From Alphaproteobacteria bacterium (GTDB lineage Bacteria; Pseudomonadota; Alphaproteobacteria; UBA828): DNA of 64,000 bases. Where the stretch lies: NCBI GenBank assembly GCA_963667785.2, contig CAXXMU010000006.1, positions 960,001 through 1,024,000 on the forward strand. The letters are read 5' to 3'. Position 1 is the first letter of the stretch. The number at the start of each line of letters is the position of its first letter. Position numbers and translations under genes: made by a program. This document shows positions 1 through 64,000 of the stretch, piece by piece. The notes below the pieces were generated by a model. The model was given only the letters and a program-made list of their open reading frames with translations. It searched no databases and was not told where the DNA came from.

Positions 1-358
1 ACCCAGCCCATCATCGATGGGTATACATGCCCGCAGGATCAGCCCTCTCCTTGATATCTGCTCTACCCCAATGAAACGCGAGCGCGTCGAACTCTAGGCG
101 CAGCGAAATTCGCTCCCTGCATTCTCAGTCGGCCGGATCTTGGTCGCCAGCCGGACAAGCCGTCGATCCTCCGCCGCCGCCGGTCCGGCGCATTCTACGA
201 CAACAGCCGTCCGCCGTGGCGCCGCGTCTGCGCCCTTCGCCATCGAGAGGGGAGTGCCGGCCGTGAGCGGGGCGGCGGTCGGGCGTCCGGGGGCCCTCGG
301 CTGGAGGAAGAGGAGAGCGAGAGAACGGGCGAGCCGTTCAGAGAGAGGGAGGGAATCC

Positions 359-700
359 ATGAGCGCCGTCATCAATCTCAGGCGCGAGCCGAAGCTGCGC
401 GAGGCGTTCGAATATGCGCAGGTCGTGAACAACACCGTGCTGATCGACCGCCGCACGCGGTGGGGCAATCCGTTTCGCGTCCCGGACGGGCTCTCGTATG
501 CCGAGGCGGTCGCCCGCTACCGCGTCCATCTCTGGCAGCGCATCCAGGCGGGCGAGGTGACGCTGCAAGACCTTGCCGCGCTGGACGGCTGCTGGCTGGC
601 GTGCCGGTGCGCCGGCGACGGCCATTCCTGCCACGGCGAGGTGCTCGAACGGGCGGCCGCCTGGGCGGCGAAGGTGCTGGCGGAGCGATCCCATGCGTGA
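359..700 (+). CDS. DUF4326 domain protein
   Basis: IDRRTRWGNPF and LACRC...CHGEVL motifs typical of DUF4326; ATG at 359 after GGGAGG. Confidence 0.8.
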   Translation: MSAVINLRREPKLREAFEYAQVVNNTVLIDRRTRWGNPFRVPDGLSYAEAVARYRVHLWQRIQAGEVTLQDLAALDGCWLACRCAGDGHSCHGEVLERAAAWAAKVLAERSHA

Positions 701-856
701 CGCGCCGTCGTGCCTCCCCTTCAACGCCGTGCCAGCCGAACCGGCGATGGGATCGGTGCAGGTGGAGAGAAATAGCCCGCTACGTGATCTTCCATTGTGC
801 CACGCGTGCTCGGGCCAGCAACCCTGCGGGTCCTCCGGTCGCTGCGCTCCCTGCGG

Positions 857-983
857 CCTGACCCAGGAAGCTCTAGGTGGGCGGACCGTGAAAGTTGCCG
901 ACCGTGAAGATCGCGGAGCGATCTTCCGCACCAAGATCGGCAACTTTCCGCACCAGCTCCGCCCTAGAGCTTCCAGGGCCAGG
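857..983. promoter_or_regulatory. Long nested hairpin, candidate ssDNA promoter or single-strand origin (Frpo/ssi-like)
   Basis: GGAAGCTCTAGG(866-877)/CCTAGAGCTTCC(963-974), GAAAGTTGCCGA/TCGGCAACTTTC and GAAGATCGC-GGA-GCGATCTTC nest into one stem upstream of the DUF2493 gene. Confidence 0.55.
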
Positions 984-1072
984 TGCTCGCCCTGTGCGCG
1001 CGTGACCCAACGGAACATCACTTCGGGGCGCAACGCTCCGATCGCTGCAACCCGATCATCAAGGAGATCGTC

Positions 1073-1889
1073 ATGACCTTCGACATCGACACCATCGAGA
1101 GCGCCGAGCAGTCCGTCACCGCGACCGTCTGCGAGAACGCGGCGCTGTTCGGCGCGGCGCCCGAGCGCGGCGAGTTCGACAGCCGCGAAATCTGGGACGC
1201 GGACGACGCTACCGACGCGGTGAGCGAGGCCTTCCGCATCCTGGCCGAGGGCGTCGCACCGGACGGGTTCCAGCTCGCCGACGAGCGCGAGAGCCTGCTG
1301 TGGGGCTTCGTCAACTGCCTCGACGCCCAGCCGCCTCGACCGCTCCGTCGACCGGCTCAGCCCGGAGCTGCGCGACCTGCAGAAGGCCCAGGACGGCACC
1401 GAGATCAAGTCGCGCGAGCTGGAGCTCGTCACCGACCGCGCCCGCAACCTCGGCGACCGCCGCGACGCCTTCGAGCGGATGCGCGACGCCGTGGCCGAGC
1501 AGTATCGCGAGGAGACCGGCGACACCTGGCGCCCGCGCCACGGCAGCCACGCCAGCCAGACCGGCAAGCTGACCTCGGCGGCCATCGACGCCCGTGACTT
1601 CATCCGCGCCCGCAAGGACCGCGCGACCATGGCGCACCTGCCGCAGGGCACCCTCGTCGCCATCGCCGGCGGCAAGGACGTCGCCGACCCAGCCGCGGTG
1701 ATCCGCATGCTCGACAAGACCCGCGCCAAGCATGGCGACATGGTGCTCGTCCACGGCGGCGGCCCCAGCGTCGAGAAGATCGCCGCGCGCTGGGCCGAGC
1801 GCAACGGCATCGACCAGGTCGTCTGCAAGCCGGACTGGGACCGCCACGGCCGCGCCGCCCCGTTCCGCCGCAACGACGAGCTGCTGACC
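1073..1889 (+). pseudogene. DUF2493 (SLOG/YspA-like) protein, frameshifted near 1330 and C-terminally truncated
   Basis: AAGGAG RBS and ATG 1073; LLWGFVN in frame 1, then RLDRSVDRL...MVLVHGGG...AARWA...KPDWDRHGRAAPFRRND in another frame. Confidence 0.75.
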
Positions 1890-2273
1890 ATGCGCGCCGT
1901 CAAAGGTCGCGACACCAAACCCGAGATGACGGTGCGGCGGCTCCTGCACCGTATGGGCTATCGGTACAGGCTGCACCGGAAGGACTTGCCGGGTAAGCCG
2001 GACATCGTGTTCGGCCCGCGTCGCAAGGTCATCTTCGTTCACGGATGTTTCTGGCACGGGCACTCCTGCAAGCGCGGGAGCCGTTTGCCGAAAACCAACG
2101 CCGAGTACTGGCGGGCGAAAATCGCTCGCAACGTCGAACGCCACACTGACCAGCTCGACGAATTGACTGCGACCGGATGGACGGGACTCACGTTGTGGGA
2201 GTGCGAGCTTGCCGACGTGGATGCGGTCGCCCGCCACCTGCGCGCTTTCCTCGACGAGACCGTCAGCCCGTAG
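1890..2273 (+). CDS. vsr: Very short patch repair (Vsr) endonuclease, in frame with the upstream DUF2493 remnant
   Basis: MRAVKGRDTKPE...LPGKPDIVF...IFVHGCFWHGH...YWRAKIARNVER...LWEC are Vsr hallmarks. Confidence 0.9.
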   Translation: MRAVKGRDTKPEMTVRRLLHRMGYRYRLHRKDLPGKPDIVFGPRRKVIFVHGCFWHGHSCKRGSRLPKTNAEYWRAKIARNVERHTDQLDELTATGWTGLTLWECELADVDAVARHLRAFLDETVSP

Positions 2274-2770
2274 TTCGTTGAGCGAGATCTACCGCCGACC
2301 CTTTCCGCAATCGGGCCGTCGTTCGCTGGCGTTCCTTGGGTGCCTCGCTCCGCTCACCGCCGCCCGCACGACCGACACCGCTCTTGCCGGGGCCATTGCC
2401 GACCTGGCCATCAGGACCGCCGGCACTGGACTCCGCACTACGCCGCGCACCGGCGCCCGCACGGGTGCGGGCCGTTCCGCCGATGCCGCCGGCAGCACGC
2501 TCGGCACAACCGCCCGCGTCTCCAACGGCGCCACCGACGCCGCCAGTGTCGAGGCCGCGTGCTCCCGTTCCCGCATTGTCTTGTTACCTCGCGCTTCCTA
2601 CACTGCCGCCCGGAAGCCGCGCGGCGGTTCGGGACCTGTTCCCGCAAGTGCGCGGCGGGCGCTGCCGCTCAAGCGCCGCTCGGGCTAAATGCCCGGCCTG
2701 CAACGGTTTGCAGTGCGCGGTCGCTTGGTTGGCCAGGAAGCGGGTTGACGACGCCCTGCGGCGTTTTCTT

Positions 2771-2996
2771 CACACACCCGACTCACCGCTGGTGAAAGGG
2801 GCGCATTCGTATCCTGAGGGGGGCCTCCCGGTGCCTCACGGCGCCAAACGGAGCCTGCTGGATGATGGGAACCCGTAGTGCGCATTGTGTTACGCCCAAG
2901 TCTCTGGAATCATTGCCTGTGTTTCTTCCGTGTTCGCTATGTATGCTCCAGAGCACCGCGCGCATTGCGCGCGCAATGCGAGCGCAATGCGCGCGG
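2771..2996 (-). promoter_or_regulatory. Candidate MOBF oriT; predicted nic between 2773 and 2774 on the minus strand, with adjacent inverted repeats
   Basis: Minus strand reads TCACC-AGC-GGTGA-GTCGGGTGT^GTG: hairpin plus 9 nt, as in R388/F-type nic sites; perfect 15-bp IR CCGCGCGCATTGCGC (2956-2970)/(2982-2996) upstream of the RHH gene. Confidence 0.55.
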
Positions 2997-3132
2997 AGAC
3001 GGAAAAAAACACGGTGTTGCTGCCCGCGGGCGGGTAGGGCAATGGACCAGGAAATGGCCCATGGCCATCCGAAACCGGCCGGCATTTCGCTCGCAGAAGA
3101 GTCGGTAGAGGGCGCGAACAGGGGAGGTAACG

Positions 3133-3477
3133 ATGGCGATCAGGAGCTTCCAGCGCTCGATTCGGTTCACGAAGAACGAATGGGATGCCGTGGTCGAGGC
3201 CGCCGAGAAGGCCGGAATCACGCCCGGCTCGTTCGTTCGCAAGGCCGCCGCGCGTGCCGCGGCCGACGATCTTTATCTTTACGGTGGCGGATTGACGCCC
3301 GAACTGGCCGACCTGATCCAGCGGACCCACCGGGGTGTCCACCTGCTCACGTACCTGAAGCGGGAGGAACTCGCCGGATCGGAGAGGGGAGCGCTCTTCG
3401 ACAGGGCCGCCGAAGACGCCCGCGCCACCCAGATCAAGGCGCTTGGCTCACCGGACACCAGTAGCAATTCACCATAG
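3133..3477 (+). CDS. Ribbon-helix-helix relaxosome accessory protein (TrwA/MobC-like)
   Basis: RSIRFTKNEWDAVVEAAEKAGITPGSFVRKAA RHH pattern; GGGAGG RBS; next to the candidate oriT. Confidence 0.65.
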   Translation: MAIRSFQRSIRFTKNEWDAVVEAAEKAGITPGSFVRKAAARAAADDLYLYGGGLTPELADLIQRTHRGVHLLTYLKREELAGSERGALFDRAAEDARATQIKALGSPDTSSNSP

Positions 3478-3512
3478 TCCCTGGCCTCGAAGAGCATCCG
3501 GGAGCGACAGTC

Positions 3513-4208
3513 ATGGAGACGGCCTTGCCCGACACGATCGATTACCTGCGGCGCCTCAACAGGAAGGAGCGCTTCCACTTGTTGCGCGAGGCGCTGGGTA
3601 AAATGACCTTCCGTCTGGACGAGGGCTTCCGCACCCGGCTCCAATCCTGCCTGAGCGGTTCTCCACGCGGCGCAGTGTCGGTTTCGCCTGACGCGTTCGT
3701 GGCAATGGATTACCATCTCGACTGGATCGGAATGGCGCTCCGTCTTGCCACCGACGAACCGGAACACGCCCGTCCCGACCGGTTCCCGCTCCACGATATT
3801 GCCAATGACGGGCTGGTATCGGGAACGCAGCAGGACGTGGACCTGCTCGTGGCGTTCCCGGATGGCGCGACGACGCACCTGGTCATGATCGAGGCCAAGG
3901 GCGATACGGACTGGCGCAACGACCAACTGGACAAGAAGGCTGGGAGACTGGACCGGATATTCTCTGAAGAACGTCCCTGGATGGAGTCGATCGCGCCCCA
4001 CTTCATCTTGATATCTCGGAAACGTCCGATGTCCCTCACGAAGAAAGGATGGCCTTTGTGGATGATGCCGAACGGCGAGCCCCTGTGGCTTCGTCTTTCG
4101 CTGCCTGAAGACCTCATCAAGGTCACCCGGCGCAATCCCGACCGGGACAGAAGACCCAAGAGCTACAGAAACCTGTCCGTCGACAGGATCGAACGGCGGA
4201 CCGGATAG
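3513..4208 (+). CDS. Putative PD-(D/E)XK nuclease-fold protein
   Basis: QDVDLLV...VMIEAK...DQL catalytic-type motif. Confidence 0.6.
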   Translation: METALPDTIDYLRRLNRKERFHLLREALGKMTFRLDEGFRTRLQSCLSGSPRGAVSVSPDAFVAMDYHLDWIGMALRLATDEPEHARPDRFPLHDIANDGLVSGTQQDVDLLVAFPDGATTHLVMIEAKGDTDWRNDQLDKKAGRLDRIFSEERPWMESIAPHFILISRKRPMSLTKKGWPLWMMPNGEPLWLRLSLPEDLIKVTRRNPDRDRRPKSYRNLSVDRIERRTG

Positions 4209-4333
4209 GGGTATCGTGCGGCGCATCGCAAGGCGGCGAAGCCGGATTCCATGAGACGGAGCGGGAGCCCGATGAATCTTTCGCGCCCGGACGTAGCGCG
4301 CATCCAAGGGGTTCCCAGCATGGGTTGGCCGGC

Positions 4334-5149
4334 ATGAAGAACCATTCCGAACAGGACGTGTCGGCTCACCGCACCGGCTTGTCGGGTTTTTTCGAAGGCC
4401 TCGCGATCAAGACGAATCTGGCGGCGAGCTCCCACACCAACGATTTGCAGCTTTTCTTCGCCGGTCTTCGCCCGGCTGTCCGTATAGCCCAGCGCGCGCA
4501 GACAGAGCTTGACCGGCGGGCCGCGACCCGCTTCTCGCTGTTCGATTTCTTCCACGAACGGGAAACGGATCTGTCGCGCGTATTCGGGAGTCTTCTCGAT
4601 CCAGCCGGGACGCACGGTCAGGTCGATACATTTGTTCGCCTGTTCCTCGACGAGGTCCGGGAGGTTCTCGACGGCGAAGTGCGTGAGCGTTTGCCGGCCG
4701 GGAATCTGCGTGACAGCCGGGTTGATCTCGAACACCACACGGATACGGGGCGAAGCATCGACATCGTCGTCAGGGTGCGCGGCGATACCTGGGTCGGGAT
4801 CGAGAACAAGCCGTGGGCTGGAGAACAGCCTGATCAGGTCAGCGACTACCTGAAGTACCTGCGGACCAGAGCCGGCCCGGAGACCGATCCAGACGCGTGG
4901 CTTGTCTATCTGAGCGGTGACGGCAAGCGGCCCGAGACCCTGCCAGACGACCCGAAGGATCGGATGCGGTGCCCGACCCTGCCCTACAGAGGCGCCGAGC
5001 GCGGTTCTCCATCGCTGGAGAATTGGGTGGAGAAATGCCGCACGGAATGCGAAGCGGAACGGGTTCGGTGGTTCCTGACGGATCTGCTCGAGTACATACG
5101 GAAGTGGTTCGAGCCCGCCGAGCCCACCGGGACGGGGGATCGATCGTGA
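4334..5149 (+). CDS. PD-(D/E)XK nuclease family protein (PDDEXK_4-like)
   Basis: ETDLSRVFGSLLDPAGTHG, RSIDIV...IENKPWAGEQPDQVSDY. Confidence 0.8.
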   Translation: MKNHSEQDVSAHRTGLSGFFEGLAIKTNLAASSHTNDLQLFFAGLRPAVRIAQRAQTELDRRAATRFSLFDFFHERETDLSRVFGSLLDPAGTHGQVDTFVRLFLDEVREVLDGEVRERLPAGNLRDSRVDLEHHTDTGRSIDIVVRVRGDTWVGIENKPWAGEQPDQVSDYLKYLRTRAGPETDPDAWLVYLSGDGKRPETLPDDPKDRMRCPTLPYRGAERGSPSLENWVEKCRTECEAERVRWFLTDLLEYIRKWFEPAEPTGTGDRS

Positions 5150-5709
5150 CTGAAGACGTCATTCTTGACGTGACAGCGGAATTCATACGGAGCAGCAAGA
5201 CGAACCTGAAGCTCGCCCTGCAGGTCGAAAGAGCGATGCCCCATGTGAGGGAACACCTCATCAAGGCCGCGCTGGAAGCCATCGAAGAATGCTTTCCGCG
5301 AACGGAGTGGACCATCGATCGCTCGAAAATGCAGGACGCGATGGCGAAACGAGCCAGCCTGATGCTCAGACGCGAGGGCTGGACAACGAATCAGAGCGAC
5401 GCCGCCATATGGCTGGGCACAAGTCAACCGTGCTGGAGGGACGTGTGGATCGGCCTCTATTTTGACGGACGATCTTCGCGGAAGGTACGGCACATCGAGC
5501 AGACCGTGGCACCTCTGACCAACAGAGGGTTTTGGTTCGAGGTCTCGGACGGTCAACCGGGCGTTTGGAAGAGCCTCGATGCAGAATTGCGAGACTGGAG
5601 CGGCGAGCGATTCCTCACAAGACTTCTCGAAGACGGACCCGGCCGTATCGCTTCGGAGATTTCCGCCGAACTGAAGATTATCGACGAATTCGTCGGATCG
5701 CTGGATTGA
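5146..5709 (+). CDS. Hypothetical protein, translationally coupled to the upstream nuclease
   Basis: GTGA start/stop overlap at 5146-5149; protein-like composition. Confidence 0.6.
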   Translation: MTEDVILDVTAEFIRSSKTNLKLALQVERAMPHVREHLIKAALEAIEECFPRTEWTIDRSKMQDAMAKRASLMLRREGWTTNQSDAAIWLGTSQPCWRDVWIGLYFDGRSSRKVRHIEQTVAPLTNRGFWFEVSDGQPGVWKSLDAELRDWSGERFLTRLLEDGPGRIASEISAELKIIDEFVGSLD

Positions 5710-5723
5710 TTTTCCTGCCTCGG

Positions 5724-8700
5724 TCATGCGCGGAAATCGAGCATCGCCGTTCGTCTGTCCCCGTGTTGCGTCACATCTCCATCTCGATGCCGCGCGATCC
5801 CCGGGACTTGTCCATCTCCGCAGTGCGTTCTTTGTTCTTGCGCTGGCGCCTTCTGTCGCCCGGGCTCGCGGGCCTTGTCTTGCGCCTCGTCCCGGGTTTC
5901 GGCAGGCCGCTCTAGCATGGCCTCCAGCCCGCGTCCGCGTTCCTTCTCGCGTCCGCGCAGCTTCTCTTCGGCGAGCGCCTTCTCCGCCGCGCCGATCCCT
6001 TCGAGCGCCGAGACCCGCTCGCCGGTCGCGGCCTCCAGGGTCTCCCGCAGTTCCCTCGCATCGTCGGTGACCAGCTCGGCATTGTGCCGCGCGCGGCTGA
6101 TCTCGACGTAGAAGCTCTTCTGCGTCGACAGTTTCGGGTGTTTCGCCTCCATCACCGCGATCACGTTGTCGACGGTGCGCCCCTGGAATGCATGCACGGT
6201 CGAGGCCCAGGTATGGTCGAGATGGCGCAGTTGCGGGTCGTTCTTTCCGAGCTCCAGCATCCGCCCGCCGCCGAGCCGGAAGGCGACGCGGTTTCCCCAC
6301 ACCGCCGCGACCTCCGCCGTGTCGCTGTTGACCAGCCCGAGGCCGGTATCGTTGCGGGTCCAGCGGATGCGGTCGCCGGCGCGAAGTTCCATGCTCTCCG
6401 TCCGGTAGACCTCGACCGCGCCGCGCTTCGCGCCGACCACGCGCAGCCGCCAGGGGATGGATTGTCCCTCCGGACCTTCCAGCGTCACCGTGCCGTTGCG
6501 ATGATCGATCCCGGAGACGCGCCGTTCGTCGCCTTTCTCGACACCGAGACTCTTGTAGTCCCGATGGAAGGCGACGACATCGCCGGGCGAATAGTTCCCC
6601 GCAACCATCTTCTCCGCACTGGTATAGCCGTGGGAGACCAGCCGCTCGGCCTCGAAGGCGGGGCCGCGGATGACGCCGTCGCGGGCGAGGCGCTCGCGGA
6701 TGTGGCCATTGATCTCGGTGCGCAGCGCATGGCTCGGCGCCATCAGCCCGGTGTTCTCCCGTTCTTGTGGGGAGAGCTTCAGCCAGCGCGCGGCGGCCGC
6801 GCCGGCGAGATTGTCGGGGTTGACCTCGGCGATACGGTCGCCGAGCTTGCCGAAGGCCTTGCCGATCTCGCCGGCAAGGCTCGCGCGCACCGCCTCTTTC
6901 AGTTCGGCGTCTTTCTGACGCAGGATCTCGTCCATCACCGCCGTTTTCATGCCGGCGGCCTGGAGCTGGGCGAAGGGCTTCCCGGCATCGACCGCGTCGA
7001 GCTGCTTCCGGTCGCCCACCAGCACCACGCGGGGAATGCGGATGGCGACGGCGATGCGGAGCAGATCCCGAGCCTGCACCGTCGAGGCAAGCGAGCCCTC
7101 GTCGACCACCAGCACGGTCTTGCGGAACGCGGCGCCCATTTCCCTGGCGCCCTTCCGGGTCAGCCGTCCTTCGGCGATGCCCGCGTTGCGGGCGAGAAAC
7201 CGTTGCAGGGTTTCGGTCTCGATCCCGGCTTCCGATGCAAGCGTGCGCGCCGCCGAAGCCGAGGGGGCGACGCCGATCGTGCGGTATCCGCTCTTCGCCG
7301 CGAGTTGTCGCGCACGGTCGAGCATGGTGGTCTTGCCGGTGCCGGCGTAGCCCTGCACGCCGACCACCCGGTCCTTCGAGGACAGGATTGTCTTCACCGC
7401 TTCCTTCTGGCCGACGGTGAGGCGGCCGTTGTGAAGCAGCGGCCCGGCGATCCAGCTCCGCATGACGGGACGCGCGGCGCCCCGGCCGCGTTCCATCAGC
7501 GCGACCGTCTCCTTCTCGTCAGCGACGGCCTTGTCTGTGGTGAGGGATTCGCCCAAAGCCGGCAGGCCGCATGCCTGCAGCGTCCCTTCCTTCTCCAGTC
7601 GCGCGACAGCGGCCTCGGCTTCTCCGATGGCCACCGATCCCGGCTTCCACGCCAGCGCGGCGGCGAGCAGGTCGGTCTTCGCGAACACCGCTTCGCGTTC
7701 GGAGAGGTGCGCCACCGCCCAGGCCATGGCCGCGTCTGCCGGGGATTGCGGCGGCGAGTCGAAGAGGTCCGCCTGGCGAACCGTCGCGGCATCGGGTTCA
7801 GCCCCCCGTCCGGCCGCATTGCTGTTGCGCGCACCTCGGCTCCGATCCGCCGCGTCGGCCGTCAGCGCTCGGGCGTCGAACCCGAGCCCGTCCGCCTGGC
7901 GCTGCCACATCTCCCGCAGTTCGGCACGGTCGACTTCGCGCTTCGCCGCCCGGGTCATCAGCGCCGCGCGCTGGGCGGCGCGCTGGTTCTCCGCCGGCGT
8001 CCCCAGGCCGCGTCCGTCCATCGCCGCCTCGATCCCGGCCCGGCGGGTGGAGAAGGCATCGACCACGTCGCGCGAAACGCCCGCGATCTCGAACCGCCCG
8101 TCGGCATGGGTCTTCTCGATGCTGTAACCGAGCGAGGTCAGTTCCCGCGCGAGCTCGCTCCGGTAGAGGGCGCCGATCAGCATCTTCGAGGAATACAGCT
8201 TCTCGTTGGCCATGGTGCGCCACTTGCCGTCTTCCCCCTGCACCATGTTGGCGATCACCGCGTGGGTGTGGAGCTGAGGATCGAGATTGCGCGAGGTCTC
8301 GTGGGTGAAGGTGGCGATCACCGCCTTCTGCTCCCCGGCACGGATCATCCGCCCGCCGTCTGGGTCCTTCATCCGGGTCTCGACGGCGCGCTCCTCGACC
8401 CAGGCGAGGGTCCGCTCCACCGCGCGCCCGTGAGCCTCGGCCACGCGGACGTCGCCGCCGACCAGCGCGGCCAGCGAGACGGATTTGGGGGCCGAAAGGG
8501 TCAGGTCGCGGCCCGGACGGTGGACGATTTCGCCGTCCTTGCCGGGGCAGCCGAGCTGCGGCCCGTCCGGCACCCGGCCCTCCAGGATCGCGGTGAAGGT
8601 GTCCGGATCGACCGGGCCGGAAAGGCCCAGCGCGTCTGCGCCCTTGCCGGCCCAGGCGCTGGCGGCGCGATGATCGGGATCGTCCTTGGCGTAATAGCCG

Positions 8701-8762
8701 TCTCGTTCATAGTAGGTGACGCCCTGGGACGGCGCGGCGATGGCCCCGATCGAGGCGACCAT
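5724..8762 (-). CDS. trwC: MOBF conjugative relaxase-helicase (TrwC/TraI-like)
   Basis: N-terminal YYERDGYY tyrosines, DLTLSAPKSVS, HETSRNLDPQLHTH (HUH motif), RecD-like helicase GYAGTGKT and STVHAFQGRT. Confidence 0.95.
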   Translation of the reverse strand: MVASIGAIAAPSQGVTYYERDGYYAKDDPDHRAASAWAGKGADALGLSGPVDPDTFTAILEGRVPDGPQLGCPGKDGEIVHRPGRDLTLSAPKSVSLAALVGGDVRVAEAHGRAVERTLAWVEERAVETRMKDPDGGRMIRAGEQKAVIATFTHETSRNLDPQLHTHAVIANMVQGEDGKWRTMANEKLYSSKMLIGALYRSELARELTSLGYSIEKTHADGRFEIAGVSRDVVDAFSTRRAGIEAAMDGRGLGTPAENQRAAQRAALMTRAAKREVDRAELREMWQRQADGLGFDARALTADAADRSRGARNSNAAGRGAEPDAATVRQADLFDSPPQSPADAAMAWAVAHLSEREAVFAKTDLLAAALAWKPGSVAIGEAEAAVARLEKEGTLQACGLPALGESLTTDKAVADEKETVALMERGRGAARPVMRSWIAGPLLHNGRLTVGQKEAVKTILSSKDRVVGVQGYAGTGKTTMLDRARQLAAKSGYRTIGVAPSASAARTLASEAGIETETLQRFLARNAGIAEGRLTRKGAREMGAAFRKTVLVVDEGSLASTVQARDLLRIAVAIRIPRVVLVGDRKQLDAVDAGKPFAQLQAAGMKTAVMDEILRQKDAELKEAVRASLAGEIGKAFGKLGDRIAEVNPDNLAGAAAARWLKLSPQERENTGLMAPSHALRTEINGHIRERLARDGVIRGPAFEAERLVSHGYTSAEKMVAGNYSPGDVVAFHRDYKSLGVEKGDERRVSGIDHRNGTVTLEGPEGQSIPWRLRVVGAKRGAVEVYRTESMELRAGDRIRWTRNDTGLGLVNSDTAEVAAVWGNRVAFRLGGGRMLELGKNDPQLRHLDHTWASTVHAFQGRTVDNVIAVMEAKHPKLSTQKSFYVEISRARHNAELVTDDARELRETLEAATGERVSALEGIGAAEKALAEEKLRGREKERGRGLEAMLERPAETRDEAQDKAREPGRQKAPAQEQRTHCGDGQVPGIARHRDGDVTQHGDRRTAMLDFRA

Positions 8763-9556
8763 CAGAAGAACTGCTCGCCCAGCTCGCGCTCGGGCACGAC
8801 CGACTTGTCTTCGGCCGGCTGGTCCGCCTTCGCAGTGTCCTGGCGGCTTCCGGGATCGGCGGGGGCCGGGTTCGCGGGGACCGCGGCTTCATCGGCCGGT
8901 TCCGCGCTCGCCGACGGGGGAAGGGCCGGCGTCCGCGCCGGCGGCAGCGAGTCCCGCAGCGTGGCGGACGGCAGGGTCCCGTCGCCGACTCCAGCCAGCC
9001 GCTCGACCTCGTCCGTTGACACCAGCAGGACCCCGAGCCTGCCGCTCCGGCGCGCGAGCGCCGCGATCAACTCGTTATCGCTCCAATCGTCCGGCTGTCG
9101 CATCCGGCCCGCGTATCCGGGCCGGACCCGCGGCGCCGGCTCGACAAACGCGCCCCGCCCGCTCTCAAGCTGCCGCAGGCGCAGCGCCATCCGCGCCACC
9201 AGCCATGTGCCGAACAGGGCAAGGCCGATGCACGCGCCCAGCAGCGCGCGGTCCGCCGCAAGGGAGAACATCTGCCGGCGGGCCAGCCACGCCTCATGCA
9301 TGACATAGGCAAAACGGTAGCGCTCGACACTGATGGTTTCGCCGGCCGCCGTGCGGTACTCGACCAGCCCGTAATCGTCGAACCCGACGCCCAGCATGGC
9401 TTCGACCAGCGTGAACTTCCAGGCGGCGTACCAGTCGTGCCCGGTCGTGCCGAGCGCCAGCGCGATGCCGGCGACCAGCACCGCCATGACGGCGGCGCAG
9501 ATCCCCGCCACCACGAGCGGCAGGAGCCATTTGTCGGTGTCAGGCATGACGGACAT
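8762..9556 (-). CDS. Membrane protein resembling the N-terminus of a TrwB/TraD coupling protein, without ATPase domain
   Basis: Two hydrophobic segments, then an RGA motif and a low-complexity tail; stop overlaps relaxase ATG (TGATG), the usual trwB position; no Walker A. Confidence 0.5.
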   Translation of the reverse strand: MSVMPDTDKWLLPLVVAGICAAVMAVLVAGIALALGTTGHDWYAAWKFTLVEAMLGVGFDDYGLVEYRTAAGETISVERYRFAYVMHEAWLARRQMFSLAADRALLGACIGLALFGTWLVARMALRLRQLESGRGAFVEPAPRVRPGYAGRMRQPDDWSDNELIAALARRSGRLGVLLVSTDEVERLAGVGDGTLPSATLRDSLPPARTPALPPSASAEPADEAAVPANPAPADPGSRQDTAKADQPAEDKSVVPERELGEQFF

Positions 9557-9580
9557 CCCCGCGTCCGGGGACGTCCGGGT

Positions 9581-10336
9581 TCACGGCGATGTCCGCCGCG
9601 CGGCCTCGTCCCCGGCGCGGACGCCTCCGTTCCCACATACCCGGCGGTCGGTGGCCCACGCCTCCACATCGTTCCCCCGGTACCGCACGCAGCCGCCAAG
9701 TTTGCAATACCAGGGACCCTCCCCGGTGGTCCGGTAGCGGGCCAGCGTGCTCGGCGACAGCCCCAGCAGTGCCGCCGCTTCGCGGGTGTCCATAAAATGC
9801 TGGTCCTCGCAGAGGCCGACCGGCTGTTCGGGCCCGGCGTCGCGATCTTCGCACCGGGCAGGCAGATCCGGAGACGGCAGCGGGGCGCCGGTCAGGATCG
9901 CCGGCATCGCGCCGGCGCGGGCGCGAATCTCACGCCACTCGGCAGGGCTCGCGTGCGACTTCATCGACGCGCGCACCGCTTCCACCGTCGCCAGCTTCGG
10001 CGACACGCCCGCCAGCAGCTGCGCGACAAAGGACGGGTTGCCCGTCGCTTCCTGTCCGAGCAGCGAACGCTTGACCCCCGTCACCTGAAGAAAGGCATCG
10101 ACTTCCCCGAGGAAGGCGGGGCCGGCCGGCGGCTCTCCCATGAAGGCGAGCGCCCGGTCCACCGTCCTGAGGCACGGACGGCGTCCGTCGCGCAGCGAGG
10201 CGACGAAGTCGCGGTCGCGGTACACGGCGGCGCCGAACGCCCCGGCGCTCATCCCCTTCCGGGCGCACCAGACCTCGATCGCCCGCAGAAACCGGGCCTC
10301 GAGGACGCCGCCGGGATCTGAGTTCGGTATGCCCAT
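9581..10336 (-). CDS. Regulator with two Cro-like HTH repeats and a C-terminal AlpA/excisionase HTH
   Basis: C-terminal FMDTREAAALLGLSPSTLARYRTTGEGPWYCKLGGCVRYRGNDVEAW; two similar N-terminal units of about 50 aa. Confidence 0.75.
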   Translation of the reverse strand: MGIPNSDPGGVLEARFLRAIEVWCARKGMSAGAFGAAVYRDRDFVASLRDGRRPCLRTVDRALAFMGEPPAGPAFLGEVDAFLQVTGVKRSLLGQEATGNPSFVAQLLAGVSPKLATVEAVRASMKSHASPAEWREIRARAGAMPAILTGAPLPSPDLPARCEDRDAGPEQPVGLCEDQHFMDTREAAALLGLSPSTLARYRTTGEGPWYCKLGGCVRYRGNDVEAWATDRRVCGNGGVRAGDEAARRTSP

Positions 10337-10944
10337 CCGGCATAGATAGGGGCGGCAGGAGAATCGCAAAACCGCTTCCGGTATGGCAAATCCTGCGAAT
10401 CATACGTCAGGCCCCGCCAGGCACCGCATGCCCCCTCAGAGCGGTGAAAAAAGTTTTGCCCAGTGCCTATGCGCCCCGAATGCTCCGGGCTGGAATGGGC
10501 TGAGAGGAACCGTACGGATTTGCCTCAATGAGGCCGGGGCGCGCACCCAGGATGTCGCCACTGATGCGGCAGGTCTGAAGACCATAGAGGGCGATGCCCG
10601 TCGTTCGGGCAATCGGCGTTCAGGCGATCGCGAACATGCGGAAGCGTCGATGTGGCGAAACCGGCACTCAGCTGGCTGACGCCGTGCGTGCCGCGAGGTC
10701 GAAGGGGGCGCTGCGGTGCCGCCGGGATTGACGCGGTTCACGCAGCCGTGCAGGAAATGGTCGATGTATGGAGACGGCGAGGCCATCGGCATATCTGGAC
10801 CGAAGCACGTGTTGCGAGAACGGTGGCGGCGCCCGACGAGCAACAGATTCCGCTGGTGCGCTTGGTGACGACCGGGAGGCTGGATCGACGAGCGATCATC
10901 TGATCGCTATGGCAGTATCTCCAGCTAGGGAGGCGAACCAAACG

Positions 10945-13900
10945 ATGACGGGGAGCAGGCCATTGGGTCCAGGCGATACGGGGCCAGGCAACGCAGCGGG
11001 GCTCGACGTATTTGCCCTCCGTGACAGCGTCGTCAACGAGTACAAGCGTTTCGCGACCTCCTTCACGACAATCCACGCACCAGACATCCGCGAACAGATC
11101 GAGGCAATCTACGCGGAGGATCGCTACTGGCCCGAGCCGCTCATTCAGATCAACCCGAGCTACAAACGTTCCACGGATGTCGGCACCTTGGTCGCGAATG
11201 GGATACTCCACCCAGGATGCGCAGATATTTTTGGCGAGAGCGGTCAGCCGCTGTCCCTCTACAAGCACCAGGAGCAGGCCATCGCGCTCGCGGCAGAGGG
11301 CGAGAGCTTTGTGGTGACCTCCGGCACGGGATCCGGGAAGTCGCTGTGCTTCTTTATCCCCATTGTCAGTTACGTGCTGGCTGCGCGCCGCACCGGTGGG
11401 CGGCGGCGCACGCATGCCATTGTCGTTTACCCGATGAATGCGCTCGCGAACTCCCAGATGGACGAGCTTGCAAAGTTCACCGACCAAGTGCCCGGAGACC
11501 AGTCGATCACGTTCGCCCGCTATACGGGACAAGAGGACGACCTGGAGCGAAAGCAGATCGCAGACCATCCTCCCGACATCCTTCTCACCAACTTCATGAT
11601 GCTGGAGCTCCTCATGACACGACAGGAGGAGCTCGACCGGCAGGTGATAGGAAACTGCGCCGGTCTACAGTTCCTCGTCCTGGACGAGCTGCACACCTAC
11701 CGCGGCCGTCAAGGCGCAGATGTAGCGTTGTTGGTGCGCCGCGTCCGTGAACGGCTGCGGCCTGAGAACCTGCTGTGCATCGGCACCTCTGCAACCATGG
11801 CGAGCGAGGGTTCTCACCAGGATAAGAGCCGAGTGGTTGCGGGCGTCGCTTCGAAACTCTTCGGGAGCGAGATCACAGAGAGCAACGTCATCGCGGAAAC
11901 CCTTGAGCGCATCACCGATCCGACGGCCACGGCAGATTCCGTAAAGCCGTCCCTCGGAGGCGCTATCGATGCCGGCGCACCGCTACACATGTCTGACGCG
12001 GCACTCCGAGAGCATCCGCTCGCTGTTTGGGTGGAAACGCGTCTAGGTGTCTCGTTTTCCGAGGCTGACCAGCGCTGGATTCGGGCCAGGCCCAGAACAG
12101 TGACCGAGGCAGTCGCAGCGCTCTCGGAGGAGTCAGGGCGAGCCGCCGCTGACTGTCGTAGCGTGCTGCGGGCTTTCCTTCTGGCTTCGAGCGACCCCGA
12201 GAAGGTACGGACCTCGAACCCCGATGACGGCGAGAAGAGCTTCTTTGCGTTCAAGCTCCACCAGTTTATCTCGGGTGCTGGCCACGCGTATGCGACGATC
12301 GAGCCGCCCGGAACGCGCAAAGTGACGGTCGATGGTCAACAGTTCCTGCCCGGCCACGCGGACAAGCGACTTTATGCCGTACATTTCTGTCGCGAATGTG
12401 GTCACGAGTATCATCCGGTGCGGTTGGTGCAGCAGGAGGAGGGGGCGGTCTTCCTCGCGCGCGACATTGACGATGCGCCACCGAGCGGGCCAAACGAGAC
12501 GGACGAAGATCCGTTGGAGACACGGACCGAGGGAGTGTTTGGTTTCTTGACGCTGGAGCCACGGAACGATCCCACGTTCACCTTCGCCGACCAAGACGAT
12601 GACTACCCTGAGACCTGGCTTGAGCTTGATGCAAACAACCGCACACGGCTCAAGAAGTACTACCGCGGTGCGCGCGCTCGTAGCTTCGTAGTCTCGCCCG
12701 ATGGACGTGTCGGTACAGGAACGAAAGTGTGGTTCCAGCCCGGAAAATTCCGGCTCTGCCTCCGTTGCGGGAACACCCAGGGCGGGGCCGCGCGCGATCG
12801 CACGCGTCTCGCCTCGCTGTCAGCCGAGGGGCGCAGTTCGGCAACCACCGTACTGGTCGGTAGTACGCTGCGCTGGATGCACGGCGCCGACTCAGTGCTG
12901 GCCCCCTACACTCGAAAGCTATTGGGCTTCACAGACAACCGACAGGACGCTGCGCTCCAAGCCGGTCATTTCAACGACTTTCTTTTTGTCAGCTTGGTGC
13001 GCGCGGGCTTTCTCGGCGCACTACGGGATGCGGGTTCGAACGGGCTCCGTAGCGACGAATTGGGAATTGCTCAGCAGCGAATGCTTGGATTTGACCGATC
13101 AGACCCGGAGATTCGCGCCGAATGGCTGCTTGAGCCGACGTTGCGCGGCTTTAATCTACAGGAGGCCGAGGGCACGCTTCGACAGGTGCTAGCTTATCGC
13201 ATTTGGTTCGATCAGCGACGTGGATGGCGATACACGAATCCGAACCTTGAGCAACTCGGCATGGTCCAAGTGGAGTACTTGGGTCTCGAGGAGCTCTCCA
13301 GGGACGACGACCTGTTTGCCGACTCGCCCCCTCTACTGAAGCATGCTGACCGCACTGTGCGGAAAGCGGTCTACCGCGAATTGCTTGACCACATGCGGAA
13401 GTGGATGGCGATCCGCAGCCAGGTTCTCGAAACTGCCGTTCTCGAACAGTTGGTCGCGAAGTCCCACAGTCGGCTTCGACCTCCCTGGGGACTCGGCATA
13501 GACGAGAAGCCGAGAGCCGCTCGCTGGTTGATGACTATCGCACCCACTCGTAAGGTGAACACGCTCCGTGACATGGACTTGATTGTGCGCGGCGGCTCAC
13601 GAAGCGGTCTCGGGCGAACGTTACGCTCAACAAGCCTTTGGGGTGGCGACGCAGCCATCCGCGACCTGAAGTCAGAGGATTTCGACAAGCTAGTCGAGGA
13701 TCTTCTCCGTGCAGGCGCGACACACGGCCTTCTATCGGAAGAGAACACGCCGTTTGATCGGTCGGGGTGGCGGCTCAACGATGCATGCATTCTGTTTCGA
13801 CTTGGCGATACAGCAGAGAACGGCGACGGTGCCGGGCAGAACGCATTTTTTTGCGACCTCTACGAGAATCTCGCACGGATGCTTCGCGCACCCATGCACC

Positions 13901-16287
13901 CGCTTTTCGGGTTCGAGGCGCGCGAGCACACCGCCCAGGTAAATCCCGACAACAGGGAAATCCGGGAGAAGCGCTTTCGCTTCGGCGATCGCGAGCGCGA
14001 AGAGCTAGCTACGGACGAGAAGCGACTCCGAGAGGTCGGCGAAGCAAATCGGTTTCTACCCGTTCTCTTTTGCTCGCCGACGATGGAGCTCGGCGTCGAC
14101 ATCGCGGCATTGAACGCCGTTCACATGCGGAACGTGCCACCTACGCCGGCAAACTATGCCCAACGCGGCGGCCGCGCGGGTCGAAGCGGGCAGGCTGCGC
14201 TGGTCATTACCTATGCGTCCTCTCAAAGCCCGCACGACCAATACTTCTTCCGCGATCCCAAAGCGATGGTCTACGGTGAAGTACGTGCCCCGATCTTGGA
14301 GCTCGCGAACCAGGACCTGATCGACAGCCATCTTCACGCAGTCTGGCTCTCGTGTGTTGACGAACGACTCGACCCGTGTATCGCGGAGCTGCTCGTACTT
14401 GGTGATTCTAGTCGTCCAATCGAGCCGGGTATCGGGGCAGCATTGCAAGACAAGCGCGTCGTGGTCTCGGCAGGCGAACGGGTTCGGCGCGTCCTCGATC
14501 TCGTCGCAGACGATCTCACACCTGAATCTGCGCCTTGGTACACGGGTCGAGACGCCTATTCAGATAAGGTCGTGGCGGATGCCGCGGAGCGCTTCGACGA
14601 AGCGTTCAATCGCTGGCGAGACCTTTTCGCCGCCGCCGAGATGCAGCGAGACGCCGCGCGGAGGATCATGGACGACTATGCGGTGGCCTACCAAGACAAG
14701 CGGGCAGCGCAGACTCGGCACGCGCAGGCTGTCGACCAGATCAACTTGCTCCAGCGTGGGACAAGCGCGCTCTCAAGCGACTTCTACACGTATCGCTACC
14801 TAGCTACAGAGGGCTTTCTACCTGGGTACAACTTCCCGAGATTGCCCCTCCTCGCGTACATTCCCGCAAGTCGGGATGGTCGTAGACAGCAGACGTACCT
14901 TCAGCGTCCGCGCTTCCTTGCGCTTGCCGAATTTGGCCCGCGCAGCCTCGTCTATCACGAAGGGCGTGCGTACCGGGTCGTACGAGCGCTGCTCTCCCTT
15001 GGTCATCGGGAGTCGGCGACACCCGATGCACAACTCCCCACTAAGGCCGTACGAACTTGCACGAACTGCGGTGCGGGACATTTCAGCGACGAGCTTTCGA
15101 TGTGCCATGTATGCGGAACATCCCTCGGCAACGCCGACGTTGTGGGCAACACATATCGAATTGAGAACGTTGCAACATATCCGGCCGAACATATCACCGC
15201 GAACGACGAAGAACGTCAGCGCCAAGGCTTCGACTTGCAGACCACGTTTGAATGGGCGATCCGCGACCAAGAGATTGACGTACGGCAGGCATCGGCGTCT
15301 GACGCGGAGGGCGAAATTGTTCGCATGGCGTACGGCGCGGGGGCGACGATCACCCGTCTTAATAAGGGTCTGCGCCGTAGAGCCAACAAGAAGATTCTCG
15401 GTTTCCGAATCGATCCGGTATCGGGGTACTGGGCCAAGGGCGTTGACGAGGACGCGGATGAGCACGCGCTCGACCCCACGGCCTCCCCTCGGCAATGGAT
15501 CGTCCCCTGTGTCCAGGATCGCAAGAATGCGCTCCTCTTCCGACCCAGCGGGAATTCGCTCTCACAGGTCACGCTGTCCACTGTGCAGCACGCGATCCTG
15601 CGTGGCATCGAGGCAGTGTTCCAACTAGAGGAAGGCGAAATACTCGCCGAACCGATGCCGACGCGTGATGTTCGGAACGGTTTCCTGCTTTACGAGGCCA
15701 CCGAAGGCGGCGCAGGCGTTCTGACACGGATCATCAGCCAAGAGATGAGCCTTGCCACCGTGGCGGAAAGGGCACTGGAGATCATGCATCTCTCTGTTGG
15801 TGGTGGTTATCTGCCCGATTCTCCATCGGGTCTCTCAGATCAACCGGAGACAACTTGCGTCGCGGCCTGCTATCGCTGCCTTATGTCTTACTACAATCAG
15901 CCCGACCACGAGAGTCTAGATCGCCGAGACGAGGACGCTCGCGCGATGCTGCTCCGTCTAGCCCGTGCCCGCACAACGACGCTCGACAGGCGGTCGTCAC
16001 AGCCAACCACCTGTGTGGATCGGGAAGGCTCGCGTGACGGGCGGTGGGATGCCGAGGCGTCGCAGCACGGAATTCCCGCACCTGATCCGGAGCCTCTACT
16101 GGCTGGCGAGCGTGCCGTGCGCTGCGTCTGGCGCAAACACTATGTTGCGGCGATTATCGACGAGGCCGATTGTCTGGCCACGCAGTCGATGGAAGACCTT
16201 GGCTTCGAGGTGATACGGTTTGGCGATCCCGCAAGCTGGAATACTGCCTTCGCACGTCTGGCTTCCGCTCTTGGGCGCGAGTCATGA
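10945..16287 (+). CDS. Large DEAD/DEAH helicase with C-terminal DUF1998 (YprA/DrmAB-like)
   Basis: SGTGSGKS, YPMNALANSQ, DELH, TSAT, TMELGVDI, QRGGRAGR; Zn motifs; EGGAG...CVAACYRCLMSYYNQ. Confidence 0.9.
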   Translation: MTGSRPLGPGDTGPGNAAGLDVFALRDSVVNEYKRFATSFTTIHAPDIREQIEAIYAEDRYWPEPLIQINPSYKRSTDVGTLVANGILHPGCADIFGESGQPLSLYKHQEQAIALAAEGESFVVTSGTGSGKSLCFFIPIVSYVLAARRTGGRRRTHAIVVYPMNALANSQMDELAKFTDQVPGDQSITFARYTGQEDDLERKQIADHPPDILLTNFMMLELLMTRQEELDRQVIGNCAGLQFLVLDELHTYRGRQGADVALLVRRVRERLRPENLLCIGTSATMASEGSHQDKSRVVAGVASKLFGSEITESNVIAETLERITDPTATADSVKPSLGGAIDAGAPLHMSDAALREHPLAVWVETRLGVSFSEADQRWIRARPRTVTEAVAALSEESGRAAADCRSVLRAFLLASSDPEKVRTSNPDDGEKSFFAFKLHQFISGAGHAYATIEPPGTRKVTVDGQQFLPGHADKRLYAVHFCRECGHEYHPVRLVQQEEGAVFLARDIDDAPPSGPNETDEDPLETRTEGVFGFLTLEPRNDPTFTFADQDDDYPETWLELDANNRTRLKKYYRGARARSFVVSPDGRVGTGTKVWFQPGKFRLCLRCGNTQGGAARDRTRLASLSAEGRSSATTVLVGSTLRWMHGADSVLAPYTRKLLGFTDNRQDAALQAGHFNDFLFVSLVRAGFLGALRDAGSNGLRSDELGIAQQRMLGFDRSDPEIRAEWLLEPTLRGFNLQEAEGTLRQVLAYRIWFDQRRGWRYTNPNLEQLGMVQVEYLGLEELSRDDDLFADSPPLLKHADRTVRKAVYRELLDHMRKWMAIRSQVLETAVLEQLVAKSHSRLRPPWGLGIDEKPRAARWLMTIAPTRKVNTLRDMDLIVRGGSRSGLGRTLRSTSLWGGDAAIRDLKSEDFDKLVEDLLRAGATHGLLSEENTPFDRSGWRLNDACILFRLGDTAENGDGAGQNAFFCDLYENLARMLRAPMHPLFGFEAREHTAQVNPDNREIREKRFRFGDREREELATDEKRLREVGEANRFLPVLFCSPTMELGVDIAALNAVHMRNVPPTPANYAQRGGRAGRSGQAALVITYASSQSPHDQYFFRDPKAMVYGEVRAPILELANQDLIDSHLHAVWLSCVDERLDPCIAELLVLGDSSRPIEPGIGAALQDKRVVVSAGERVRRVLDLVADDLTPESAPWYTGRDAYSDKVVADAAERFDEAFNRWRDLFAAAEMQRDAARRIMDDYAVAYQDKRAAQTRHAQAVDQINLLQRGTSALSSDFYTYRYLATEGFLPGYNFPRLPLLAYIPASRDGRRQQTYLQRPRFLALAEFGPRSLVYHEGRAYRVVRALLSLGHRESATPDAQLPTKAVRTCTNCGAGHFSDELSMCHVCGTSLGNADVVGNTYRIENVATYPAEHITANDEERQRQGFDLQTTFEWAIRDQEIDVRQASASDAEGEIVRMAYGAGATITRLNKGLRRRANKKILGFRIDPVSGYWAKGVDEDADEHALDPTASPRQWIVPCVQDRKNALLFRPSGNSLSQVTLSTVQHAILRGIEAVFQLEEGEILAEPMPTRDVRNGFLLYEATEGGAGVLTRIISQEMSLATVAERALEIMHLSVGGGYLPDSPSGLSDQPETTCVAACYRCLMSYYNQPDHESLDRRDEDARAMLLRLARARTTTLDRRSSQPTTCVDREGSRDGRWDAEASQHGIPAPDPEPLLAGERAVRCVWRKHYVAAIIDEADCLATQSMEDLGFEVIRFGDPASWNTAFARLASALGRES

Positions 16288-19070
16288 ACGAACTCGTCTA
16301 TGCACCCGGAAGCCTCGTCAGCGCTCGCGGACGGGAGTGGGTTGTTCTCAGCGGAAGCTCGGCGGAGACGCTCAGGGTTCGTCCTGTCACCGGATCCGAT
16401 GAAGATCGGACGTTAATCCACCTTCCGCTCGAGATCGAGCCGGTTCGTGAGGCTCGGTTCCCCTTGCCCAGCGCGCACCTGGTCGGCGGGCACGACTCCG
16501 CCTTGCTGCTTCGCGACGCGTTGCTACTCTCCCTAAGACGGGGTGCCGGACCCTTTCGGAGCATCGGCCAGATTTCGGTAGAACCGCGTGGATACCAAAT
16601 CGTGCCGCTTCTCATGGCGCTCAAACTCGACCCGGTACGTTTACTCATCGCGGACGACGTTGGAGTGGGGAAAACGATCGAGGCGTTGCTTATCGCTCGC
16701 GAGTTGCTCGACCGCGGCGACATCGATCGAACCGTCGTGCTCTGTCCGCCGCATCTCGTGGACCAATGGATCACCGAACTGGAGGTTCACTTCCATATCC
16801 GCGCAGTAGCCGTCACCGCCCGAACCGCGCGGCGCTTGGAACAGAGCGTACCGCCAGGACTAAGCATCTTTGCGGTGCATCCACACACCGTCGTCAGCCT
16901 CGACTACGTGAAGGCTCCCGAGAGACGAGACAACTTTCTCCAAGCGTGTCCAGATTTTGTGATTGTCGACGAGGCACACACGTGTGCCTCGTCGAGCCAG
17001 CGCCGGCATCAGCGGCACGAGCTGCTTCAAGGCTTAGCCAGCAGCGCCGCACGACACCTTGTTCTGCTAACGGCAACTCCCCATAGCGGCGACGATGCTG
17101 CCTTCTACCGTCTTCTCGCCTTGCTCGCCCCCGAATTCGAGCGCCTGGCAGAGGTCAGAGGTACGGAGCGCGATCGTCTACGTGAACGCCTCGCTAACCA
17201 TTTCGTCCAGAGACGACGCCCCGACATTGCGGAGTGGCATGAGGGCGACATCTTCCCGCGTCGCGAAACGAAAGAGCTCACCTACAGGTTGAGTGGAGCT
17301 TGGGAGGCCTTTTTCAACTCAGTCCTCGACTATTGCGCCGAAGTTGTCGAAACGGGCACCGGTGACGAGCAGAGGCAGCGCCTCAACTTTTGGGGAACGC
17401 TAGCTCTCTTACGTTGCACCGGGTCGAGCCCCGTTGCTGCCGTGTTGGCCCTGCGCACCCGTGCTGGCGAAGACTTAGGGGTCGAAACGCGCGAAGACCT
17501 TCTTGATCGCATTTTCGATGGCGATGTGGATTCACTCCTAACCGACGATGTGGAACCACCCTTAGGTGGTGAAGTTCCAGCGCTGGGACGACTGATAGAG
17601 CAGGCGGAGAGACTCGCGGGCCAAAGCGGTGATCCAAAACTGATAGCGGCGTCAGAGCATGTCTCCGAGTTGGTCGAGGCGGGATTTAACGTAGTGGTAT
17701 TTTGTCGATTTATCTCCACCGCCCACTACGTGGCCCGACACTTCCGCGAAAACATGACGGAAATTGTCGTCGGTGCTGTGACCGGTGAGATGTCGCCTGA
17801 AGAGCGGGAAGAGCGCGTGGCGTCACTCGGTGCAACACAAGGTACCAAGGTCTTGGTCGCGACAGACTGTCTTTCGGAGGGAATCAATCTACAGGAGCAC
17901 TTCGACGCTGTCGTTCACTATGATCTCTCGTGGAATCCAACGCGTCATGAGCAGCGGGAGGGGCGCGTCGATCGCTTCGGTCAGCCGAGCAACACAGTGC
18001 GCGCCACACTCCTTTATGGCATCGACAACCCGGTTGACGGTGCGGTACTTCAGGTCATCCTGCGTAAGGCGGCCCGCATTCGGGAGGAACTCGGCGTCCC
18101 GGTGCCCGTGCCGGACGAGAGTCACTCGCTCACGCAGGCTCTGCTCAAGGCCGTGCTCTTGCGTCGGCGGGGCCGCTCCGACGCCATCGCTGGCCGACAG
18201 CTTGAGTTGTTCGAGAGCAGCTGGGAGGACGCGAAGGCAAAGGCGAAGAGAAGCCGGACCATGTTCGCCCAGCGACGGATCAAGCCCGACGAGGTGCTGC
18301 CCGAGTGGCACAAGAGCCTCGCCGCAGTCGGTGGCCGAGACGACGTGGAGCGCTTCACGAACCGCGCTCTCGTCCGGCTCGGTTCAGGGCTTGAACCGTT
18401 CGGGCGGGGATTCAAGGTCCCGACGGCGGCACTGCCCGCTGACGTTCGCGAGCGTCTGGAGGCGGAAGACATAGCGGGCACGATTGCCATCGACTTCGCG
18501 TATCCCCCGGCGCGCGGATGCCGTCCTCTCCAGCGCAACCATCCCCTCATCGCGGTCCTCGCCGACGCGCTTCTAGGGAGGACCCTTTCGGTTGACGACA
18601 CCGACGCCTCCACCGGCGATCCCTCGGTCCTGGGGCGCGTTGGCTGCTGGATCTCGGAAGGAGTGCGTGGCCGGACGACGGTCGCGCTATTGCGGCTGCG
18701 GCACCAGCTCTTGTCACGCGCGCGGCACCGGGACACAACACTGATGGTCGAGGAGGCAGCGGCGTTAGCCTGGGTCGTCCCACGAACAAACGGACCGATC
18801 TCAGGGTCCGAAGCACTTTCACTGCTCCGACTTCCTCCTGTAGATGATCCCCCGCCGCATGTGCGGAAACGTGAGATCGCAAGAGCCCTCGACATGATCG
18901 AGGAGCGCACAGCGGATCTGGAGAATTTCGCGACGGCGCGAGCAGGAGCCTTGCTCGATGATCATTTGCGTATGCGCGAAGCTAGCAGAGCGGGCGGTAG
19001 CACGTCCGTCCAGGCCCTTCCGCGTCCCGATGTGATCGGCGTATACGTGCTCCTGCCCAGGCTGAGCTGA
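16284..19070 (+). CDS. SNF2-type helicase (DrmD-like)
   Basis: LIADDVGVGKT, DEAH, LTATPHSG, SEGINLQ, WNP...EQREGRVDR; ATGA overlap with previous gene. Confidence 0.9.
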   Translation: MNELVYAPGSLVSARGREWVVLSGSSAETLRVRPVTGSDEDRTLIHLPLEIEPVREARFPLPSAHLVGGHDSALLLRDALLLSLRRGAGPFRSIGQISVEPRGYQIVPLLMALKLDPVRLLIADDVGVGKTIEALLIARELLDRGDIDRTVVLCPPHLVDQWITELEVHFHIRAVAVTARTARRLEQSVPPGLSIFAVHPHTVVSLDYVKAPERRDNFLQACPDFVIVDEAHTCASSSQRRHQRHELLQGLASSAARHLVLLTATPHSGDDAAFYRLLALLAPEFERLAEVRGTERDRLRERLANHFVQRRRPDIAEWHEGDIFPRRETKELTYRLSGAWEAFFNSVLDYCAEVVETGTGDEQRQRLNFWGTLALLRCTGSSPVAAVLALRTRAGEDLGVETREDLLDRIFDGDVDSLLTDDVEPPLGGEVPALGRLIEQAERLAGQSGDPKLIAASEHVSELVEAGFNVVVFCRFISTAHYVARHFRENMTEIVVGAVTGEMSPEEREERVASLGATQGTKVLVATDCLSEGINLQEHFDAVVHYDLSWNPTRHEQREGRVDRFGQPSNTVRATLLYGIDNPVDGAVLQVILRKAARIREELGVPVPVPDESHSLTQALLKAVLLRRRGRSDAIAGRQLELFESSWEDAKAKAKRSRTMFAQRRIKPDEVLPEWHKSLAAVGGRDDVERFTNRALVRLGSGLEPFGRGFKVPTAALPADVRERLEAEDIAGTIAIDFAYPPARGCRPLQRNHPLIAVLADALLGRTLSVDDTDASTGDPSVLGRVGCWISEGVRGRTTVALLRLRHQLLSRARHRDTTLMVEEAAALAWVVPRTNGPISGSEALSLLRLPPVDDPPPHVRKREIARALDMIEERTADLENFATARAGALLDDHLRMREASRAGGSTSVQALPRPDVIGVYVLLPRLS

Positions 19071-19072
19071 GC

Positions 19073-22000
19073 ATGGCGCCTCGTCGAGGGAGCCCCGGCG
19101 AGGCTAGGATCGCCTTCGACGCCGTTTCGATCGTTGGCGGTCTGCTCGGGGCTGAATGGTTTGCGAAGGTGGCCCAGCTCCAAGCCGCCGCCCAAGAGCC
19201 AGCCGACTACGGCGTTCCAATGGGGCTTCACATCCGCGACGAGATTGCTCGGAGCTGGCGCATTGCCCAGGCGCGCTTTCGTGAGTTGGAGGCAGGTCGC
19301 GCCTCGGGGGGTGACGCCACCGCGCTTGCCGAGAGATTCGTTGAGGCGTTTCTCAGAGACGCACTATGTTTCACATCCTTAGTGCGGGCTGAGCCGAAGA
19401 TGATCGGCGATCAGGTTTATCCGGTCCGATTCTTCGCTCTCGAAGATCGAGTCCCCGTTGTAGTTGCCCCAGCGGGAGTGGGTCTTGACACCCCTCTGCC
19501 CGAGCTCGGGGATGAGTGGCGCCGGCGGAGCGCTTTTGGCCTCCTGCAGGAGACTCTGAACGCCTCTGGTGCCGCGCTTTGGGGTCTCGCGGTCGACGGA
19601 TTGTCCATACGGGTCGCGCGAGACAACGCGAGCCTCACGCGGCCGGCGTGGATCAATGCGGACCTCGACCAGATCTTTAGGGAGGACCTGTATCCCGACT
19701 TCGCCGCGCTTTGGCTGCTCGCCCATGAGTCACGATTCGGCCGGGCTGAGGATCCGCCGGAGATGTGCCCATTGGAGGTGTGGCGCGAAACCGGCCGGCA
19801 AGAGGGGACTCGAGCGCGAGACAAGCTGAGCGATGGCTTCCGGCAGACACTTGAAATTCTGGGACAGGGGTTCCTGTCCCACACCGCGAACACCAAGCTT
19901 CGTTCCGCGCTGCACGCGGGAGAGCTCACGAAGGAGCATTATTTCGGGCAACTTCTGCGGCTAGTCTACCGACTTGTCTTTCTGCTTACGGTCGAAGAGC
20001 GGAATTTGTTGCACCCGAGCGATGCATCCGCTTCCGCCCGTGATCTCTATACCAACGGATACGGTATACGTCGCCTTCGGGATCGGGCGATCCACGGAAG
20101 TGCCCACGACCGGCAAGGCGATCTCTGGCAGGCGGTCAAAATCGTCTTTCAGAGCGTCGCGGTTGGGGAGCCAAGACTTGGGCTGCCCGCCCTCGCTGGC
20201 CTGTTCGCGGTGGAAGAGTGCCCGGACCTCGATGCAGCGCAACTTGAAAACCGGGCGCTCCTCGGCGCTCTTTTCCATCTGGCGTGGCTGCGCGAGTCCT
20301 CGGGGCTCGCTCGCGTGAACTGGCGCGATATGGGTCCGGATGAGCTCGGCTACGTCTATGAGGGCCTGCTGGAGCTGGTTCCGCAAATCGGCGAGGACGG
20401 ACGTTCCTTCTTCTTCGCCAGCACAGAAGAAAGCAAGGGGCATGCACGGAAAGTAACCGGAAGCTACTACACCCCGGACGAACTCGTTCAGCGTCTCCTC
20501 GCGAGCGCCCTCGATCCCGTGGTAGAACAAACGGTCCAGGCACATCCCGACCGACCCGTTGACGCCCTTCTCGAGCTATCGATTGTTGATCCCGCCTGTG
20601 GGTCAGGACACTTCCTGCTCGCTGCGGCGCGTCGGCTAGCCGATCGCATCGCGCGCATCCGGGTGGGGGGTACGCCTACGCCCAACGACTACCAGCACGC
20701 TCTGCGCGACGTCGTTCGCCGTTGCGTTTACGGTGTCGATCAAAACCCGTTAGCCGTTGAGCTTTGCAAGGTGAGCCTTTGGATGGAATCGATTGATCCG
20801 GGCCTGCCGCTCACGTTTCTGGAGAGCCACATCCGGTGTGGCAATTCGCTGATTGGGACGAACCGCGCGCTAATGGACGAACATGTGCCTGACTCCGCAT
20901 GGGTCGTCCTAGAGGGGGACGACAAGGAGGTTACCAGATCACTTAAGCGGCTCAACAGGAAGGAGGCAGCCGGTGAACGGCGCCTTCCATTCGAAGCCCG
21001 AAACGAGATAGCCGCTCTGCGCGCCGACGTGCTGGCGATTGAACAAGCCCCTGACGTGGATGTCGCTGACTTGGCTGAGAAAACTCGAGAGTGGAAGGCG
21101 CTCTTGGCTTCGCAGGCCTACGAACACCAAAAACTCGTGGCGGACGCGTGGTGTGCTGCTTTCCTCTGGCCCAAGAATGAACCAGGCCCAGTCGTCGAAG
21201 CCGCGCCAACCACCGCCACGTGGCTCGCGCTTCGCAACAAGGATGCACCCCCTTCTTCTATACTTGTTGAGACAACGCAGCACATCGCCGAGGAGTACGG
21301 CCTTTTCCACTGGGAGCTGGCATTTCCGCACATCTTTGCGCGTGGAGGTTTCGACGTCGTGCTCGGCAACCCACCTTGGGAACGAGTTAAACTCCAGGAG
21401 CGAGAGTTCTTCGATAAGCGCGAGCCCGTCATAGCAAATGCGCGAAACGCTGCCGAGCGAAAGAAGCTCATCGCCGCGCTTCCGACCATGAATCCGGTTC
21501 TCTGGAAGGAGTGGAGCCGCGCAACACGCGTCGCACAAGGACAAAGCCATTTCATGCGACAATCCGGCCGCTACCCGCTCTGCGGAAAGGGCGACGTCAA
21601 CACTTACGCACTGTTTGCTGAGCACAATTGGAAGGTGCTGGCGCCTCGCGGTTGCGCAGGCTTCATCGTACCCGGCGGGATTGTCACCGACGATACGACG
21701 AAGGAGTATTTTCAGGCACTTCTTGACGGCAGTGCCCTTGCTAGCGTCCATCACTTCGAAAACGAGAGCCTCGTTTTCAAGGGCTTACATCACGCATATC
21801 GGTTCGTACTACTGACAGTTAGGGAATCCGATCAAGCCGACCTCGTTTTCTATGCAAGGCGCGCAGTCGATCTCGATGACAGCCGGCGGCACTTCTCGCT
21901 GACTCCTGCTGACTTTGCGACGCTGAACCCGAACACGCGCACCTGTCCCACGTTCAGATCACGCCGGGATGCAGAAATCAACTTGGCAATATACCGCCGA

Positions 22001-23017
22001 GCGGGCGTAATGTGGCGGGAGGGAGATCCGGACGGGAACCCATGGGGTGTGAGATTTCTGAGCCTATTTCATATGGCCAATGATTCCGGTTTGTTTCGTA
22101 CTACCGGCGAGTTGGTCTCGGGTGGTTGGAATCTGAACGCAGGCCGTTTCGAGAAAGACGAAAAGATTATGTTGCCCCTGTACGAGGGGAAGATGGTGCA
22201 CCTATACGATCATCGTTTCGGTACGTATGAAGGGCAGAGCAAGGCTCAGGCGAACCAAGGCAAGCTTCCCGAACTCGATCACGTTGCCCATGCCGATCCA
22301 AAGCGGGTAACGCTGCCGAGGTATTGGGTTGCGGACGACGAAGTGGCGGCGAGACTGGACAATACATGGGATAGGGATTGGCTGCTTGGTTGGAGGGACG
22401 TTACCGGTGCAGGGGTGTTAAGAACTGTCATCGCTTGTATCATCCCCAGAGCCGCTGTGAACCACAAGTTTCCGTTATTGATCCCGTCTTCTGATCCGCA
22501 ACTTGTTGCGAATCTTAGCGCAAACCTGTCCAGCATGCCATTTGACTACTGTGCCCGGCAGAAGGTCGGTGGATTAAGCCTGACCTACTTCACAATGCGA
22601 CAACTTCCAACAATCCATCCGCTGACTTACGGGAGGCCTGCGCCCTGGGAAACCTCGATCAGCATTCGGGACTGGTTCCTTCCCAGAATCCTCGAACTCA
22701 CCTTTACCACGTGGAATCTGAAGGCGTTCGCCGAAGATTGTGGCGATGACAGCCCGCCCTTCATCTGGGACCCTGAGCGCCGCAACCAAATCCGGTGCGA
22801 GATTGATGCAGCATTCTTCCATCTGTACGGAATTTCGCGGGATGATACTGCCTACATTCTCGACACCTTTTCAGTTCTTAAGCAGTCGGAGGAAAGGGTG
22901 CACGAAGAGTACCGAACGAAGCGCGTGGTGCTTGAGATTTATGACGCAATTGCGGCCGCTGCAAAGGAGGGTATGTCCTACGACTCTCCGCTCGGGCCGG
23001 CGAGGAGGATGACGTGA
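19073..23017 (+). CDS. Large N6-adenine DNA methyltransferase (Eco57I/type IIG, DrmMI-like)
   Basis: TGSYYTP, DPACGSGHFL (motif I), GFDVVLGNPPWE (motif IV), C-terminal TRD-like region. Confidence 0.9.
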   Translation: MAPRRGSPGEARIAFDAVSIVGGLLGAEWFAKVAQLQAAAQEPADYGVPMGLHIRDEIARSWRIAQARFRELEAGRASGGDATALAERFVEAFLRDALCFTSLVRAEPKMIGDQVYPVRFFALEDRVPVVVAPAGVGLDTPLPELGDEWRRRSAFGLLQETLNASGAALWGLAVDGLSIRVARDNASLTRPAWINADLDQIFREDLYPDFAALWLLAHESRFGRAEDPPEMCPLEVWRETGRQEGTRARDKLSDGFRQTLEILGQGFLSHTANTKLRSALHAGELTKEHYFGQLLRLVYRLVFLLTVEERNLLHPSDASASARDLYTNGYGIRRLRDRAIHGSAHDRQGDLWQAVKIVFQSVAVGEPRLGLPALAGLFAVEECPDLDAAQLENRALLGALFHLAWLRESSGLARVNWRDMGPDELGYVYEGLLELVPQIGEDGRSFFFASTEESKGHARKVTGSYYTPDELVQRLLASALDPVVEQTVQAHPDRPVDALLELSIVDPACGSGHFLLAAARRLADRIARIRVGGTPTPNDYQHALRDVVRRCVYGVDQNPLAVELCKVSLWMESIDPGLPLTFLESHIRCGNSLIGTNRALMDEHVPDSAWVVLEGDDKEVTRSLKRLNRKEAAGERRLPFEARNEIAALRADVLAIEQAPDVDVADLAEKTREWKALLASQAYEHQKLVADAWCAAFLWPKNEPGPVVEAAPTTATWLALRNKDAPPSSILVETTQHIAEEYGLFHWELAFPHIFARGGFDVVLGNPPWERVKLQEREFFDKREPVIANARNAAERKKLIAALPTMNPVLWKEWSRATRVAQGQSHFMRQSGRYPLCGKGDVNTYALFAEHNWKVLAPRGCAGFIVPGGIVTDDTTKEYFQALLDGSALASVHHFENESLVFKGLHHAYRFVLLTVRESDQADLVFYARRAVDLDDSRRHFSLTPADFATLNPNTRTCPTFRSRRDAEINLAIYRRAGVMWREGDPDGNPWGVRFLSLFHMANDSGLFRTTGELVSGGWNLNAGRFEKDEKIMLPLYEGKMVHLYDHRFGTYEGQSKAQANQGKLPELDHVAHADPKRVTLPRYWVADDEVAARLDNTWDRDWLLGWRDVTGAGVLRTVIACIIPRAAVNHKFPLLIPSSDPQLVANLSANLSSMPFDYCARQKVGGLSLTYFTMRQLPTIHPLTYGRPAPWETSISIRDWFLPRILELTFTTWNLKAFAEDCGDDSPPFIWDPERRNQIRCEIDAAFFHLYGISRDDTAYILDTFSVLKQSEERVHEEYRTKRVVLEIYDAIAAAAKEGMSYDSPLGPARRMT

Positions 23018-24258
23018 GGCGATTCCAGCTTCGTGAGATCCGCGTCGACAACTACCGATGCTTCAAAGAGTTGAAGCTTTCACTAGAGGACGATACCACC
23101 GTACTCTTCGCGGAGAACGGCGGCGGAAAAACCGCATTGTTGACGGCTGTCGCAATGGGTCTCGCCGCATTCCAGAGGGGTTCGCCGAAGAAGCTAAAGC
23201 TCGAAGCAGGGCGCGATCCCAGAATGCTCACTCTCGACGAAAAGGGGCGACGCGAAGCAGTAGGTGAGTGCAAGGTCGCGTGGACTGCCGACGTGGGAGA
23301 AACAGAATCCGTGTCTTGGTCAACGACGACTCGGCCCGCGTCCGGACGCACTACGAACCAACACCAAGCAATCCTCGAGGCTCTGGAACGATTACGGGTT
23401 CCGAGAGATCGGTGGCCATTATTCGCTTGGTACGGCGTCGATCGACTCGGACGTCGCCGCAACGGACGGCGCAGGGTTGACCGTACCAAGGACCGGTGGG
23501 AGGCCTACGCCTCCGCGCTCGATCCGAACCTCGATGAGGCCCCATTGCTCCAATGGCTCCAGGACGAGATTCTCGGAGACGTGGTCCGGAGGCGGCAGGA
23601 CGAACCGGAGCGGTTCTTCCATGCGTCTGTGATGAACGCAACGGTCCTAGCGACGCCCGGCGTAACGAACGCTTGGTACGACCCGGTTGAACAGGGTCCG
23701 ATGGTGCGCTTCGAGAACGGACAGGTGGCGCCGTGGTCCGAACTGTCAGACGGATACCATGTGTTCATTGCCCTGGTTGCCGACATCGCCCGCCGCGCGG
23801 TCATGCTCAATGAGATCGACGGGGCTGAAGCGCCTGCAAGAGTGGAGGGCGTCGTACTCATTGACGAACTCGATCTCCACCTACACCCGCGATGGCAGCG
23901 CATTGCGCTTCCGCACCTTCGCAAAGCATTCCCGAGACTGCAGTTTGTCATCACCACACACTCGCCGCAGATATTGAGCAGCGCCGAGAATCGCCAAGTT
24001 CGCCGGCTCTTGGACGGAAAGCTTCAGGAAGACCACGTGCTCGTGGAGGGTAGGGATACTAACGCAATCCTTCGAGAGTACATGCTCACCGAAGACCGTG
24101 ACGAAGAAGGAACCCGGGCTCTGCGGGAACTCCACAATTGCATCGACCAAGGTCGTCGCAGAGAGGCCGAAGAGCTGTACCAGGTACTACTTGAGCGCTG
24201 GGGCGACCTCGATCCCACGTTAATTCGAACGAAGGCACTCATGGACCCGGAGGAGTAA
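23014..24258 (+). CDS. ABC-type ATPase (Septu/retron PtuA-like)
   Basis: AENGGGKT Walker A, LSDGY signature, VLIDELDLHLHPRWQ, TTHSPQ; GTGA overlap with the methyltransferase. Confidence 0.85.
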   Translation: MRRFQLREIRVDNYRCFKELKLSLEDDTTVLFAENGGGKTALLTAVAMGLAAFQRGSPKKLKLEAGRDPRMLTLDEKGRREAVGECKVAWTADVGETESVSWSTTTRPASGRTTNQHQAILEALERLRVPRDRWPLFAWYGVDRLGRRRNGRRRVDRTKDRWEAYASALDPNLDEAPLLQWLQDEILGDVVRRRQDEPERFFHASVMNATVLATPGVTNAWYDPVEQGPMVRFENGQVAPWSELSDGYHVFIALVADIARRAVMLNEIDGAEAPARVEGVVLIDELDLHLHPRWQRIALPHLRKAFPRLQFVITTHSPQILSSAENRQVRRLLDGKLQEDHVLVEGRDTNAILREYMLTEDRDEEGTRALRELHNCIDQGRRREAEELYQVLLERWGDLDPTLIRTKALMDPEE

Positions 24259-24259
24259 A

Positions 24260-25003
24260 GTGCGTGGCATACGGAAGCCTCGGCGTCCGAGCGATGCCTA
24301 TCCGAATGGTCAAGCGCAAGTAAGCCTCCGTCAAGCAGAGAACGCCTATCTAGCAGCACTTCCGACGGCACCCGATCCTGTGTCCTTTGCGCGCTCAGAA
24401 TTCGATCAGCTGGATAAGCCAAAGCTTCGGGCAGTGATGTATCGGGAACAGCGATCTCTTTGCATATTTTGCGAACGGCGAGTCTCGGAGGGCCATCCAA
24501 CGCCTCGGATCGATCACTGGTACCCGCTGAGCTGCAATCCCAATCTTGCGCTCCAATGGACCAACTTACATCTATCCTGCTCCTCGCTTGAGACCTGCGA
24601 CTCTGCCAAGGACAACCACCCTTTCGCAGCCATGCCTTTGCCCGTGAATTTTCGTTACGAAGACTTCGTTGGCTTCACGAGCGGCGGAGAAATTTACGTT
24701 CGCTCGGATGTCCCATTGCCGAATGCTACTCGCCAAGCGTTGAAGCTCGCAATTGAAGATTTTCCTGCTGGCCCTCAACTTCAGCGGAGCATCATCAACC
24801 TGAACCATCCGGCCTTGGTCGCGGCGCGGGCAGCACAGGTTGATGCCGAGCGCACACGCCTTCAGAAGGCTTTCAGGAATACAACTGCAACAAGGGTGCA
24901 GCGCAATCAGCGGGCCACTCAGCTACTCGGCCAGCATCCGCGTCCCGCGTTCGTGAGCATCCGTGTCGCTTGGCTTCGAAAGACACTGGGACGAGGTCGG
25001 TGA
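24260..25003 (+). CDS. HNH endonuclease (PtuB/TIGR02646-like)
   Basis: EQRSLCIFCER...IDHWYP...WTNLHLSC...CDSAK. Confidence 0.8.
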   Translation: MRGIRKPRRPSDAYPNGQAQVSLRQAENAYLAALPTAPDPVSFARSEFDQLDKPKLRAVMYREQRSLCIFCERRVSEGHPTPRIDHWYPLSCNPNLALQWTNLHLSCSSLETCDSAKDNHPFAAMPLPVNFRYEDFVGFTSGGEIYVRSDVPLPNATRQALKLAIEDFPAGPQLQRSIINLNHPALVAARAAQVDAERTRLQKAFRNTTATRVQRNQRATQLLGQHPRPAFVSIRVAWLRKTLGRGR

Positions 25004-25767
25004 TGCTCGCGGCGGTTACGATCACCCGTCTGGAGAAGGCTGCAACCGACAATGGTTTCGACCTCAATCTTGAACATACGGACGACTGGCTCTCTTTCGG
25101 TAGTAGTCAGACCTCGATGCGGATTTGGCTAACAGCCTTGGGAGATTCGGGAGTTGTTGGAGCCACGTCACGGGCGGACGTGCTCGACAGTCTATCGGGC
25201 TTTGGCGTGATGTTCACCAAGTTACTCCCGACCGGCGCAGCCGGCGCGCGGCGCGCCAATGACGTTGCCACGCTCCATCAATTCCTGCGTCGTGCGTTCC
25301 AGCTTTCGCGTACACTGCCGGACGCTCTGTTGCAGGAGTTTGAGGGTGAAATTTCGAACCTGTGCCGCACGACGGAAGCCGAGCGCTTGGTTATCCGGCG
25401 AGTCGGCCAAGACATCTTCCGCCGCGGCTTGTTCGAATTCTGGGACGGTCGGTGTGCGATCAGCAGCCTCGCCGTTCCCGAACTCCTCCGCGCGAGCCAC
25501 ATCAAGCCTTGGGCCGACTGCGATACGGACGCGGAGCGTCTCGATGTCTTCAACGGTTTGTTGCTGGCACCCCATTTCGATGCGGCATTTGATTCCGGTT
25601 TCATGACAATCGCAGAGGACGGAACGGTGTTGCTCTCCGATACTCTCCATTCTGGCACCCGGTCGGTTCTGGGTCTTGATGGATCGCTGAAGCTCCGCGG
25701 ACTGCACCGCGCTCACGAGCGTTACCTGCCATGGCATCGATCCAAGATATTCCAAAAAAATGACTAG
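25003..25767 (+). CDS. HNH endonuclease with unknown N-terminal domain (type IV restriction-like)
   Basis: RVGQDIFR...CAISSL...ASHIKPW...NGLLL...FDSG; TGATG overlap with the previous gene. Confidence 0.85.
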   Translation: MLAAVTITRLEKAATDNGFDLNLEHTDDWLSFGSSQTSMRIWLTALGDSGVVGATSRADVLDSLSGFGVMFTKLLPTGAAGARRANDVATLHQFLRRAFQLSRTLPDALLQEFEGEISNLCRTTEAERLVIRRVGQDIFRRGLFEFWDGRCAISSLAVPELLRASHIKPWADCDTDAERLDVFNGLLLAPHFDAAFDSGFMTIAEDGTVLLSDTLHSGTRSVLGLDGSLKLRGLHRAHERYLPWHRSKIFQKND

Positions 25768-25840
25768 AGTACGATTCCTTCTGAAAAACCAGAGGCTTAC
25801 GCCGGATCAAACAGGGATCTCGATCAAATGTCGGTCTCGG

Positions 25841-25898
25841 TGGTTGCGAGCCCCCGCAACCAAAGAAGCCCCTGAAAACATTGATGTTTTCGGGGGCT
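25841..25898. other. Candidate element boundary: att-like palindrome followed by a terminator-like hairpin
   Basis: TGGTTGCG-AGCCCC-CGCAACCA (25841-25862); hairpin AGCCCCTGAAAACA-TTGA-TGTTTTCGGGGGCT (25867-25898). Confidence 0.45.
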
Positions 25899-26455
25899 CT
25901 TCGATTCCAGATATTGGCTGCATTTCGCGCGATCAACACATAGTCAACACCGATGCGCGGGCGCAGACTCGTGGCCGGCCCGTGTTGAGCGTTCGAGGGC
26001 GCGAGGCCGGCGCCGTTGCTTCGCATGGCTGGGCCGCCACCGATCGCCGGGACGCGATCCAGTGCAAAGGCTGTCATTCGCCGGGGTATCGGCGGGCGCC
26101 TTCGATTCCCGCGAGGCTGCCGGCGGTTTGGGCCGGGGTGGACGAGCACCCTCACAGTGCAGTGGGGGCAGGGTGTGAGGTGCATGCGCCGGGCCTCGTC
26201 GGTTTGCGGGGTCCGCGGTCCGCCGGGGTTTGGCGCGCGGGGCGACGCGGTTCGGTATAGAGGTAACGGGTCGGCAGGCGCGAGACCACCGGCAGGACTC
26301 AGCGCGGCGCGCGAGACGGGCAACGAGTCGAACGCCGGAGGCAACGGGCGGTCTGCGACCTAGTGGGCGGTCCGAGCCATCGTCCACGCGGCTCGATTTG
26401 CTGTACGCAGTGGCATGTATTTGGATAGTCGCCAGCCTGACGAAACGGAGAAGCC

Positions 26456-27097
26456 ATGGACCTGGATGTCGAACGCCTCCTCGGCGCCGTGGAGCGCAGG
26501 GTGTCGTCCCTGGAGCGCGACGGACAGGCCGCGCGCGCGGTCACCCTCGCCCGCAGCTACGCGACGACGGTGGAGGACCTCTGGGATGCCGTGACGAGCG
26601 CGGAACGAATCCCGCGCTGGTTCCTGCCGGTCAGCGGCCGCCTGGAACCCGGCGGTCGCTACCAACTGGAGGGAAACGCAGGCGGCATGATCGTGCACTG
26701 CGAGCCTCCGTCGCATCTCGGGCTGACGTGGGAGTTCGGCGGTGACGTGAGCTGGGTGGAGGCGCGTCTGTGCGACGACGGTACCGGTCGCTCGCGCCTG
26801 GCGATTGCGCATACCGCGCTGGTGTCCGACCACTGGCACACGTTCGGTCCCGGTGCCGTCGGCGTCGGTTGGGAGATGGGCTTGCTGGGGATGGAGTTGC
26901 ACCTTACGCGGCCGGACGAACCCAGGCTGGACGCGGCGACGTTCCACACGACCCGTGACGGAAGGGCGCTCATCGTCGGCAGCAGCGCGGCGTGGGGCCG
27001 GGCGGCCGAGGCAGCGGGAACGGACCCCGACGTTGCGCGCGCAGCGGCGCAGCGTACGGCGGCCTTCTACACGGGCGACGCGGTCGCGCCGGATTGA
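26456..27097 (+). CDS. SRPBCC/AHSA1 domain protein
   Basis: RSYATTVEDLWDAVTSAERIPRWF...GPGAVGVGWE. Confidence 0.85.
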   Translation: MDLDVERLLGAVERRVSSLERDGQAARAVTLARSYATTVEDLWDAVTSAERIPRWFLPVSGRLEPGGRYQLEGNAGGMIVHCEPPSHLGLTWEFGGDVSWVEARLCDDGTGRSRLAIAHTALVSDHWHTFGPGAVGVGWEMGLLGMELHLTRPDEPRLDAATFHTTRDGRALIVGSSAAWGRAAEAAGTDPDVARAAAQRTAAFYTGDAVAPD

Positions 27098-27281
27098 TGC
27101 ACGCCTTCGACGTGCGCCGCGACGCGAGTGTTGCGCTGGAGTGGAGTTCCGGCGGCTCGATGAGCGACCGGGGGAGCGGCCGCTTCCGAGGCGTATCTGT
27201 AGAGACCACCCTGAGTTTGAGGAGTCTGTCGATGATCCGTGAGCGTATCGCCGGGATCGCTGTTGCGGGAGTCACCAACAG

Positions 27282-28241
27282 TTGACCGATCAGTCACGTT
27301 CCGATGTGGAGGGCCGCCGGGAAACGCTCGAGTTCGCCCTGCCCGAGCCCTCCGCAACCCTTGATCTCGCGATGGACGACGGCGCGCCGATACGCGTCGT
27401 GCGCCACGGCAACCCCTGCGGACCGCGCGTGGTGCTGAGCCACGGCAACGGCTTCGCCAGCGATTCCTACTTCCCATTCTGGCGGCTGATGCTGGAGCGG
27501 TTCGACCTCGCCCTCTTCGATATCCGCAACTGCGGGCGCAACCCGTTCCACGCAGCCCAGCCGCATGACTACCCGCGCTTCGCGCGCGACAACGCGGCGG
27601 TGCATGGCGCCATCGCGAAGGAATGGGGCGGGAAGACCACGATCGGTGTTTTCCACTCCATGTCGGCGATCGCGGCGCTGCTCGCGGTTGTCGACGGCGT
27701 CTGGCACTGGGATGCGCTGGTGCTGTTCGACCCGCCGGTGGTCCCGCCGGAAGGCAATCCGCTGCGCGGCCCGCTAATGACCGAGGGCGAGGTGCTGCGC
27801 GATGCTGCCCTGATCCGCCAGAACCGGTTCCCGGACCCCGGCGGACTGGCCGACGTGTTTCGTCACCTGCACCGCTTCCGCCGCCTGCGGAAAGGGGTGG
27901 CGGAACTCAACGCGCGCTCGGTGCTGCGCTTCGATCCCGCGAGCGGAGACTGGCTGCTCTGCTGTCCCGGCCCGGTCGAGGCCGGTCTCTACGTCGAGGT
28001 CGCCGGGCTGCCGATTTGGCGGGCGCCGGCCCCGCCGGCGCGCCCGCTCCTGATCGTCGGCTCCGACCCCGAGCCTGAGGACGCGCCGAAGACCGCGCCC
28101 TGCTGCAGGCTGTTCTGCGAGACTTTCGGCATCGATTACGCCTTCGTGCCCGAGACAAGCCATCTCCTGCAGCTTGAGGAGCCGGAACGCTGCTTCGCTC
28201 TGTTCAGCGGCTTCCTCGCCGATAACGGGATTGGCGCATGA
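27282..28241 (+). CDS. Alpha/beta hydrolase
   Basis: SHGNGF oxyanion motif, GVFHSMS nucleophile elbow, C-terminal SHLLQLEEP. Confidence 0.85.
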   Translation: MTDQSRSDVEGRRETLEFALPEPSATLDLAMDDGAPIRVVRHGNPCGPRVVLSHGNGFASDSYFPFWRLMLERFDLALFDIRNCGRNPFHAAQPHDYPRFARDNAAVHGAIAKEWGGKTTIGVFHSMSAIAALLAVVDGVWHWDALVLFDPPVVPPEGNPLRGPLMTEGEVLRDAALIRQNRFPDPGGLADVFRHLHRFRRLRKGVAELNARSVLRFDPASGDWLLCCPGPVEAGLYVEVAGLPIWRAPAPPARPLLIVGSDPEPEDAPKTAPCCRLFCETFGIDYAFVPETSHLLQLEEPERCFALFSGFLADNGIGA

Positions 28242-28647
28242 CAGAGCGGCGCCGCGTCCGGCTCCTGGCCTGGTGATGCCTCAACCACCACCGGCACGAA
28301 CCGGCCGGTGGGACCGGCGCGCTCAGGCTCGCGAAGCAGACGCCGCCATCTGAAAATCTGGTTGGCGTTGAAGTTCTAGCACTGCGCTACCATCGGCACA
28401 GAGACCCCGGGCTCCTGGGTCTCCGCCACTATCTGACGCTTCAGCGCATCGCTCCACCGTCGCCGGCGGCGGCGACGGACCTGACCAACGCTCGCAGCGC
28501 CCGGATTCTCCTCACCAACTGACATCAGCTAAGTGTCCACCTAAATCGAAGTGGACACTTACGAAGCATCCACTACACGGACGCTCAGCCTGACAAAGCT
28601 CGTGCCGCCAGAACAGGCGGCCTACACCGGATGGATACGTTGAAGCT

Positions 28648-30943
28648 GCTTCAATGAGGCCGGGGCGACGAAGCCCCGGAATTGTCCACGTCGCCACTCG
28701 CTAGGACGCGGGAAAACTTGCTTCAATGAGGCCGGGCCGACGAAGCCCCGGAATTTTCCGCGTCGCCAGTACGAAATCCGCACTATCCGCCTGCTTCAAT
28801 GAGGCCGGGGCGACGAAGCCCCGGAATTCTCGCCGAAGCGACAATCGCCGATGCGCAGGCGGCGCTTCAATGAGGCCGGGGCGACGAAGCCCCGGAATTC
28901 ACGTCTACGCCATCCTGGAGTCGTGCGGCTTCCGCGTGCTTCAATGAGGCCGGGGCGACGAAGCCCCGGAATTCACGATGCAAGCCGCCTTGAACTCCGC
29001 CGGCACGCGGCTTCAATGAGGCCGGGGCGACGAAGCCCCGGAATTCAGGAAGTGAATGCGGCACTCGCGGAAACCGGCGAGCTTCAATGAGGCCGGGGCG
29101 ACGAAGCCCCGGAATTCTCCCCATGTCGCCGAGACGGCCGCGCCGTTCTCGAGGCTTCAATGAGGCCGGGGCGACGAAGCCCCGGAATTGTCGCAACAAC
29201 AGGAGGGCGTCGCAATGGCGTTCAATCGCTTCAATGAGGCCGGGGCGACGAAGCCCCGGAATTGTCGCAGGGTGAGCGATGCGCCCTGGAGGCCGTGGCG
29301 GCTTCAATGAGGCCGGGGCGACGAAGCCCCGGAATTGGCGCCTTCCTCGGCTGCGTCATCATGTGGGGCCTGAAGCTTCAATGAGGCCGGGGCGACGAAG
29401 CCCCGGAATTGCACGGCATGGAGCAGCACGACTACGCCATCCGCAGGCTTCAATGAGGCCGGGGCGACGAAGCCCCGGAATTGCCCACCTGGCCGCGTTT
29501 GGTCGCAAGCATACCGCGCTTCAATGAGGCCGGGGCGACGAAGCCCCGGAATTCCCGCCGGTCAGGCGGGCCGTCTTTTACCGCCTCCGTGCTTCAATGA
29601 GGCCGGGGCGACGAAGCCCCGGAATTCCTGCTCAAGAAGGGCGAGAAAGTCGGCCTGCACAAGCTTCAATGAGGCCGGGGCGACGAAGCCCCGGAATTGG
29701 CGATCGGCGACCCGCCATGGCTGCTGACGGATGGCTCGCTTCAATGAGGCCGGGGCGACGAAGCCCCGGAATTGTGGCGGCGTAGTACGGCCTCGCGTGC
29801 AGCAAAGCCTGGCTTCAATGAGGCCGGGGCGACGAAGCCCCGGAATTGATGACACGACCGACAACGCCTGGAAGTTCTGGGTGCTTCAATGAGGCCGGGG
29901 CGACGAAGCCCCGGAATTCGGGTCGATGCGCCAGGTATGGCCGTGGCGCTCGCCGCTTCAATGAGGCCGGGGCGACGAAGCCCCGGAATTTCGCTCAGGT
30001 TCCCGGCGGTATCGACCGCGCGGGCGCTGCTTCAATGAGGCCGGGGCGACGAAGCCCCGGAATTTGCACCCGCAAGAGCGCGTCGCCCTCGAGGCCGACC
30101 AGGCTTCAATGAGGCCGGGGCGACGAAGCCCCGGAATTGTCGCTCAAGGCGCAGTTGCACCCGCTTTATGCGCTGCTTCAATGAGGCCGGGGCGACGAAG
30201 CCCCGGAATTATTCTTCGCCTGTATCGCGTGCGGATGCCCGGATGCAGGGCTTCAATGAGGCCGGGGCGACGAAGCCCCGGAATTGCCGTCATGAGCGTC
30301 GAATTCAGCGCCGATGGATCGTTGCTTCAATGAGGCCGGGGCGACGAAGCCCCGGAATTTACGCCTCTATCATGCCGACATAGCCGACGATGATATCGCT
30401 TCAATGAGGCCGGGGCGACGAAGCCCCGGAATTAGATCGTACGGGAGCTTCGGGTTGCCGGGGTGCCTGGCTTCAATGAGGCCGGGGCGACGAAGCCCCG
30501 GAATTTGCGGCACGCGCGGCTACGTCGGTCGCCGCGAGGGTTAGCTTCAATGAGGCCGGGGCGACGAAGCCCCGGAATTTCGTGCCGATGATTAGGGTGT
30601 GCATTGCGCTATGCGCTTCAATGAGGCCGGGGCGACGAAGCCCCGGAATTCGCGGCCAGCGGCGCGGGCAACGTCACCTACATGTCCTAGCTTCAATGAG
30701 GCCGGGGCGACGAAGCCCCGGAATTCAGGATGTTGTTGGTGTGGTTCGTGGCTGCTTTCGTGCTTCAATGAGGCCGGGGCGACGAAGCCCCGGAATTAAG
30801 CGCCGCCGAGCCGAGCCGCCCGTCGCGAGGCCGCTTCAATGAGGCCGGGGCGACGAAGCCCCGGAATTGTGGTATGACCGCTCGCGTGAGAATCTCGTGC
30901 AGAGCGGGCTTCAATGAGGCCGGGGCGACGAAGCCCCGGAATT
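28648..30943 (-). CRISPR. CRISPR array, 32 repeats of 36 bp and 31 spacers of about 34-39 bp (type I-G)
   Basis: Plus-strand repeat GCTTCAATGAGGCCGGGGCGACGAAGCCCCGGAATT; transcribed form ends ATTGAAGC; one variant repeat at 28720 near the trailer end; cas2 adjacent. Confidence 0.98.
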
Positions 30944-31188
30944 AGCATACGTTGCAACCTCCTGTGACTTGGGCCGGAATTCGCGCGATTTCGAGCGGCT
31001 CGAACCTAACCACCTCAAGTGGGCACTCGGATCCCGAGTCGATGCCTTCACGATGTCAAAGAGCCTAACGGAATCAGCGTTCAACTGCGAATCGAGCGAC
31101 CCCTGGCCGTCCCTCGCTGCCGCACCGCTCGAAACCGCGCGGCGGCGGAGAGAGCCGACCCTCGGCACTTTGCGACCAGCGGTCGACA
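30944..31188 (-). promoter_or_regulatory. CRISPR leader
   Basis: Non-coding stretch between the cas2 stop and the first repeat. Confidence 0.7.
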
Positions 31189-31482
31189 TCATATCACGAC
31201 CGCCTGCCGCTCTATGGCGGTGAAGGTCTTGCCGATGCTCTCGACGACGAGCGCAGTCCGGTCCACTGGTCCGACGTCGATCAGCAGGACGTGATCCTCC
31301 CCCGTCTTGACGAGCTCGCGGAGCCGCGTTTCCAGCTCGGCACGGCGTCGGCGCGACAGCCGGCATTGGAAGACGGAGAGCTGAAGCCACTCTCCGAAGC
31401 CGTTCATGGTCTTGAAGACGCGACGCCAGCGCCGGGCGTCGGCGATGTCGTAGGTGACGATATAGGTCCGTTCATCCTTCAT
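31189..31482 (-). CDS. cas2: CRISPR-associated endonuclease Cas2
   Basis: YIVTYDIADARRWRRVFK...GEWLQLSVFQC. Confidence 0.95.
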   Translation of the reverse strand: MKDERTYIVTYDIADARRWRRVFKTMNGFGEWLQLSVFQCRLSRRRRAELETRLRELVKTGEDHVLLIDVGPVDRTALVVESIGKTFTAIERQAVVI

Positions 31483-31490
31483 CGCGCGCC

Positions 31491-33167
31491 TCACCGTGGA
31501 AGATAGTGGGGGTAAGCCGGCAGTTCGCCCAGCAGATGTCGGCTCAGCAGTCGCGCTTGCGTGACCAGTAGCCGACGCATGCTCAGTCGATAGCCGAACA
31601 GCGGGTGCGTGGCCTCCTGCGAGAGCCGGCGCTCGAAGGCGGTGACGAATCGGCGGCGGCCGGCCGCGCTGAGGGCGGTGCCGGTGGCGCCGGAGACGAA
31701 ATCAGCCGCCGAAACCTCGCCGGTATTGACCACCGTGAGCACCACCGAATCGGCGATCACCGGCCTGAAGGGCTCCATCAAGTCGAGTGCAAGCGCCGGC
31801 CTGCCGTGACGCGGCGTGTGAAACAGGCCGCGGTAGGGGTCAAGCCCGACCGAGGCGAGCGCAACGGTCAGATGTCGGGTCAGCATCGCGTAGGCGAGCG
31901 ACAGCATTGCGTTCACCGGGTCGGTCGGCGGTCGGCGGTTGCGCGCCTCGAAGCGGAACGGCGCCATATCCCCGGCCTCGTCCTTGTCCGCCGCTGGCGG
32001 CGCCAGCAACCCGGCGAAGGCGCGGAAGTAGGCCGCCGCGGCATCGCCCTCGAAACCCAGCAGTGTCGCCAGCGTCGGTGCGCGCGCTGCAGAACGGCGC
32101 ACCCTGTCGAGCCGGTCCATCACCGGCTTTCTCTCCTCCTTGGTGCCCCGCCAGTTGCGGCGCAGGATGGTCCTCTGGTTAACGATCTTGGCGGCGATCA
32201 GGTCGCGCGCAAAGCGCAGGCAGGCAGCTTCGTCGAAGCTCGCCCGGTACTGCGCTGTACGTACCTCGACATTGCGGTGGCCGACGCCGTGGGCAATACC
32301 CCGGAACCAGCCGCCGTGGCTGTGGAAGGTAACCGGAATTTCGCGCTCCATCAGCGCCCCGAGCACGGGCGTGGTGATGGCGACGTTGCCGAACAGTGCC
32401 ACGTCGGAGACCTCCATCAGGCGCACCGTAGTGTCGCCCTGCTCCTCATCGACGATCTTGAGCATCTCTCCGGTCTTGGTGATACGCGCCCGCTGCGACT
32501 GCACGACCAGCGGCAGCGCCTCGTCGGCGGGCACGGCGATAGGGCGGGGCGCGAGGTCCGATCCGCCGAGTGCGTTGACTTCGTCCGGTAGACAGACCGA
32601 GACCAGGGCGCAGCGCGGGCACTTGGGGCTGTCCCGCAGCGGTGGTGGGATGCGCCCGTGGGCGACGGTGAGGCGCAGGCGGTTCACCGCGTCGTGTGTT
32701 GCGTGCCGCAACCCGTCGTCCAGAGCGACGCGCACCCGCTCGCGGCTCTCCGCGTACCAAATCGCCCCTTCCTCCACGCGGTAGCCGTGCTCCTCCAGCA
32801 GCAGCGCCTGGAGGCAAACCTGGACGCGCTCCGGCTCGTAGGCGCCGCGCGCGACATGTGGGCGCTTGCCGCGCTTGTAGTCGACCGGTGTCACCGCACC
32901 GTCCTCGGCCTCGGCGACGTCGATCTTCGCAATTACACCGAGCCGCTCCGAGGAGAGGGTGAGCGCACGGCTGGCGATCTTCTCCGGCGCGTCCTCCAGC
33001 GCGTCGGGTGTCGGCAGGGGCGCGCTCGCGCGATCGACGCGGGCGTGGACGCGGCGCCCCTCCACCGTGTCGCCGGTCTCTGCCCATTCGGCTTGCACCC
33101 ACATGAGGTAGGCGAGACGCGGGCAATAGACGAATTCGTTCACCATCCGCGCCGGCACCAGCGGCAC
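31491..33167 (-). CDS. cas4/cas1: Cas4-Cas1 fusion (true start may lie slightly upstream)
   Basis: YCPR, PVDYKRG, PKCPRCALVSVCLP (Cas4); GFEGDAAAAYF, RRPPTDPVNAMLS, LALDLMEPFR (Cas1). Confidence 0.95.
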   Translation of the reverse strand: MPLVPARMVNEFVYCPRLAYLMWVQAEWAETGDTVEGRRVHARVDRASAPLPTPDALEDAPEKIASRALTLSSERLGVIAKIDVAEAEDGAVTPVDYKRGKRPHVARGAYEPERVQVCLQALLLEEHGYRVEEGAIWYAESRERVRVALDDGLRHATHDAVNRLRLTVAHGRIPPPLRDSPKCPRCALVSVCLPDEVNALGGSDLAPRPIAVPADEALPLVVQSQRARITKTGEMLKIVDEEQGDTTVRLMEVSDVALFGNVAITTPVLGALMEREIPVTFHSHGGWFRGIAHGVGHRNVEVRTAQYRASFDEAACLRFARDLIAAKIVNQRTILRRNWRGTKEERKPVMDRLDRVRRSAARAPTLATLLGFEGDAAAAYFRAFAGLLAPPAADKDEAGDMAPFRFEARNRRPPTDPVNAMLSLAYAMLTRHLTVALASVGLDPYRGLFHTPRHGRPALALDLMEPFRPVIADSVVLTVVNTGEVSAADFVSGATGTALSAAGRRRFVTAFERRLSQEATHPLFGYRLSMRRLLVTQARLLSRHLLGELPAYPHYLPR

Positions 33168-33226
33168 GTCGCCGCTCGCCGGCGGGGCGGGGAGAGAGAG
33201 TTCGAGTTGGGTGGTGGTCAGTGCAC

Positions 33227-34213
33227 CTAACCTTCTTCGGTCACCGTCCTGGCTCTCGTAAAACTCATGTATTTGCCGACATGAATCCTTCGTGCACGTC
33301 GGCGCTCAGCGATGCTAAGCGCTGCACGCGTCTCCTCGCGGTCGAGGTGCGGATGGTTGATCAACGCCCGCATGCCTGCAAGACTGACTGGTTCGCGCCA
33401 AATTGGCCAACCAAGAGTAATGAGGCGATCGATATCTCTCCCCCCACCAAGGATCGACAGTTCCGTTTCACCGAATTGTTTCCGCGGGACGACAGTCAGA
33501 ACAGAAAGGCCAATAGCAGCCAGCCTGTTGGCCCCATGTTGCGTGGGTTGCTTATCGTCAGTTGGAGCGCTCCGGCGTAGTGCGTGACGAGCATCTTCAT
33601 TCGGATCCCATCTGAAGGCACTCGTCTTGCCCAGTCCATCCGTCCTGTCTGGCCTCTTCCAAGCCTTGAACAGTGCTTCACATAAACAATCGTACTCGGA
33701 AATCTCGACGTTCTTCCTAGAGGATCCGCGCTTTGGCGGCGTTCGGCGATTCGCGACTGACTGGAAGGTCCTGAGGAAGTTTGTCTTGCCAGTACCAAGA
33801 AGACACAAGGGTGTAGGTCTTGTTTTTCCCTCCTTGTCAGTGACTACATTGCTGAGTAACGCTGCCCATAAATCAGCACTGTAGCGATCACTAATCGAAT
33901 TCGCAGCAGCGTGTTGGAGTTTCTCTCTGGCATGTTTTGAAGGAAGCTTAAGCTCCGTGAGATCATCGAACTCATGGTATTGTGCAAGCATGCCAAGTCC
34001 TTCGGCGACCGCCTCGATCACGGCGTCTCGATCCGCTACATCCGGAACTCGAAGAGCTGGGCGAAGCGGCGGCTCATCCACTGTCCAGGACACGCGCGGG
34101 TGCCAGCCTGCGCGGACCTCTTCGAGGGTGCGCAGCAGACCCAACAACGCCATGAAGGCCAGCAGGTTGTCGGGCTCCAGCCCGTCGAGACGATGAACCA
34201 CGTGGCTGGTCAT
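33227..34213 (-). CDS. Type I-G small Cas8-like subunit (Cas8g/Csb3-like)
   Basis: LDGLEPDNLLAFMALLGLLR N-terminus, FRWDP and GANRLAAIGL motifs; lies between cas3 and cas4-cas1. Confidence 0.7.
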   Translation of the reverse strand: MTSHVVHRLDGLEPDNLLAFMALLGLLRTLEEVRAGWHPRVSWTVDEPPLRPALRVPDVADRDAVIEAVAEGLGMLAQYHEFDDLTELKLPSKHAREKLQHAAANSISDRYSADLWAALLSNVVTDKEGKTRPTPLCLLGTGKTNFLRTFQSVANRRTPPKRGSSRKNVEISEYDCLCEALFKAWKRPDRTDGLGKTSAFRWDPNEDARHALRRSAPTDDKQPTQHGANRLAAIGLSVLTVVPRKQFGETELSILGGGRDIDRLITLGWPIWREPVSLAGMRALINHPHLDREETRAALSIAERRRARRIHVGKYMSFTRARTVTEEG

Positions 34214-37152
34214 GACGCGCCCTCCTCCTCCGACGCCCGGTGGTCGGCAAGGCGTAGGATCGCCTCCAGGTGGGCCAGGCCCCATATCCCGTACCGCCGT
34301 TTGAGGTCGTCGAACAGGGACGGCCAATCGACGCCCTCGAAGTCGAAGGCCAGGGACTGCGGCCCCGGTTGCTCCGCCGTCAACCGCCATGCGGGAGCGC
34401 CGAGACATGGCAGCACGTTCTGCGCCGGTTCTGGATCGAGGAAATCGAAGAGCGGCCGCCCGAATCCGTGATGACTCCCGATCAGCCAGAGCACGAGGGC
34501 GGGATCGTGCACGTCCGCGAAGCGGGGATGCGCCCGCGCCATCCGCACCGAGAGCGCTTCGTGCCGCCAGCCCTTTGGTAGCCCGGCGCGTTCCCCCGCG
34601 CTTGGCGACCGGGACCGTCCGCTCTTGGCCAGCGGCGGTCCGTCGGGCCGGTTCCAGGGATCGCCGCCCGACAGCATGGTCTGAAAGCGCGGGTCCGCCT
34701 TGCCGGCGTCGTGCAGGAAGGCCGCAAGCCAAAGATCAGTGGCGACCTCTTTGAGGCCGATCGTCTTGGCGAAGCGTTTGGCCAAACCGGCGACGCGGTG
34801 ACCGTGATCGTCGAGGGACACCGGTTTGGCGGCGGTGTACGAAACGGTGTCGTCTTCGGTTGCGGGTGCGGCGGATTCCGGCGCGCCCTCGCCATCGACC
34901 CCGTGCGCCGCGACAAGTACGGCGCCACTCCCTCGGCCCTCACCATAGGGAAAATGAATGTCGATCCGTCCTCTGGCGCGTTGCAGCGCTTCCAGCGGCT
35001 TCCTCACGTCGCGGAGCGACAGGCCGTCATCGTCCGTAGCCTCGCCGTCTTCCGTCGTTCCGGTGGGAGGCAGTGCATCGAGCAGACGTTCCACCAGATC
35101 GGGACCGGCGATGCCGTCGTCCGCGAGCACCGTCGAGAGCCGGTCCCACTGGGCATCGGTTCGCACGATGTCGGGCGCGATCCGAACCACGCAACGCCGC
35201 CCCCAGAAGGGTCTTGCTGCCTCGTCGGTGATATCCTTCGCGGGACGGTCGGAAGTGGGTGCCCAGCCGAAGTCGTCGCAACCGCCGTAGTCGGCGGGGA
35301 CGATCACTATGTCGCCCGGTCGTAACTCCTTCGGCTTCACGACACCCGTGCGTGGATCGTCGGCGCCGGCCCAGCGGAAGGCGAGCCGCCCCTCCCGTCG
35401 ATTCCAACCCGCGCCCGCCTCATCGGCCGCGCGTTCCGGCGCGTCGGACAGGTTAGCCGGCTCATCCTGCACTTGACGCAGCCACGACCGGGCTGTCCAG
35501 AGCGGTACTTCGACCGCCTCGGCCGCACGCGGCGGGACAAGGCGAATCAACTCTTTGAGCTCGTCAGTCATGTCCGCAGTGGAGATATCACCGCGCCAGA
35601 CGATGGAGACTCCGGCGGCTGTCCGCTCTGCGCCGTGCAGGAAGAGCGAGACCTCGGGGTCTGCCGCCGGCCGCGGCCACGTCTGCGACCACAGATCGAG
35701 ATAAGCTGGCATGACGACCGGGGCGTCTGGCCGCTGCGCCACGAGACCGTCCTGATCGATGCCAGCTTCGTCGAGCCGCTTGGGCAGTGCCTCGACGCCG
35801 AAGTTCACATTGCCGTCTTCGGCAAGCTGTTGGAGTGCCCCCCATGTCAGGCGGATGCGATCGCCATAGACCGGATCGTCGGCCTTCTTGCCGATATCCT
35901 CGGAACGAGCCAGGATCGCGCCCTCGGCGGGAATCGGCCGTCCGGCGCGGTTCAGTCGACCGAAGCGCTGGCGCAGCGAATCGAGGGATGCGGCCTGGGT
36001 CACGAGACCGTCCAAGTCGAGATCGACCCCGACCTCCAGACACTGGGTGGCGACGACGAACAGGGGACTGGCTTCCGAGCGGAACTTGGCATCCGTTTTG
36101 AAGGGGGCAAGTCTCTTCGTGATCCCGGACCGGTCCACATCTCGGGAGCGCCCGATCAGCAAGACCGCATCATCGGCGCCACCGTTCGGATCGTCGCCGT
36201 CTTCGCACTTTGGATCGAGCGCCCCATAGATCGTTCGTGCCAGAGCGACCCGGTTGACGACGACGCCGACGGCGGGCGGCGAAACTCCTCGCTCCTTTAG
36301 CCGCAGCATCATCGCACGGGCGGTTTCGGCGAAGGCCCTGGCGACGACCGCATCCTTGCCGCGCTCGACCGTCAATGAGGTGGGCTTGGACGCCCGGAGC
36401 CGCTTCGTCAGTACGGGATGAGCGCGGTCCTCCGGCAGTAGTGGGAACGGCCGCTTCGCCTTTGCTCCCGGCGTGGCGGACAGGAGGGCCAACTTGACCT
36501 TGGCCCTGCCCACGCACCGCACGCTGGCAAGCGTCTGTCGGAACGGTTCCGACAGATGCGCCTCGTCCAGTAGGATCAAGCTGTCGGTGCCGAGCAGGCC
36601 GGCATGGACGGGCTTCATGCGGTCCGACACGCCGTAGCCGCGAAACAGCAGCCGCGAGCCGACCTGATCGACGGTGGAGCTAAGAATCGTCGGTTGCGTC
36701 GGCGTGCGCGCCCAGTCATGCTCGAGCGGCGCGCCGCCGCGAAGCCGCCGGGCGATCAAGGGCGGCGCGCCCTCGCCCGCCAGCTGGCACAGGCGGGCAG
36801 CAACGTCCTTGAGAACTTCATTTGCGCCCGCTTCAGGATTGAGAGCGCTGCAGATAGCGTTGGCGGTTCTCTCGGCGCGCGCGAACGCATCGTCCACCAC
36901 GAGACGGCGGTCCACGACGAGCGCGATCCGCAGGGCAGCTCTTCCCGGCTCATCGGCGCGCAGCGCCAGATGGAACACGGCAGCATCCAGGGCAGCCGTC
37001 TTGCCCGTGCCGGTCGGCAGGTCGAGGACGTCGGGCCATTCGTCGCGTTTGGCGAGCTGTTCCACCAAGGCTTGTTGCCAAGGGAACGGGTCGTGGTCGT
37101 GGATCGCCCGAAAGAACCCGGAGAAGTCGGAAGGGCCGAGTTCCATGCTCAT
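34210..37152 (-). CDS. cas3: Type I-G Cas3 helicase with C-terminal HD nuclease
   Basis: PFPWQ, LPTGTGKT, VVDRR, DEAH, QRFGRLNR; C-terminal DH...LHDAGK...RHE...HHG...ADH. Confidence 0.95.
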   Translation of the reverse strand: MSMELGPSDFSGFFRAIHDHDPFPWQQALVEQLAKRDEWPDVLDLPTGTGKTAALDAAVFHLALRADEPGRAALRIALVVDRRLVVDDAFARAERTANAICSALNPEAGANEVLKDVAARLCQLAGEGAPPLIARRLRGGAPLEHDWARTPTQPTILSSTVDQVGSRLLFRGYGVSDRMKPVHAGLLGTDSLILLDEAHLSEPFRQTLASVRCVGRAKVKLALLSATPGAKAKRPFPLLPEDRAHPVLTKRLRASKPTSLTVERGKDAVVARAFAETARAMMLRLKERGVSPPAVGVVVNRVALARTIYGALDPKCEDGDDPNGGADDAVLLIGRSRDVDRSGITKRLAPFKTDAKFRSEASPLFVVATQCLEVGVDLDLDGLVTQAASLDSLRQRFGRLNRAGRPIPAEGAILARSEDIGKKADDPVYGDRIRLTWGALQQLAEDGNVNFGVEALPKRLDEAGIDQDGLVAQRPDAPVVMPAYLDLWSQTWPRPAADPEVSLFLHGAERTAAGVSIVWRGDISTADMTDELKELIRLVPPRAAEAVEVPLWTARSWLRQVQDEPANLSDAPERAADEAGAGWNRREGRLAFRWAGADDPRTGVVKPKELRPGDIVIVPADYGGCDDFGWAPTSDRPAKDITDEAARPFWGRRCVVRIAPDIVRTDAQWDRLSTVLADDGIAGPDLVERLLDALPPTGTTEDGEATDDDGLSLRDVRKPLEALQRARGRIDIHFPYGEGRGSGAVLVAAHGVDGEGAPESAAPATEDDTVSYTAAKPVSLDDHGHRVAGLAKRFAKTIGLKEVATDLWLAAFLHDAGKADPRFQTMLSGGDPWNRPDGPPLAKSGRSRSPSAGERAGLPKGWRHEALSVRMARAHPRFADVHDPALVLWLIGSHHGFGRPLFDFLDPEPAQNVLPCLGAPAWRLTAEQPGPQSLAFDFEGVDWPSLFDDLKRRYGIWGLAHLEAILRLADHRASEEEGAS

Positions 37153-37736
37153 GCCTCCTGACGGCGGCAGAGCCCGAGCCCGGTAAACCGTCCGGCGCCG
37201 AGGAGAACGGGACCGGCAATCTCCTGCTCGAATTCGATGACAGCGTGGACCAGTCGCCGGCTCGACAGCACGTCCGGTACTTTCCAGCGCATCCATGACG
37301 GCTCCCCTGCCAGGAGCCGGGCCGGCGGCACACCTTCGAGCGCCGAATGCTTGCCAACCTGGACTCGGTCCGGATGTGGGCGCGGCAGGCCAGCGTTCTC
37401 ACAGGCCCTCGCGACGAGCTCCCGCTTCTCGGCCTCGTCTTTCCTCTTCAGATGGCGTTCTAGGACGATCGGCGTGACGCTAGCCCATATGCGCGACGGG
37501 TTGAGATAGGGGCCTGGCCGAAGGGAGCGTTTCCGCTCGCTATCGTCTGGCGCGGGTGCGAGGTGCAACGGCCCGCTCAGGAGCGGTCCCTCCAGCGTCA
37601 GGACGCGTCGTTCCTTGCCGGGGCAATAGTGCGCGACCGCCTCGAAGGCCGCACGGAGCCCCTCGACCCGGTCGAGCGCTATCCCGCGCGGCGGGATCAG
37701 CGCGAAGCCGAGGATCTGGCCGTCGGCATGGGGAAA
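37149..37736 (-). pseudogene. csb2: Csb2 (Cas5-Cas6 fusion), 3' fragment only, cut by the IS1595 element
   Basis: Frame runs from the IS end as FPHADGQILGFALIPP...WASVTPIVL...GPVLLGAGRFTGLGLC (Cas6 G-loop). Confidence 0.85.
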
Positions 37737-37804
37737 GGGAAATTATATCCTTCACTAAGCAGAGTCGGCTTGCTACAATGTGATTGTTCAACGAGGACAG
37801 TGAC

Positions 37805-38791
37805 ATGAAGGCACCCGGCAAGGCGTATCGCGAGGGCATTTCCCTGCCCAAGTTGTTCAAGATGTTCCCTGACGATGCGACGGCAGAGCGTTGGTTCGAG
37901 CAAGAGCGTTGGGGGGAGGCAGGCAAGCCCTCTCACTGCCCGATGTGCGGGAGCGCCGATAAGCTCAGGCCCGTTCCCGCTCGCAAGCCACTCCCCTACT
38001 GGTGCGGCGACTGCCGGCGGCATTTCAGCGTTCGCACCGGCACCGTCATGCACCGCTCCAAGATACCGCTGCAGAAGTGGGTCATCGGCATCTATCTCTG
38101 GTCGGTCTCGCTCAAGGGCGTGTCGTCCATGCGTCTTCACCGGGACCTGGAGATCACCCAGAAGTCCGCCTATTTCATGGCCCAGCGGCTGCGCGAGGCG
38201 TGGTCTGCGAAGTCAGGCGGCATGGCCGGTCCGGTCGAGGCCGACGAAGCCCATTTCGGCGGCAAGCGGAAGAACATGTCGAACGCGAAGCGGAGGGAGC
38301 TGGCGGGGACGGGTCGCGGTGCCGTGGGCAAGACGGCGGTGGCCGGCATCAAGGACCGCGCCACCAACACGATTTCTGCCAAGGTCGTGGACAACACGAA
38401 CAAGGACACCTTGCAGAGTTTCGTCCGGGAGCACGCCAAGCCGGGCGCGACCCTCTACACCGACGAGTCAGGCTCCTACAAGGGGATGGGCGAGTACCAC
38501 CATGAAGCGGTGAACCACTCGGTCTCCGAGTACGTCCGCGATCAGGCACACTGCAACGGCATGGAGAGCCACTGGGCTCTCATGCGCCGCGGCTACCATG
38601 GGACGTTCCACAAGATCAGCCCGAAGCACTTGCAACGCTACGTCGACGAGTTTGCGACCCGGCACAACATGCGCTCGCAGGACACCATCAACATGATGTC
38701 CAAGACCGTCGCAGGGATGGACGGCAAGAGGCTGACCTACGCGGACCTGATCGCGGACAACGGGCTGGACTCGGGGGCGCGCAGCGCCTGA
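37805..38791 (+). CDS. IS1595-family DDE transposase
   Basis: Zn ribbon CPMCG...WCGDCRRHFS, KGVSSMRLHRDL HTH, VEADE, YTDE, VNHS, NGMESHW, HLQRYVDEF. Confidence 0.95.
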   Translation: MKAPGKAYREGISLPKLFKMFPDDATAERWFEQERWGEAGKPSHCPMCGSADKLRPVPARKPLPYWCGDCRRHFSVRTGTVMHRSKIPLQKWVIGIYLWSVSLKGVSSMRLHRDLEITQKSAYFMAQRLREAWSAKSGGMAGPVEADEAHFGGKRKNMSNAKRRELAGTGRGAVGKTAVAGIKDRATNTISAKVVDNTNKDTLQSFVREHAKPGATLYTDESGSYKGMGEYHHEAVNHSVSEYVRDQAHCNGMESHWALMRRGYHGTFHKISPKHLQRYVDEFATRHNMRSQDTINMMSKTVAGMDGKRLTYADLIADNGLDSGARSA

Positions 38792-38813
38792 AAGCAACCG
38801 CCCCGCAGGTTGA

Positions 38814-39086
38814 TTAGCGGCCAGCCATGCGAAGTCTTATGCTCTCGGATTGTGCGCGCTCGATTCCATACACAATAAGATACGGTTTGATGCTCTTTAG
38901 GTGTTCAAACCACACACTATTGTCAGCATCTCGACGCGGGCCGAGGCCCCGCTCGCCCAGGATATCTTTATAAATCTCTATCCATGAACTGACTTCCGCG
39001 TCATATCCCCAGTTTACCTCGCGCTGGAGCTGCTCAATCGCACTCTCAAGAACTTGCGTAATGTTTTCGCGCTCGTCAGTGTTCAT
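38814..39086 (-). CDS. Hypothetical IS passenger protein
   Basis: 90-aa ORF in AT-richer DNA, directly downstream of the co-oriented ORF at 39094-39381. Confidence 0.5.
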   Translation of the reverse strand: MNTDERENITQVLESAIEQLQREVNWGYDAEVSSWIEIYKDILGERGLGPRRDADNSVWFEHLKSIKPYLIVYGIERAQSESIRLRMAGR

Positions 39087-39093
39087 AAGAAAC

Positions 39094-39381
39094 CTATGCG
39101 AACAACTTCAGGACCGCTGTAACAATAGCAGTCACAATAAGTCCCGTTAAAACTACCCCCGCGACGACACCCCTCAGTGCCCATACCTTCAGGGCTTGCA
39201 AATCCTCTTTCGTGGCAACCGTCTCAAACTGAGTTTCAAGACGCGTCAGTCTGTCGGCCAGTCGCATTTCCAGGCGCACAAGATCCGCTGTCGTCGCATA
39301 GCCGTTTGACCCATTACCACCAGCCTTACGGGCCCGCTCGGCGGCAATCTCAACTATGTTTTGATCATCGGACACGGCCAC
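39094..39381 (-). CDS. Small coiled-coil protein with C-terminal TM helix (DUF1640/XhlA-like)
   Basis: ATTADL/ATKEDL repeats, hydrophobic C-terminus, GGAGG RBS. Confidence 0.65.
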   Translation of the reverse strand: MAVSDDQNIVEIAAERARKAGGNGSNGYATTADLVRLEMRLADRLTRLETQFETVATKEDLQALKVWALRGVVAGVVLTGLIVTAIVTAVLKLFA

Positions 39382-39434
39382 CTCCGTTAGACGCGGCTAG
39401 CGCTTGGCCTTCAGCATCTTCTCTTGGCCGCCGG

Positions 39435-39734
39435 TCATCGACCTGTCTCTTCGCCTATCTCGAAGATTACAGGAGTCAACATCCATCTTCCACGATCATC
39501 CCGCGGGAGAATGAGCCCTTCGCGCTTCAGCTCATCAAGCGCCTCGAGGGTGGCTTCGTTCGAAGCACCCAGGAAGCGGCACAAGCTGCTGGGGTCCTTC
39601 AGATCCACTTTGCCGCTCATGCCTGAGGTCTCGACGATCCACAGGAGGGCCAGCTTGGCGGTTGGGCCGATCCCTTCCACCTTCATGGCAAGGCTGAAAT
39701 TCTCCGCGGTCACGGGCGACCCCCTTACGGTCAA
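39435..39734 (-). CDS. Winged-HTH protein resembling the N-terminus of a phage replication initiator
   Basis: LAMKVEGIGPTAKLALLWI...LCRFLGAS...ALDELKREGLI. Confidence 0.5.
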   Translation of the reverse strand: MTVRGSPVTAENFSLAMKVEGIGPTAKLALLWIVETSGMSGKVDLKDPSSLCRFLGASNEATLEALDELKREGLILPRDDRGRWMLTPVIFEIGEETGR

Positions 39735-39956
39735 TGGCTATTTTATTGCACAGCCGGACATAATGTCCTACCCTGAATCTGCAACCATTCTCTCGGTGAT
39801 CCGCTCCGTCGGGTCGCCCGCTCAATACAATAGCCCGAGACCCGGCGCGGGGTAGCTCCCTGTGCTTGGCGAATAGGCGGGGCCTCGCTCTCACCGAGAG
39901 ATGGTTGCAACGGCCCGGCACCAGCCGGCGCCGTCACCCACGCACGGGAGACAGGC

Positions 39957-40187
39957 ATGAGGGCAGAGCATTCAACCAGCGGCGTCACCAAGGACGTTCT
40001 CGGGCCGCTGCACCGTCTATGGTGCTTCCTGTTCGCCTGGATCTACTACGCGGTCAAGGGAATGTGGGGGCCGGCAGCCCTGAGCTTCCTCACGTTCAAC
40101 GGGCTGCTGGTGATCATGCCGCTGTGGAACAGGTCCATCGTGCGCGGCTGGTACGAAAAACACGGGTGGCGCATCTTCGATGACTGA
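39957..40187 (+). CDS. Small membrane protein (DUF2628-like)
   Basis: WCFLFAWIYYAVKGMWG...WYEKHGW; GGGAGA RBS. Confidence 0.6.
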   Translation: MRAEHSTSGVTKDVLGPLHRLWCFLFAWIYYAVKGMWGPAALSFLTFNGLLVIMPLWNRSIVRGWYEKHGWRIFDD

Positions 40188-40241
40188 ATGCCGCTTCCCA
40201 ACCATGCTTTGGGCGGTTCTGAAGGAAAACGGGAGGCGACA

Positions 40242-40547
40242 TTGAAGACCATGGTTCTGGTGCTGGCCGGCTGCCTCATCGGGAATGCGGCAGCGGCCTG
40301 TGAAGTGGAGGACTGGCGCTGGTACCACACGGCGGCGCTGAGGGCGCTGGGGATTGAGGGGGTGGCCACCTGCGAAAGTGGCCGAATCACGCTGCGGGTC
40401 TATGACCAGACCGCCCAGGGGCGCAAGTTCTTGGGGGTGGACGAGACGTTCATCAACAACCGAGCATTTACCACCACGATCTTCGCTGTGGACCCGCGCC
40501 CTATGGATCCGGTGGTAGAGTTCGCGATCGAGCCCGATAGAGGTTAA
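40242..40547 (+). CDS. Small secreted protein
   Basis: Signal peptide ending AAAA-C; GGGAGG RBS before TTG. Confidence 0.6.
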   Translation: MKTMVLVLAGCLIGNAAAACEVEDWRWYHTAALRALGIEGVATCESGRITLRVYDQTAQGRKFLGVDETFINNRAFTTTIFAVDPRPMDPVVEFAIEPDRG

Positions 40548-40813
40548 AGGGTGTCGAGGTGGCAGTAACCGTCGATGGTGATGCGCGCTTGGAGGATAGT
40601 GTCGTCCCCCGCGCAATCCGCGACTACCAGACCTCTTTCGTCGAGAGACCGGATGTAGAATGCGATCTCGTGATGATTGGCGAACCCGCACTGCATCATG
40701 AGTAGCTTGACGTCGTTCTGGTTCAGAGCAACACCGTCTCCCTGATGGGGGGCGAGGGCGTCGAAGTGCTTGAGCAAGCAGTCCAGCCGCTCCTGCGTTG
40801 TCATCCGGCTCAT
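40544..40813 (-). CDS. Hypothetical winged-helix-like protein
   Basis: EIAFYIRSLDERGLV...ARITIDGY pattern. Confidence 0.55.
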   Translation of the reverse strand: MSRMTTQERLDCLLKHFDALAPHQGDGVALNQNDVKLLMMQCGFANHHEIAFYIRSLDERGLVVADCAGDDTILQARITIDGYCHLDTL

Positions 40814-40923
40814 GACCGTGCTCCCGGGTCCAGAACGTTGTCGGCGATGATGCCCCTAGATGATTGACGCTGCAAGGAAAATCGGAATAATGGAGTAAGG
40901 GCTGCGACCCCGAGGGACGACTC

Positions 40924-41172
40924 ATGACAGGACCGAAGCGTGCAAGAAGCGTCGCGTTGCCGCCGGTGGAAGCCTCGCCGGAGGAGATCGCGCAGGCCAT
41001 ATTCTCGTTCAATCCAGACGGTTCGCCGTCGCAAGAAGGCTCTGCGCCAGCAGGCGAGCCATCTCCGGGACAAGTGCTATCGATACGGGTGCAGGAGGGA
41101 TCTCCCACTCATCAATGGCTTGAGGGGCAGCAAACTGAAGCACCACCGCGCTCAAAGGAACAATCGGCGTAG
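40924..41172 (+). CDS. Hypothetical small protein near the IS right end
   Basis: GAGGGA RBS; upstream TTGACG...AATAAT promoter-like sequence at about 40864-40890. Confidence 0.4.
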   Translation: MTGPKRARSVALPPVEASPEEIAQAIFSFNPDGSPSQEGSAPAGEPSPGQVLSIRVQEGSPTHQWLEGQQTEAPPRSKEQSA

Positions 41173-41379
41173 CCCCTCCCTCGATCTCCATCGATACCGG
41201 AAACGTCCGCGCGTTCGTCATCAGATGAACCTTGGCCATGGCCTCGCTCTCGCCTGAAGGGTGGAAGCCAGAGCGTGACACGCTAAGAGTGATTACTCAA
41301 ATATATAATTCCCCTTATTATACCCCCGACTACCCCTGAGCACTTCAGCCCTTCCCGTTTCGCATGGCGGCGGGTGCCG

Positions 41380-41868
41380 TCAGCCAGTCGCAGTAGATCG
41401 ACGCGCATCTCGGGCAATGGGCCACGGCAGCGAGTGCCGCTCCGCGTGCCGACGCGCAGCCTTCTTCGCTACGTTCCCCTTGCCCGCGTCCGACAGCCCG
41501 ACCTCACGCGCGATCAACGCCCACGTCCCGCCGCGAGCCCTCGCCTCATACGCCAGCCGCCCCTTCTCCGACCAGGGCCGCCCAACCTTCCGAGGCGCCC
41601 CTTCCTCTTTCGGGGGAGAAGCACTCTCCGACGCCCCGACCCGGGAACCAGAAGACGCCTCCCTGTCCCCAGCCTCAAGGACCTCCCGATACCACGCCAG
41701 CCTCGGATCCCCGCCCCGCGCCGCTCGCTCGGCCAGCCGTTCCGTCCCCGAAGCATTCCACCCCGGACACCACCGGCACGCCCTCACCCAGTCCGGCCGC
41801 CCGAGCTGACCCAGCGCGTCAAGAACCCGATCCGCCGGCGAACCCTTCGGTGGCGCCGTCCACGTCAT
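41380..41868 (-). CDS. Phage-like protein with C-terminal GRP-HTH
   Basis: KVGRPWSEKGRLAYEARARGGTWALIAREVGLS; GAAGGTGAG RBS before the ATG at 41868. Confidence 0.5.
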   Translation of the reverse strand: MTWTAPPKGSPADRVLDALGQLGRPDWVRACRWCPGWNASGTERLAERAARGGDPRLAWYREVLEAGDREASSGSRVGASESASPPKEEGAPRKVGRPWSEKGRLAYEARARGGTWALIAREVGLSDAGKGNVAKKAARRHAERHSLPWPIARDARRSTATG

Positions 41869-42849
41869 CTCACCTTCCACCGAATAATGAGACCCCTTAC
41901 GCCAGAGAATAGGATTGTGGGACCCCTCGTTCAATACTTTTTGGGACCCCCCAATCCCCCTGAGCACATACACAGTGGGGCCTACATCTGGGGATTCACC
42001 GCGCGCGGCCCCCACTTCGGATGGCCCCCCCTTTCGCGAGAGCGCCAGCGGGTCCCTCCCTGGGCGCATGGCTGAGGGCGCCTCGACCCACCACATCTTG
42101 CGATCGTCTCGGGGCAACGACGGTCATAATGCCCGTATCGGGCTAAGTGGCTGATCTGGCACGATACCCGATTTCCCACAATGGGCATTATGCGAACATC
42201 GCGTGCGCCTGACGCATGGCAGCGCGGGCCATGGGGTATGCGTGAAGCGCAGGGTCAGGGCCATCGGCCATGCAGTCAGCGCAGGGGGCACTCACAGAGG
42301 CGAGGATGACCGGCCTCGACGAGGGCATGGGCGATGGTGAATGGGGCAGGGGTAGCGGCAGGAAGGGTGAGCGGGTGTGGATGAGGGGGAGGAGAGCTAG
42401 GTGATGGAGGGTGGGTATGAGTGGTGTGTGGCTTGGGCTTTCAGGGCTCTGAGGCGCTCGGCGCTCGTCCATGCTCTCCGCCGCGTCACTCGGGCTGGCT
42501 CTCCTCGTCGGAAGGAGGACGCGGGGCGGGTGTGGCGTAGAGGGATGCGCAGTTTGGGCATGGATCGGCGGCGCGGGAGTATCCGATGATGCCGATGCGG
42601 TCGTATCGGGGGACGGGTCTGGGGCGCTGCGTCCAGGAGTGGGCGCAGCGGGCGCAGGTGAAGCGGTCGAGGATGGGGGCTTGGGGTTTCAGGGTTGGGG
42701 ATCGAGGCGCTTGGCGATGCGCATGAGGCGGGCGGCACATCGCTCGGCTCGACGCAGGCGGCGGTTGGAGTGGTCGAGGGCGCGGAGGACCAGGAACTCC
42801 GCGAGCTCGCGGAGCAGCCCGGCGAGGGCGGCGCGGGTCAGGGGCATGG

Positions 42850-43080
42850 TCAATATCTCCCGCCGTCTCGGGAGGGCCAGTGCGTGGGGAGGATGAGGTG
42901 TTCCGACGTCGGGACGTCTTTGGGATCCACGGTGAAGCGGGAGCGGGGACGGTCGAGCCAGGCGCGCGCTGCGAGGGCCGCGAGGGTGTCGAGATCGCCC
43001 AGAGGGTCGTAGCCGTCGAGGGGCTGGGCCGAGACGGTGCCGAGGCCGGCCTCGCGGAGCCGGGAGCGGTAGAGGGACAT
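42850..43080 (-). CDS. Hypothetical small phage-like protein
   Basis: 76-aa ORF in a run of closely spaced minus-strand small ORFs. Confidence 0.4.
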   Translation of the reverse strand: MSLYRSRLREAGLGTVSAQPLDGYDPLGDLDTLAALAARAWLDRPRSRFTVDPKDVPTSEHLILPTHWPSRDGGRY

Positions 43081-44074
43081 GGGCTCACCGCGCCACGCAC
43101 GCCATGATGGCGTGGAAGGGGGCGATGCCCGGGATCCGCAGATTGCCGCCGAGCGCAGGCGTCGACCACTCCAGGAATGTGGCGTGCTCGCCCACGGCGC
43201 TGAGGCTGACGATCGAGCCGCGCGGGAGGGCGAGCGCGATCTCGCTGGTCTCGATCAGCAGGTGATCGTCGGAGCAGGCGACGGCGGTGGGCTGCTCCTC
43301 CTCGCTCGCGGCGGGGAGGGCGAAGCCGAAGACGCGTTGGTTATGCGAGTTTCGATCCGTCGTGCGCGTCTTGGTCTGCCCAGCGGGCTCCAGCAGCGCA
43401 TTGTGCTCCAACTCCCACGCCGTTTACACGAGCGCGCCGTCGAACCACTGAAGCGGAGTCCAGCCCCGTTTCGCGCACACGCTCCGCTGGTCAATGGTGA
43501 ACACTGCCCCAGCGGACGGGATAGCCGGAGACGATGGCGTTCGCTGGCCTATCGGGGTCTCGATGGCGGAGCCGGCCTGACGGCGCCGGAGCCGCCCCAG
43601 GATGGGCGCTGCACCATATGGGGGGGAAGTGCCGCCCGTCTCGTCTCGGCGATCCTGCGCCACGTATGGCGCTTGGCAGCCTGTCTCAGCCCGTAACCAT
43701 CACCGGAGCCGAGCTCGTGCGTGACCAGCGAGAGCGCGGCCACCACGACGATGGCAACGACGACGCGGTTGGCTGCCTGCCGGGAGCGAACCGCGGGGCA
43801 AGCCGGGGCTGCACAATACCCGACATGCCAGATCGCAGGATCGGGATGACGGAGTGGGGGCACGGTGACGGGATCCACCGGATAACGTGGCATCCGGATA
43901 ACGGGGCACGACGTCACCCGCACCACCGGCACATTGATCGAAGACAGGCGGGATCGTCCCGAGCGGTTCCGGAGCGTCGCGCGAAATCTCCTCTCGAATA
44001 GGATGGATAATAGGGAGTGGAGATGCGCTATATCCGCCAATACTGTTCTGAATCAGCATCATATGAAAGAGCCG

Positions 44075-44167
44075 TGGCGGAGGGAGTGGGATTCGAACCC
44101 ACGGTACGGCTTGTCACCGTACAACGGTTTAGCAAACCGCCGCCTTCGACCACTCGGCCATCCCTCC
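44075..44167 (-). tRNA. tRNA-Ser (GCT)
   Basis: GGAGGGATGGCCGAGTGG...TTGCTAA anticodon loop, long variable arm, GGTTCGAATCC, encoded CCA. Confidence 0.97.
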
Positions 44168-44300
44168 GGTCGCGACCCTCGGCGACTGAGCCCCGCTCTT
44201 TTACGGAGCCGGCCGGAACGCTGTCAACAACCCGCCCGATCGGGGCCGGCGCCGGCGCTTCGTGCCCGCCGGGGCATCCCCGGGCGTGCAGGCGCGGCGC

Positions 44301-44711
44301 CTACTCGGACGCCTGCTCCGACGCCTCCTCGCCCGCGAATTTCCAGTAGGTGTCCTTGGTGACGACCTTGCCGTCCTCGTTCAGCTCCCAGATGTCGCAA
44401 CCGAGCCAGTTGATCTCGTTGCCGTTGGTCTCGGTGCCGGTCACGGTCCACTCGGAGCAGCCCCGGTTTCCGCCGACCCAGTGGCTGCGAATGTGCCAGT
44501 ACATGTCGGGAACGGTGCGGAAGCGCCTGTGCGCCATGGCGCGGATCTCGTCCAACCCGCGCGCACGCCCGCCCTCGGGCGGCACGCCCCGCGAGAGCAG
44601 CCAGGACGAATCCTCGGCGAAGTGGCGGACGATGCCCTCCACGTCGTGCCGGTTGTAGGCGTCGCAGACCTCTGTAATCACCGCGAGGTTGCGGCGTTCG
44701 TCGTCGTTCAT
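44301..44711 (-). CDS. NTF2/SnoaL-like protein
   Basis: AYNRHDVEGIVRHFAED...SEWTVTG...GCDIWEL...KDTYWK. Confidence 0.85.
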   Translation of the reverse strand: MNDDERRNLAVITEVCDAYNRHDVEGIVRHFAEDSSWLLSRGVPPEGGRARGLDEIRAMAHRRFRTVPDMYWHIRSHWVGGNRGCSEWTVTGTETNGNEINWLGCDIWELNEDGKVVTKDTYWKFAGEEASEQASE

Positions 44712-44721
44712 CGTCTCTCCC

Positions 44722-46104
44722 TCACTGGGTGCAGCCGCCGGCGGCCGCCGGTCGTGCCTCGATCGGGCCTTCCTCCGGGACGGTATCCAGGAGATGGCCG
44801 TGGTGGGTCAGGAATTCGTCGACCGCCTCGACAAGGCCGTCGCAGTCGGCGTCGGCAATGGCGAGACAGGGCGCCATGTAGCCGCGCCGCGCGGTGAAGA
44901 AGCCCTTGTCGATCAGGTCGAGATGCAGGAGCTGCCGCAGGCGCGCGTCTCTGGGCGCGATGTCGCGGATCGAGCGGATCGGCTCGCGTTGCAGATGCAT
45001 CGTCAGGATCGAGCCCAGCCCGGTGACCTGGAACGATACGTCGCGACGGGCGGCGAGCCCGTTGAGGGCGTCGCGCAGCGCATCGCCGGTCTCGTTGAGC
45101 GCGACCTGCACCTCCGGCGTGAACACCTTCTCCAGGCCGGCGGCGCCTGCGATCAGCATGAACACGTTGTTGTTGAAGGTGCCGTGGTGAACGATGGAAT
45201 CGGGTCTGGAGGGGTCGTAGATCTTCAGGATCTCCGCAGGACCGCCCAGGGCGCCGCAGGAAAAGCCGCCGCCGATGTATTTCCCGAGCGTGGTCAGGTC
45301 GGGGACGATGCCGAGCTGGCCCTGGCGCCCGCCCGGTGCCACCCGCGAGGTCATCACCTCGTCGAAGACCAGGAGAACGTCGTGGGCGCTGCAGGCCTCG
45401 CGCAACGCCCCGAGGAATTCGGCCGAGGCCGGGATCGCACCGGACGCGCCCTGGAGGGGTTCGACCAGCACCGCGGCGAGGCGGTGCGCGTTCTCCCGGA
45501 TCAGGCGCCGCGCCTCTTCCGCGTCGTTGTAGGGGGCGATCACGAAGGGGAAGGGCACGGCGATCGGCGCGGCCTCGCGGCCGAAGTAGATGGTGCCGCC
45601 GTGATAGGCGCCCTCGAACACCATGATCGAGTCTTTTCCCGTCACCGCGCGCGCCGTGACCATGGCCAGGATGTTGCCTTCGGTGCCCGAGGTGGTGAAC
45701 CGCACCTGCTCGACGGAAGGGAAGCGCGCGCAGACCAGTGCCGCGAGCCGGGCCTCGTAGGGGCTCGCCGAGCCATAGGAAATTCCGGACTCCAGCGTCG
45801 CCATCACCGCCTCCCGGATCACCGGGTGCGAGTGGCCGTAGAGCCCCGCGGAGAAGTCGCCGACGAAGTCGGTGTAGGTGTGGCCGTCCACGTCGGTCAG
45901 CGCAGCGCCCGCCGCGCTCTCGATGGCGAGCGGAAAGGGCGCATAGAACATGCCGGTGCGGGTGTTGCCGCCGGGCATGCTCGCGCGTGCTTGCTCGTAC
46001 TGCGCCCGGCTGCCGGGATTGGCCGCGGCATAGCGTGCCGTCACCTCGGTGACGGCGCTCTCGAGATCGAGATTCTGTCCGTCCGGCCGGACGTCCGTCG
46101 CCAT
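44722..46104 (-). CDS. Class III aminotransferase (glutamate-1-semialdehyde aminomutase-like)
   Basis: MPGGNTR, SGTE, GAYHG, VFDEVMT, LGKYIGGG, HHGTFN. Confidence 0.9.
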   Translation of the reverse strand: MATDVRPDGQNLDLESAVTEVTARYAAANPGSRAQYEQARASMPGGNTRTGMFYAPFPLAIESAAGAALTDVDGHTYTDFVGDFSAGLYGHSHPVIREAVMATLESGISYGSASPYEARLAALVCARFPSVEQVRFTTSGTEGNILAMVTARAVTGKDSIMVFEGAYHGGTIYFGREAAPIAVPFPFVIAPYNDAEEARRLIRENAHRLAAVLVEPLQGASGAIPASAEFLGALREACSAHDVLLVFDEVMTSRVAPGGRQGQLGIVPDLTTLGKYIGGGFSCGALGGPAEILKIYDPSRPDSIVHHGTFNNNVFMLIAGAAGLEKVFTPEVQVALNETGDALRDALNGLAARRDVSFQVTGLGSILTMHLQREPIRSIRDIAPRDARLRQLLHLDLIDKGFFTARRGYMAPCLAIADADCDGLVEAVDEFLTHHGHLLDTVPEEGPIEARPAAAGGCTQ

Positions 46105-46333
46105 GCCGCGCCTCCCGTGGGGTTGGGGCGGCAGACGATAGCCGCAGGGCCTGCGGCGCGGCAAGGCCGTCCCGGCGCGCGGTACGCGCGAGCATGATTC
46201 CGCGCGTACCGCGCGACGCAGACCGTGACCCCGGTGAGACATCCGGGCTAGTATCCGGGCCGCGCGCATCAGGCGCGCGCGAGCCATGCCGCCCGATGCA
46301 GAGAAGCGTGCAACGGAGGGAGGGACAGCCTCT

Positions 46334-47152
46334 ATGCCCGAACTGCTTCGGCCCGCTTCGGTCGACGAGGCGGCCGGCCTTTTCGCGAGCCACGGCGCTG
46401 CGGCGGCGATCCTCGCCGGCGGCACCAGCCTGATGCGCGAGACCCATCCGTCGGACGACGGCGTTCTGATCGCGTTGGACCGGCTCGGCCTCGACCGGGT
46501 GGAAAGCCGCGACGGCGGCTGGTCGGTGGGCGCTGCGGTCTCGCTGAGCGAGCTCCGCGCCGCCGTGCCGATCCCGGCGCTCCAGGCGGCGACCCGCGAG
46601 ATCGGCGGGCCTGCGGTGCAGAACATGGCGACGGTCGGTGGCAACCTGTTCGCGCGCGCCCCCTTCGGCGACCTCGCGCCCGCGCTGCTGGCGCTCGGCG
46701 CGCGTCTCGTCTTCGCCAGCGCCGACGGCGAGGAGGAGCAGCCGATCGAGGCGTTCTATGCCGGCTGGTCGGAGGACGGCGCGCCCCGTGCGGGCCTGCT
46801 GACGCGGATCGAGATCGATGCGCCCGCAGGCGCCGTCTCCTACCTGAAGTGCGCCCGGCGCCGCTATGCGAGCCCTTCGGTGGTCAGCGTCGCCGCCTCG
46901 GTGGAGAAGGACGGCGGCGGCGCGGTGAGCGACGCCCGGATCGCGCTGAGCGGCGCGAGCGCGCATCCCTTCTGCTGCGCCGCGGCCGAGCAGGCGGTGA
47001 TCGGCTCCGGCCTGGACGACGCGGCGATGGCGGCGGCGGGCGCGGCGGCCGAGGCAGCGGTGACGCCCGCCACCGACCCGGTGGCGAGCGACTGGTACCG
47101 CCGGCGCATGGCCGGCGTCTTCGTGCGCCGCGCGCTGGCGGCGCTCGCCTGA
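46334..47152 (+). CDS. Molybdenum hydroxylase FAD-binding subunit
   Basis: LAGGTSL, VQNMATVGGNL, ASDWYRR. Confidence 0.9.
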   Translation: MPELLRPASVDEAAGLFASHGAAAAILAGGTSLMRETHPSDDGVLIALDRLGLDRVESRDGGWSVGAAVSLSELRAAVPIPALQAATREIGGPAVQNMATVGGNLFARAPFGDLAPALLALGARLVFASADGEEEQPIEAFYAGWSEDGAPRAGLLTRIEIDAPAGAVSYLKCARRRYASPSVVSVAASVEKDGGGAVSDARIALSGASAHPFCCAAAEQAVIGSGLDDAAMAAAGAAAEAAVTPATDPVASDWYRRRMAGVFVRRALAALA

Positions 47153-47174
47153 AGACGTCGAGCGGGAGACGGGA

Positions 47175-47666
47175 ATGGAAGCCAAGCTGATACGTCTCAC
47201 GGTCAACGGTCGTGACGAGACCGTGGTGGCGGACCCGCTGGCGACGCTGCAGGACGTGCTTCGCGACACGCTGCAGCTCACCGCGGTCAAGAGCGGCTGC
47301 GGCCAGGGCGGCTGCGGGAGCTGCTCGGTGCTGGTGGACGGCGAGCTGCGACTCTCCTGCCTGACGCTGGCCGAGCGGGTCGAGGGCACGGAGGTGACCA
47401 CCCTCGAAGGCCTCAACGAGACGAACGCGATCGTGCCGCTGCAGCAGGCCTTCGTCGAGAACTACGCGGCGCAGTGCGGCTACTGCACCGCCGGCATGGT
47501 GATGGCGGCGAAGGCGCTGCTCGACCGCAATCCGGCGCCGAGCCGGGACGAGATCGTCGAGGGGCTCTCGGGCAATCTCTGCCGCTGCACCGGGTTCGCG
47601 CCGATCGTCCGCGCCGTGCAGCAGGCCGCGCAGGCGCTGTCGGATACAGGCGAGGAGGCGAGCTGA
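47175..47666 (+). CDS. Molybdenum hydroxylase [2Fe-2S] subunit
   Basis: GCGQGGCGSC, QCGYC, GNLCRCTG. Confidence 0.95.
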   Translation: MEAKLIRLTVNGRDETVVADPLATLQDVLRDTLQLTAVKSGCGQGGCGSCSVLVDGELRLSCLTLAERVEGTEVTTLEGLNETNAIVPLQQAFVENYAAQCGYCTAGMVMAAKALLDRNPAPSRDEIVEGLSGNLCRCTGFAPIVRAVQQAAQALSDTGEEAS

Positions 47667-49012
47667 TGTCGATGAAGCAACTCGGAGTCGTCGGCCGGAA
47701 CGTCGGGCAGCGCGACCTCGAAAGCCACGCGCGCGGGCAGACGACCTATTACGAGGACGTTCACTACCCGCGCATGCTGCACCTCAAGATGCACCGGAGC
47801 GCCGAGCCCCATGCCCGTATCGTGAGCGTGGACACCAGCGCCGCCCAGGCCAGCCCCGGCGTCGTCTGCGTGCTGACCCACGAGGACCTGCCGGGCAAGA
47901 AGGTGTGGAACGGGCTTGCCGCCGTCGGCGTCGGCCCTGAGGACGAGCCGATCCTCGCCTTCGACAAGGTACGCTGGCGGGGCGAGCCGATCGTCGCCGT
48001 GCTGGGCGAGAGCGCGGAAGCCGCCCGCGCCGGCGCCGCTAAGGTGAAGGTGGAGTACGACCCGCTCCCCGGCGTCTTCGACGTGGAGGAGGCGATCGCA
48101 GGCGCGGCACCGGCGCTCACCGCCCACTGGCCGCGCAACCACTACATCTATCCCGACGATCACGCGGCCGCCCAAATCCGCTACGGCGATGTCGAGGCCG
48201 GCTTCGCCGACGCCGATCACATCGTCGAGGACCGCTACCAGACCAGCCCCATCGAGCAGGCGCCGATGGAGACCAACGGCTGCATCGCCAAGCCCGGCGG
48301 CGACGGGCGCATCACGGTGCACACCAACACGCAGGCCGTGCACTTCGCCCGCGACAACACCGCCGCCATTCTCGGCATCGCGCCGGGCAAGCTGCGCTTC
48401 CTCGGCGGCACGGTGGGCGGCGGCTTCGGCGGCAAGGTGGACGTGGCGGTCGAGCCCATCTCGGTGCTTGGCGCCATGAGGACCGGCCGCCCGGTCAAGT
48501 TCAAGTACACGCGGGAGGAGGAGATGCAGGTCTCGTCCACCCGCTCCGCCTGGCGCCTCTACATCAAGGACGGGGTGATGAACGACGGGCGCATCGTCGC
48601 CCGCAAGATCACGTCGTATCAGGATTCCGGCGCCTATCTGCGCTTCAGCTCCTACGGCTCGATGAAGCATGCCGGCCACATGCCGGGGCCCTATACCATC
48701 CCCAACGTATGGGTCGACGCGCGCGTGGTGTTCACCAACCGGCCGCCGTCGAGCGCCATGCGCGGCTTCGGCGTCATGGCCGCCTCCTTCGCCATCGAAC
48801 TGCAGATGGACAAGATCGCCAAGACGATCGGCATGGACCCGTGGCAGCTCCGGCTGCTCAACGCCTACCGCAACGACGACATGAAGGCGCACCGCAAGGA
48901 GGTCGAGGACGCGGCGATGGTGGAGACCATCCAGGCGGCGGCCAAGCTCGCCGGCCAGGAGTTGCCGGCGGAGTACCAAGCGATGACCTCCTGGGACAGA
49001 AAGGCAAGCTGA
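47666..49012 (+). CDS. Xanthine dehydrogenase family molybdopterin subunit, N-terminal part
   Basis: VGGGFGGK, AMRGFG. Confidence 0.9.
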   Translation: MSMKQLGVVGRNVGQRDLESHARGQTTYYEDVHYPRMLHLKMHRSAEPHARIVSVDTSAAQASPGVVCVLTHEDLPGKKVWNGLAAVGVGPEDEPILAFDKVRWRGEPIVAVLGESAEAARAGAAKVKVEYDPLPGVFDVEEAIAGAAPALTAHWPRNHYIYPDDHAAAQIRYGDVEAGFADADHIVEDRYQTSPIEQAPMETNGCIAKPGGDGRITVHTNTQAVHFARDNTAAILGIAPGKLRFLGGTVGGGFGGKVDVAVEPISVLGAMRTGRPVKFKYTREEEMQVSSTRSAWRLYIKDGVMNDGRIVARKITSYQDSGAYLRFSSYGSMKHAGHMPGPYTIPNVWVDARVVFTNRPPSSAMRGFGVMAASFAIELQMDKIAKTIGMDPWQLRLLNAYRNDDMKAHRKEVEDAAMVETIQAAAKLAGQELPAEYQAMTSWDRKAS

Positions 49013-50025
49013 TGGCCAAGGTGAGAGGCACCGGCCTCGCGGCCGTGAACTATCCGACCGGCATGCATCTCGGCGGCGATCCCACCCAGTCGCTGATCCA
49101 CATGACGCCGGCCGGCGACTTCGTCGTCACCATGGCGAGCGTCGACCTCGGCCAGGGGCTGCGCACCGTGCTGGCGCAGATTGCGGCCGAGACCCTGGGC
49201 GTTCCCTACGAGAGCATCGTGGTGGAGACCGCCGATACCGACACCGGCCCCCATTGCACCGGCACCTTCGCGAGCCGCACCACCCACCGCGCCGGCAACG
49301 CGGTGGTGATGGCGGCGCAGGAGGCGCGCACGGCGATGCTCGAGGCGGCCGGCGAGCTGCTGGAAGCGAGCCCGGAGGATCTGGAGACCGATGGCGCCGG
49401 CAACATCCACATCAAGGGCGTGGCCGGGAAGTCGGTATCGGTCGGCGAGGTGGCGGGCGCCGCCCACTTCGCCTTCGGCAAGACCATCGCGGGGCGCGGC
49501 GCCTACCTCAAACCGCCGAGCCCGATGGACCCGGAGACCGGCGCCTGCGATCCGGATTCGACCCAAGCGCACGCCTGCACCGTCGTCGAGGTCGAGGTCG
49601 ATACCGAGACCGGGATGGTCGAGGTGCTCGACGTCAAGGCCGTCTACGAGGTGGGGCAGCAGGTGAATCCCGACCTGGTGAAGGGCCAGATCGTCGGCGG
49701 GGCCTGGATGGGCATAGGCCATGCCCTCTACGAGACCACCGCGCCCGGCTATCCGGCGATCGATCCGGCGCCGGTGGACTTCCAGAACTACCTCCAGCCC
49801 GGCGCGCACGAGACGCCCGAGATCACCTGCGAGGTCCTGGAGTTCCCGGCCGACAGCGGCCCCTACGGCGGCAAGGGCGTGGGCGAGATGGTGACCAACG
49901 GCCCGATCCCGGCGATCGTGAACGCCATCAACAACGCGCTCGATGTCCGCATCACCGAGATCCCGGTGACGCCCGAGGTGGTGCTGCGCGCCATCGAAGA
50001 GAAGCAGGCCCAGGCCGAAGGCTGA
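49012..50025 (+). CDS. Xanthine dehydrogenase family molybdopterin subunit, C-terminal part
   Basis: DLGQGL, TFASR, GQIVGG, GKGVGE; TGATG coupling. Confidence 0.9.
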   Translation: MAKVRGTGLAAVNYPTGMHLGGDPTQSLIHMTPAGDFVVTMASVDLGQGLRTVLAQIAAETLGVPYESIVVETADTDTGPHCTGTFASRTTHRAGNAVVMAAQEARTAMLEAAGELLEASPEDLETDGAGNIHIKGVAGKSVSVGEVAGAAHFAFGKTIAGRGAYLKPPSPMDPETGACDPDSTQAHACTVVEVEVDTETGMVEVLDVKAVYEVGQQVNPDLVKGQIVGGAWMGIGHALYETTAPGYPAIDPAPVDFQNYLQPGAHETPEITCEVLEFPADSGPYGGKGVGEMVTNGPIPAIVNAINNALDVRITEIPVTPEVVLRAIEEKQAQAEG

Positions 50026-50054
50026 TCGCGCCGCGCCTGCCCGAGCAGGGGCCC

Positions 50055-51152
50055 GTGCCCGGCGTCCTTTCAGACGGGCTCTCGCGAGGCCGGGCCGACG
50101 GGGCCCTGCGGTTCGCCCCCGCATGCGTCGTTGCGTGCGCCGTCGCCTGCACCCTGCTGCTGTCTGCCTTCTGGCCGAGCGCCGCCGCTTCCGACGACCG
50201 GGGCGGGCACAGCATCGCGACGCCGCTGCGCATCGTGAACCTCAACCCGTTTCATCTCCTCTACGGCGTGCCCGGCTCCTTCGGCACGCCCGTGCTGGCG
50301 CCGGGCTCGTCGCAATTGATCGCGGCGCTGGACATGGCGTCCCACCTGCGCGTGGGCGATTCCGGCGCGGAACAGGTCATGATCGACGGGGAGACCTACA
50401 GGCAGTCGCTCACCCTGCGGCAGGGCTTGGGCAACGGCTGGGAGTATCTGCTGGACCTCGCCTTCGTTTCGCACAGCGCCGGCCACTTCGACCGCTTCAT
50501 CGAGGACTGGCACAGCGCGTTCGGACTGCCCCAGGGCAACCGGGACACCACGCCCCGCAACCGGCTGGCGCTCTCCTACGCACGTGACGGCGTGACTCAT
50601 GTCGACATCGACAGCGGCGTCTCCTCCCTCGGCGACGTGAGCCTCGGCGTCGGCTATGCGGTGCCGAATCCGCCGTTCAACAACGACGGCATGACGGTGA
50701 GGGGCGCGCTGAAGCTTCCCACCGGCGACGAAGCGGACCTCACCGGATCGGGCGGACTGTCGCTCGCCACCTGGGCGGAAACCTCGGGCGCCCTCTTCGA
50801 CTCAGCCGCGTCGCGCGAGTGGCTCTACAGCGCCACGCTGGGCCTGCTCGCCGGCGAGGCGCCGCGCAACCTGCCGGGAATCGGCGAGCGGTTCATCGCC
50901 TTCGGGCGCTTCGGCGTGACCTGGCAGCTTCTCTCCGACTTCAACCTGACGACGCAGCTCGACGTTCACTCCTCGCCCTATGGCGGCTCCGCCCTCGCCC
51001 CGCTCTCGGACCCGGTCGTCATGATCGGGCTCGGGGGGTCGTGGACCTTCAGCGAGAACACGACGCTGGAGATCGCCGTCACCGAGGACGACGGCACCTT
51101 CCATGCCACACCCGACACCGGCCTGCATGTCGCGCTGAGCTGGAGGCTGTAG
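50055..51152 (+). CDS. DUF3187 family outer-membrane-type protein (start uncertain)
   Basis: Signal peptide, NLNPF, IDGE, FDRFIEDWHSAFGLPQG, LKLPTG. Confidence 0.75.
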   Translation: MPGVLSDGLSRGRADGALRFAPACVVACAVACTLLLSAFWPSAAASDDRGGHSIATPLRIVNLNPFHLLYGVPGSFGTPVLAPGSSQLIAALDMASHLRVGDSGAEQVMIDGETYRQSLTLRQGLGNGWEYLLDLAFVSHSAGHFDRFIEDWHSAFGLPQGNRDTTPRNRLALSYARDGVTHVDIDSGVSSLGDVSLGVGYAVPNPPFNNDGMTVRGALKLPTGDEADLTGSGGLSLATWAETSGALFDSAASREWLYSATLGLLAGEAPRNLPGIGERFIAFGRFGVTWQLLSDFNLTTQLDVHSSPYGGSALAPLSDPVVMIGLGGSWTFSENTTLEIAVTEDDGTFHATPDTGLHVALSWRL

Positions 51153-51188
51153 CGCCGGGCAAGGGCCCCTGCCGGCCCAAGGCCGGGG

Positions 51189-51228
51189 GCGTCACGACGC
51201 TGTCACCCGGCTGTCTGACGGCCGTAAC
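51189..51228 (+). promoter_or_regulatory. Tandem Pho boxes upstream of phoX
   Basis: Four CTGTCAT-like heptamers at 11-bp spacing: GCGTCAC, CTGTCAC, CTGTCTG, CCGTAAC. Confidence 0.75.
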
Positions 51229-51310
51229 CGGCCGAGGCTATCCCGGCCCGTGCCTGCAGCGCGCACGCGCGGCGCGGGCCCGGACACGGAGCGTCGTTCG
51301 ACCACGGGAG

Positions 51311-53224
51311 ATGGACATGCGCGATCACGCGGTGGCCGCACGGGACGCGGTCTCACAGGGCGATGCCGGCGGGCACGACGGCCGGCACGCGGCGCCCACC
51401 GACTTCGAGCGCCTGGCCGAGAGGGCGATCTCGCGGCGCGGTTTCCTCCGCGGCAGCGCAGCCTGCGGGGCGGTCGCGTTCGTGCTGGGTGCCGGCGCCA
51501 TGGGCGCGCTGCCGGCGCGCGCCGGGGGCACAGGTCTCGCGTTCACGCCGGTCGCCGCCAACGGGCTCGACACGATCACCCTGCCGGAGGGCTTCGGCTG
51601 GCACGTGGTGGCGCGCTGGGGCGATCCGCTCTGGTCAGACGGCGCGCCGTTCGACCATGCGACGCGCGGAACCGGCGCGAGCCAGGAAAGAGCCTTCGGC
51701 GACAACAACGACGGCATGGCGCTCTTTAGCGACGGCACAAGCAGCGTGCTTGCCGTGAACAACGAGTACACCAACCTCGCTATCGCCTTCGCCAACCGTG
51801 AGTCGGGGAAGACCGAGACCGAGGACGACGTGCGCAAGTGCAAGGCCGCGCACGGCGTCTCCATCGTCGAGATCGCCCGGGCCGACGGCACCTGGCGGAT
51901 CGTCCAGGATTCTCCCTACAACCGCCGCATCACCCCCGACACGCCGATGCGGATCACGGGCCCCGCGCGCGGCCACGACATGATGAAGACCGCGACCGAC
52001 CCAGCCGGAACGACGGCGCTCGGCACCTGGAACAACTGCGGCAACGGGCGCACGCCGTGGGGCACCTATCTCGCCTGCGAGGAAAACTTCAACGGCTACT
52101 TCTCGTCGAGCGATCCGGACGTCGCCCTTCCCGACGGCTTCAAGCGCTACGGCATCAAGGCGGAAGACTGGGGCTACGGCTGGGCGATGACGGACGAGCG
52201 CTTCGACGTCTCCAGGCACCCCAACGAGCCGCACCGCGCCGGCTACGTCGTCGAGATCGACCCGCTCGATCCTGCATCCACGCCGAGGAAGCTGACGGCG
52301 CTCGGCCGCTTCAAGCACGAGAACGCGGAGGTGACGCTCGCCGCCGACGGCCGGGTCGTGGTCTATCTCGGCGACGACGAGCGGGGCGAGTTCCTCTATC
52401 GCTTCGTGAGCGACGGCGTCTACGCGGAAGGCGGCGACAGCGCCGGCCTGCTGGAAAGCGGCACCCTCTCGGTCGCGCGCTTCGCCGACGACGGCCGCGG
52501 CGAGTGGGTCGCGCTCACGCCCGAGACGACCGGCATGGCATCCCAGGCCGAGATCTGCATCCACACCCGCCAGGCTGCGTCCGCGGTGGGTGCCACGACC
52601 ATGGACCGGCCCGAATGGGTCGCGGTCAATCCGGGCAAGGCCGAGGCCTATTGCTGCCTGACCAACAACAAGAACCGCGGGGTCAAGCCCAATGCGGGCG
52701 GCGATCCGACGCCGGTGGGCGGCCCCAACCCGCGGGAGAAGAACAAGTACGGCCAGATCGTCCGCTGGGCGCCGGAAGGCGGCGACCACGCGGCCGAGAC
52801 CTTCGCCTGGGACCTCTACGTGGTGGCGGGCAACCCCACCGTTCATGCCGACGCGCGCGCCGGTTCCGCCAACGTGAATGCGGGCAACATGTTCAACTCG
52901 CCGGACGGCCTCGCCTTCGACAGCCAGGGCCGGCTCTGGATCCAGACCGACGGCACGTACTCGAACGAGGGCGACTTCGCCGGCCAGGGCAACAACGTGA
53001 TGCTGGTCGGTGACCCCGCCAGCGGCGAGATTCGCCGCTTCCTCGTCGGCCCCCGCGAATGCGAGGTCACCGGGATCGCCTGGAGCGTCGATCGCACCAC
53101 CCTCTTCGTCGGCATCCAGCACCCCGGCGAGAAGGGCGACAGCCATTTCCCCGAGGGCGGCGACGCCGCGCCGCGCTCCGCCGTCGTGGCGATCACCCGC
53201 GACGACGGCGGCGTGATCGGCTGA
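51311..53224 (+). CDS. phoX: PhoX alkaline phosphatase (Tat-exported)
   Basis: SRRGFL Tat motif, NNDGM, NCGNGRTPWGTYLACEEN, GRFKHE, MDRPE, SPDG, IQHPG. Confidence 0.95.
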   Translation: MDMRDHAVAARDAVSQGDAGGHDGRHAAPTDFERLAERAISRRGFLRGSAACGAVAFVLGAGAMGALPARAGGTGLAFTPVAANGLDTITLPEGFGWHVVARWGDPLWSDGAPFDHATRGTGASQERAFGDNNDGMALFSDGTSSVLAVNNEYTNLAIAFANRESGKTETEDDVRKCKAAHGVSIVEIARADGTWRIVQDSPYNRRITPDTPMRITGPARGHDMMKTATDPAGTTALGTWNNCGNGRTPWGTYLACEENFNGYFSSSDPDVALPDGFKRYGIKAEDWGYGWAMTDERFDVSRHPNEPHRAGYVVEIDPLDPASTPRKLTALGRFKHENAEVTLAADGRVVVYLGDDERGEFLYRFVSDGVYAEGGDSAGLLESGTLSVARFADDGRGEWVALTPETTGMASQAEICIHTRQAASAVGATTMDRPEWVAVNPGKAEAYCCLTNNKNRGVKPNAGGDPTPVGGPNPREKNKYGQIVRWAPEGGDHAAETFAWDLYVVAGNPTVHADARAGSANVNAGNMFNSPDGLAFDSQGRLWIQTDGTYSNEGDFAGQGNNVMLVGDPASGEIRRFLVGPRECEVTGIAWSVDRTTLFVGIQHPGEKGDSHFPEGGDAAPRSAVVAITRDDGGVIG

Positions 53225-53324
53225 GCCTTCTGCCGGGCCGCCACGGCGTGGCGGCCCGGTTCGGCCGCAGTTGACCGGCACGGCTAAGTCGGTAGTATTG
53301 GTCCGACCGGTCTTGCAGATGAAC

Positions 53325-53524
53325 CCCGCGGGAGAGTTCGCGCGGCCGTGCCGCGCGGCGCCGAAGGAGCAAGCGTCCCGGAAACTCTCAGGCACCAGGG
53401 ACCGCGGGGGGATGCGACTCTGGAAAGCAGGCGGCAGCCGCGACGCCGCCTCACCGACGGGGTAAGCCGGCGGCAGGCTATCGGCCGCCCGGTTAATCTC
53501 TCAGGTTCCGAGACAGAGGGGGCA
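53325..53524 (+). ncRNA. Tandem glycine riboswitch
   Basis: GGGAGAG...CCGAAGGAGCAA...AAACTCTCAGG and CTGGAAAG...CCGACGGGGTAA...AATCTCTCAGG upstream of gcvT. Confidence 0.95.
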
Positions 53525-53578
53525 CCGGACGATCCCGCGCGGGATCGTGCCCCTGTCTGTGCGTGCCTGGGAGAAGCC

Positions 53579-54697
53579 ATGAGCGACGACGCCGGCGACG
53601 TCACCCTCGCCCGGACTCCGCTCTACGACGAGCACCGCGCCCTCGGCGCCACGCTGGTGGGGTTCGCCGGCTACGCCATGCCGGTGCGCTATCCGGCCGG
53701 CATCATGGCGGAGCACACGCACGCCAGGACCGCCGCCGGCCTCTTCGACGTCGCCCACATGGGCCAGGTCAGGCTCGGAGGCGCGGACGCGATCCCGGCC
53801 CTCGAGCGCCTGGTGCCGGGGGACATCGCCGGGCTCGCCTCCGGCGCCATGCGCTACACCCAGTTCACCAGTGACGACGGCGGCATCCTCGACGACCTGA
53901 TCGTGACCCGGATCGACGGCGGACTCCTGCTGGTGGTCAACGCGGCCTGCAAGGAGGCGGACCTCCGGCATCTGAACGAGAGGCTCGAGGGTGACGTGGC
54001 CCTCGAGGTGCTCGCCGAGCGCGCGCTGATCGCATTGCAGGGGCCGCAGGCGGCGGCGGTGCTGGAGCGCCATGCGCCGGGATGCGCCGGGCTCGGTTTC
54101 ATGACCGCAGGCCGGTTCACCATCGGCGGTACGGACGCCCTGATCTCGCGCTCGGGCTACACCGGCGAGGACGGCTTCGAGATTTCGCTGCCCACAGACG
54201 AGACGGCGGCGTTCTGGCGGGGACTCACGGCGGAGCCCGAGGTTGAGCCGGTCGGCCTCGGCGCCCGCGATTCGCTGCGCCTTGAGGCCGGGCTCTGCCT
54301 CTACGGCCACGACATCGACGAGACCACCTCGCCGGTCGAGGCCGGGCTCGCCTGGTCGATCGGCAAGCGCCGCCGGGCGGAGGGCGGCTTCCCCGGCGCG
54401 GAGCGGATTCGGCGCGAGCTGGCCGAGGGCCCCCGGCGGCGGCGCGTCGGCATCCGCCCGGACGGCCGGGCGCCGGCGCGCGAGGGCACAGCCGTGCTGG
54501 ACGCGGAGGGGACCACGATCGGCGCAGTCACCAGCGGCGGCTTCGGGCCGACCGTCGGCGGGCCGGTCGCCATGGGCTACGTCGCGGCGGAGGCCGCCGA
54601 GGCCGGCAGGCCGGTGTCGCTGCCGGTGAGGGACAAGCCCCGGCCGGCGACCATCGTCAAGCTGCCGTTCGTCCCCCACTCCTATCACCGACCGTGA
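53579..54697 (+). CDS. gcvT: Glycine cleavage system T protein
   Basis: [36 protein letters not shown]. Confidence 0.97.
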
Positions 54698-54710
54698 GCG
54701 AGAGGTTTCC

Positions 54711-55094
54711 ATGAGCGGGCTCAAGTACAGCAAGGACCATGAATGGGTGCGGGTCGATGGCGATGTCGGCACCGTCGGCATCTCGGACTACGCCCAGGAG
54801 CAGCTCGGCGACGTGGTCTATGTCGAGCTGCCGGAGGTCGGCAGGACCGTCGCCCAGAACGAGGAGGCGGCGGTGGTCGAATCGGTCAAGGCCGCGAGCG
54901 AGGTCTATGCGCCGGTCTCCGGCGAGGTCGCCGAGGTCAATCAGGCGCTGGAAGACGACCCGGCGCTCGTGAACGGCGATCCGACCGGCGCGGGATGGTT
55001 CCTCAAGCTCCGGCTGAGCGCGCCCGGCGAGCTCGACGGGCTGATGGACGAGGCGGCCTACGCCGACTACGTCTCCGGGCTCGGCGACGACTAG
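54711..55094 (+). CDS. gcvH: Glycine cleavage system H protein
   Basis: [26 protein letters not shown] lipoyl motif. Confidence 0.97.
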
Positions 55095-55181
55095 TCACGT
55101 CGCTGCGGCCGGCGGCAACAGGGTCTTGCGGAACGCGGCGACGACAAGCCGGCGTCCGCCGACGGGGAGGGAGCGATCGCG

Positions 55182-58076
55182 ATGACGGCACACGACGGTT
55201 CATTGACGGCTCTGGAGCAGGCTGACGCCTTCGTCGGCCGGCATATCGGCCCGCGCGAGGACGATCTCGCGGCCATGCTCGAGACCGTCGGCTACGACTC
55301 TCTCGACTCCCTCATGGACGCGGCGGTGCCGGAAGCGATCCGTGCCCGGATTCCGGAGGACTTCCCCGAAAGCCGCACGGAGCCGGACGTGCTGGCGGCG
55401 CTGGCGGCGCTGGCCGGGCAGAACCGCGTCGCGCGCTCCATGATCGGCCTCGGCTACCACGACACGATCACGCCGCCCGTCATCCAGCGCAACATCCTGG
55501 AGAACCCCGGCTGGTACACCGCCTACACCCCCTATCAGCCCGAGATTTCCCAGGGCCGACTGGAGGCGCTGCTCAACTTCCAGACCATGGTGATGGACCT
55601 CACAGGGCTCAACTGCGCCAACGCCTCGCTGCTGGACGAGGCGACGGCGGCGGCCGAGGCCATGCACATGAGTCACGGCATCGCCAGGAACGGCAGTGAC
55701 CGCTTCTTCGTCTCCGACGCCTGTCTGCCGCAGACCATCGCGGTGGTGCGGACCCGCGCCGACGCCATCGGCATCGAGGTGGAGGTGGGCGATCACCGCG
55801 CAGGCCTCCCTGAGGGCCCCTTCTTCGGCGTGCTGCTGCAATACCCCGAGACCGGCGGCGACGTGCCCGACTATGGCGGGATCGTCGAACAGGCGCACGC
55901 GCAGGGTGCGATCGTCACGGTCGCGGCGGACCTGCTCAGCCTCGTCCTGCTGACGCCGCCCGGCGCGTTCGGCGCCGACATCGCGGTCGGCAGCTCGCAG
56001 CGCTTCGGCGTCCCCCTCGGCTATGGCGGGCCGCACGCCGCCTACTTCGCCACCCACGAGAAGTACCGTCGCGCCATGCCGGGCCGGATCGTCGGCGTCT
56101 CGGTCGACAGCCGCGGCCGCCAGGCGCTCCGGCTCGCGCTCCAGACCCGCGAGCAGCACATCCGGCGCGAGAAGGCGACCAGCAACATCTGCACGGCGCA
56201 GGTCCTGCTCGGCGTCATCGCCGGCATGTATGCGGTCTATCACGGCCCGGAGGGGCTCACGCGGATCGCGCGCCGCGTCCACCGCCTCGCGGACATCCTC
56301 GCAGACGGGCTCGCGCGAATGGGCTTCGCGATCGAGAACGGGAGTTGGTTCGACACCCTCACGGTCCGCGCGCCCGGCGAGGCGGAAGCGATCCTGAGCC
56401 GGGCCGAGGCCGCCGGCTACAACCTGCGGCCGATCGACGGCGACCGCCTCGCCATCGCCTGCGACGAGACCACCACGAGAGCCGACATCGAGGCGGTGTG
56501 GCGCGCGTTCGCCGGCGGCGACGCCGATGTCGACGTGGCCGCGCTGGACGGCGAGGCCCGGTGCGGGCTGCCCGAGGGCCTCGCGCGCGAAACCCCCTTC
56601 CTCGAGCACCCGGTGTTCAACCTCTACCACGCCGAGACGGAGCTGCTCCGCTACATGCGACGTCTCGAGGGCAAGGATCTCACTCTCAACCAGGCCATGA
56701 TCCCGCTCGGCTCCTGCACCATGAAGCTCAACGCGACCGCCGAGATGATGCCGATCACCTGGCCCGGCTTCGGCGCCATCCACCCCTTCGCGCCCGCCGG
56801 GCAGACGGCCGGCTACCGCGAGCTCGTCGCCGGACTGGAAGGGATGCTGAGCGCCGTCACCGGCTTCGCCGCAGTCTCGCTCCAGCCCAACGCGGGCAGC
56901 CAGGGGGAGTATGCCGGGCTGCTGGTGATCCGCCGCTATCACGAGAGCCGCGGCGAGGGCCGCCGCAACGTCTGCCTGATCCCGAGCTCCGCCCACGGGA
57001 CCAACCCGGCGAGCGCGGTGATGGCCGGGATGACGGTGACCGTCGTGGCCTGCGACGACGACGGCAATGTCGACCTCGCCGACCTGCGCGCCAAGGCCGA
57101 GGCCCATGCGGACGACCTGGCGGCGCTGATGATCACCTACCCCTCCACGCACGGCGTCTTCGAGGAATCGATCGTCGAGATCTGCGAGGTCATCCACCGC
57201 AACGGCGGCCAGGTCTACATGGACGGCGCCAACCTCAACGCCCTGCTGGGGCTGAGCCTGCCCGGGCAGTTCGGCCCGGACGTGGCGCACCTCAACCTGC
57301 ACAAGACCTTCTGCATCCCTCACGGCGGCGGCGGGCCGGGGGTGGGGCCGATCGGCGTGGCGGCCCACCTCGCGCCCTTCCTGCCGGGCCATCCGCTGGT
57401 GCCGGAGTCAGGGCCGGCGGAAGGGATCGGCCCGGTCTCGGCGGCGCCCTGGGGCTCGGCCGGGATCCTGCCCATCTCCTGGGCCTACATCGCGATGATG
57501 GGGCGCTCGGGCCTCACGCGGGCGAGCCAGGTGGCGATCCTCAGCGCCAACTACATCGCCAGGCGTCTCGCCGATCACTATCCGGTGCTTTACACCGCCG
57601 CGAGCGGGCTGGTCGCGCACGAGTGCATCATCGAGATGCGGCACCTGAAGAAGAGCGCCGGCGTCGAGGTCGACGATGTGGCCAAGCGCCTGATGGACTT
57701 CGGCTTCCACGCGCCGACCATGTCCTTCCCGGTCGCCGGCACGCTGATGATCGAGCCGACCGAGAGCGAATCGAAGGCGGAGCTGGACCGCTTCTGCGAC
57801 GCGATGATCGCGATCCGCCGGGAGATCGCGGCGATCGAGGAGGGCCGCGCGGATGCCGCCGACAACCCGCTCAAGAACGCGCCCCACACCATGGACGACA
57901 TCGCCGACGACGCGTGGGAGCGCGGCTACAGCCGGGCCGACGCGGTCTTCCCCGCAGACGGCCTCAGGCAGGCCAAGTACTGGCCGCCGGTGAACCGGAT
58001 CGACCAGGTCCACGGCGACCGCAACCTGATCTGCGCCTGCCCGCCGCTGGAGAGCTACCAGGAGGCCGCGGAGTAG
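55182..58076 (+). CDS. gcvP: Glycine dehydrogenase (decarboxylating)
   Basis: [44 protein letters not shown]. Confidence 0.97.
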
Positions 58077-58091
58077 CGCACCCGGCACGCC

Positions 58092-58646
58092 CTACCGGTT
58101 GGCGCCGGGGACCCAGAGCGTGTCGGTGGCGCCGTCGTCGTTGAGGTGGCGGGCCAGCACGAAGAGGTGGTCGGAGAGCCGGTTGGCGTAGACCACCGCC
58201 AGGGGATTCACGGGCTCGGTCTCCGCGAGCGCGGTGATCAGCCGCTCGGCGCGGCGCACCACCGTGCGCGCGAGATGCAGCGCCGCCGCAGCCCGGCTGC
58301 CGCCGGGCAGGACGAATGACTCGAGCGGCTGCAGGCGCTCGTTCAGCGCGTCGATCTCGCTCTCCAGCCGGTCGACCTGCGCCTGGGCGATGCGCAGGCC
58401 CTCGTCCAGCGGCCCCGGCCGGCAGAGATCCGCACCGAGGTCGAAGAGGTCGTTCTGGATGCGCTCCAGCATCGCGTCGGCCGCCCCCGCCGTCTCCAGA
58501 CGGGCGAGACCGATGGCCGCGTTGGCCTCGTCCACCGTGCCGTAGGCGTCGACCCTCGCATGGTGCTTCTTCACGCGCGCGCCGCCGCCGAGCGAGGTCT
58601 CCCCCGCATCGCCGCCGCGGGTGTAGATCCTGGTGAGCCGGACCAT
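58092..58646 (-). CDS. PduO-type cob(I)alamin adenosyltransferase
   Basis: IYTRGGDAGET, YGTVDEAN, QNDLFDLGADL, RTVVRRAER, NRLSD. Confidence 0.93.
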   Translation of the reverse strand: MVRLTRIYTRGGDAGETSLGGGARVKKHHARVDAYGTVDEANAAIGLARLETAGAADAMLERIQNDLFDLGADLCRPGPLDEGLRIAQAQVDRLESEIDALNERLQPLESFVLPGGSRAAAALHLARTVVRRAERLITALAETEPVNPLAVVYANRLSDHLFVLARHLNDDGATDTLWVPGANR

Positions 58647-58651
58647 GCGGC

Positions 58652-58846
58652 CTACTTCTGGACGACGAAGACCAGCAGCGCGAGCAGCGCGATCGCCGCG
58701 AACTGGAGGCCCACCCGCCAGCGCATGAAGACGTTGCTCTTGCTCTTCTTGCCGCCGGTGTACATCGCGCCGAGCCCCATCACGAGCACGACCACGACCG
58801 CGCCCATCAGGACGTAGACGGCGATCTCGAGAACGTCGGCCAGCAT
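58652..58846 (-). CDS. HIG1-like twin transmembrane small protein
   Basis: SNVFMRWRVGLQ flanked by two TM helices. Confidence 0.85.
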   Translation of the reverse strand: MLADVLEIAVYVLMGAVVVVLVMGLGAMYTGGKKSKSNVFMRWRVGLQFAAIALLALLVFVVQK

Positions 58847-59011
58847 GGCGCACCTCGCGGCCCGGCGCCCGCCCGGCACAGGCGGGGCCCTCAGGGCGGT
58901 ATCGCGCGTTATAGCGCGTCGCGTGCGCGCTGCCCACGGCCTTGGCGGATGGCCCTATAGTGGCCGAGACCCTCGTCGGAGGAACCGAACCCAGAGAGGA
59001 GCGGGCGAGCC

Positions 59012-60043
59012 ATGACGCAGACGAGCTGGCGCAATCGCAAGACCCTGATCCTGAGCCGCAGCGAAATGATCGGCCTGCTGGAGCCCGAGGAGTACGTCCG
59101 CTGCGTGGAAACCGCCTTCCGCCGCATGGGAGAGGGGCGGGTCTACATGGAGCCCAAGGGCCATATCGTGCTCGACCAGTATCCCGGCGAGTGGGAGATC
59201 ATGCCGTCCTACATCGAGGAGCCGGAGGCTGCGCCCGCCGCTGCCGCCTGCAAGTGGGTCTCCATCCGCTTCGAGAACCGCGCCAGGTTCAATCTCCCCA
59301 CCGTGTTCTCGATCCTGATCTACACGGAGCCGGAGACCGGATTTCCCCTCGCCATCGTGGACGGCACCCACCACACCCTGATGCGGACCGGGGCCTCCGG
59401 CGCCGTCTCCGCCAAGTGGATGGCACGGGAGGACTTCTCCGTGCTCGCGCTGGTCGGTGCCGGCGACGTGAACACCGGCGCCTTCCGCACCTGCGTCGCG
59501 ACGCATGACTGGAAGGAGGTCCGGGTCTGGAGCCGGACCCGGGCGACGCTGGATGCCTTCATGGCGAGCGAGCAGCCGAACCACCCCGATCTCGCGATCT
59601 CGCCCTCGACCGTGCTCGAGGACGTGGTGCCGGGCGCCGACGTGGTGGTCACCGGAACCACGGGCGAGACGCCGGTGCTCGGCAACGCGCTGATCGAGGA
59701 CGGCATGCATATCGCGGCCCTCGGCGGCGGCCTCGCCGGCACGCAGGAGCTCGACGTCGCCATCCTGCGGCGCGCGCGCATCATCGTCGACGACATGCGC
59801 CAGTGCATCACCGACGGCGAGATCAACGTGCCGCTGACCAGGGGCGAGCTCCAGGAGAGCGACGTGGCGGGCGACATCGGCGAGGTGATCACGGGCAAGA
59901 TCCCCGGCCGCACCTCGGCGAGCGAGGTCACGCTCTTCGATTCGACGGGGATCGCGCTCCAGGACTCAGCGACGCTGCCGCTCGAATACGAGCGGGCCAT
60001 CGCGGCGGGCGTCGGGATCGAGAAGAAGATGATCTCGACCTGA
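59012..60043 (+). CDS. Ornithine cyclodeaminase/mu-crystallin family protein
   Basis: MRTGASGA, VGAG, FDSTGIALQD. Confidence 0.9.
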   Translation: MTQTSWRNRKTLILSRSEMIGLLEPEEYVRCVETAFRRMGEGRVYMEPKGHIVLDQYPGEWEIMPSYIEEPEAAPAAAACKWVSIRFENRARFNLPTVFSILIYTEPETGFPLAIVDGTHHTLMRTGASGAVSAKWMAREDFSVLALVGAGDVNTGAFRTCVATHDWKEVRVWSRTRATLDAFMASEQPNHPDLAISPSTVLEDVVPGADVVVTGTTGETPVLGNALIEDGMHIAALGGGLAGTQELDVAILRRARIIVDDMRQCITDGEINVPLTRGELQESDVAGDIGEVITGKIPGRTSASEVTLFDSTGIALQDSATLPLEYERAIAAGVGIEKKMIST

Positions 60044-60170
60044 GCGCTGCCGGAGCGACGCCTCGTCCGGTAGCGGCGACGGGCGCGGACGCGCGTGGTC
60101 GTGCCTTGTGCGGGCCGGGGGCGACGGCCATCATCGGCGCGTCACGTCACAGCCAGCGGAGAAGCCGAGA

Positions 60171-60830
60171 GTGAGCGCCCTGACGGGACCCGAACGGCCG
60201 CCTGCGGCAGGCGGCGCGCCCCGCAAGCTCGTGCTGCTGCTGCACGGGCTGGGTGCGGACGGCAACGACCTGATCGGCCTCGCCGAGCCCTGGGGCCAGC
60301 TCCTGCCGGACGCCTGCTTCGCTGCGCCGGACGCGCCGGAGCCCTGCGACATGGCGCCCTCGGGCCGGCAGTGGTTCAGCCTCAGCGACCGCTCGCCCGT
60401 ACCCGTCGCCGATGGCATCGCGCAGGCCGCAGACGCGCTCAACGCCGATATCGACGCGAGGCTCGCGGCGCTCGGGCTCGCCGAGCGCGACCTCGCGCTG
60501 GTGGGGTTCAGCCAGGGCACGATGATGTCGCTGCACGTGGCCTATCGCCGCACGTCACCGTGCGCCGGCGTGCTCGGCTTCTCCGGCTGGCTGGTGAGCG
60601 GCGAGCGGCTCGGCGACGAGCTGCGGGCACGCCCGCCGGCGCTGCTCGTCCATGGCGATGCCGACGATCGGGTGCCGGTGGGGGCGCTCTTCGAGGCGAC
60701 CGCGACACTGGCCGCCTGCGAGGTTCCGGTGCAGTGGCACGTGAGCCGCGGGATCGGCCACGGCATCGCGCCGGACGGGCTGGAGATCGGCGGCCACTTC
60801 CTTCGCGACGTGCTGGGCGGCGCAGGCTGA
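60171..60830 (+). CDS. Phospholipase/carboxylesterase
   Basis: LLHGLGADGNDL, GFSQG, HGDADDRVP, GHGI. Confidence 0.9.
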   Translation: MSALTGPERPPAAGGAPRKLVLLLHGLGADGNDLIGLAEPWGQLLPDACFAAPDAPEPCDMAPSGRQWFSLSDRSPVPVADGIAQAADALNADIDARLAALGLAERDLALVGFSQGTMMSLHVAYRRTSPCAGVLGFSGWLVSGERLGDELRARPPALLVHGDADDRVPVGALFEATATLAACEVPVQWHVSRGIGHGIAPDGLEIGGHFLRDVLGGAG

Positions 60831-60846
60831 AGGCGCGGCCCCGGCC

Positions 60847-62088
60847 TCAGTCGATGCCGCAGCCGCTCCGGCGCAGCGTCGAGACCGCCGCCTCGTCGAG
60901 ATCGAGCCAGTCGCGCAGCACGGTATCCGCGTCCTCGCCCAGCATCGGGGCTGCACGCGGATAGTCCACCGGCGTCTCCGAGAACTTGATCGGGTTGGCC
61001 GGGTACTCCACCGCGACGCCGAGGCTGTGCGGGATGCTCACCTTCATGCCCCGGGCCTCGACCTGCGGGTTGGCGAAGACCCGGTCGATGCTGTTGATGG
61101 GCCCGCAGGGAACCCCCACCGGCTCCAGCACCGCGCTCCACTCGTCCATGGTCCGCTGCCGGGTGATGTCGTTCAGCAGGGCGATCAGCTCGACGCGGTT
61201 GCGCAGCCGCTCGATGTTGGTCGCGAAGCGCGGGTCGTCGGCGATCTCGGGGCAGCCGGCTACCGTGCAGAACTTGCGGAGCTGGCTGTTGTTGCCGATG
61301 GCGAGCGCGAAGTACCCGTCGCGCGTGGAGAAGACCCCGTAGGGCACGATATTCTGGTGCTCGTTGCCGGCGCGCGCAGGCGCGTCGCCCCCGATCAGAT
61401 AGTTCATGGCCTGGTTGGCGAGCCAGGCCACCTGGGTGTCCAGGAGCGCGAGGTCGATATGCTGGCCCCGCCCGCTCTGCTCGCGGCTCGTGAGCGCAGC
61501 GAGGATCGCGGTCGCCGCGTACATGCCGGTCATCAGATCGGCGGCGGCGACGCCCACCTTCTGCGGGCCGCCGCCGGGCAGGTCGTCGCGCTCGCCCGTG
61601 ATGCTCATGATGCCGCCCATGGCCTGCGCGATGAGGTCGTAGCCGGTGCGGGTCGCGTAGGGTCCCGACTGGCCGAAGCCGGTGATCGAGCAGTAGACGA
61701 GGCGGGGATTGACCGTGCTCAGCGAGGAATAGTCAAGGCCGTACTTGGCGAGCCCGCCCACCTTGTAGTTCTCGATCAGGACATCAGCGCGTTCCACGAG
61801 CCGCCTGACCACGGCCTGCCCCTCGGGCGCGGCGAGGTCGATGGTGATCGAGCGCTTCCCCCGGTTCGCCGACATGTAGTAGGCCGCATCGGTCGTCTCC
61901 GCACCGTCCGCGTCGCGCAGGAAGGGCGGCCCCCAGGCGCGGGTGTCGTCGCCCGTGCCCGGCCGCTCGACCTTGACCACGTCGGCGCCGAAGTCGGCCA
62001 GCAGCTGGCCGGCCCAGGGGCCCGCGAGAATGCGGCTGAGATCGAGCACCTTGAGGCCGCCGAGCGGGCCGGTCCTGGAATCGTGCAT
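60847..62088 (-). CDS. CaiB/BaiF family III CoA transferase
   Basis: DLSRILAGP, NRGKRS, SITGFGQSGP, GYD. Confidence 0.95.
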   Translation of the reverse strand: MHDSRTGPLGGLKVLDLSRILAGPWAGQLLADFGADVVKVERPGTGDDTRAWGPPFLRDADGAETTDAAYYMSANRGKRSITIDLAAPEGQAVVRRLVERADVLIENYKVGGLAKYGLDYSSLSTVNPRLVYCSITGFGQSGPYATRTGYDLIAQAMGGIMSITGERDDLPGGGPQKVGVAAADLMTGMYAATAILAALTSREQSGRGQHIDLALLDTQVAWLANQAMNYLIGGDAPARAGNEHQNIVPYGVFSTRDGYFALAIGNNSQLRKFCTVAGCPEIADDPRFATNIERLRNRVELIALLNDITRQRTMDEWSAVLEPVGVPCGPINSIDRVFANPQVEARGMKVSIPHSLGVAVEYPANPIKFSETPVDYPRAAPMLGEDADTVLRDWLDLDEAAVSTLRRSGCGID

Positions 62089-62097
62089 GGGAGGTGT

Positions 62098-62688
62098 CTA
62101 GAGGTCGTCCTCGACGCCGGGGGACAACCCCAGCGCACGCAGGTTCTCCGTCGTGGCGTTGTCGAGGGAGAGAGCGCGGCCGGTGGCCGCGTGGGCCGCG
62201 CGGCGGACGATCCGATCAAAGCCTTCGATCTGCGAATAGACCCGCACGCTCCGGCCGTTCGACCTCAGGGTGAGCTGCATCCACCCGCCGTCGCGATTGC
62301 GCCTGGTCGAGTAGTAGCGCAGCGTGCAGCGGGTGAGCCCTGCCCACGGCAAGTGCCGGCGCAGGAGGCCGTCCGCGCTGAGCCCGTCGTCGCTCACGAG
62401 AATCCGTATCCGGTGCCTCAGCACCGTGCGGACGCCGTAGACGGCGAACAGCAGGGCGAGCCCGCCGAGAAACCAGGCGGCCGGACCGGCGGACGCCGCC
62501 AGTCCCAGCGGGCCGAGGGTGAAGAGAAGGCCGAGCCCGGCATAGAGATAGTCGAGCAGGACCGCGCGCGTCGGATAGCGATGGCGGCTCTCGCCCGCGT
62601 CGTCGGTCCCCCTGTCGTCGGCGTCTGCGCCCTCGAGCACGGATCGAGACGCCGTCTCGGGCGTCGTCTCGGGCAGCGACACGGTCAC
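62098..62688 (-). CDS. Hypothetical membrane protein
   Basis: Two TM helices followed by LRYYSTRRNRDGGWMQL; GTG start overlaps the upstream stop. Confidence 0.7.
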   Translation of the reverse strand: MTVSLPETTPETASRSVLEGADADDRGTDDAGESRHRYPTRAVLLDYLYAGLGLLFTLGPLGLAASAGPAAWFLGGLALLFAVYGVRTVLRHRIRILVSDDGLSADGLLRRHLPWAGLTRCTLRYYSTRRNRDGGWMQLTLRSNGRSVRVYSQIEGFDRIVRRAAHAATGRALSLDNATTENLRALGLSPGVEDDL

Positions 62689-64000
62689 CCCGCGCGCCCC
62701 AGTCGCTCGCGCCTGATGCGAACGCCGGCGGCCTCCCGATCCCAGCTCTCGGCGGTGATGCCTTCCGCGCGCAGCCTGTGCTTCTCCACCTTCTCGGTCG
62801 GCGTCTTGGGCAGCTCGTCCACGATCCGCACGTAGCGCGGGATCATGAAGTGAGCGAGCCTGGGCTCGAGAAACGCGAGCAGCGCCTGAGGCTCCAGCTC
62901 CTCCCCCGGCCTGAGCGAGACCACGGCCATGACCTCGTCCTCGCCCAGCTCGCTCGGCACCGGTATCACCGCGGCCTCGCGCACCGCCGGATGGGCGGCG
63001 ACCTCGGTCTCCACCTCGAGCGAGGAGATGTTCTCGCCGCGCCGGCGGATGGTGTCCTTCAGGCGATCGACGAAGTAGAGGTTTCCGTCCTCGTCCACCC
63101 GCCCCGCATCGCCGGTGTGGAACCAGCCGTTGCGCCAGGCCCTGGCCGTGGCCTCCGGCTCGCGGTAGTAGCCGTGGTTGATCGACCAGGGAGTATCGGA
63201 GCGCACCACGATCTCGCCGACCGCGCCTACCGGCACCTCGCAGTCGTTGGCGTCGACGACGCGGAGCTCGCAGCCGGGACGCACGCGGCCTGCGCTTCCC
63301 GGCACCGTCATCGGCACCGTGGTCATCACCGGGCAGCAGAGCTCGGTCATGTTGTAGATCGAATAGACGTCGACGCCGAAGCGCTCCATGAACGCCTCGA
63401 CGTCGTTCAGCAAGGGCACCATGCCGACCGTGCGCAAGGGGTGATCGCGGTCGCGCGCGCTCGGCGCCTCCGCCTCCAGGAACGACGCCATGACGCCGAG
63501 CATGAACACAGAGGTGACCCCGGTGCGGCGCACCGTGTCCCAGAACGCGCTCGTCTTGAAGTACTCCACCAGGGTGATCGAGGCGTGCTGGCAGAGCATG
63601 CCGTAGGCGATCGTGGCGCCTCCCAGGTGGAACAGCGGCAGGCTGATCAGGTAGCGGTCCTCCGGCGAGATGAAGCGCCAGGTGTCGGGCCCGAAATTCG
63701 AGAAGGCGTGGCAGTAGGAGCTGAGCACCGCCTTCGACGGCCCCGTGGTGCCGGAGGTGAAGATGATCGACTGCGTGTCCCACGGCTGAATCGGGCGCTC
63801 CAGCGGCCGCAGGCTGCCGCTCGCGGGCTGCAACGCCGTCGCGGGCAGCACCGTGAGGCCGTCCACCGCAGGCAGCGGCCCGCCCACCGCGACCATGGTC
63901 TCCAGTCCGGCGCGGTCCACGGCGGCGAGCCTGGGCGCGAGCGCCGCGTGGGCGACGATGATGCGGGCATCGGAGCGCGCCACCACATGCTCCAGCAACC
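62685..64000 (-). CDS. AMP-binding acyl-CoA ligase (CaiC-like); 5' end lies outside the window
   Basis: FTSGTTGPSK, YNMTE, WFHTGD, RRRGENISS, LPKTPTEK. Confidence 0.92.
   Translation of the reverse strand, partial: LLEHVVARSDARIIVAHAALAPRLAAVDRAGLETMVAVGGPLPAVDGLTVLPATALQPASGSLRPLERPIQPWDTQSIIFTSGTTGPSKAVLSSYCHAFSNFGPDTWRFISPEDRYLISLPLFHLGGATIAYGMLCQHASITLVEYFKTSAFWDTVRRTGVTSVFMLGVMASFLEAEAPSARDRDHPLRTVGMVPLLNDVEAFMERFGVDVYSIYNMTELCCPVMTTVPMTVPGSAGRVRPGCELRVVDANDCEVPVGAVGEIVVRSDTPWSINHGYYREPEATARAWRNGWFHTGDAGRVDEDGNLYFVDRLKDTIRRRGENISSLEVETEVAAHPAVREAAVIPVPSELGEDEVMAVVSLRPGEELEPQALLAFLEPRLAHFMIPRYVRIVDELPKTPTEKVEKHRLRAEGITAESWDREAAGVRIRRERLGRAG

Follow-up and report, generated by a model that had tools for sequence, protein, structure and literature searches.

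A Septu Gene Pair in the Probable Cargo Slot of an ARMADA Type I Operon

Six genes located at 10945-25767 of the analyzed DNA stretch (64,000 nt, hereafter the window) probably constitute an ARMADA Type I operon, armC-armA-armB, with a clade-conserved terminal HNH_2 nuclease gene and with a self-sufficient Septu pair in the slot between armB and the HNH_2 gene. The three-gene ARMADA core (described in 2025) and Septu are already known, and the view of an earlier note on this DNA, which ranked the operon first among possible undescribed systems in the window, no longer holds. The point reported here is the embedding of Septu in a slot of ARMADA Type I.

Gene content and organization of the operon

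The ORF calls confirmed six co-oriented ORFs at the positions given by the earlier note. The features of the locus are as follows:

10945-16287, + strand: g1, 1780 aa, armC-like, YprA-family helicase
16284-19070, + strand: g2, 928 aa, armA-like, BrxHII/RapA-like SNF2 helicase
19073-23017, + strand: g3, 1314 aa, armB-like, PglX-like N6-adenine DNA methyltransferase
23014-24258, + strand: g4, 414 aa, predicted ptuA, Septu ABC-type ATPase, in the cargo slot
24260-25003, + strand: g5, 247 aa, predicted ptuB, Septu HNH nuclease
25003-25767, + strand: g6, 254 aa, terminal HNH_2 nuclease gene, 3' border of the cargo slot
10400-26000, no strand: low-GC block (GC ~0.54-0.65 vs. ~0.70 outside), coinciding with the six genes

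Direct reading of the sequence reproduced all of the junctions described earlier, namely an ATGA overlap between g1 and g2 (16284-16287), a 2-nt gap between g2 and g3 (19070/19073), a GTGA overlap between g3 and g4 (23014-23017), where ptuA starts within the methylase stop, a 1-nt gap between g4 and g5 (24258/24260) and a TGATG overlap between g5 and g6 (25001-25005). The PtuAB cassette is thus translationally coupled to core genes on both sides. Two observations support the start of g1 at 10945. In a longer ORF, where the Met encoded at 10945 is residue 60, the similarity to homologues in related loci begins at residues 52-62, and a GGGAGG sequence lies 11 nt upstream of this ATG.

The low-GC block with its six genes is a unit conserved between genomes. 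The window flanks matched none of the 79 related loci, and among the 53-55 loci examined, no family of genes on either side of the operon was common to more than four. A TrwC relaxase gene was found upstream of the operon and a CRISPR-Cas locus downstream of it; genes for defence and mobility are abundant in the window.

The Pfam search revealed the DEAD (1.8e-27), Helicase_C (1.2e-07) and MZB (formerly DUF1998; 2.5e-08) domains in g1, i.e., an SF2 core and an MZB/DUF1998 zinc module in a single polypeptide, as is characteristic of ARMADA Type I. MZB was also found in all 46 aligned g1 homologues, and several CxxC zinc motifs are present. Motif II of g1 reads DELH, whereas the earlier note had given DEAH. 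The protein is 60-84% identical over its full length to the helicases of more than 60 related loci. The best PADLOC matches were the DruE models (1.4e-85), and DrmA was matched only partially (5.4e-18). The helicase and DUF1998 are fused, in line with the earlier proposal of fused DrmA/B-like domains placed first in the operon, but DruE is matched better than DrmA. Druantia was considered as a candidate and rejected, since no DruA-D, DruH or DruM/F/G partners were found among the six genes and the scanned flanks.

The C-terminal part of g1 (residues ~1696-1780, about 85 residues) was predicted to fold into a small alpha/beta domain with pLDDT >90. A Foldseek search gave no significant match for this domain (best E 0.28); weak matches included 3r3p_A (E 4.7) and 3hrl (E 5.3), and 3hrl and 3r3p are the PDB entries cited for the C-terminal domain of ArmC in PMC12458937, where this domain is called a Vsr-type PD-(D/E)xK nuclease and marked "active?". 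The Pfam Vsr domain was found in none of the 46 g1 homologues.

The g2 protein contains the SNF2-rel_dom (3.4e-15) and Helicase_C (2.2e-19) Pfam domains and the motifs GVGKT and DEAH. It matched the PADLOC DpdE model PDLC02853 end to end (3e-179), the PADLOC DrmD model (2.1e-74) and, in NCBIfam, RapA (1.2e-36); the NCBIfam DrmD model (NF038317) gave 282.8 bits, which is below its cutoff of 610. In g3, the Eco57I (1.1e-20) and N6_Mtase (1.4e-09) domains, the SAM motif DPACGSGHF at residue 506 and NPPW at residue 766 were detected, and its PADLOC matches were DrmMI (7.1e-69) and type IIG RM models. In the homologue search with g3, 8000 candidates were scored, of which 7138 had E<=0.001; leaving aside the window's own protein, the top 119 matches were 76-84% identical to it and of equal length.

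ARMADA Type I is defined by a YprA homologue in the first position, followed by a BrxHII-like helicase and a PglX-like methyltransferase (PMC12458937, Bell et al. 2025), and the domains and junctions of g1-g2-g3 follow this order. Judging by their sequences, genes 1-3 are an ARMADA Type I core (YprA-like, BrxHII/SNF2 and PglX-like) that corresponds to the published one in both content and order. In addition, the helicases of the loci L030, L056, L070, L071 and L072 share 62-70% identity with g1 over ~1760 residues, and the contigs of these loci carry an "ARMADA Type I helicase" in Table S1 of PMC12458937; the match to this table is by contig accession and not by protein identifier, and the clade placement is via g1 identity rather than via the authors' representatives. 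The resemblance to ARMADA, which the earlier note had suggested, thus proved to be right, and the content, the order and the Table S1 contigs specify Type I.

The g4 protein matched the PADLOC PtuA model (3.4e-92) along residues 5-414 of 414, as well as Pfam AAA_21, AAA_15 and AAA_23. Its translation contains the P-loop NGGGKT, LSDG, the Walker B motif VLIDEL and TTHS. The g5 protein, encoded 1 nt downstream of ptuA, was attributed to PtuB by PADLOC (1e-24); the NCBIfam PtuB match (1.4e-17) is under the cutoff. The residues C68, C71, H86, N102, C107 and C113 are invariant across 29 aligned rows. By these sequence features, g4 and g5 are identified as a complete, full-length Septu pair, PtuA and PtuB. 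The ARMADA-linked PtuA proteins are at least 52% identical to that of the window, whereas the best of 131 matching plasmid records does not exceed 32.6%; a stand-alone PtuA/PtuB pair was found on a plasmid, with no helicase or methylase nearby. A type I-A retron was rejected: the RVT domain is absent from the six genes (Pfam) and from the 28 flanking ORFs scanned, Rfam gave no match within 10945-25767, and the NCBIfam model of retron-type PtuA gave 201.9 bits with a cutoff of 500.

Both genes at the end of the operon encode HNH proteins, as had been supposed, but they belong to different families, g5 being of the PtuB type and g6 of the HNH_2 type. The HNH_2 domain of g6 was detected with Pfam (PF13391, 6.6e-11) and with the PADLOC HNH model PDLC04132 (3.5e-27), and a PDB sequence search matched residues 114-252 to 6yex (VcaM4I, 5.1e-20). 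The AF2 model (pLDDT 83.8) gave Foldseek matches to VcaM4I (1.8e-08) and TagI (1.8e-02), with a whole-chain TM-score of 0.43 and an rmsd of ~18. The motifs SHIKPW, NGL and HFDAAFD correspond to an HNH_2 catalytic domain of the VcaM4I/TagI kind. This domain is preceded by an alpha/beta domain of ~110 aa (predicted, pLDDT 86-95), for which Foldseek and Atlas (scores <=0.80, at the chance level) revealed no family match, EVE, SRA and PUA included. The 120 best matches to the N-terminal domain alone were almost always fused to HNH_2 in proteins of ~254-270 aa, and this usual fusion fits both an autonomous and an ARMADA-linked HNH_2 protein.

Related loci and the variable junction

The survey started from the methylase, with which 253 relatives were found; the 80 best of them gave 79 loci, and the results apply to these closest loci of ARMADA Type I. 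The 3' end of the methylase gene is present in 67 of the 79 loci; in 60 of these 67 an HNH_2 gene lies downstream, always as the last gene, whatever the cargo, and these 60 loci were treated as evaluable. The gap between g1 and g2 never exceeded 59 nt (n=71), and that between g2 and g3 was longer than 300 nt in only 3 of 76 cases, whereas the gap between g3 and the HNH_2 gene exceeded 300 nt in 53 of 60. The comparison of these loci thus shows that, of the junctions in the operon, only that between the methylase and HNH_2 genes is variable; it is a putative cargo slot.

The slot contained PtuAB in 28 loci, other cargo in 25 and was empty (<=300 nt) in 7. All 28 loci with PtuAB share the six-gene set and its order with the window and represent at least seven phyla. 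Other cargo included Drt1a (PADLOC E=0), DarG (2.8e-133), PDC-M56A/B, the PDC-S02/YhcG nuclease, PDC-S19 and Schlafen-HATPase_c_4 proteins; in 15 loci, a small ORF recurred together with a ~660-aa ATPase. The cargo ORFs with an assignable family are all located on the operon strand. In L021 the core is intact, but PtuA and PtuB are reduced to fragments (residues 4-70 and 113-245, respectively), and in L032 the methylase is split by an insertion of ~2.5 kb with an IS66-family transposase, with PtuA, PtuB and HNH_2 intact. Note that several long-read MAG loci (L002, L011, L023) contain frameshifts, so some of the "degraded" calls may be assembly errors.

In the tree of g2 and g3 (57 rows), a single clade with a support of 100 comprised 23 Septu rows, 2 empty ones and 1 cut by the contig end. 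The Septu label required only 6 changes on the core tree, a number reached in 0 of 500 shuffles, for which the mean was 18.8. The PtuA tree, which combined the window with 27 loci and had 2 plasmid sequences as outgroups, repeated the branching order of the core clade, and the pairwise distances of the core and PtuAB were correlated (r=0.89; none of 2000 permutations gave a value as high). The divergence of the HNH_2 gene likewise follows that of the core (r=0.75 for 48 rows, r=0.95 for 22 rows). The sequence comparison shows a joint inheritance of the Septu cargo and the core across a long period of divergence, and it shows that the core also exists without Septu. The earlier note had regarded a rare co-occurrence of PtuAB with this core as evidence against its proposal; given its presence in 28 of 60 evaluable loci and the co-divergence, PtuAB in fact recurs with this core. 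The long co-divergence, the single PtuA clade and the translational coupling on both sides would equally agree with a module that is functionally integrated, and the independence of PtuAB is not proven by them.

Possible roles of PtuAB and the HNH_2 protein

Since the slot is variously filled or empty among the loci and PtuAB co-diverges with the core, PtuAB is assigned, on comparative grounds, as a stable cargo of an intra-operon slot. According to this scheme, ArmB would methylate host DNA on adenine, and the two helicases together with a nuclease would act directly on unmethylated incoming DNA, a direct mode that is shown only for ARMADA Type II. The candidates for this nuclease are the C-terminal domain of ArmC, the HNH_2 protein or both. 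PtuAB would form a self-sufficient second layer expressed from the same transcript, and, when triggered, its ATPase-controlled HNH nuclease may stop the infected cell. Septu is reported to cleave tRNA-Tyr (PMC13096335).

Another explanation, which seems rather unlikely to us, is that PtuAB is kept inactive by the ARMADA complex, or monitors this complex or its methylation, and starts an abortive response once a phage inhibitor disables ARMADA. PrrC with EcoprrI is an analogue of such an arrangement, and PARIS, which senses Ocr next to BREX, offers a further analogy. The same logic has been proposed for modules embedded in BREX, so the idea itself is already in print (PMC12839542). The coupling of the cassette to core genes at either end, the stable co-inheritance and co-divergence of PtuAB with the core and the grouping of the ARMADA-linked PtuA proteins into one clade, distant from the plasmid records, are consistent with this explanation, as is the abortive or toxin-type nature of many alternative occupants of the slot (DarTG, DRT1, Schlafen proteins, ABC ATPases). 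However, co-divergence arises from linkage alone, and PtuA matches ordinary stand-alone models end to end with no extra domain, so that nothing sequence-specific ties PtuAB to the core. In addition, PtuA, PtuB and HNH_2 are intact in L032 despite the split methylase, although this is a single case, and the insertion may be recent or old. Finally, any relation of this kind would have to be generic and not specific to PtuAB, since some loci have an empty slot and others carry unrelated modules in it. It is very improbable that PtuAB, alone or with the HNH_2 protein, is the nuclease arm of the system in place of DrmC, as the earlier note had suggested: the core with HNH_2 persists in sister loci with an empty slot (7 of 60) or with unrelated autonomous modules (25 of 60), the core of L021 is intact next to the PtuA and PtuB remnants, Septu works alone elsewhere (the plasmid pair and published reports), and a C-terminal nuclease was assigned to ArmC itself (PMC12458937). 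The position of PtuAB inside the operon, the absence of a PLD nuclease among the six genes and the lack of Pfam support (0 of 46) or a significant Foldseek match for Vsr in ArmC would agree with such a role. The statement that DrmC, UvrD and a reverse transcriptase are missing is valid insofar as neither PLD nor RVT domains were found, but it does not mean that a nuclease is lacking, given two candidates, the HNH_2 protein and the ArmC C-terminal domain. A purely accidental grouping of separate systems within a defence island, devoid of operon-level meaning, could be imagined in such a defence-rich and mobile neighbourhood (the TrwC relaxase, CRISPR-Cas); it is contradicted by the recurrence of identical order and junctions in 28 loci with unconserved flanks and by the fit of the Septu label to the core tree (6 changes vs. 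18.8; 0 of 500 shuffles), and can hardly be taken seriously.

The HNH_2 protein could be interpreted separately as an autonomous Type IV enzyme, i.e., a third layer directed against phages with modified DNA and not an ARMADA subunit; we regard this as possible, though doubtful. Its only significant solved relatives, VcaM4I and TagI, are modification-dependent and have the same two-domain layout, with an N-terminal domain followed by HNH_2, and BREX loci with embedded HNH Type IV enzymes are documented (PMC12839542). On the other hand, the N-terminal domain has no match to an EVE, SRA or PUA reader, and the presence of a free-standing enzyme should vary between loci as that of the cargo does, whereas the HNH_2 gene is retained in 60 of 67 loci, always in the last position, and co-diverges with the core. 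A bolder variant, to which we give little weight, is that in this clade the HNH_2 protein is a real fourth subunit of ARMADA and its effector nuclease and that the slot is a docking bay whose cargo is co-transcribed with ARMADA and functionally licensed by it, with PtuAB as a co-evolved fail-safe acting when ARMADA is blocked or overrun. If so, the six genes would be one two-stage system and not two neighbours.

Comparison with known systems

The operon shares with ARMADA Type I the same three proteins in the same order, with YprA first. The main hosts named in PMC12458937 are Actinomycetota and Pseudomonadota, whereas the clade surveyed here belongs mostly to Acidobacteriota, Gammaproteobacteria and Myxococcota. 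In the parts of the main text and supplement of that paper that were examined, neither PtuA/Septu nor a cargo slot is mentioned, and the same is true of a fourth, conserved gene of the HNH type. ARMADA Type II (ArmA-ArmB-ArmC-ArmD) was tested in E. coli and is the only type assayed against phages; its defence is direct and non-abortive, and all four genes are needed (PMC12458937). A four-gene logic with an extra nuclease-type domain in the last gene is common to Type II and the operon studied, but the gene order of Type II is reversed, its fourth gene encodes a RelE-GajB-like helicase and not HNH_2, and the published description of Type II includes no cargo slot.

Like class 1 DISARM, the operon has an SNF2 helicase and an adenine methylase along with a helicase that bears DUF1998, which agrees with the earlier view of the core as DISARM-related. 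However, DISARM has separate DrmA and DrmB, whereas the helicase and DUF1998 are fused in g1; the PLD domain of the DrmC nuclease was found in none of the six proteins (Pfam), and the DrmD score (282.8) is below the cutoff of 610. Class 1 DISARM was rejected on these grounds.

The HNH_2 protein has the catalytic domain and the two-domain layout of VcaM4I and TagI, the modification-dependent HNH restriction enzymes, and differs from them in its shorter N-terminal domain (~110 aa) with no EVE or SRA match and in its fixed position at the end of an ARMADA operon.

BREX and BREX-related loci contain embedded "auxiliary and backup" effectors, namely HNH and PD-(D/E)xK proteins, OLD-ABC and HNH dyads and Schlafen-kinase-wHTH proteins (PMC12839542). 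The same kinds of cargo were found here, also within the operon and with core genes on both sides. That survey covers BREX types 1-6 and the DUF499-based "BR" systems and does not mention ARMADA, YprA, DISARM, Septu or PtuA; in the operon studied, the cargo is confined to one fixed junction, at the border of which lies the conserved HNH_2 gene. As in other Septu systems, a full-length PtuA is adjoined by PtuB with conserved HNH and zinc residues. Elsewhere, Septu stands alone or serves as the effector of a type I-A retron, whereas here it is located inside the operon of another system, is coupled to it on both sides and has PtuA proteins that form a clade of their own.

Organization of the operon and identity of its core

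The operon consists of six genes (g1–g6) located on the forward strand, with the following positions in the ORF list:

10945–16287, + strand: g1, armC-like helicase gene
16284–19070, + strand: g2, armA-like helicase gene
19073–23017, + strand: g3, armB-like methylase gene
23014–24258, + strand: g4, ptuA, ATPase gene
24260–25003, + strand: g5, ptuB, HNH gene
25003–25767, + strand: g6, HNH_2 nuclease gene

Direct inspection of the sequence confirmed the five junctions described in the earlier note, namely ATGA, GTGA and TGATG overlaps at g1/g2, g3/g4 and g5/g6, and gaps of 2 nt at g2/g3 and 1 nt at g4/g5. For g1, the longest ORF begins at 10768. Similarity to its homologues starts at residues 52–62 of this ORF, residue 60 is the methionine at 10945, and GGGAGG is located 11 nt upstream of this ATG; thus, the g1 start at 10945 proposed in the earlier note is sound. 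The GC content is approximately 0.54–0.65 over the six genes vs. approximately 0.70 on either side, with the shift near 10.2–10.8 kb and 25.8–26.1 kb. A scan of positions 10300–26300 revealed one promoter-like site (3.3 expected) and 12 terminator-like sites (12.4 expected) and was uninformative.

According to Pfam, g1 contains the DEAD, Helicase_C and MZB (DUF1998) zinc module domains, and GTGSGKS, DELH and five CxxC pairs were found in its sequence. Its top PADLOC matches were DruE models (1.4e-85), and DrmA models reached just 5.4e-18. The g2 protein was classified as an SNF2 helicase (Pfam). It matched the PADLOC-DB 2.0 model PDLC02853 (DpdE) end to end (3e-179; residues 4–926 vs. 3–972 of 985), so this database may call ARMADA ArmA-like helicase genes DpdE. 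The same protein matched DrmD of PADLOC at 2.1e-74, DrmD of NCBIfam with 282.8 bits (cutoff 610) and RapA at 1.2e-36. The g3 protein is an Eco57I/N6_Mtase adenine methylase with the DPACGSGHF and NPPW motifs (Pfam and motif reading).

In the text and supplement parts of PMC12458937 (Bell et al. 2025), ARMADA Type I is described as exactly the set g1-g2-g3. Table S1 of that paper names five "ARMADA Type I helicase" contigs, all of which were found among the related loci surveyed below (L001–L079): ASRX01000019.1 (L072), CP043491.1 (L056), RAVZ01000103.1 (L070), SSMQ01000029.1 (L071) and VZQQ01000001.1 (L030). The g1 protein is 62–70% identical to the helicases of these loci across approximately 1760 residues (tblastn), and L056 and L030 also hold PtuAB and an HNH_2 gene. 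On this sequence evidence the core g1–g3 is assigned to ARMADA Type I, and the earlier guess of ARMADA proved right: the three genes fit the description and their relatives lie on the named contigs. According to the same text and supplement parts, only ARMADA Type II was tested experimentally; all four of its genes were required and protection was direct and non-abortive.

Other memberships were considered and rejected. Among the six operon proteins, no PLD domain, UvrD-type helicase or reverse transcriptase was found using Pfam, which upholds the absence of DrmC-type PLD, UvrD and reverse transcriptase reported in the earlier note. DISARM was rejected on grounds such as the lack of PLD, the DrmA score of 5.4e-18 and the DrmD score below the NCBIfam cutoff. 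A type I-A retron was rejected on grounds such as the lack of a reverse transcriptase among the six proteins and of any Rfam family match inside the six-gene block. Druantia was rejected as well: g1 is DruE-like, but no DruA-D, DruH or DruM/F/G partner family was found among the six genes or in the flanks scanned.

Mobile-element genes are located just upstream of the operon (4325–10369), and a CRISPR array lies downstream together with cas genes. The array comprises some 30 repeats spaced at approximately 73 nt, and 19 of them fit Rfam CRISPR-DR16 at gathering score. Other features of the window are as follows:

4325–5149, + strand: PDDEXK_4 nuclease
5724–8762, − strand: TrwC relaxase with a helicase domain
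9581–10369, − strand: HTH_17 protein
28646–30944, − strand: CRISPR array
31189–31494, − strand: cas2, adjoining the array
31491–33167, − strand: cas4-cas1 fusion, adjoining the array
34210–37296, − strand: cas3-like gene with HD and helicase domains, adjoining the array
37784–38791: IS1595-family transposase, beyond the cas genes
44075–44167, − strand: tRNA-Ser(GCT)
53319–53518, + strand: tandem glycine riboswitch (Rfam RF00504, 63 and 39.7 bits)

No att-type repeat of the tRNA-Ser region was found elsewhere within the 64-kb window. The riboswitch, in a part of the window with high GC content, has no relation to the defence operon.

Related loci and the single variable junction

The methylase family is very large: a search with the g3 protein yielded 7138 proteins at E ≤ 0.001 among 8000 candidates scored; the 119 best matches other than the protein itself were 76–84% identical to it. 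An alignment of 18 homologues was then used to scan genome contigs, with a 10 kb flank taken on each side. The best 80 of 253 methylase relatives, corresponding to 79 distinct loci, formed the sample, which is anchored on the methylase and favours close relatives. Many of these loci are MAGs, and frameshifts occur in some long-read assemblies (L002, L011 and L023). The presence of genes was called by searching all 79 loci with the six proteins of the window using tblastn.

The 3' end of the methylase gene was present in 67 of the 79 loci, and 60 of these carry a g6 homologue whose start maps downstream in the orientation of the methylase gene. Among the seven loci lacking one are L036, L059 and L060, with merely 0.4–1.4 kb of downstream sequence, and L042, L057 and L064, with merely 3.4–4.1 kb. 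The seventh, L029, lacks g6 despite 10 kb of downstream sequence; it is also without g1 and its methylase is just 40% identical. In L002 and L044, g6 is present and the methylase end was not mapped by the counting rule. The distance between the methylase gene and g6 exceeded 300 nt in 53 of the 60 loci (median 2044 nt, longest 5825 nt). At the other junctions, no g1-g2 gap was longer than 59 nt (n = 71), and 3 of 76 loci had more than 300 nt between g2 and g3. Outside the operon, upstream of g1 and downstream of g6, no gene family was common to more than 4 of the 53–55 loci examined, and the flanks of the window matched none of the 79 loci, the sole matches being antisense of g6. From the gap lengths and the unconserved flanks it follows that the unit conserved between loci runs from armC through the HNH_2 gene and contains one variable junction, hereafter the slot.

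In loci L001–L035, the six-gene block is 70–86% identical at the protein level across phyla and classes, with differing flanks; the record titles label the genomes as Acidobacteriota, Gamma- and Alphaproteobacteria, Latescibacterota and Spirochaetota. The high identity between differently labelled genomes, together with the differing flanks, suggests that the block has recently spread horizontally as a unit. In the Spirochaetia locus L032 (6654–13204), an insertion of approximately 2.5 kb interrupts the methylase gene between residues 264 and 252. This insertion contains a gene for an IS66-family transposase (1.4e-59) and an ORF whose product has a DruA domain (PF14236, 2.7e-49); the downstream PtuA, PtuB and HNH_2 genes are intact.

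Matches to both PtuA and PtuB were found in the slots of 28 of the 60 loci, 7 slots were not longer than 300 nt, and 25 contained something else. "Empty" and "degraded" states were called from tblastn HSPs. From the slots that were long or devoid of PtuAB, 78 ORFs were extracted; 32 were scanned against Pfam, 18 against PADLOC and 15 against NCBIfam, and the others were labelled via blastp to these, so the following slot classes rest in part on blastp to the scanned subset.

Cargo found in the slot other than PtuAB
L041: Drt1a reverse transcriptase-nitrilase (PADLOC E = 0, full length)
L022: DarG (2.8e-133)
L024: Macro protein
L058: DarT fragment
L024, L049, L067: PDC-M56A/B
L038, L066, L069, L078, and split in L047: YhcG/DUF1016 PD-(D/E)xK nuclease (PDC-S02)
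L017: PDC-S19/DUF3644
L017, L024, L041, L067, with a related protein in L055: Schlafen AlbA_2 + HATPase_c_4 proteins
L074: Schlafen + PLD-like protein
L018 (13892–16380) and 14 further loci: recurrent pair, an ORF of 140–200 aa followed by a protein of approximately 650–690 aa

The recurrent pair was the commonest alternative cargo, being present in 15 loci (L018, L039, L043, L050, L053, L054, L055, L058, L066, L069, L070, L071, L072, L075 and L077). Fourteen of its large proteins form one blastp family, and the L075 copy is split. No Pfam family was found in the L018 pair, and the annotation of the pair in other loci is weak: LmuB (5.2e-11) and PDC-M68B (1.2e-09) in PADLOC, TrlF or SMC-related models at approximately 1e-4 in NCBIfam, and DUF2326 in the split L075 copy. 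This small ORF and the ATPase of approximately 660 aa may represent an undescribed ATPase-based defence pair. Stacked cargo was also observed: a PDC-M11A-like gene and an ASCH gene followed by PtuAB in L037, and a YhcG fragment followed by PtuAB in L068. Every slot ORF with an assignable family is carried by the operon strand, and the minus-strand ORFs gave no blastp match. The slot, as judged from these annotations, can be empty or house other, probably autonomous, defence modules.

Septu genes and candidate nucleases of the operon

The identity of the Septu pair was supported by the PADLOC models: the PtuA match spans all of g4 (3.4e-92) and PtuB matched g5 (1e-24), with residues C68, C71, H86, N102, C107 and C113 of PtuB invariant in 29 aligned rows. 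A FastTree phylogeny of g2 and g3 (core tree) was built from 57 rows, 23 loci having been dropped where no single HSP covered at least 85% of g2 or of g3. The window belongs to a clade of 26 rows with a support of 100, which comprises 23 rows with Septu, two empty loci (L016 and L028) and L036, where the contig ends. Septu was also found in L056, sister to the empty L051, and Septu remnants (PtuA residues 4–70 and PtuB residues 113–245) were found in L021, which adjoins the empty L045 and L073 on the tree. The Septu label requires 6 changes on the core tree, a number reached by none of 500 label shuffles (mean 18.8).

The PtuA tree was constructed using the quick mode (short search) of IQ-TREE from the proteins of the window and 27 loci, with two plasmid-borne Septu sequences as outgroups. 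The 28 ARMADA-linked PtuA proteins formed one clade with an SH-aLRT of 99, as seen against two outgroups only, whose branches are very long. Their branching order was that of the core tree: L056, then L068/L030/L033/L035/L037, then L031, then a tight group. The closest plasmid PtuA was 32.6% identical (72,556 plasmids; 131 matching records, all below 60%); one matching record contained an ordinary stand-alone PtuA/PtuB pair adjoining integrases. PtuAB is the commonest occupant of the slot in this clade, and the oldest.

The earlier note had suggested that PtuAB substitutes for the missing nuclease. The comparative data speak against this role, since the slot is empty in 7 of 60 loci and holds other cargo in 25 of 60. 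Pairwise distances of the core correlated with those of PtuA+PtuB (r = 0.89, 22 rows) and of HNH_2 (r = 0.95 for 22 rows and 0.75 for 48 rows), coefficients that were not attained in any of 2000 permutations. Such correlations are already expected from relatedness and linkage, so the co-divergence of the core with PtuAB and with HNH_2 shows co-inheritance, not interaction. That PtuAB guards the methyltransferase complex, also put forward in the earlier note, is considered unlikely.

The terminal gene g6 encodes an HNH_2 domain (PF13391, 6.6e-11; PADLOC "HNH" PDLC04132, 3.5e-27), and its residues 114–252 matched PDB entry 6yex by sequence (5.1e-20). Modeling using AlphaFold (43 homologues) led to two domains with a pLDDT of 83.8. 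The best Foldseek match of the model was VcaM4I (1.8e-08), followed by TagI, described as "Modification dependent" (1.8e-02); 6ymg, identical in sequence to 6yex, is listed as "EVE-HNH endonuclease VcaM4I" in Table S2 of PMC12458937. No family was found for the N-terminal domain of approximately 110 residues using Foldseek or the ESM Atlas (scores not above 0.80, the chance level). With residues 1–112 as a query, the 120 best matches were nearly all proteins of approximately 254–270 aa in which HNH_2 follows this domain. The g6 protein may be the nuclease of this ARMADA clade or a resident Type IV enzyme. Its constancy, the fixed place of its gene at the operon end and the co-divergence with the core favour the former, and its relatives VcaM4I and TagI favour the latter.

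Another candidate nuclease is the C-terminus of ArmC. According to section 8 of PMC12458937, ARMADA ArmC proteins bear a C-terminal Vsr-type nuclease, which is marked "active?" for Type I in Table S2. The last approximately 85 residues of g1 form a confident alpha/beta domain in the AlphaFold model (46 homologues). Vsr was found by Pfam in 0 of 46 g1 homologues at E up to 10, no Foldseek match below E 0.28 was obtained, and the PDB entries cited in that paper, 3r3p_A and 3hrl, matched only at E ~5. A PDB sequence search with this region gave a best E of 0.44, to unrelated proteins.

Comparison with published defence loci

The text and supplement parts of PMC12458937 mention no Septu, PtuA or HNH gene in ARMADA. 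A literature search by title and abstract yielded no description of an ARMADA-Septu composite; among the papers searched, ARMADA, Septu and YprA are named together in a single review, once each. ARMADA Type I, described in the text and supplement parts as a three-gene system, may have a conserved fourth gene in this clade, the HNH_2 nuclease gene. In addition, the clade indicates that the ARMADA operon has one cargo slot at an exactly defined place. This slot is a natural experiment in which one core is combined with Septu, DRT1, DarTG, YhcG nuclease or Schlafen modules, or with nothing, and its variants make the choice between independent layers and guards of the host system directly testable. 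It is also a place to seek new defence genes such as the recurrent ATPase pair.

The nearest published parallel is provided by BREX and BREX-related loci, with their embedded "auxiliary and backup" effectors (PMC12839542); that paper mentions none of ARMADA, YprA, DISARM and Septu. The modules embedded in BREX, as described there, are of the same kinds as the slot cargo, including ABC ATPase + HNH dyads and Schlafen-kinase-wHTH proteins, and they were proposed to serve as a back-up of the core against phage counter-defence.
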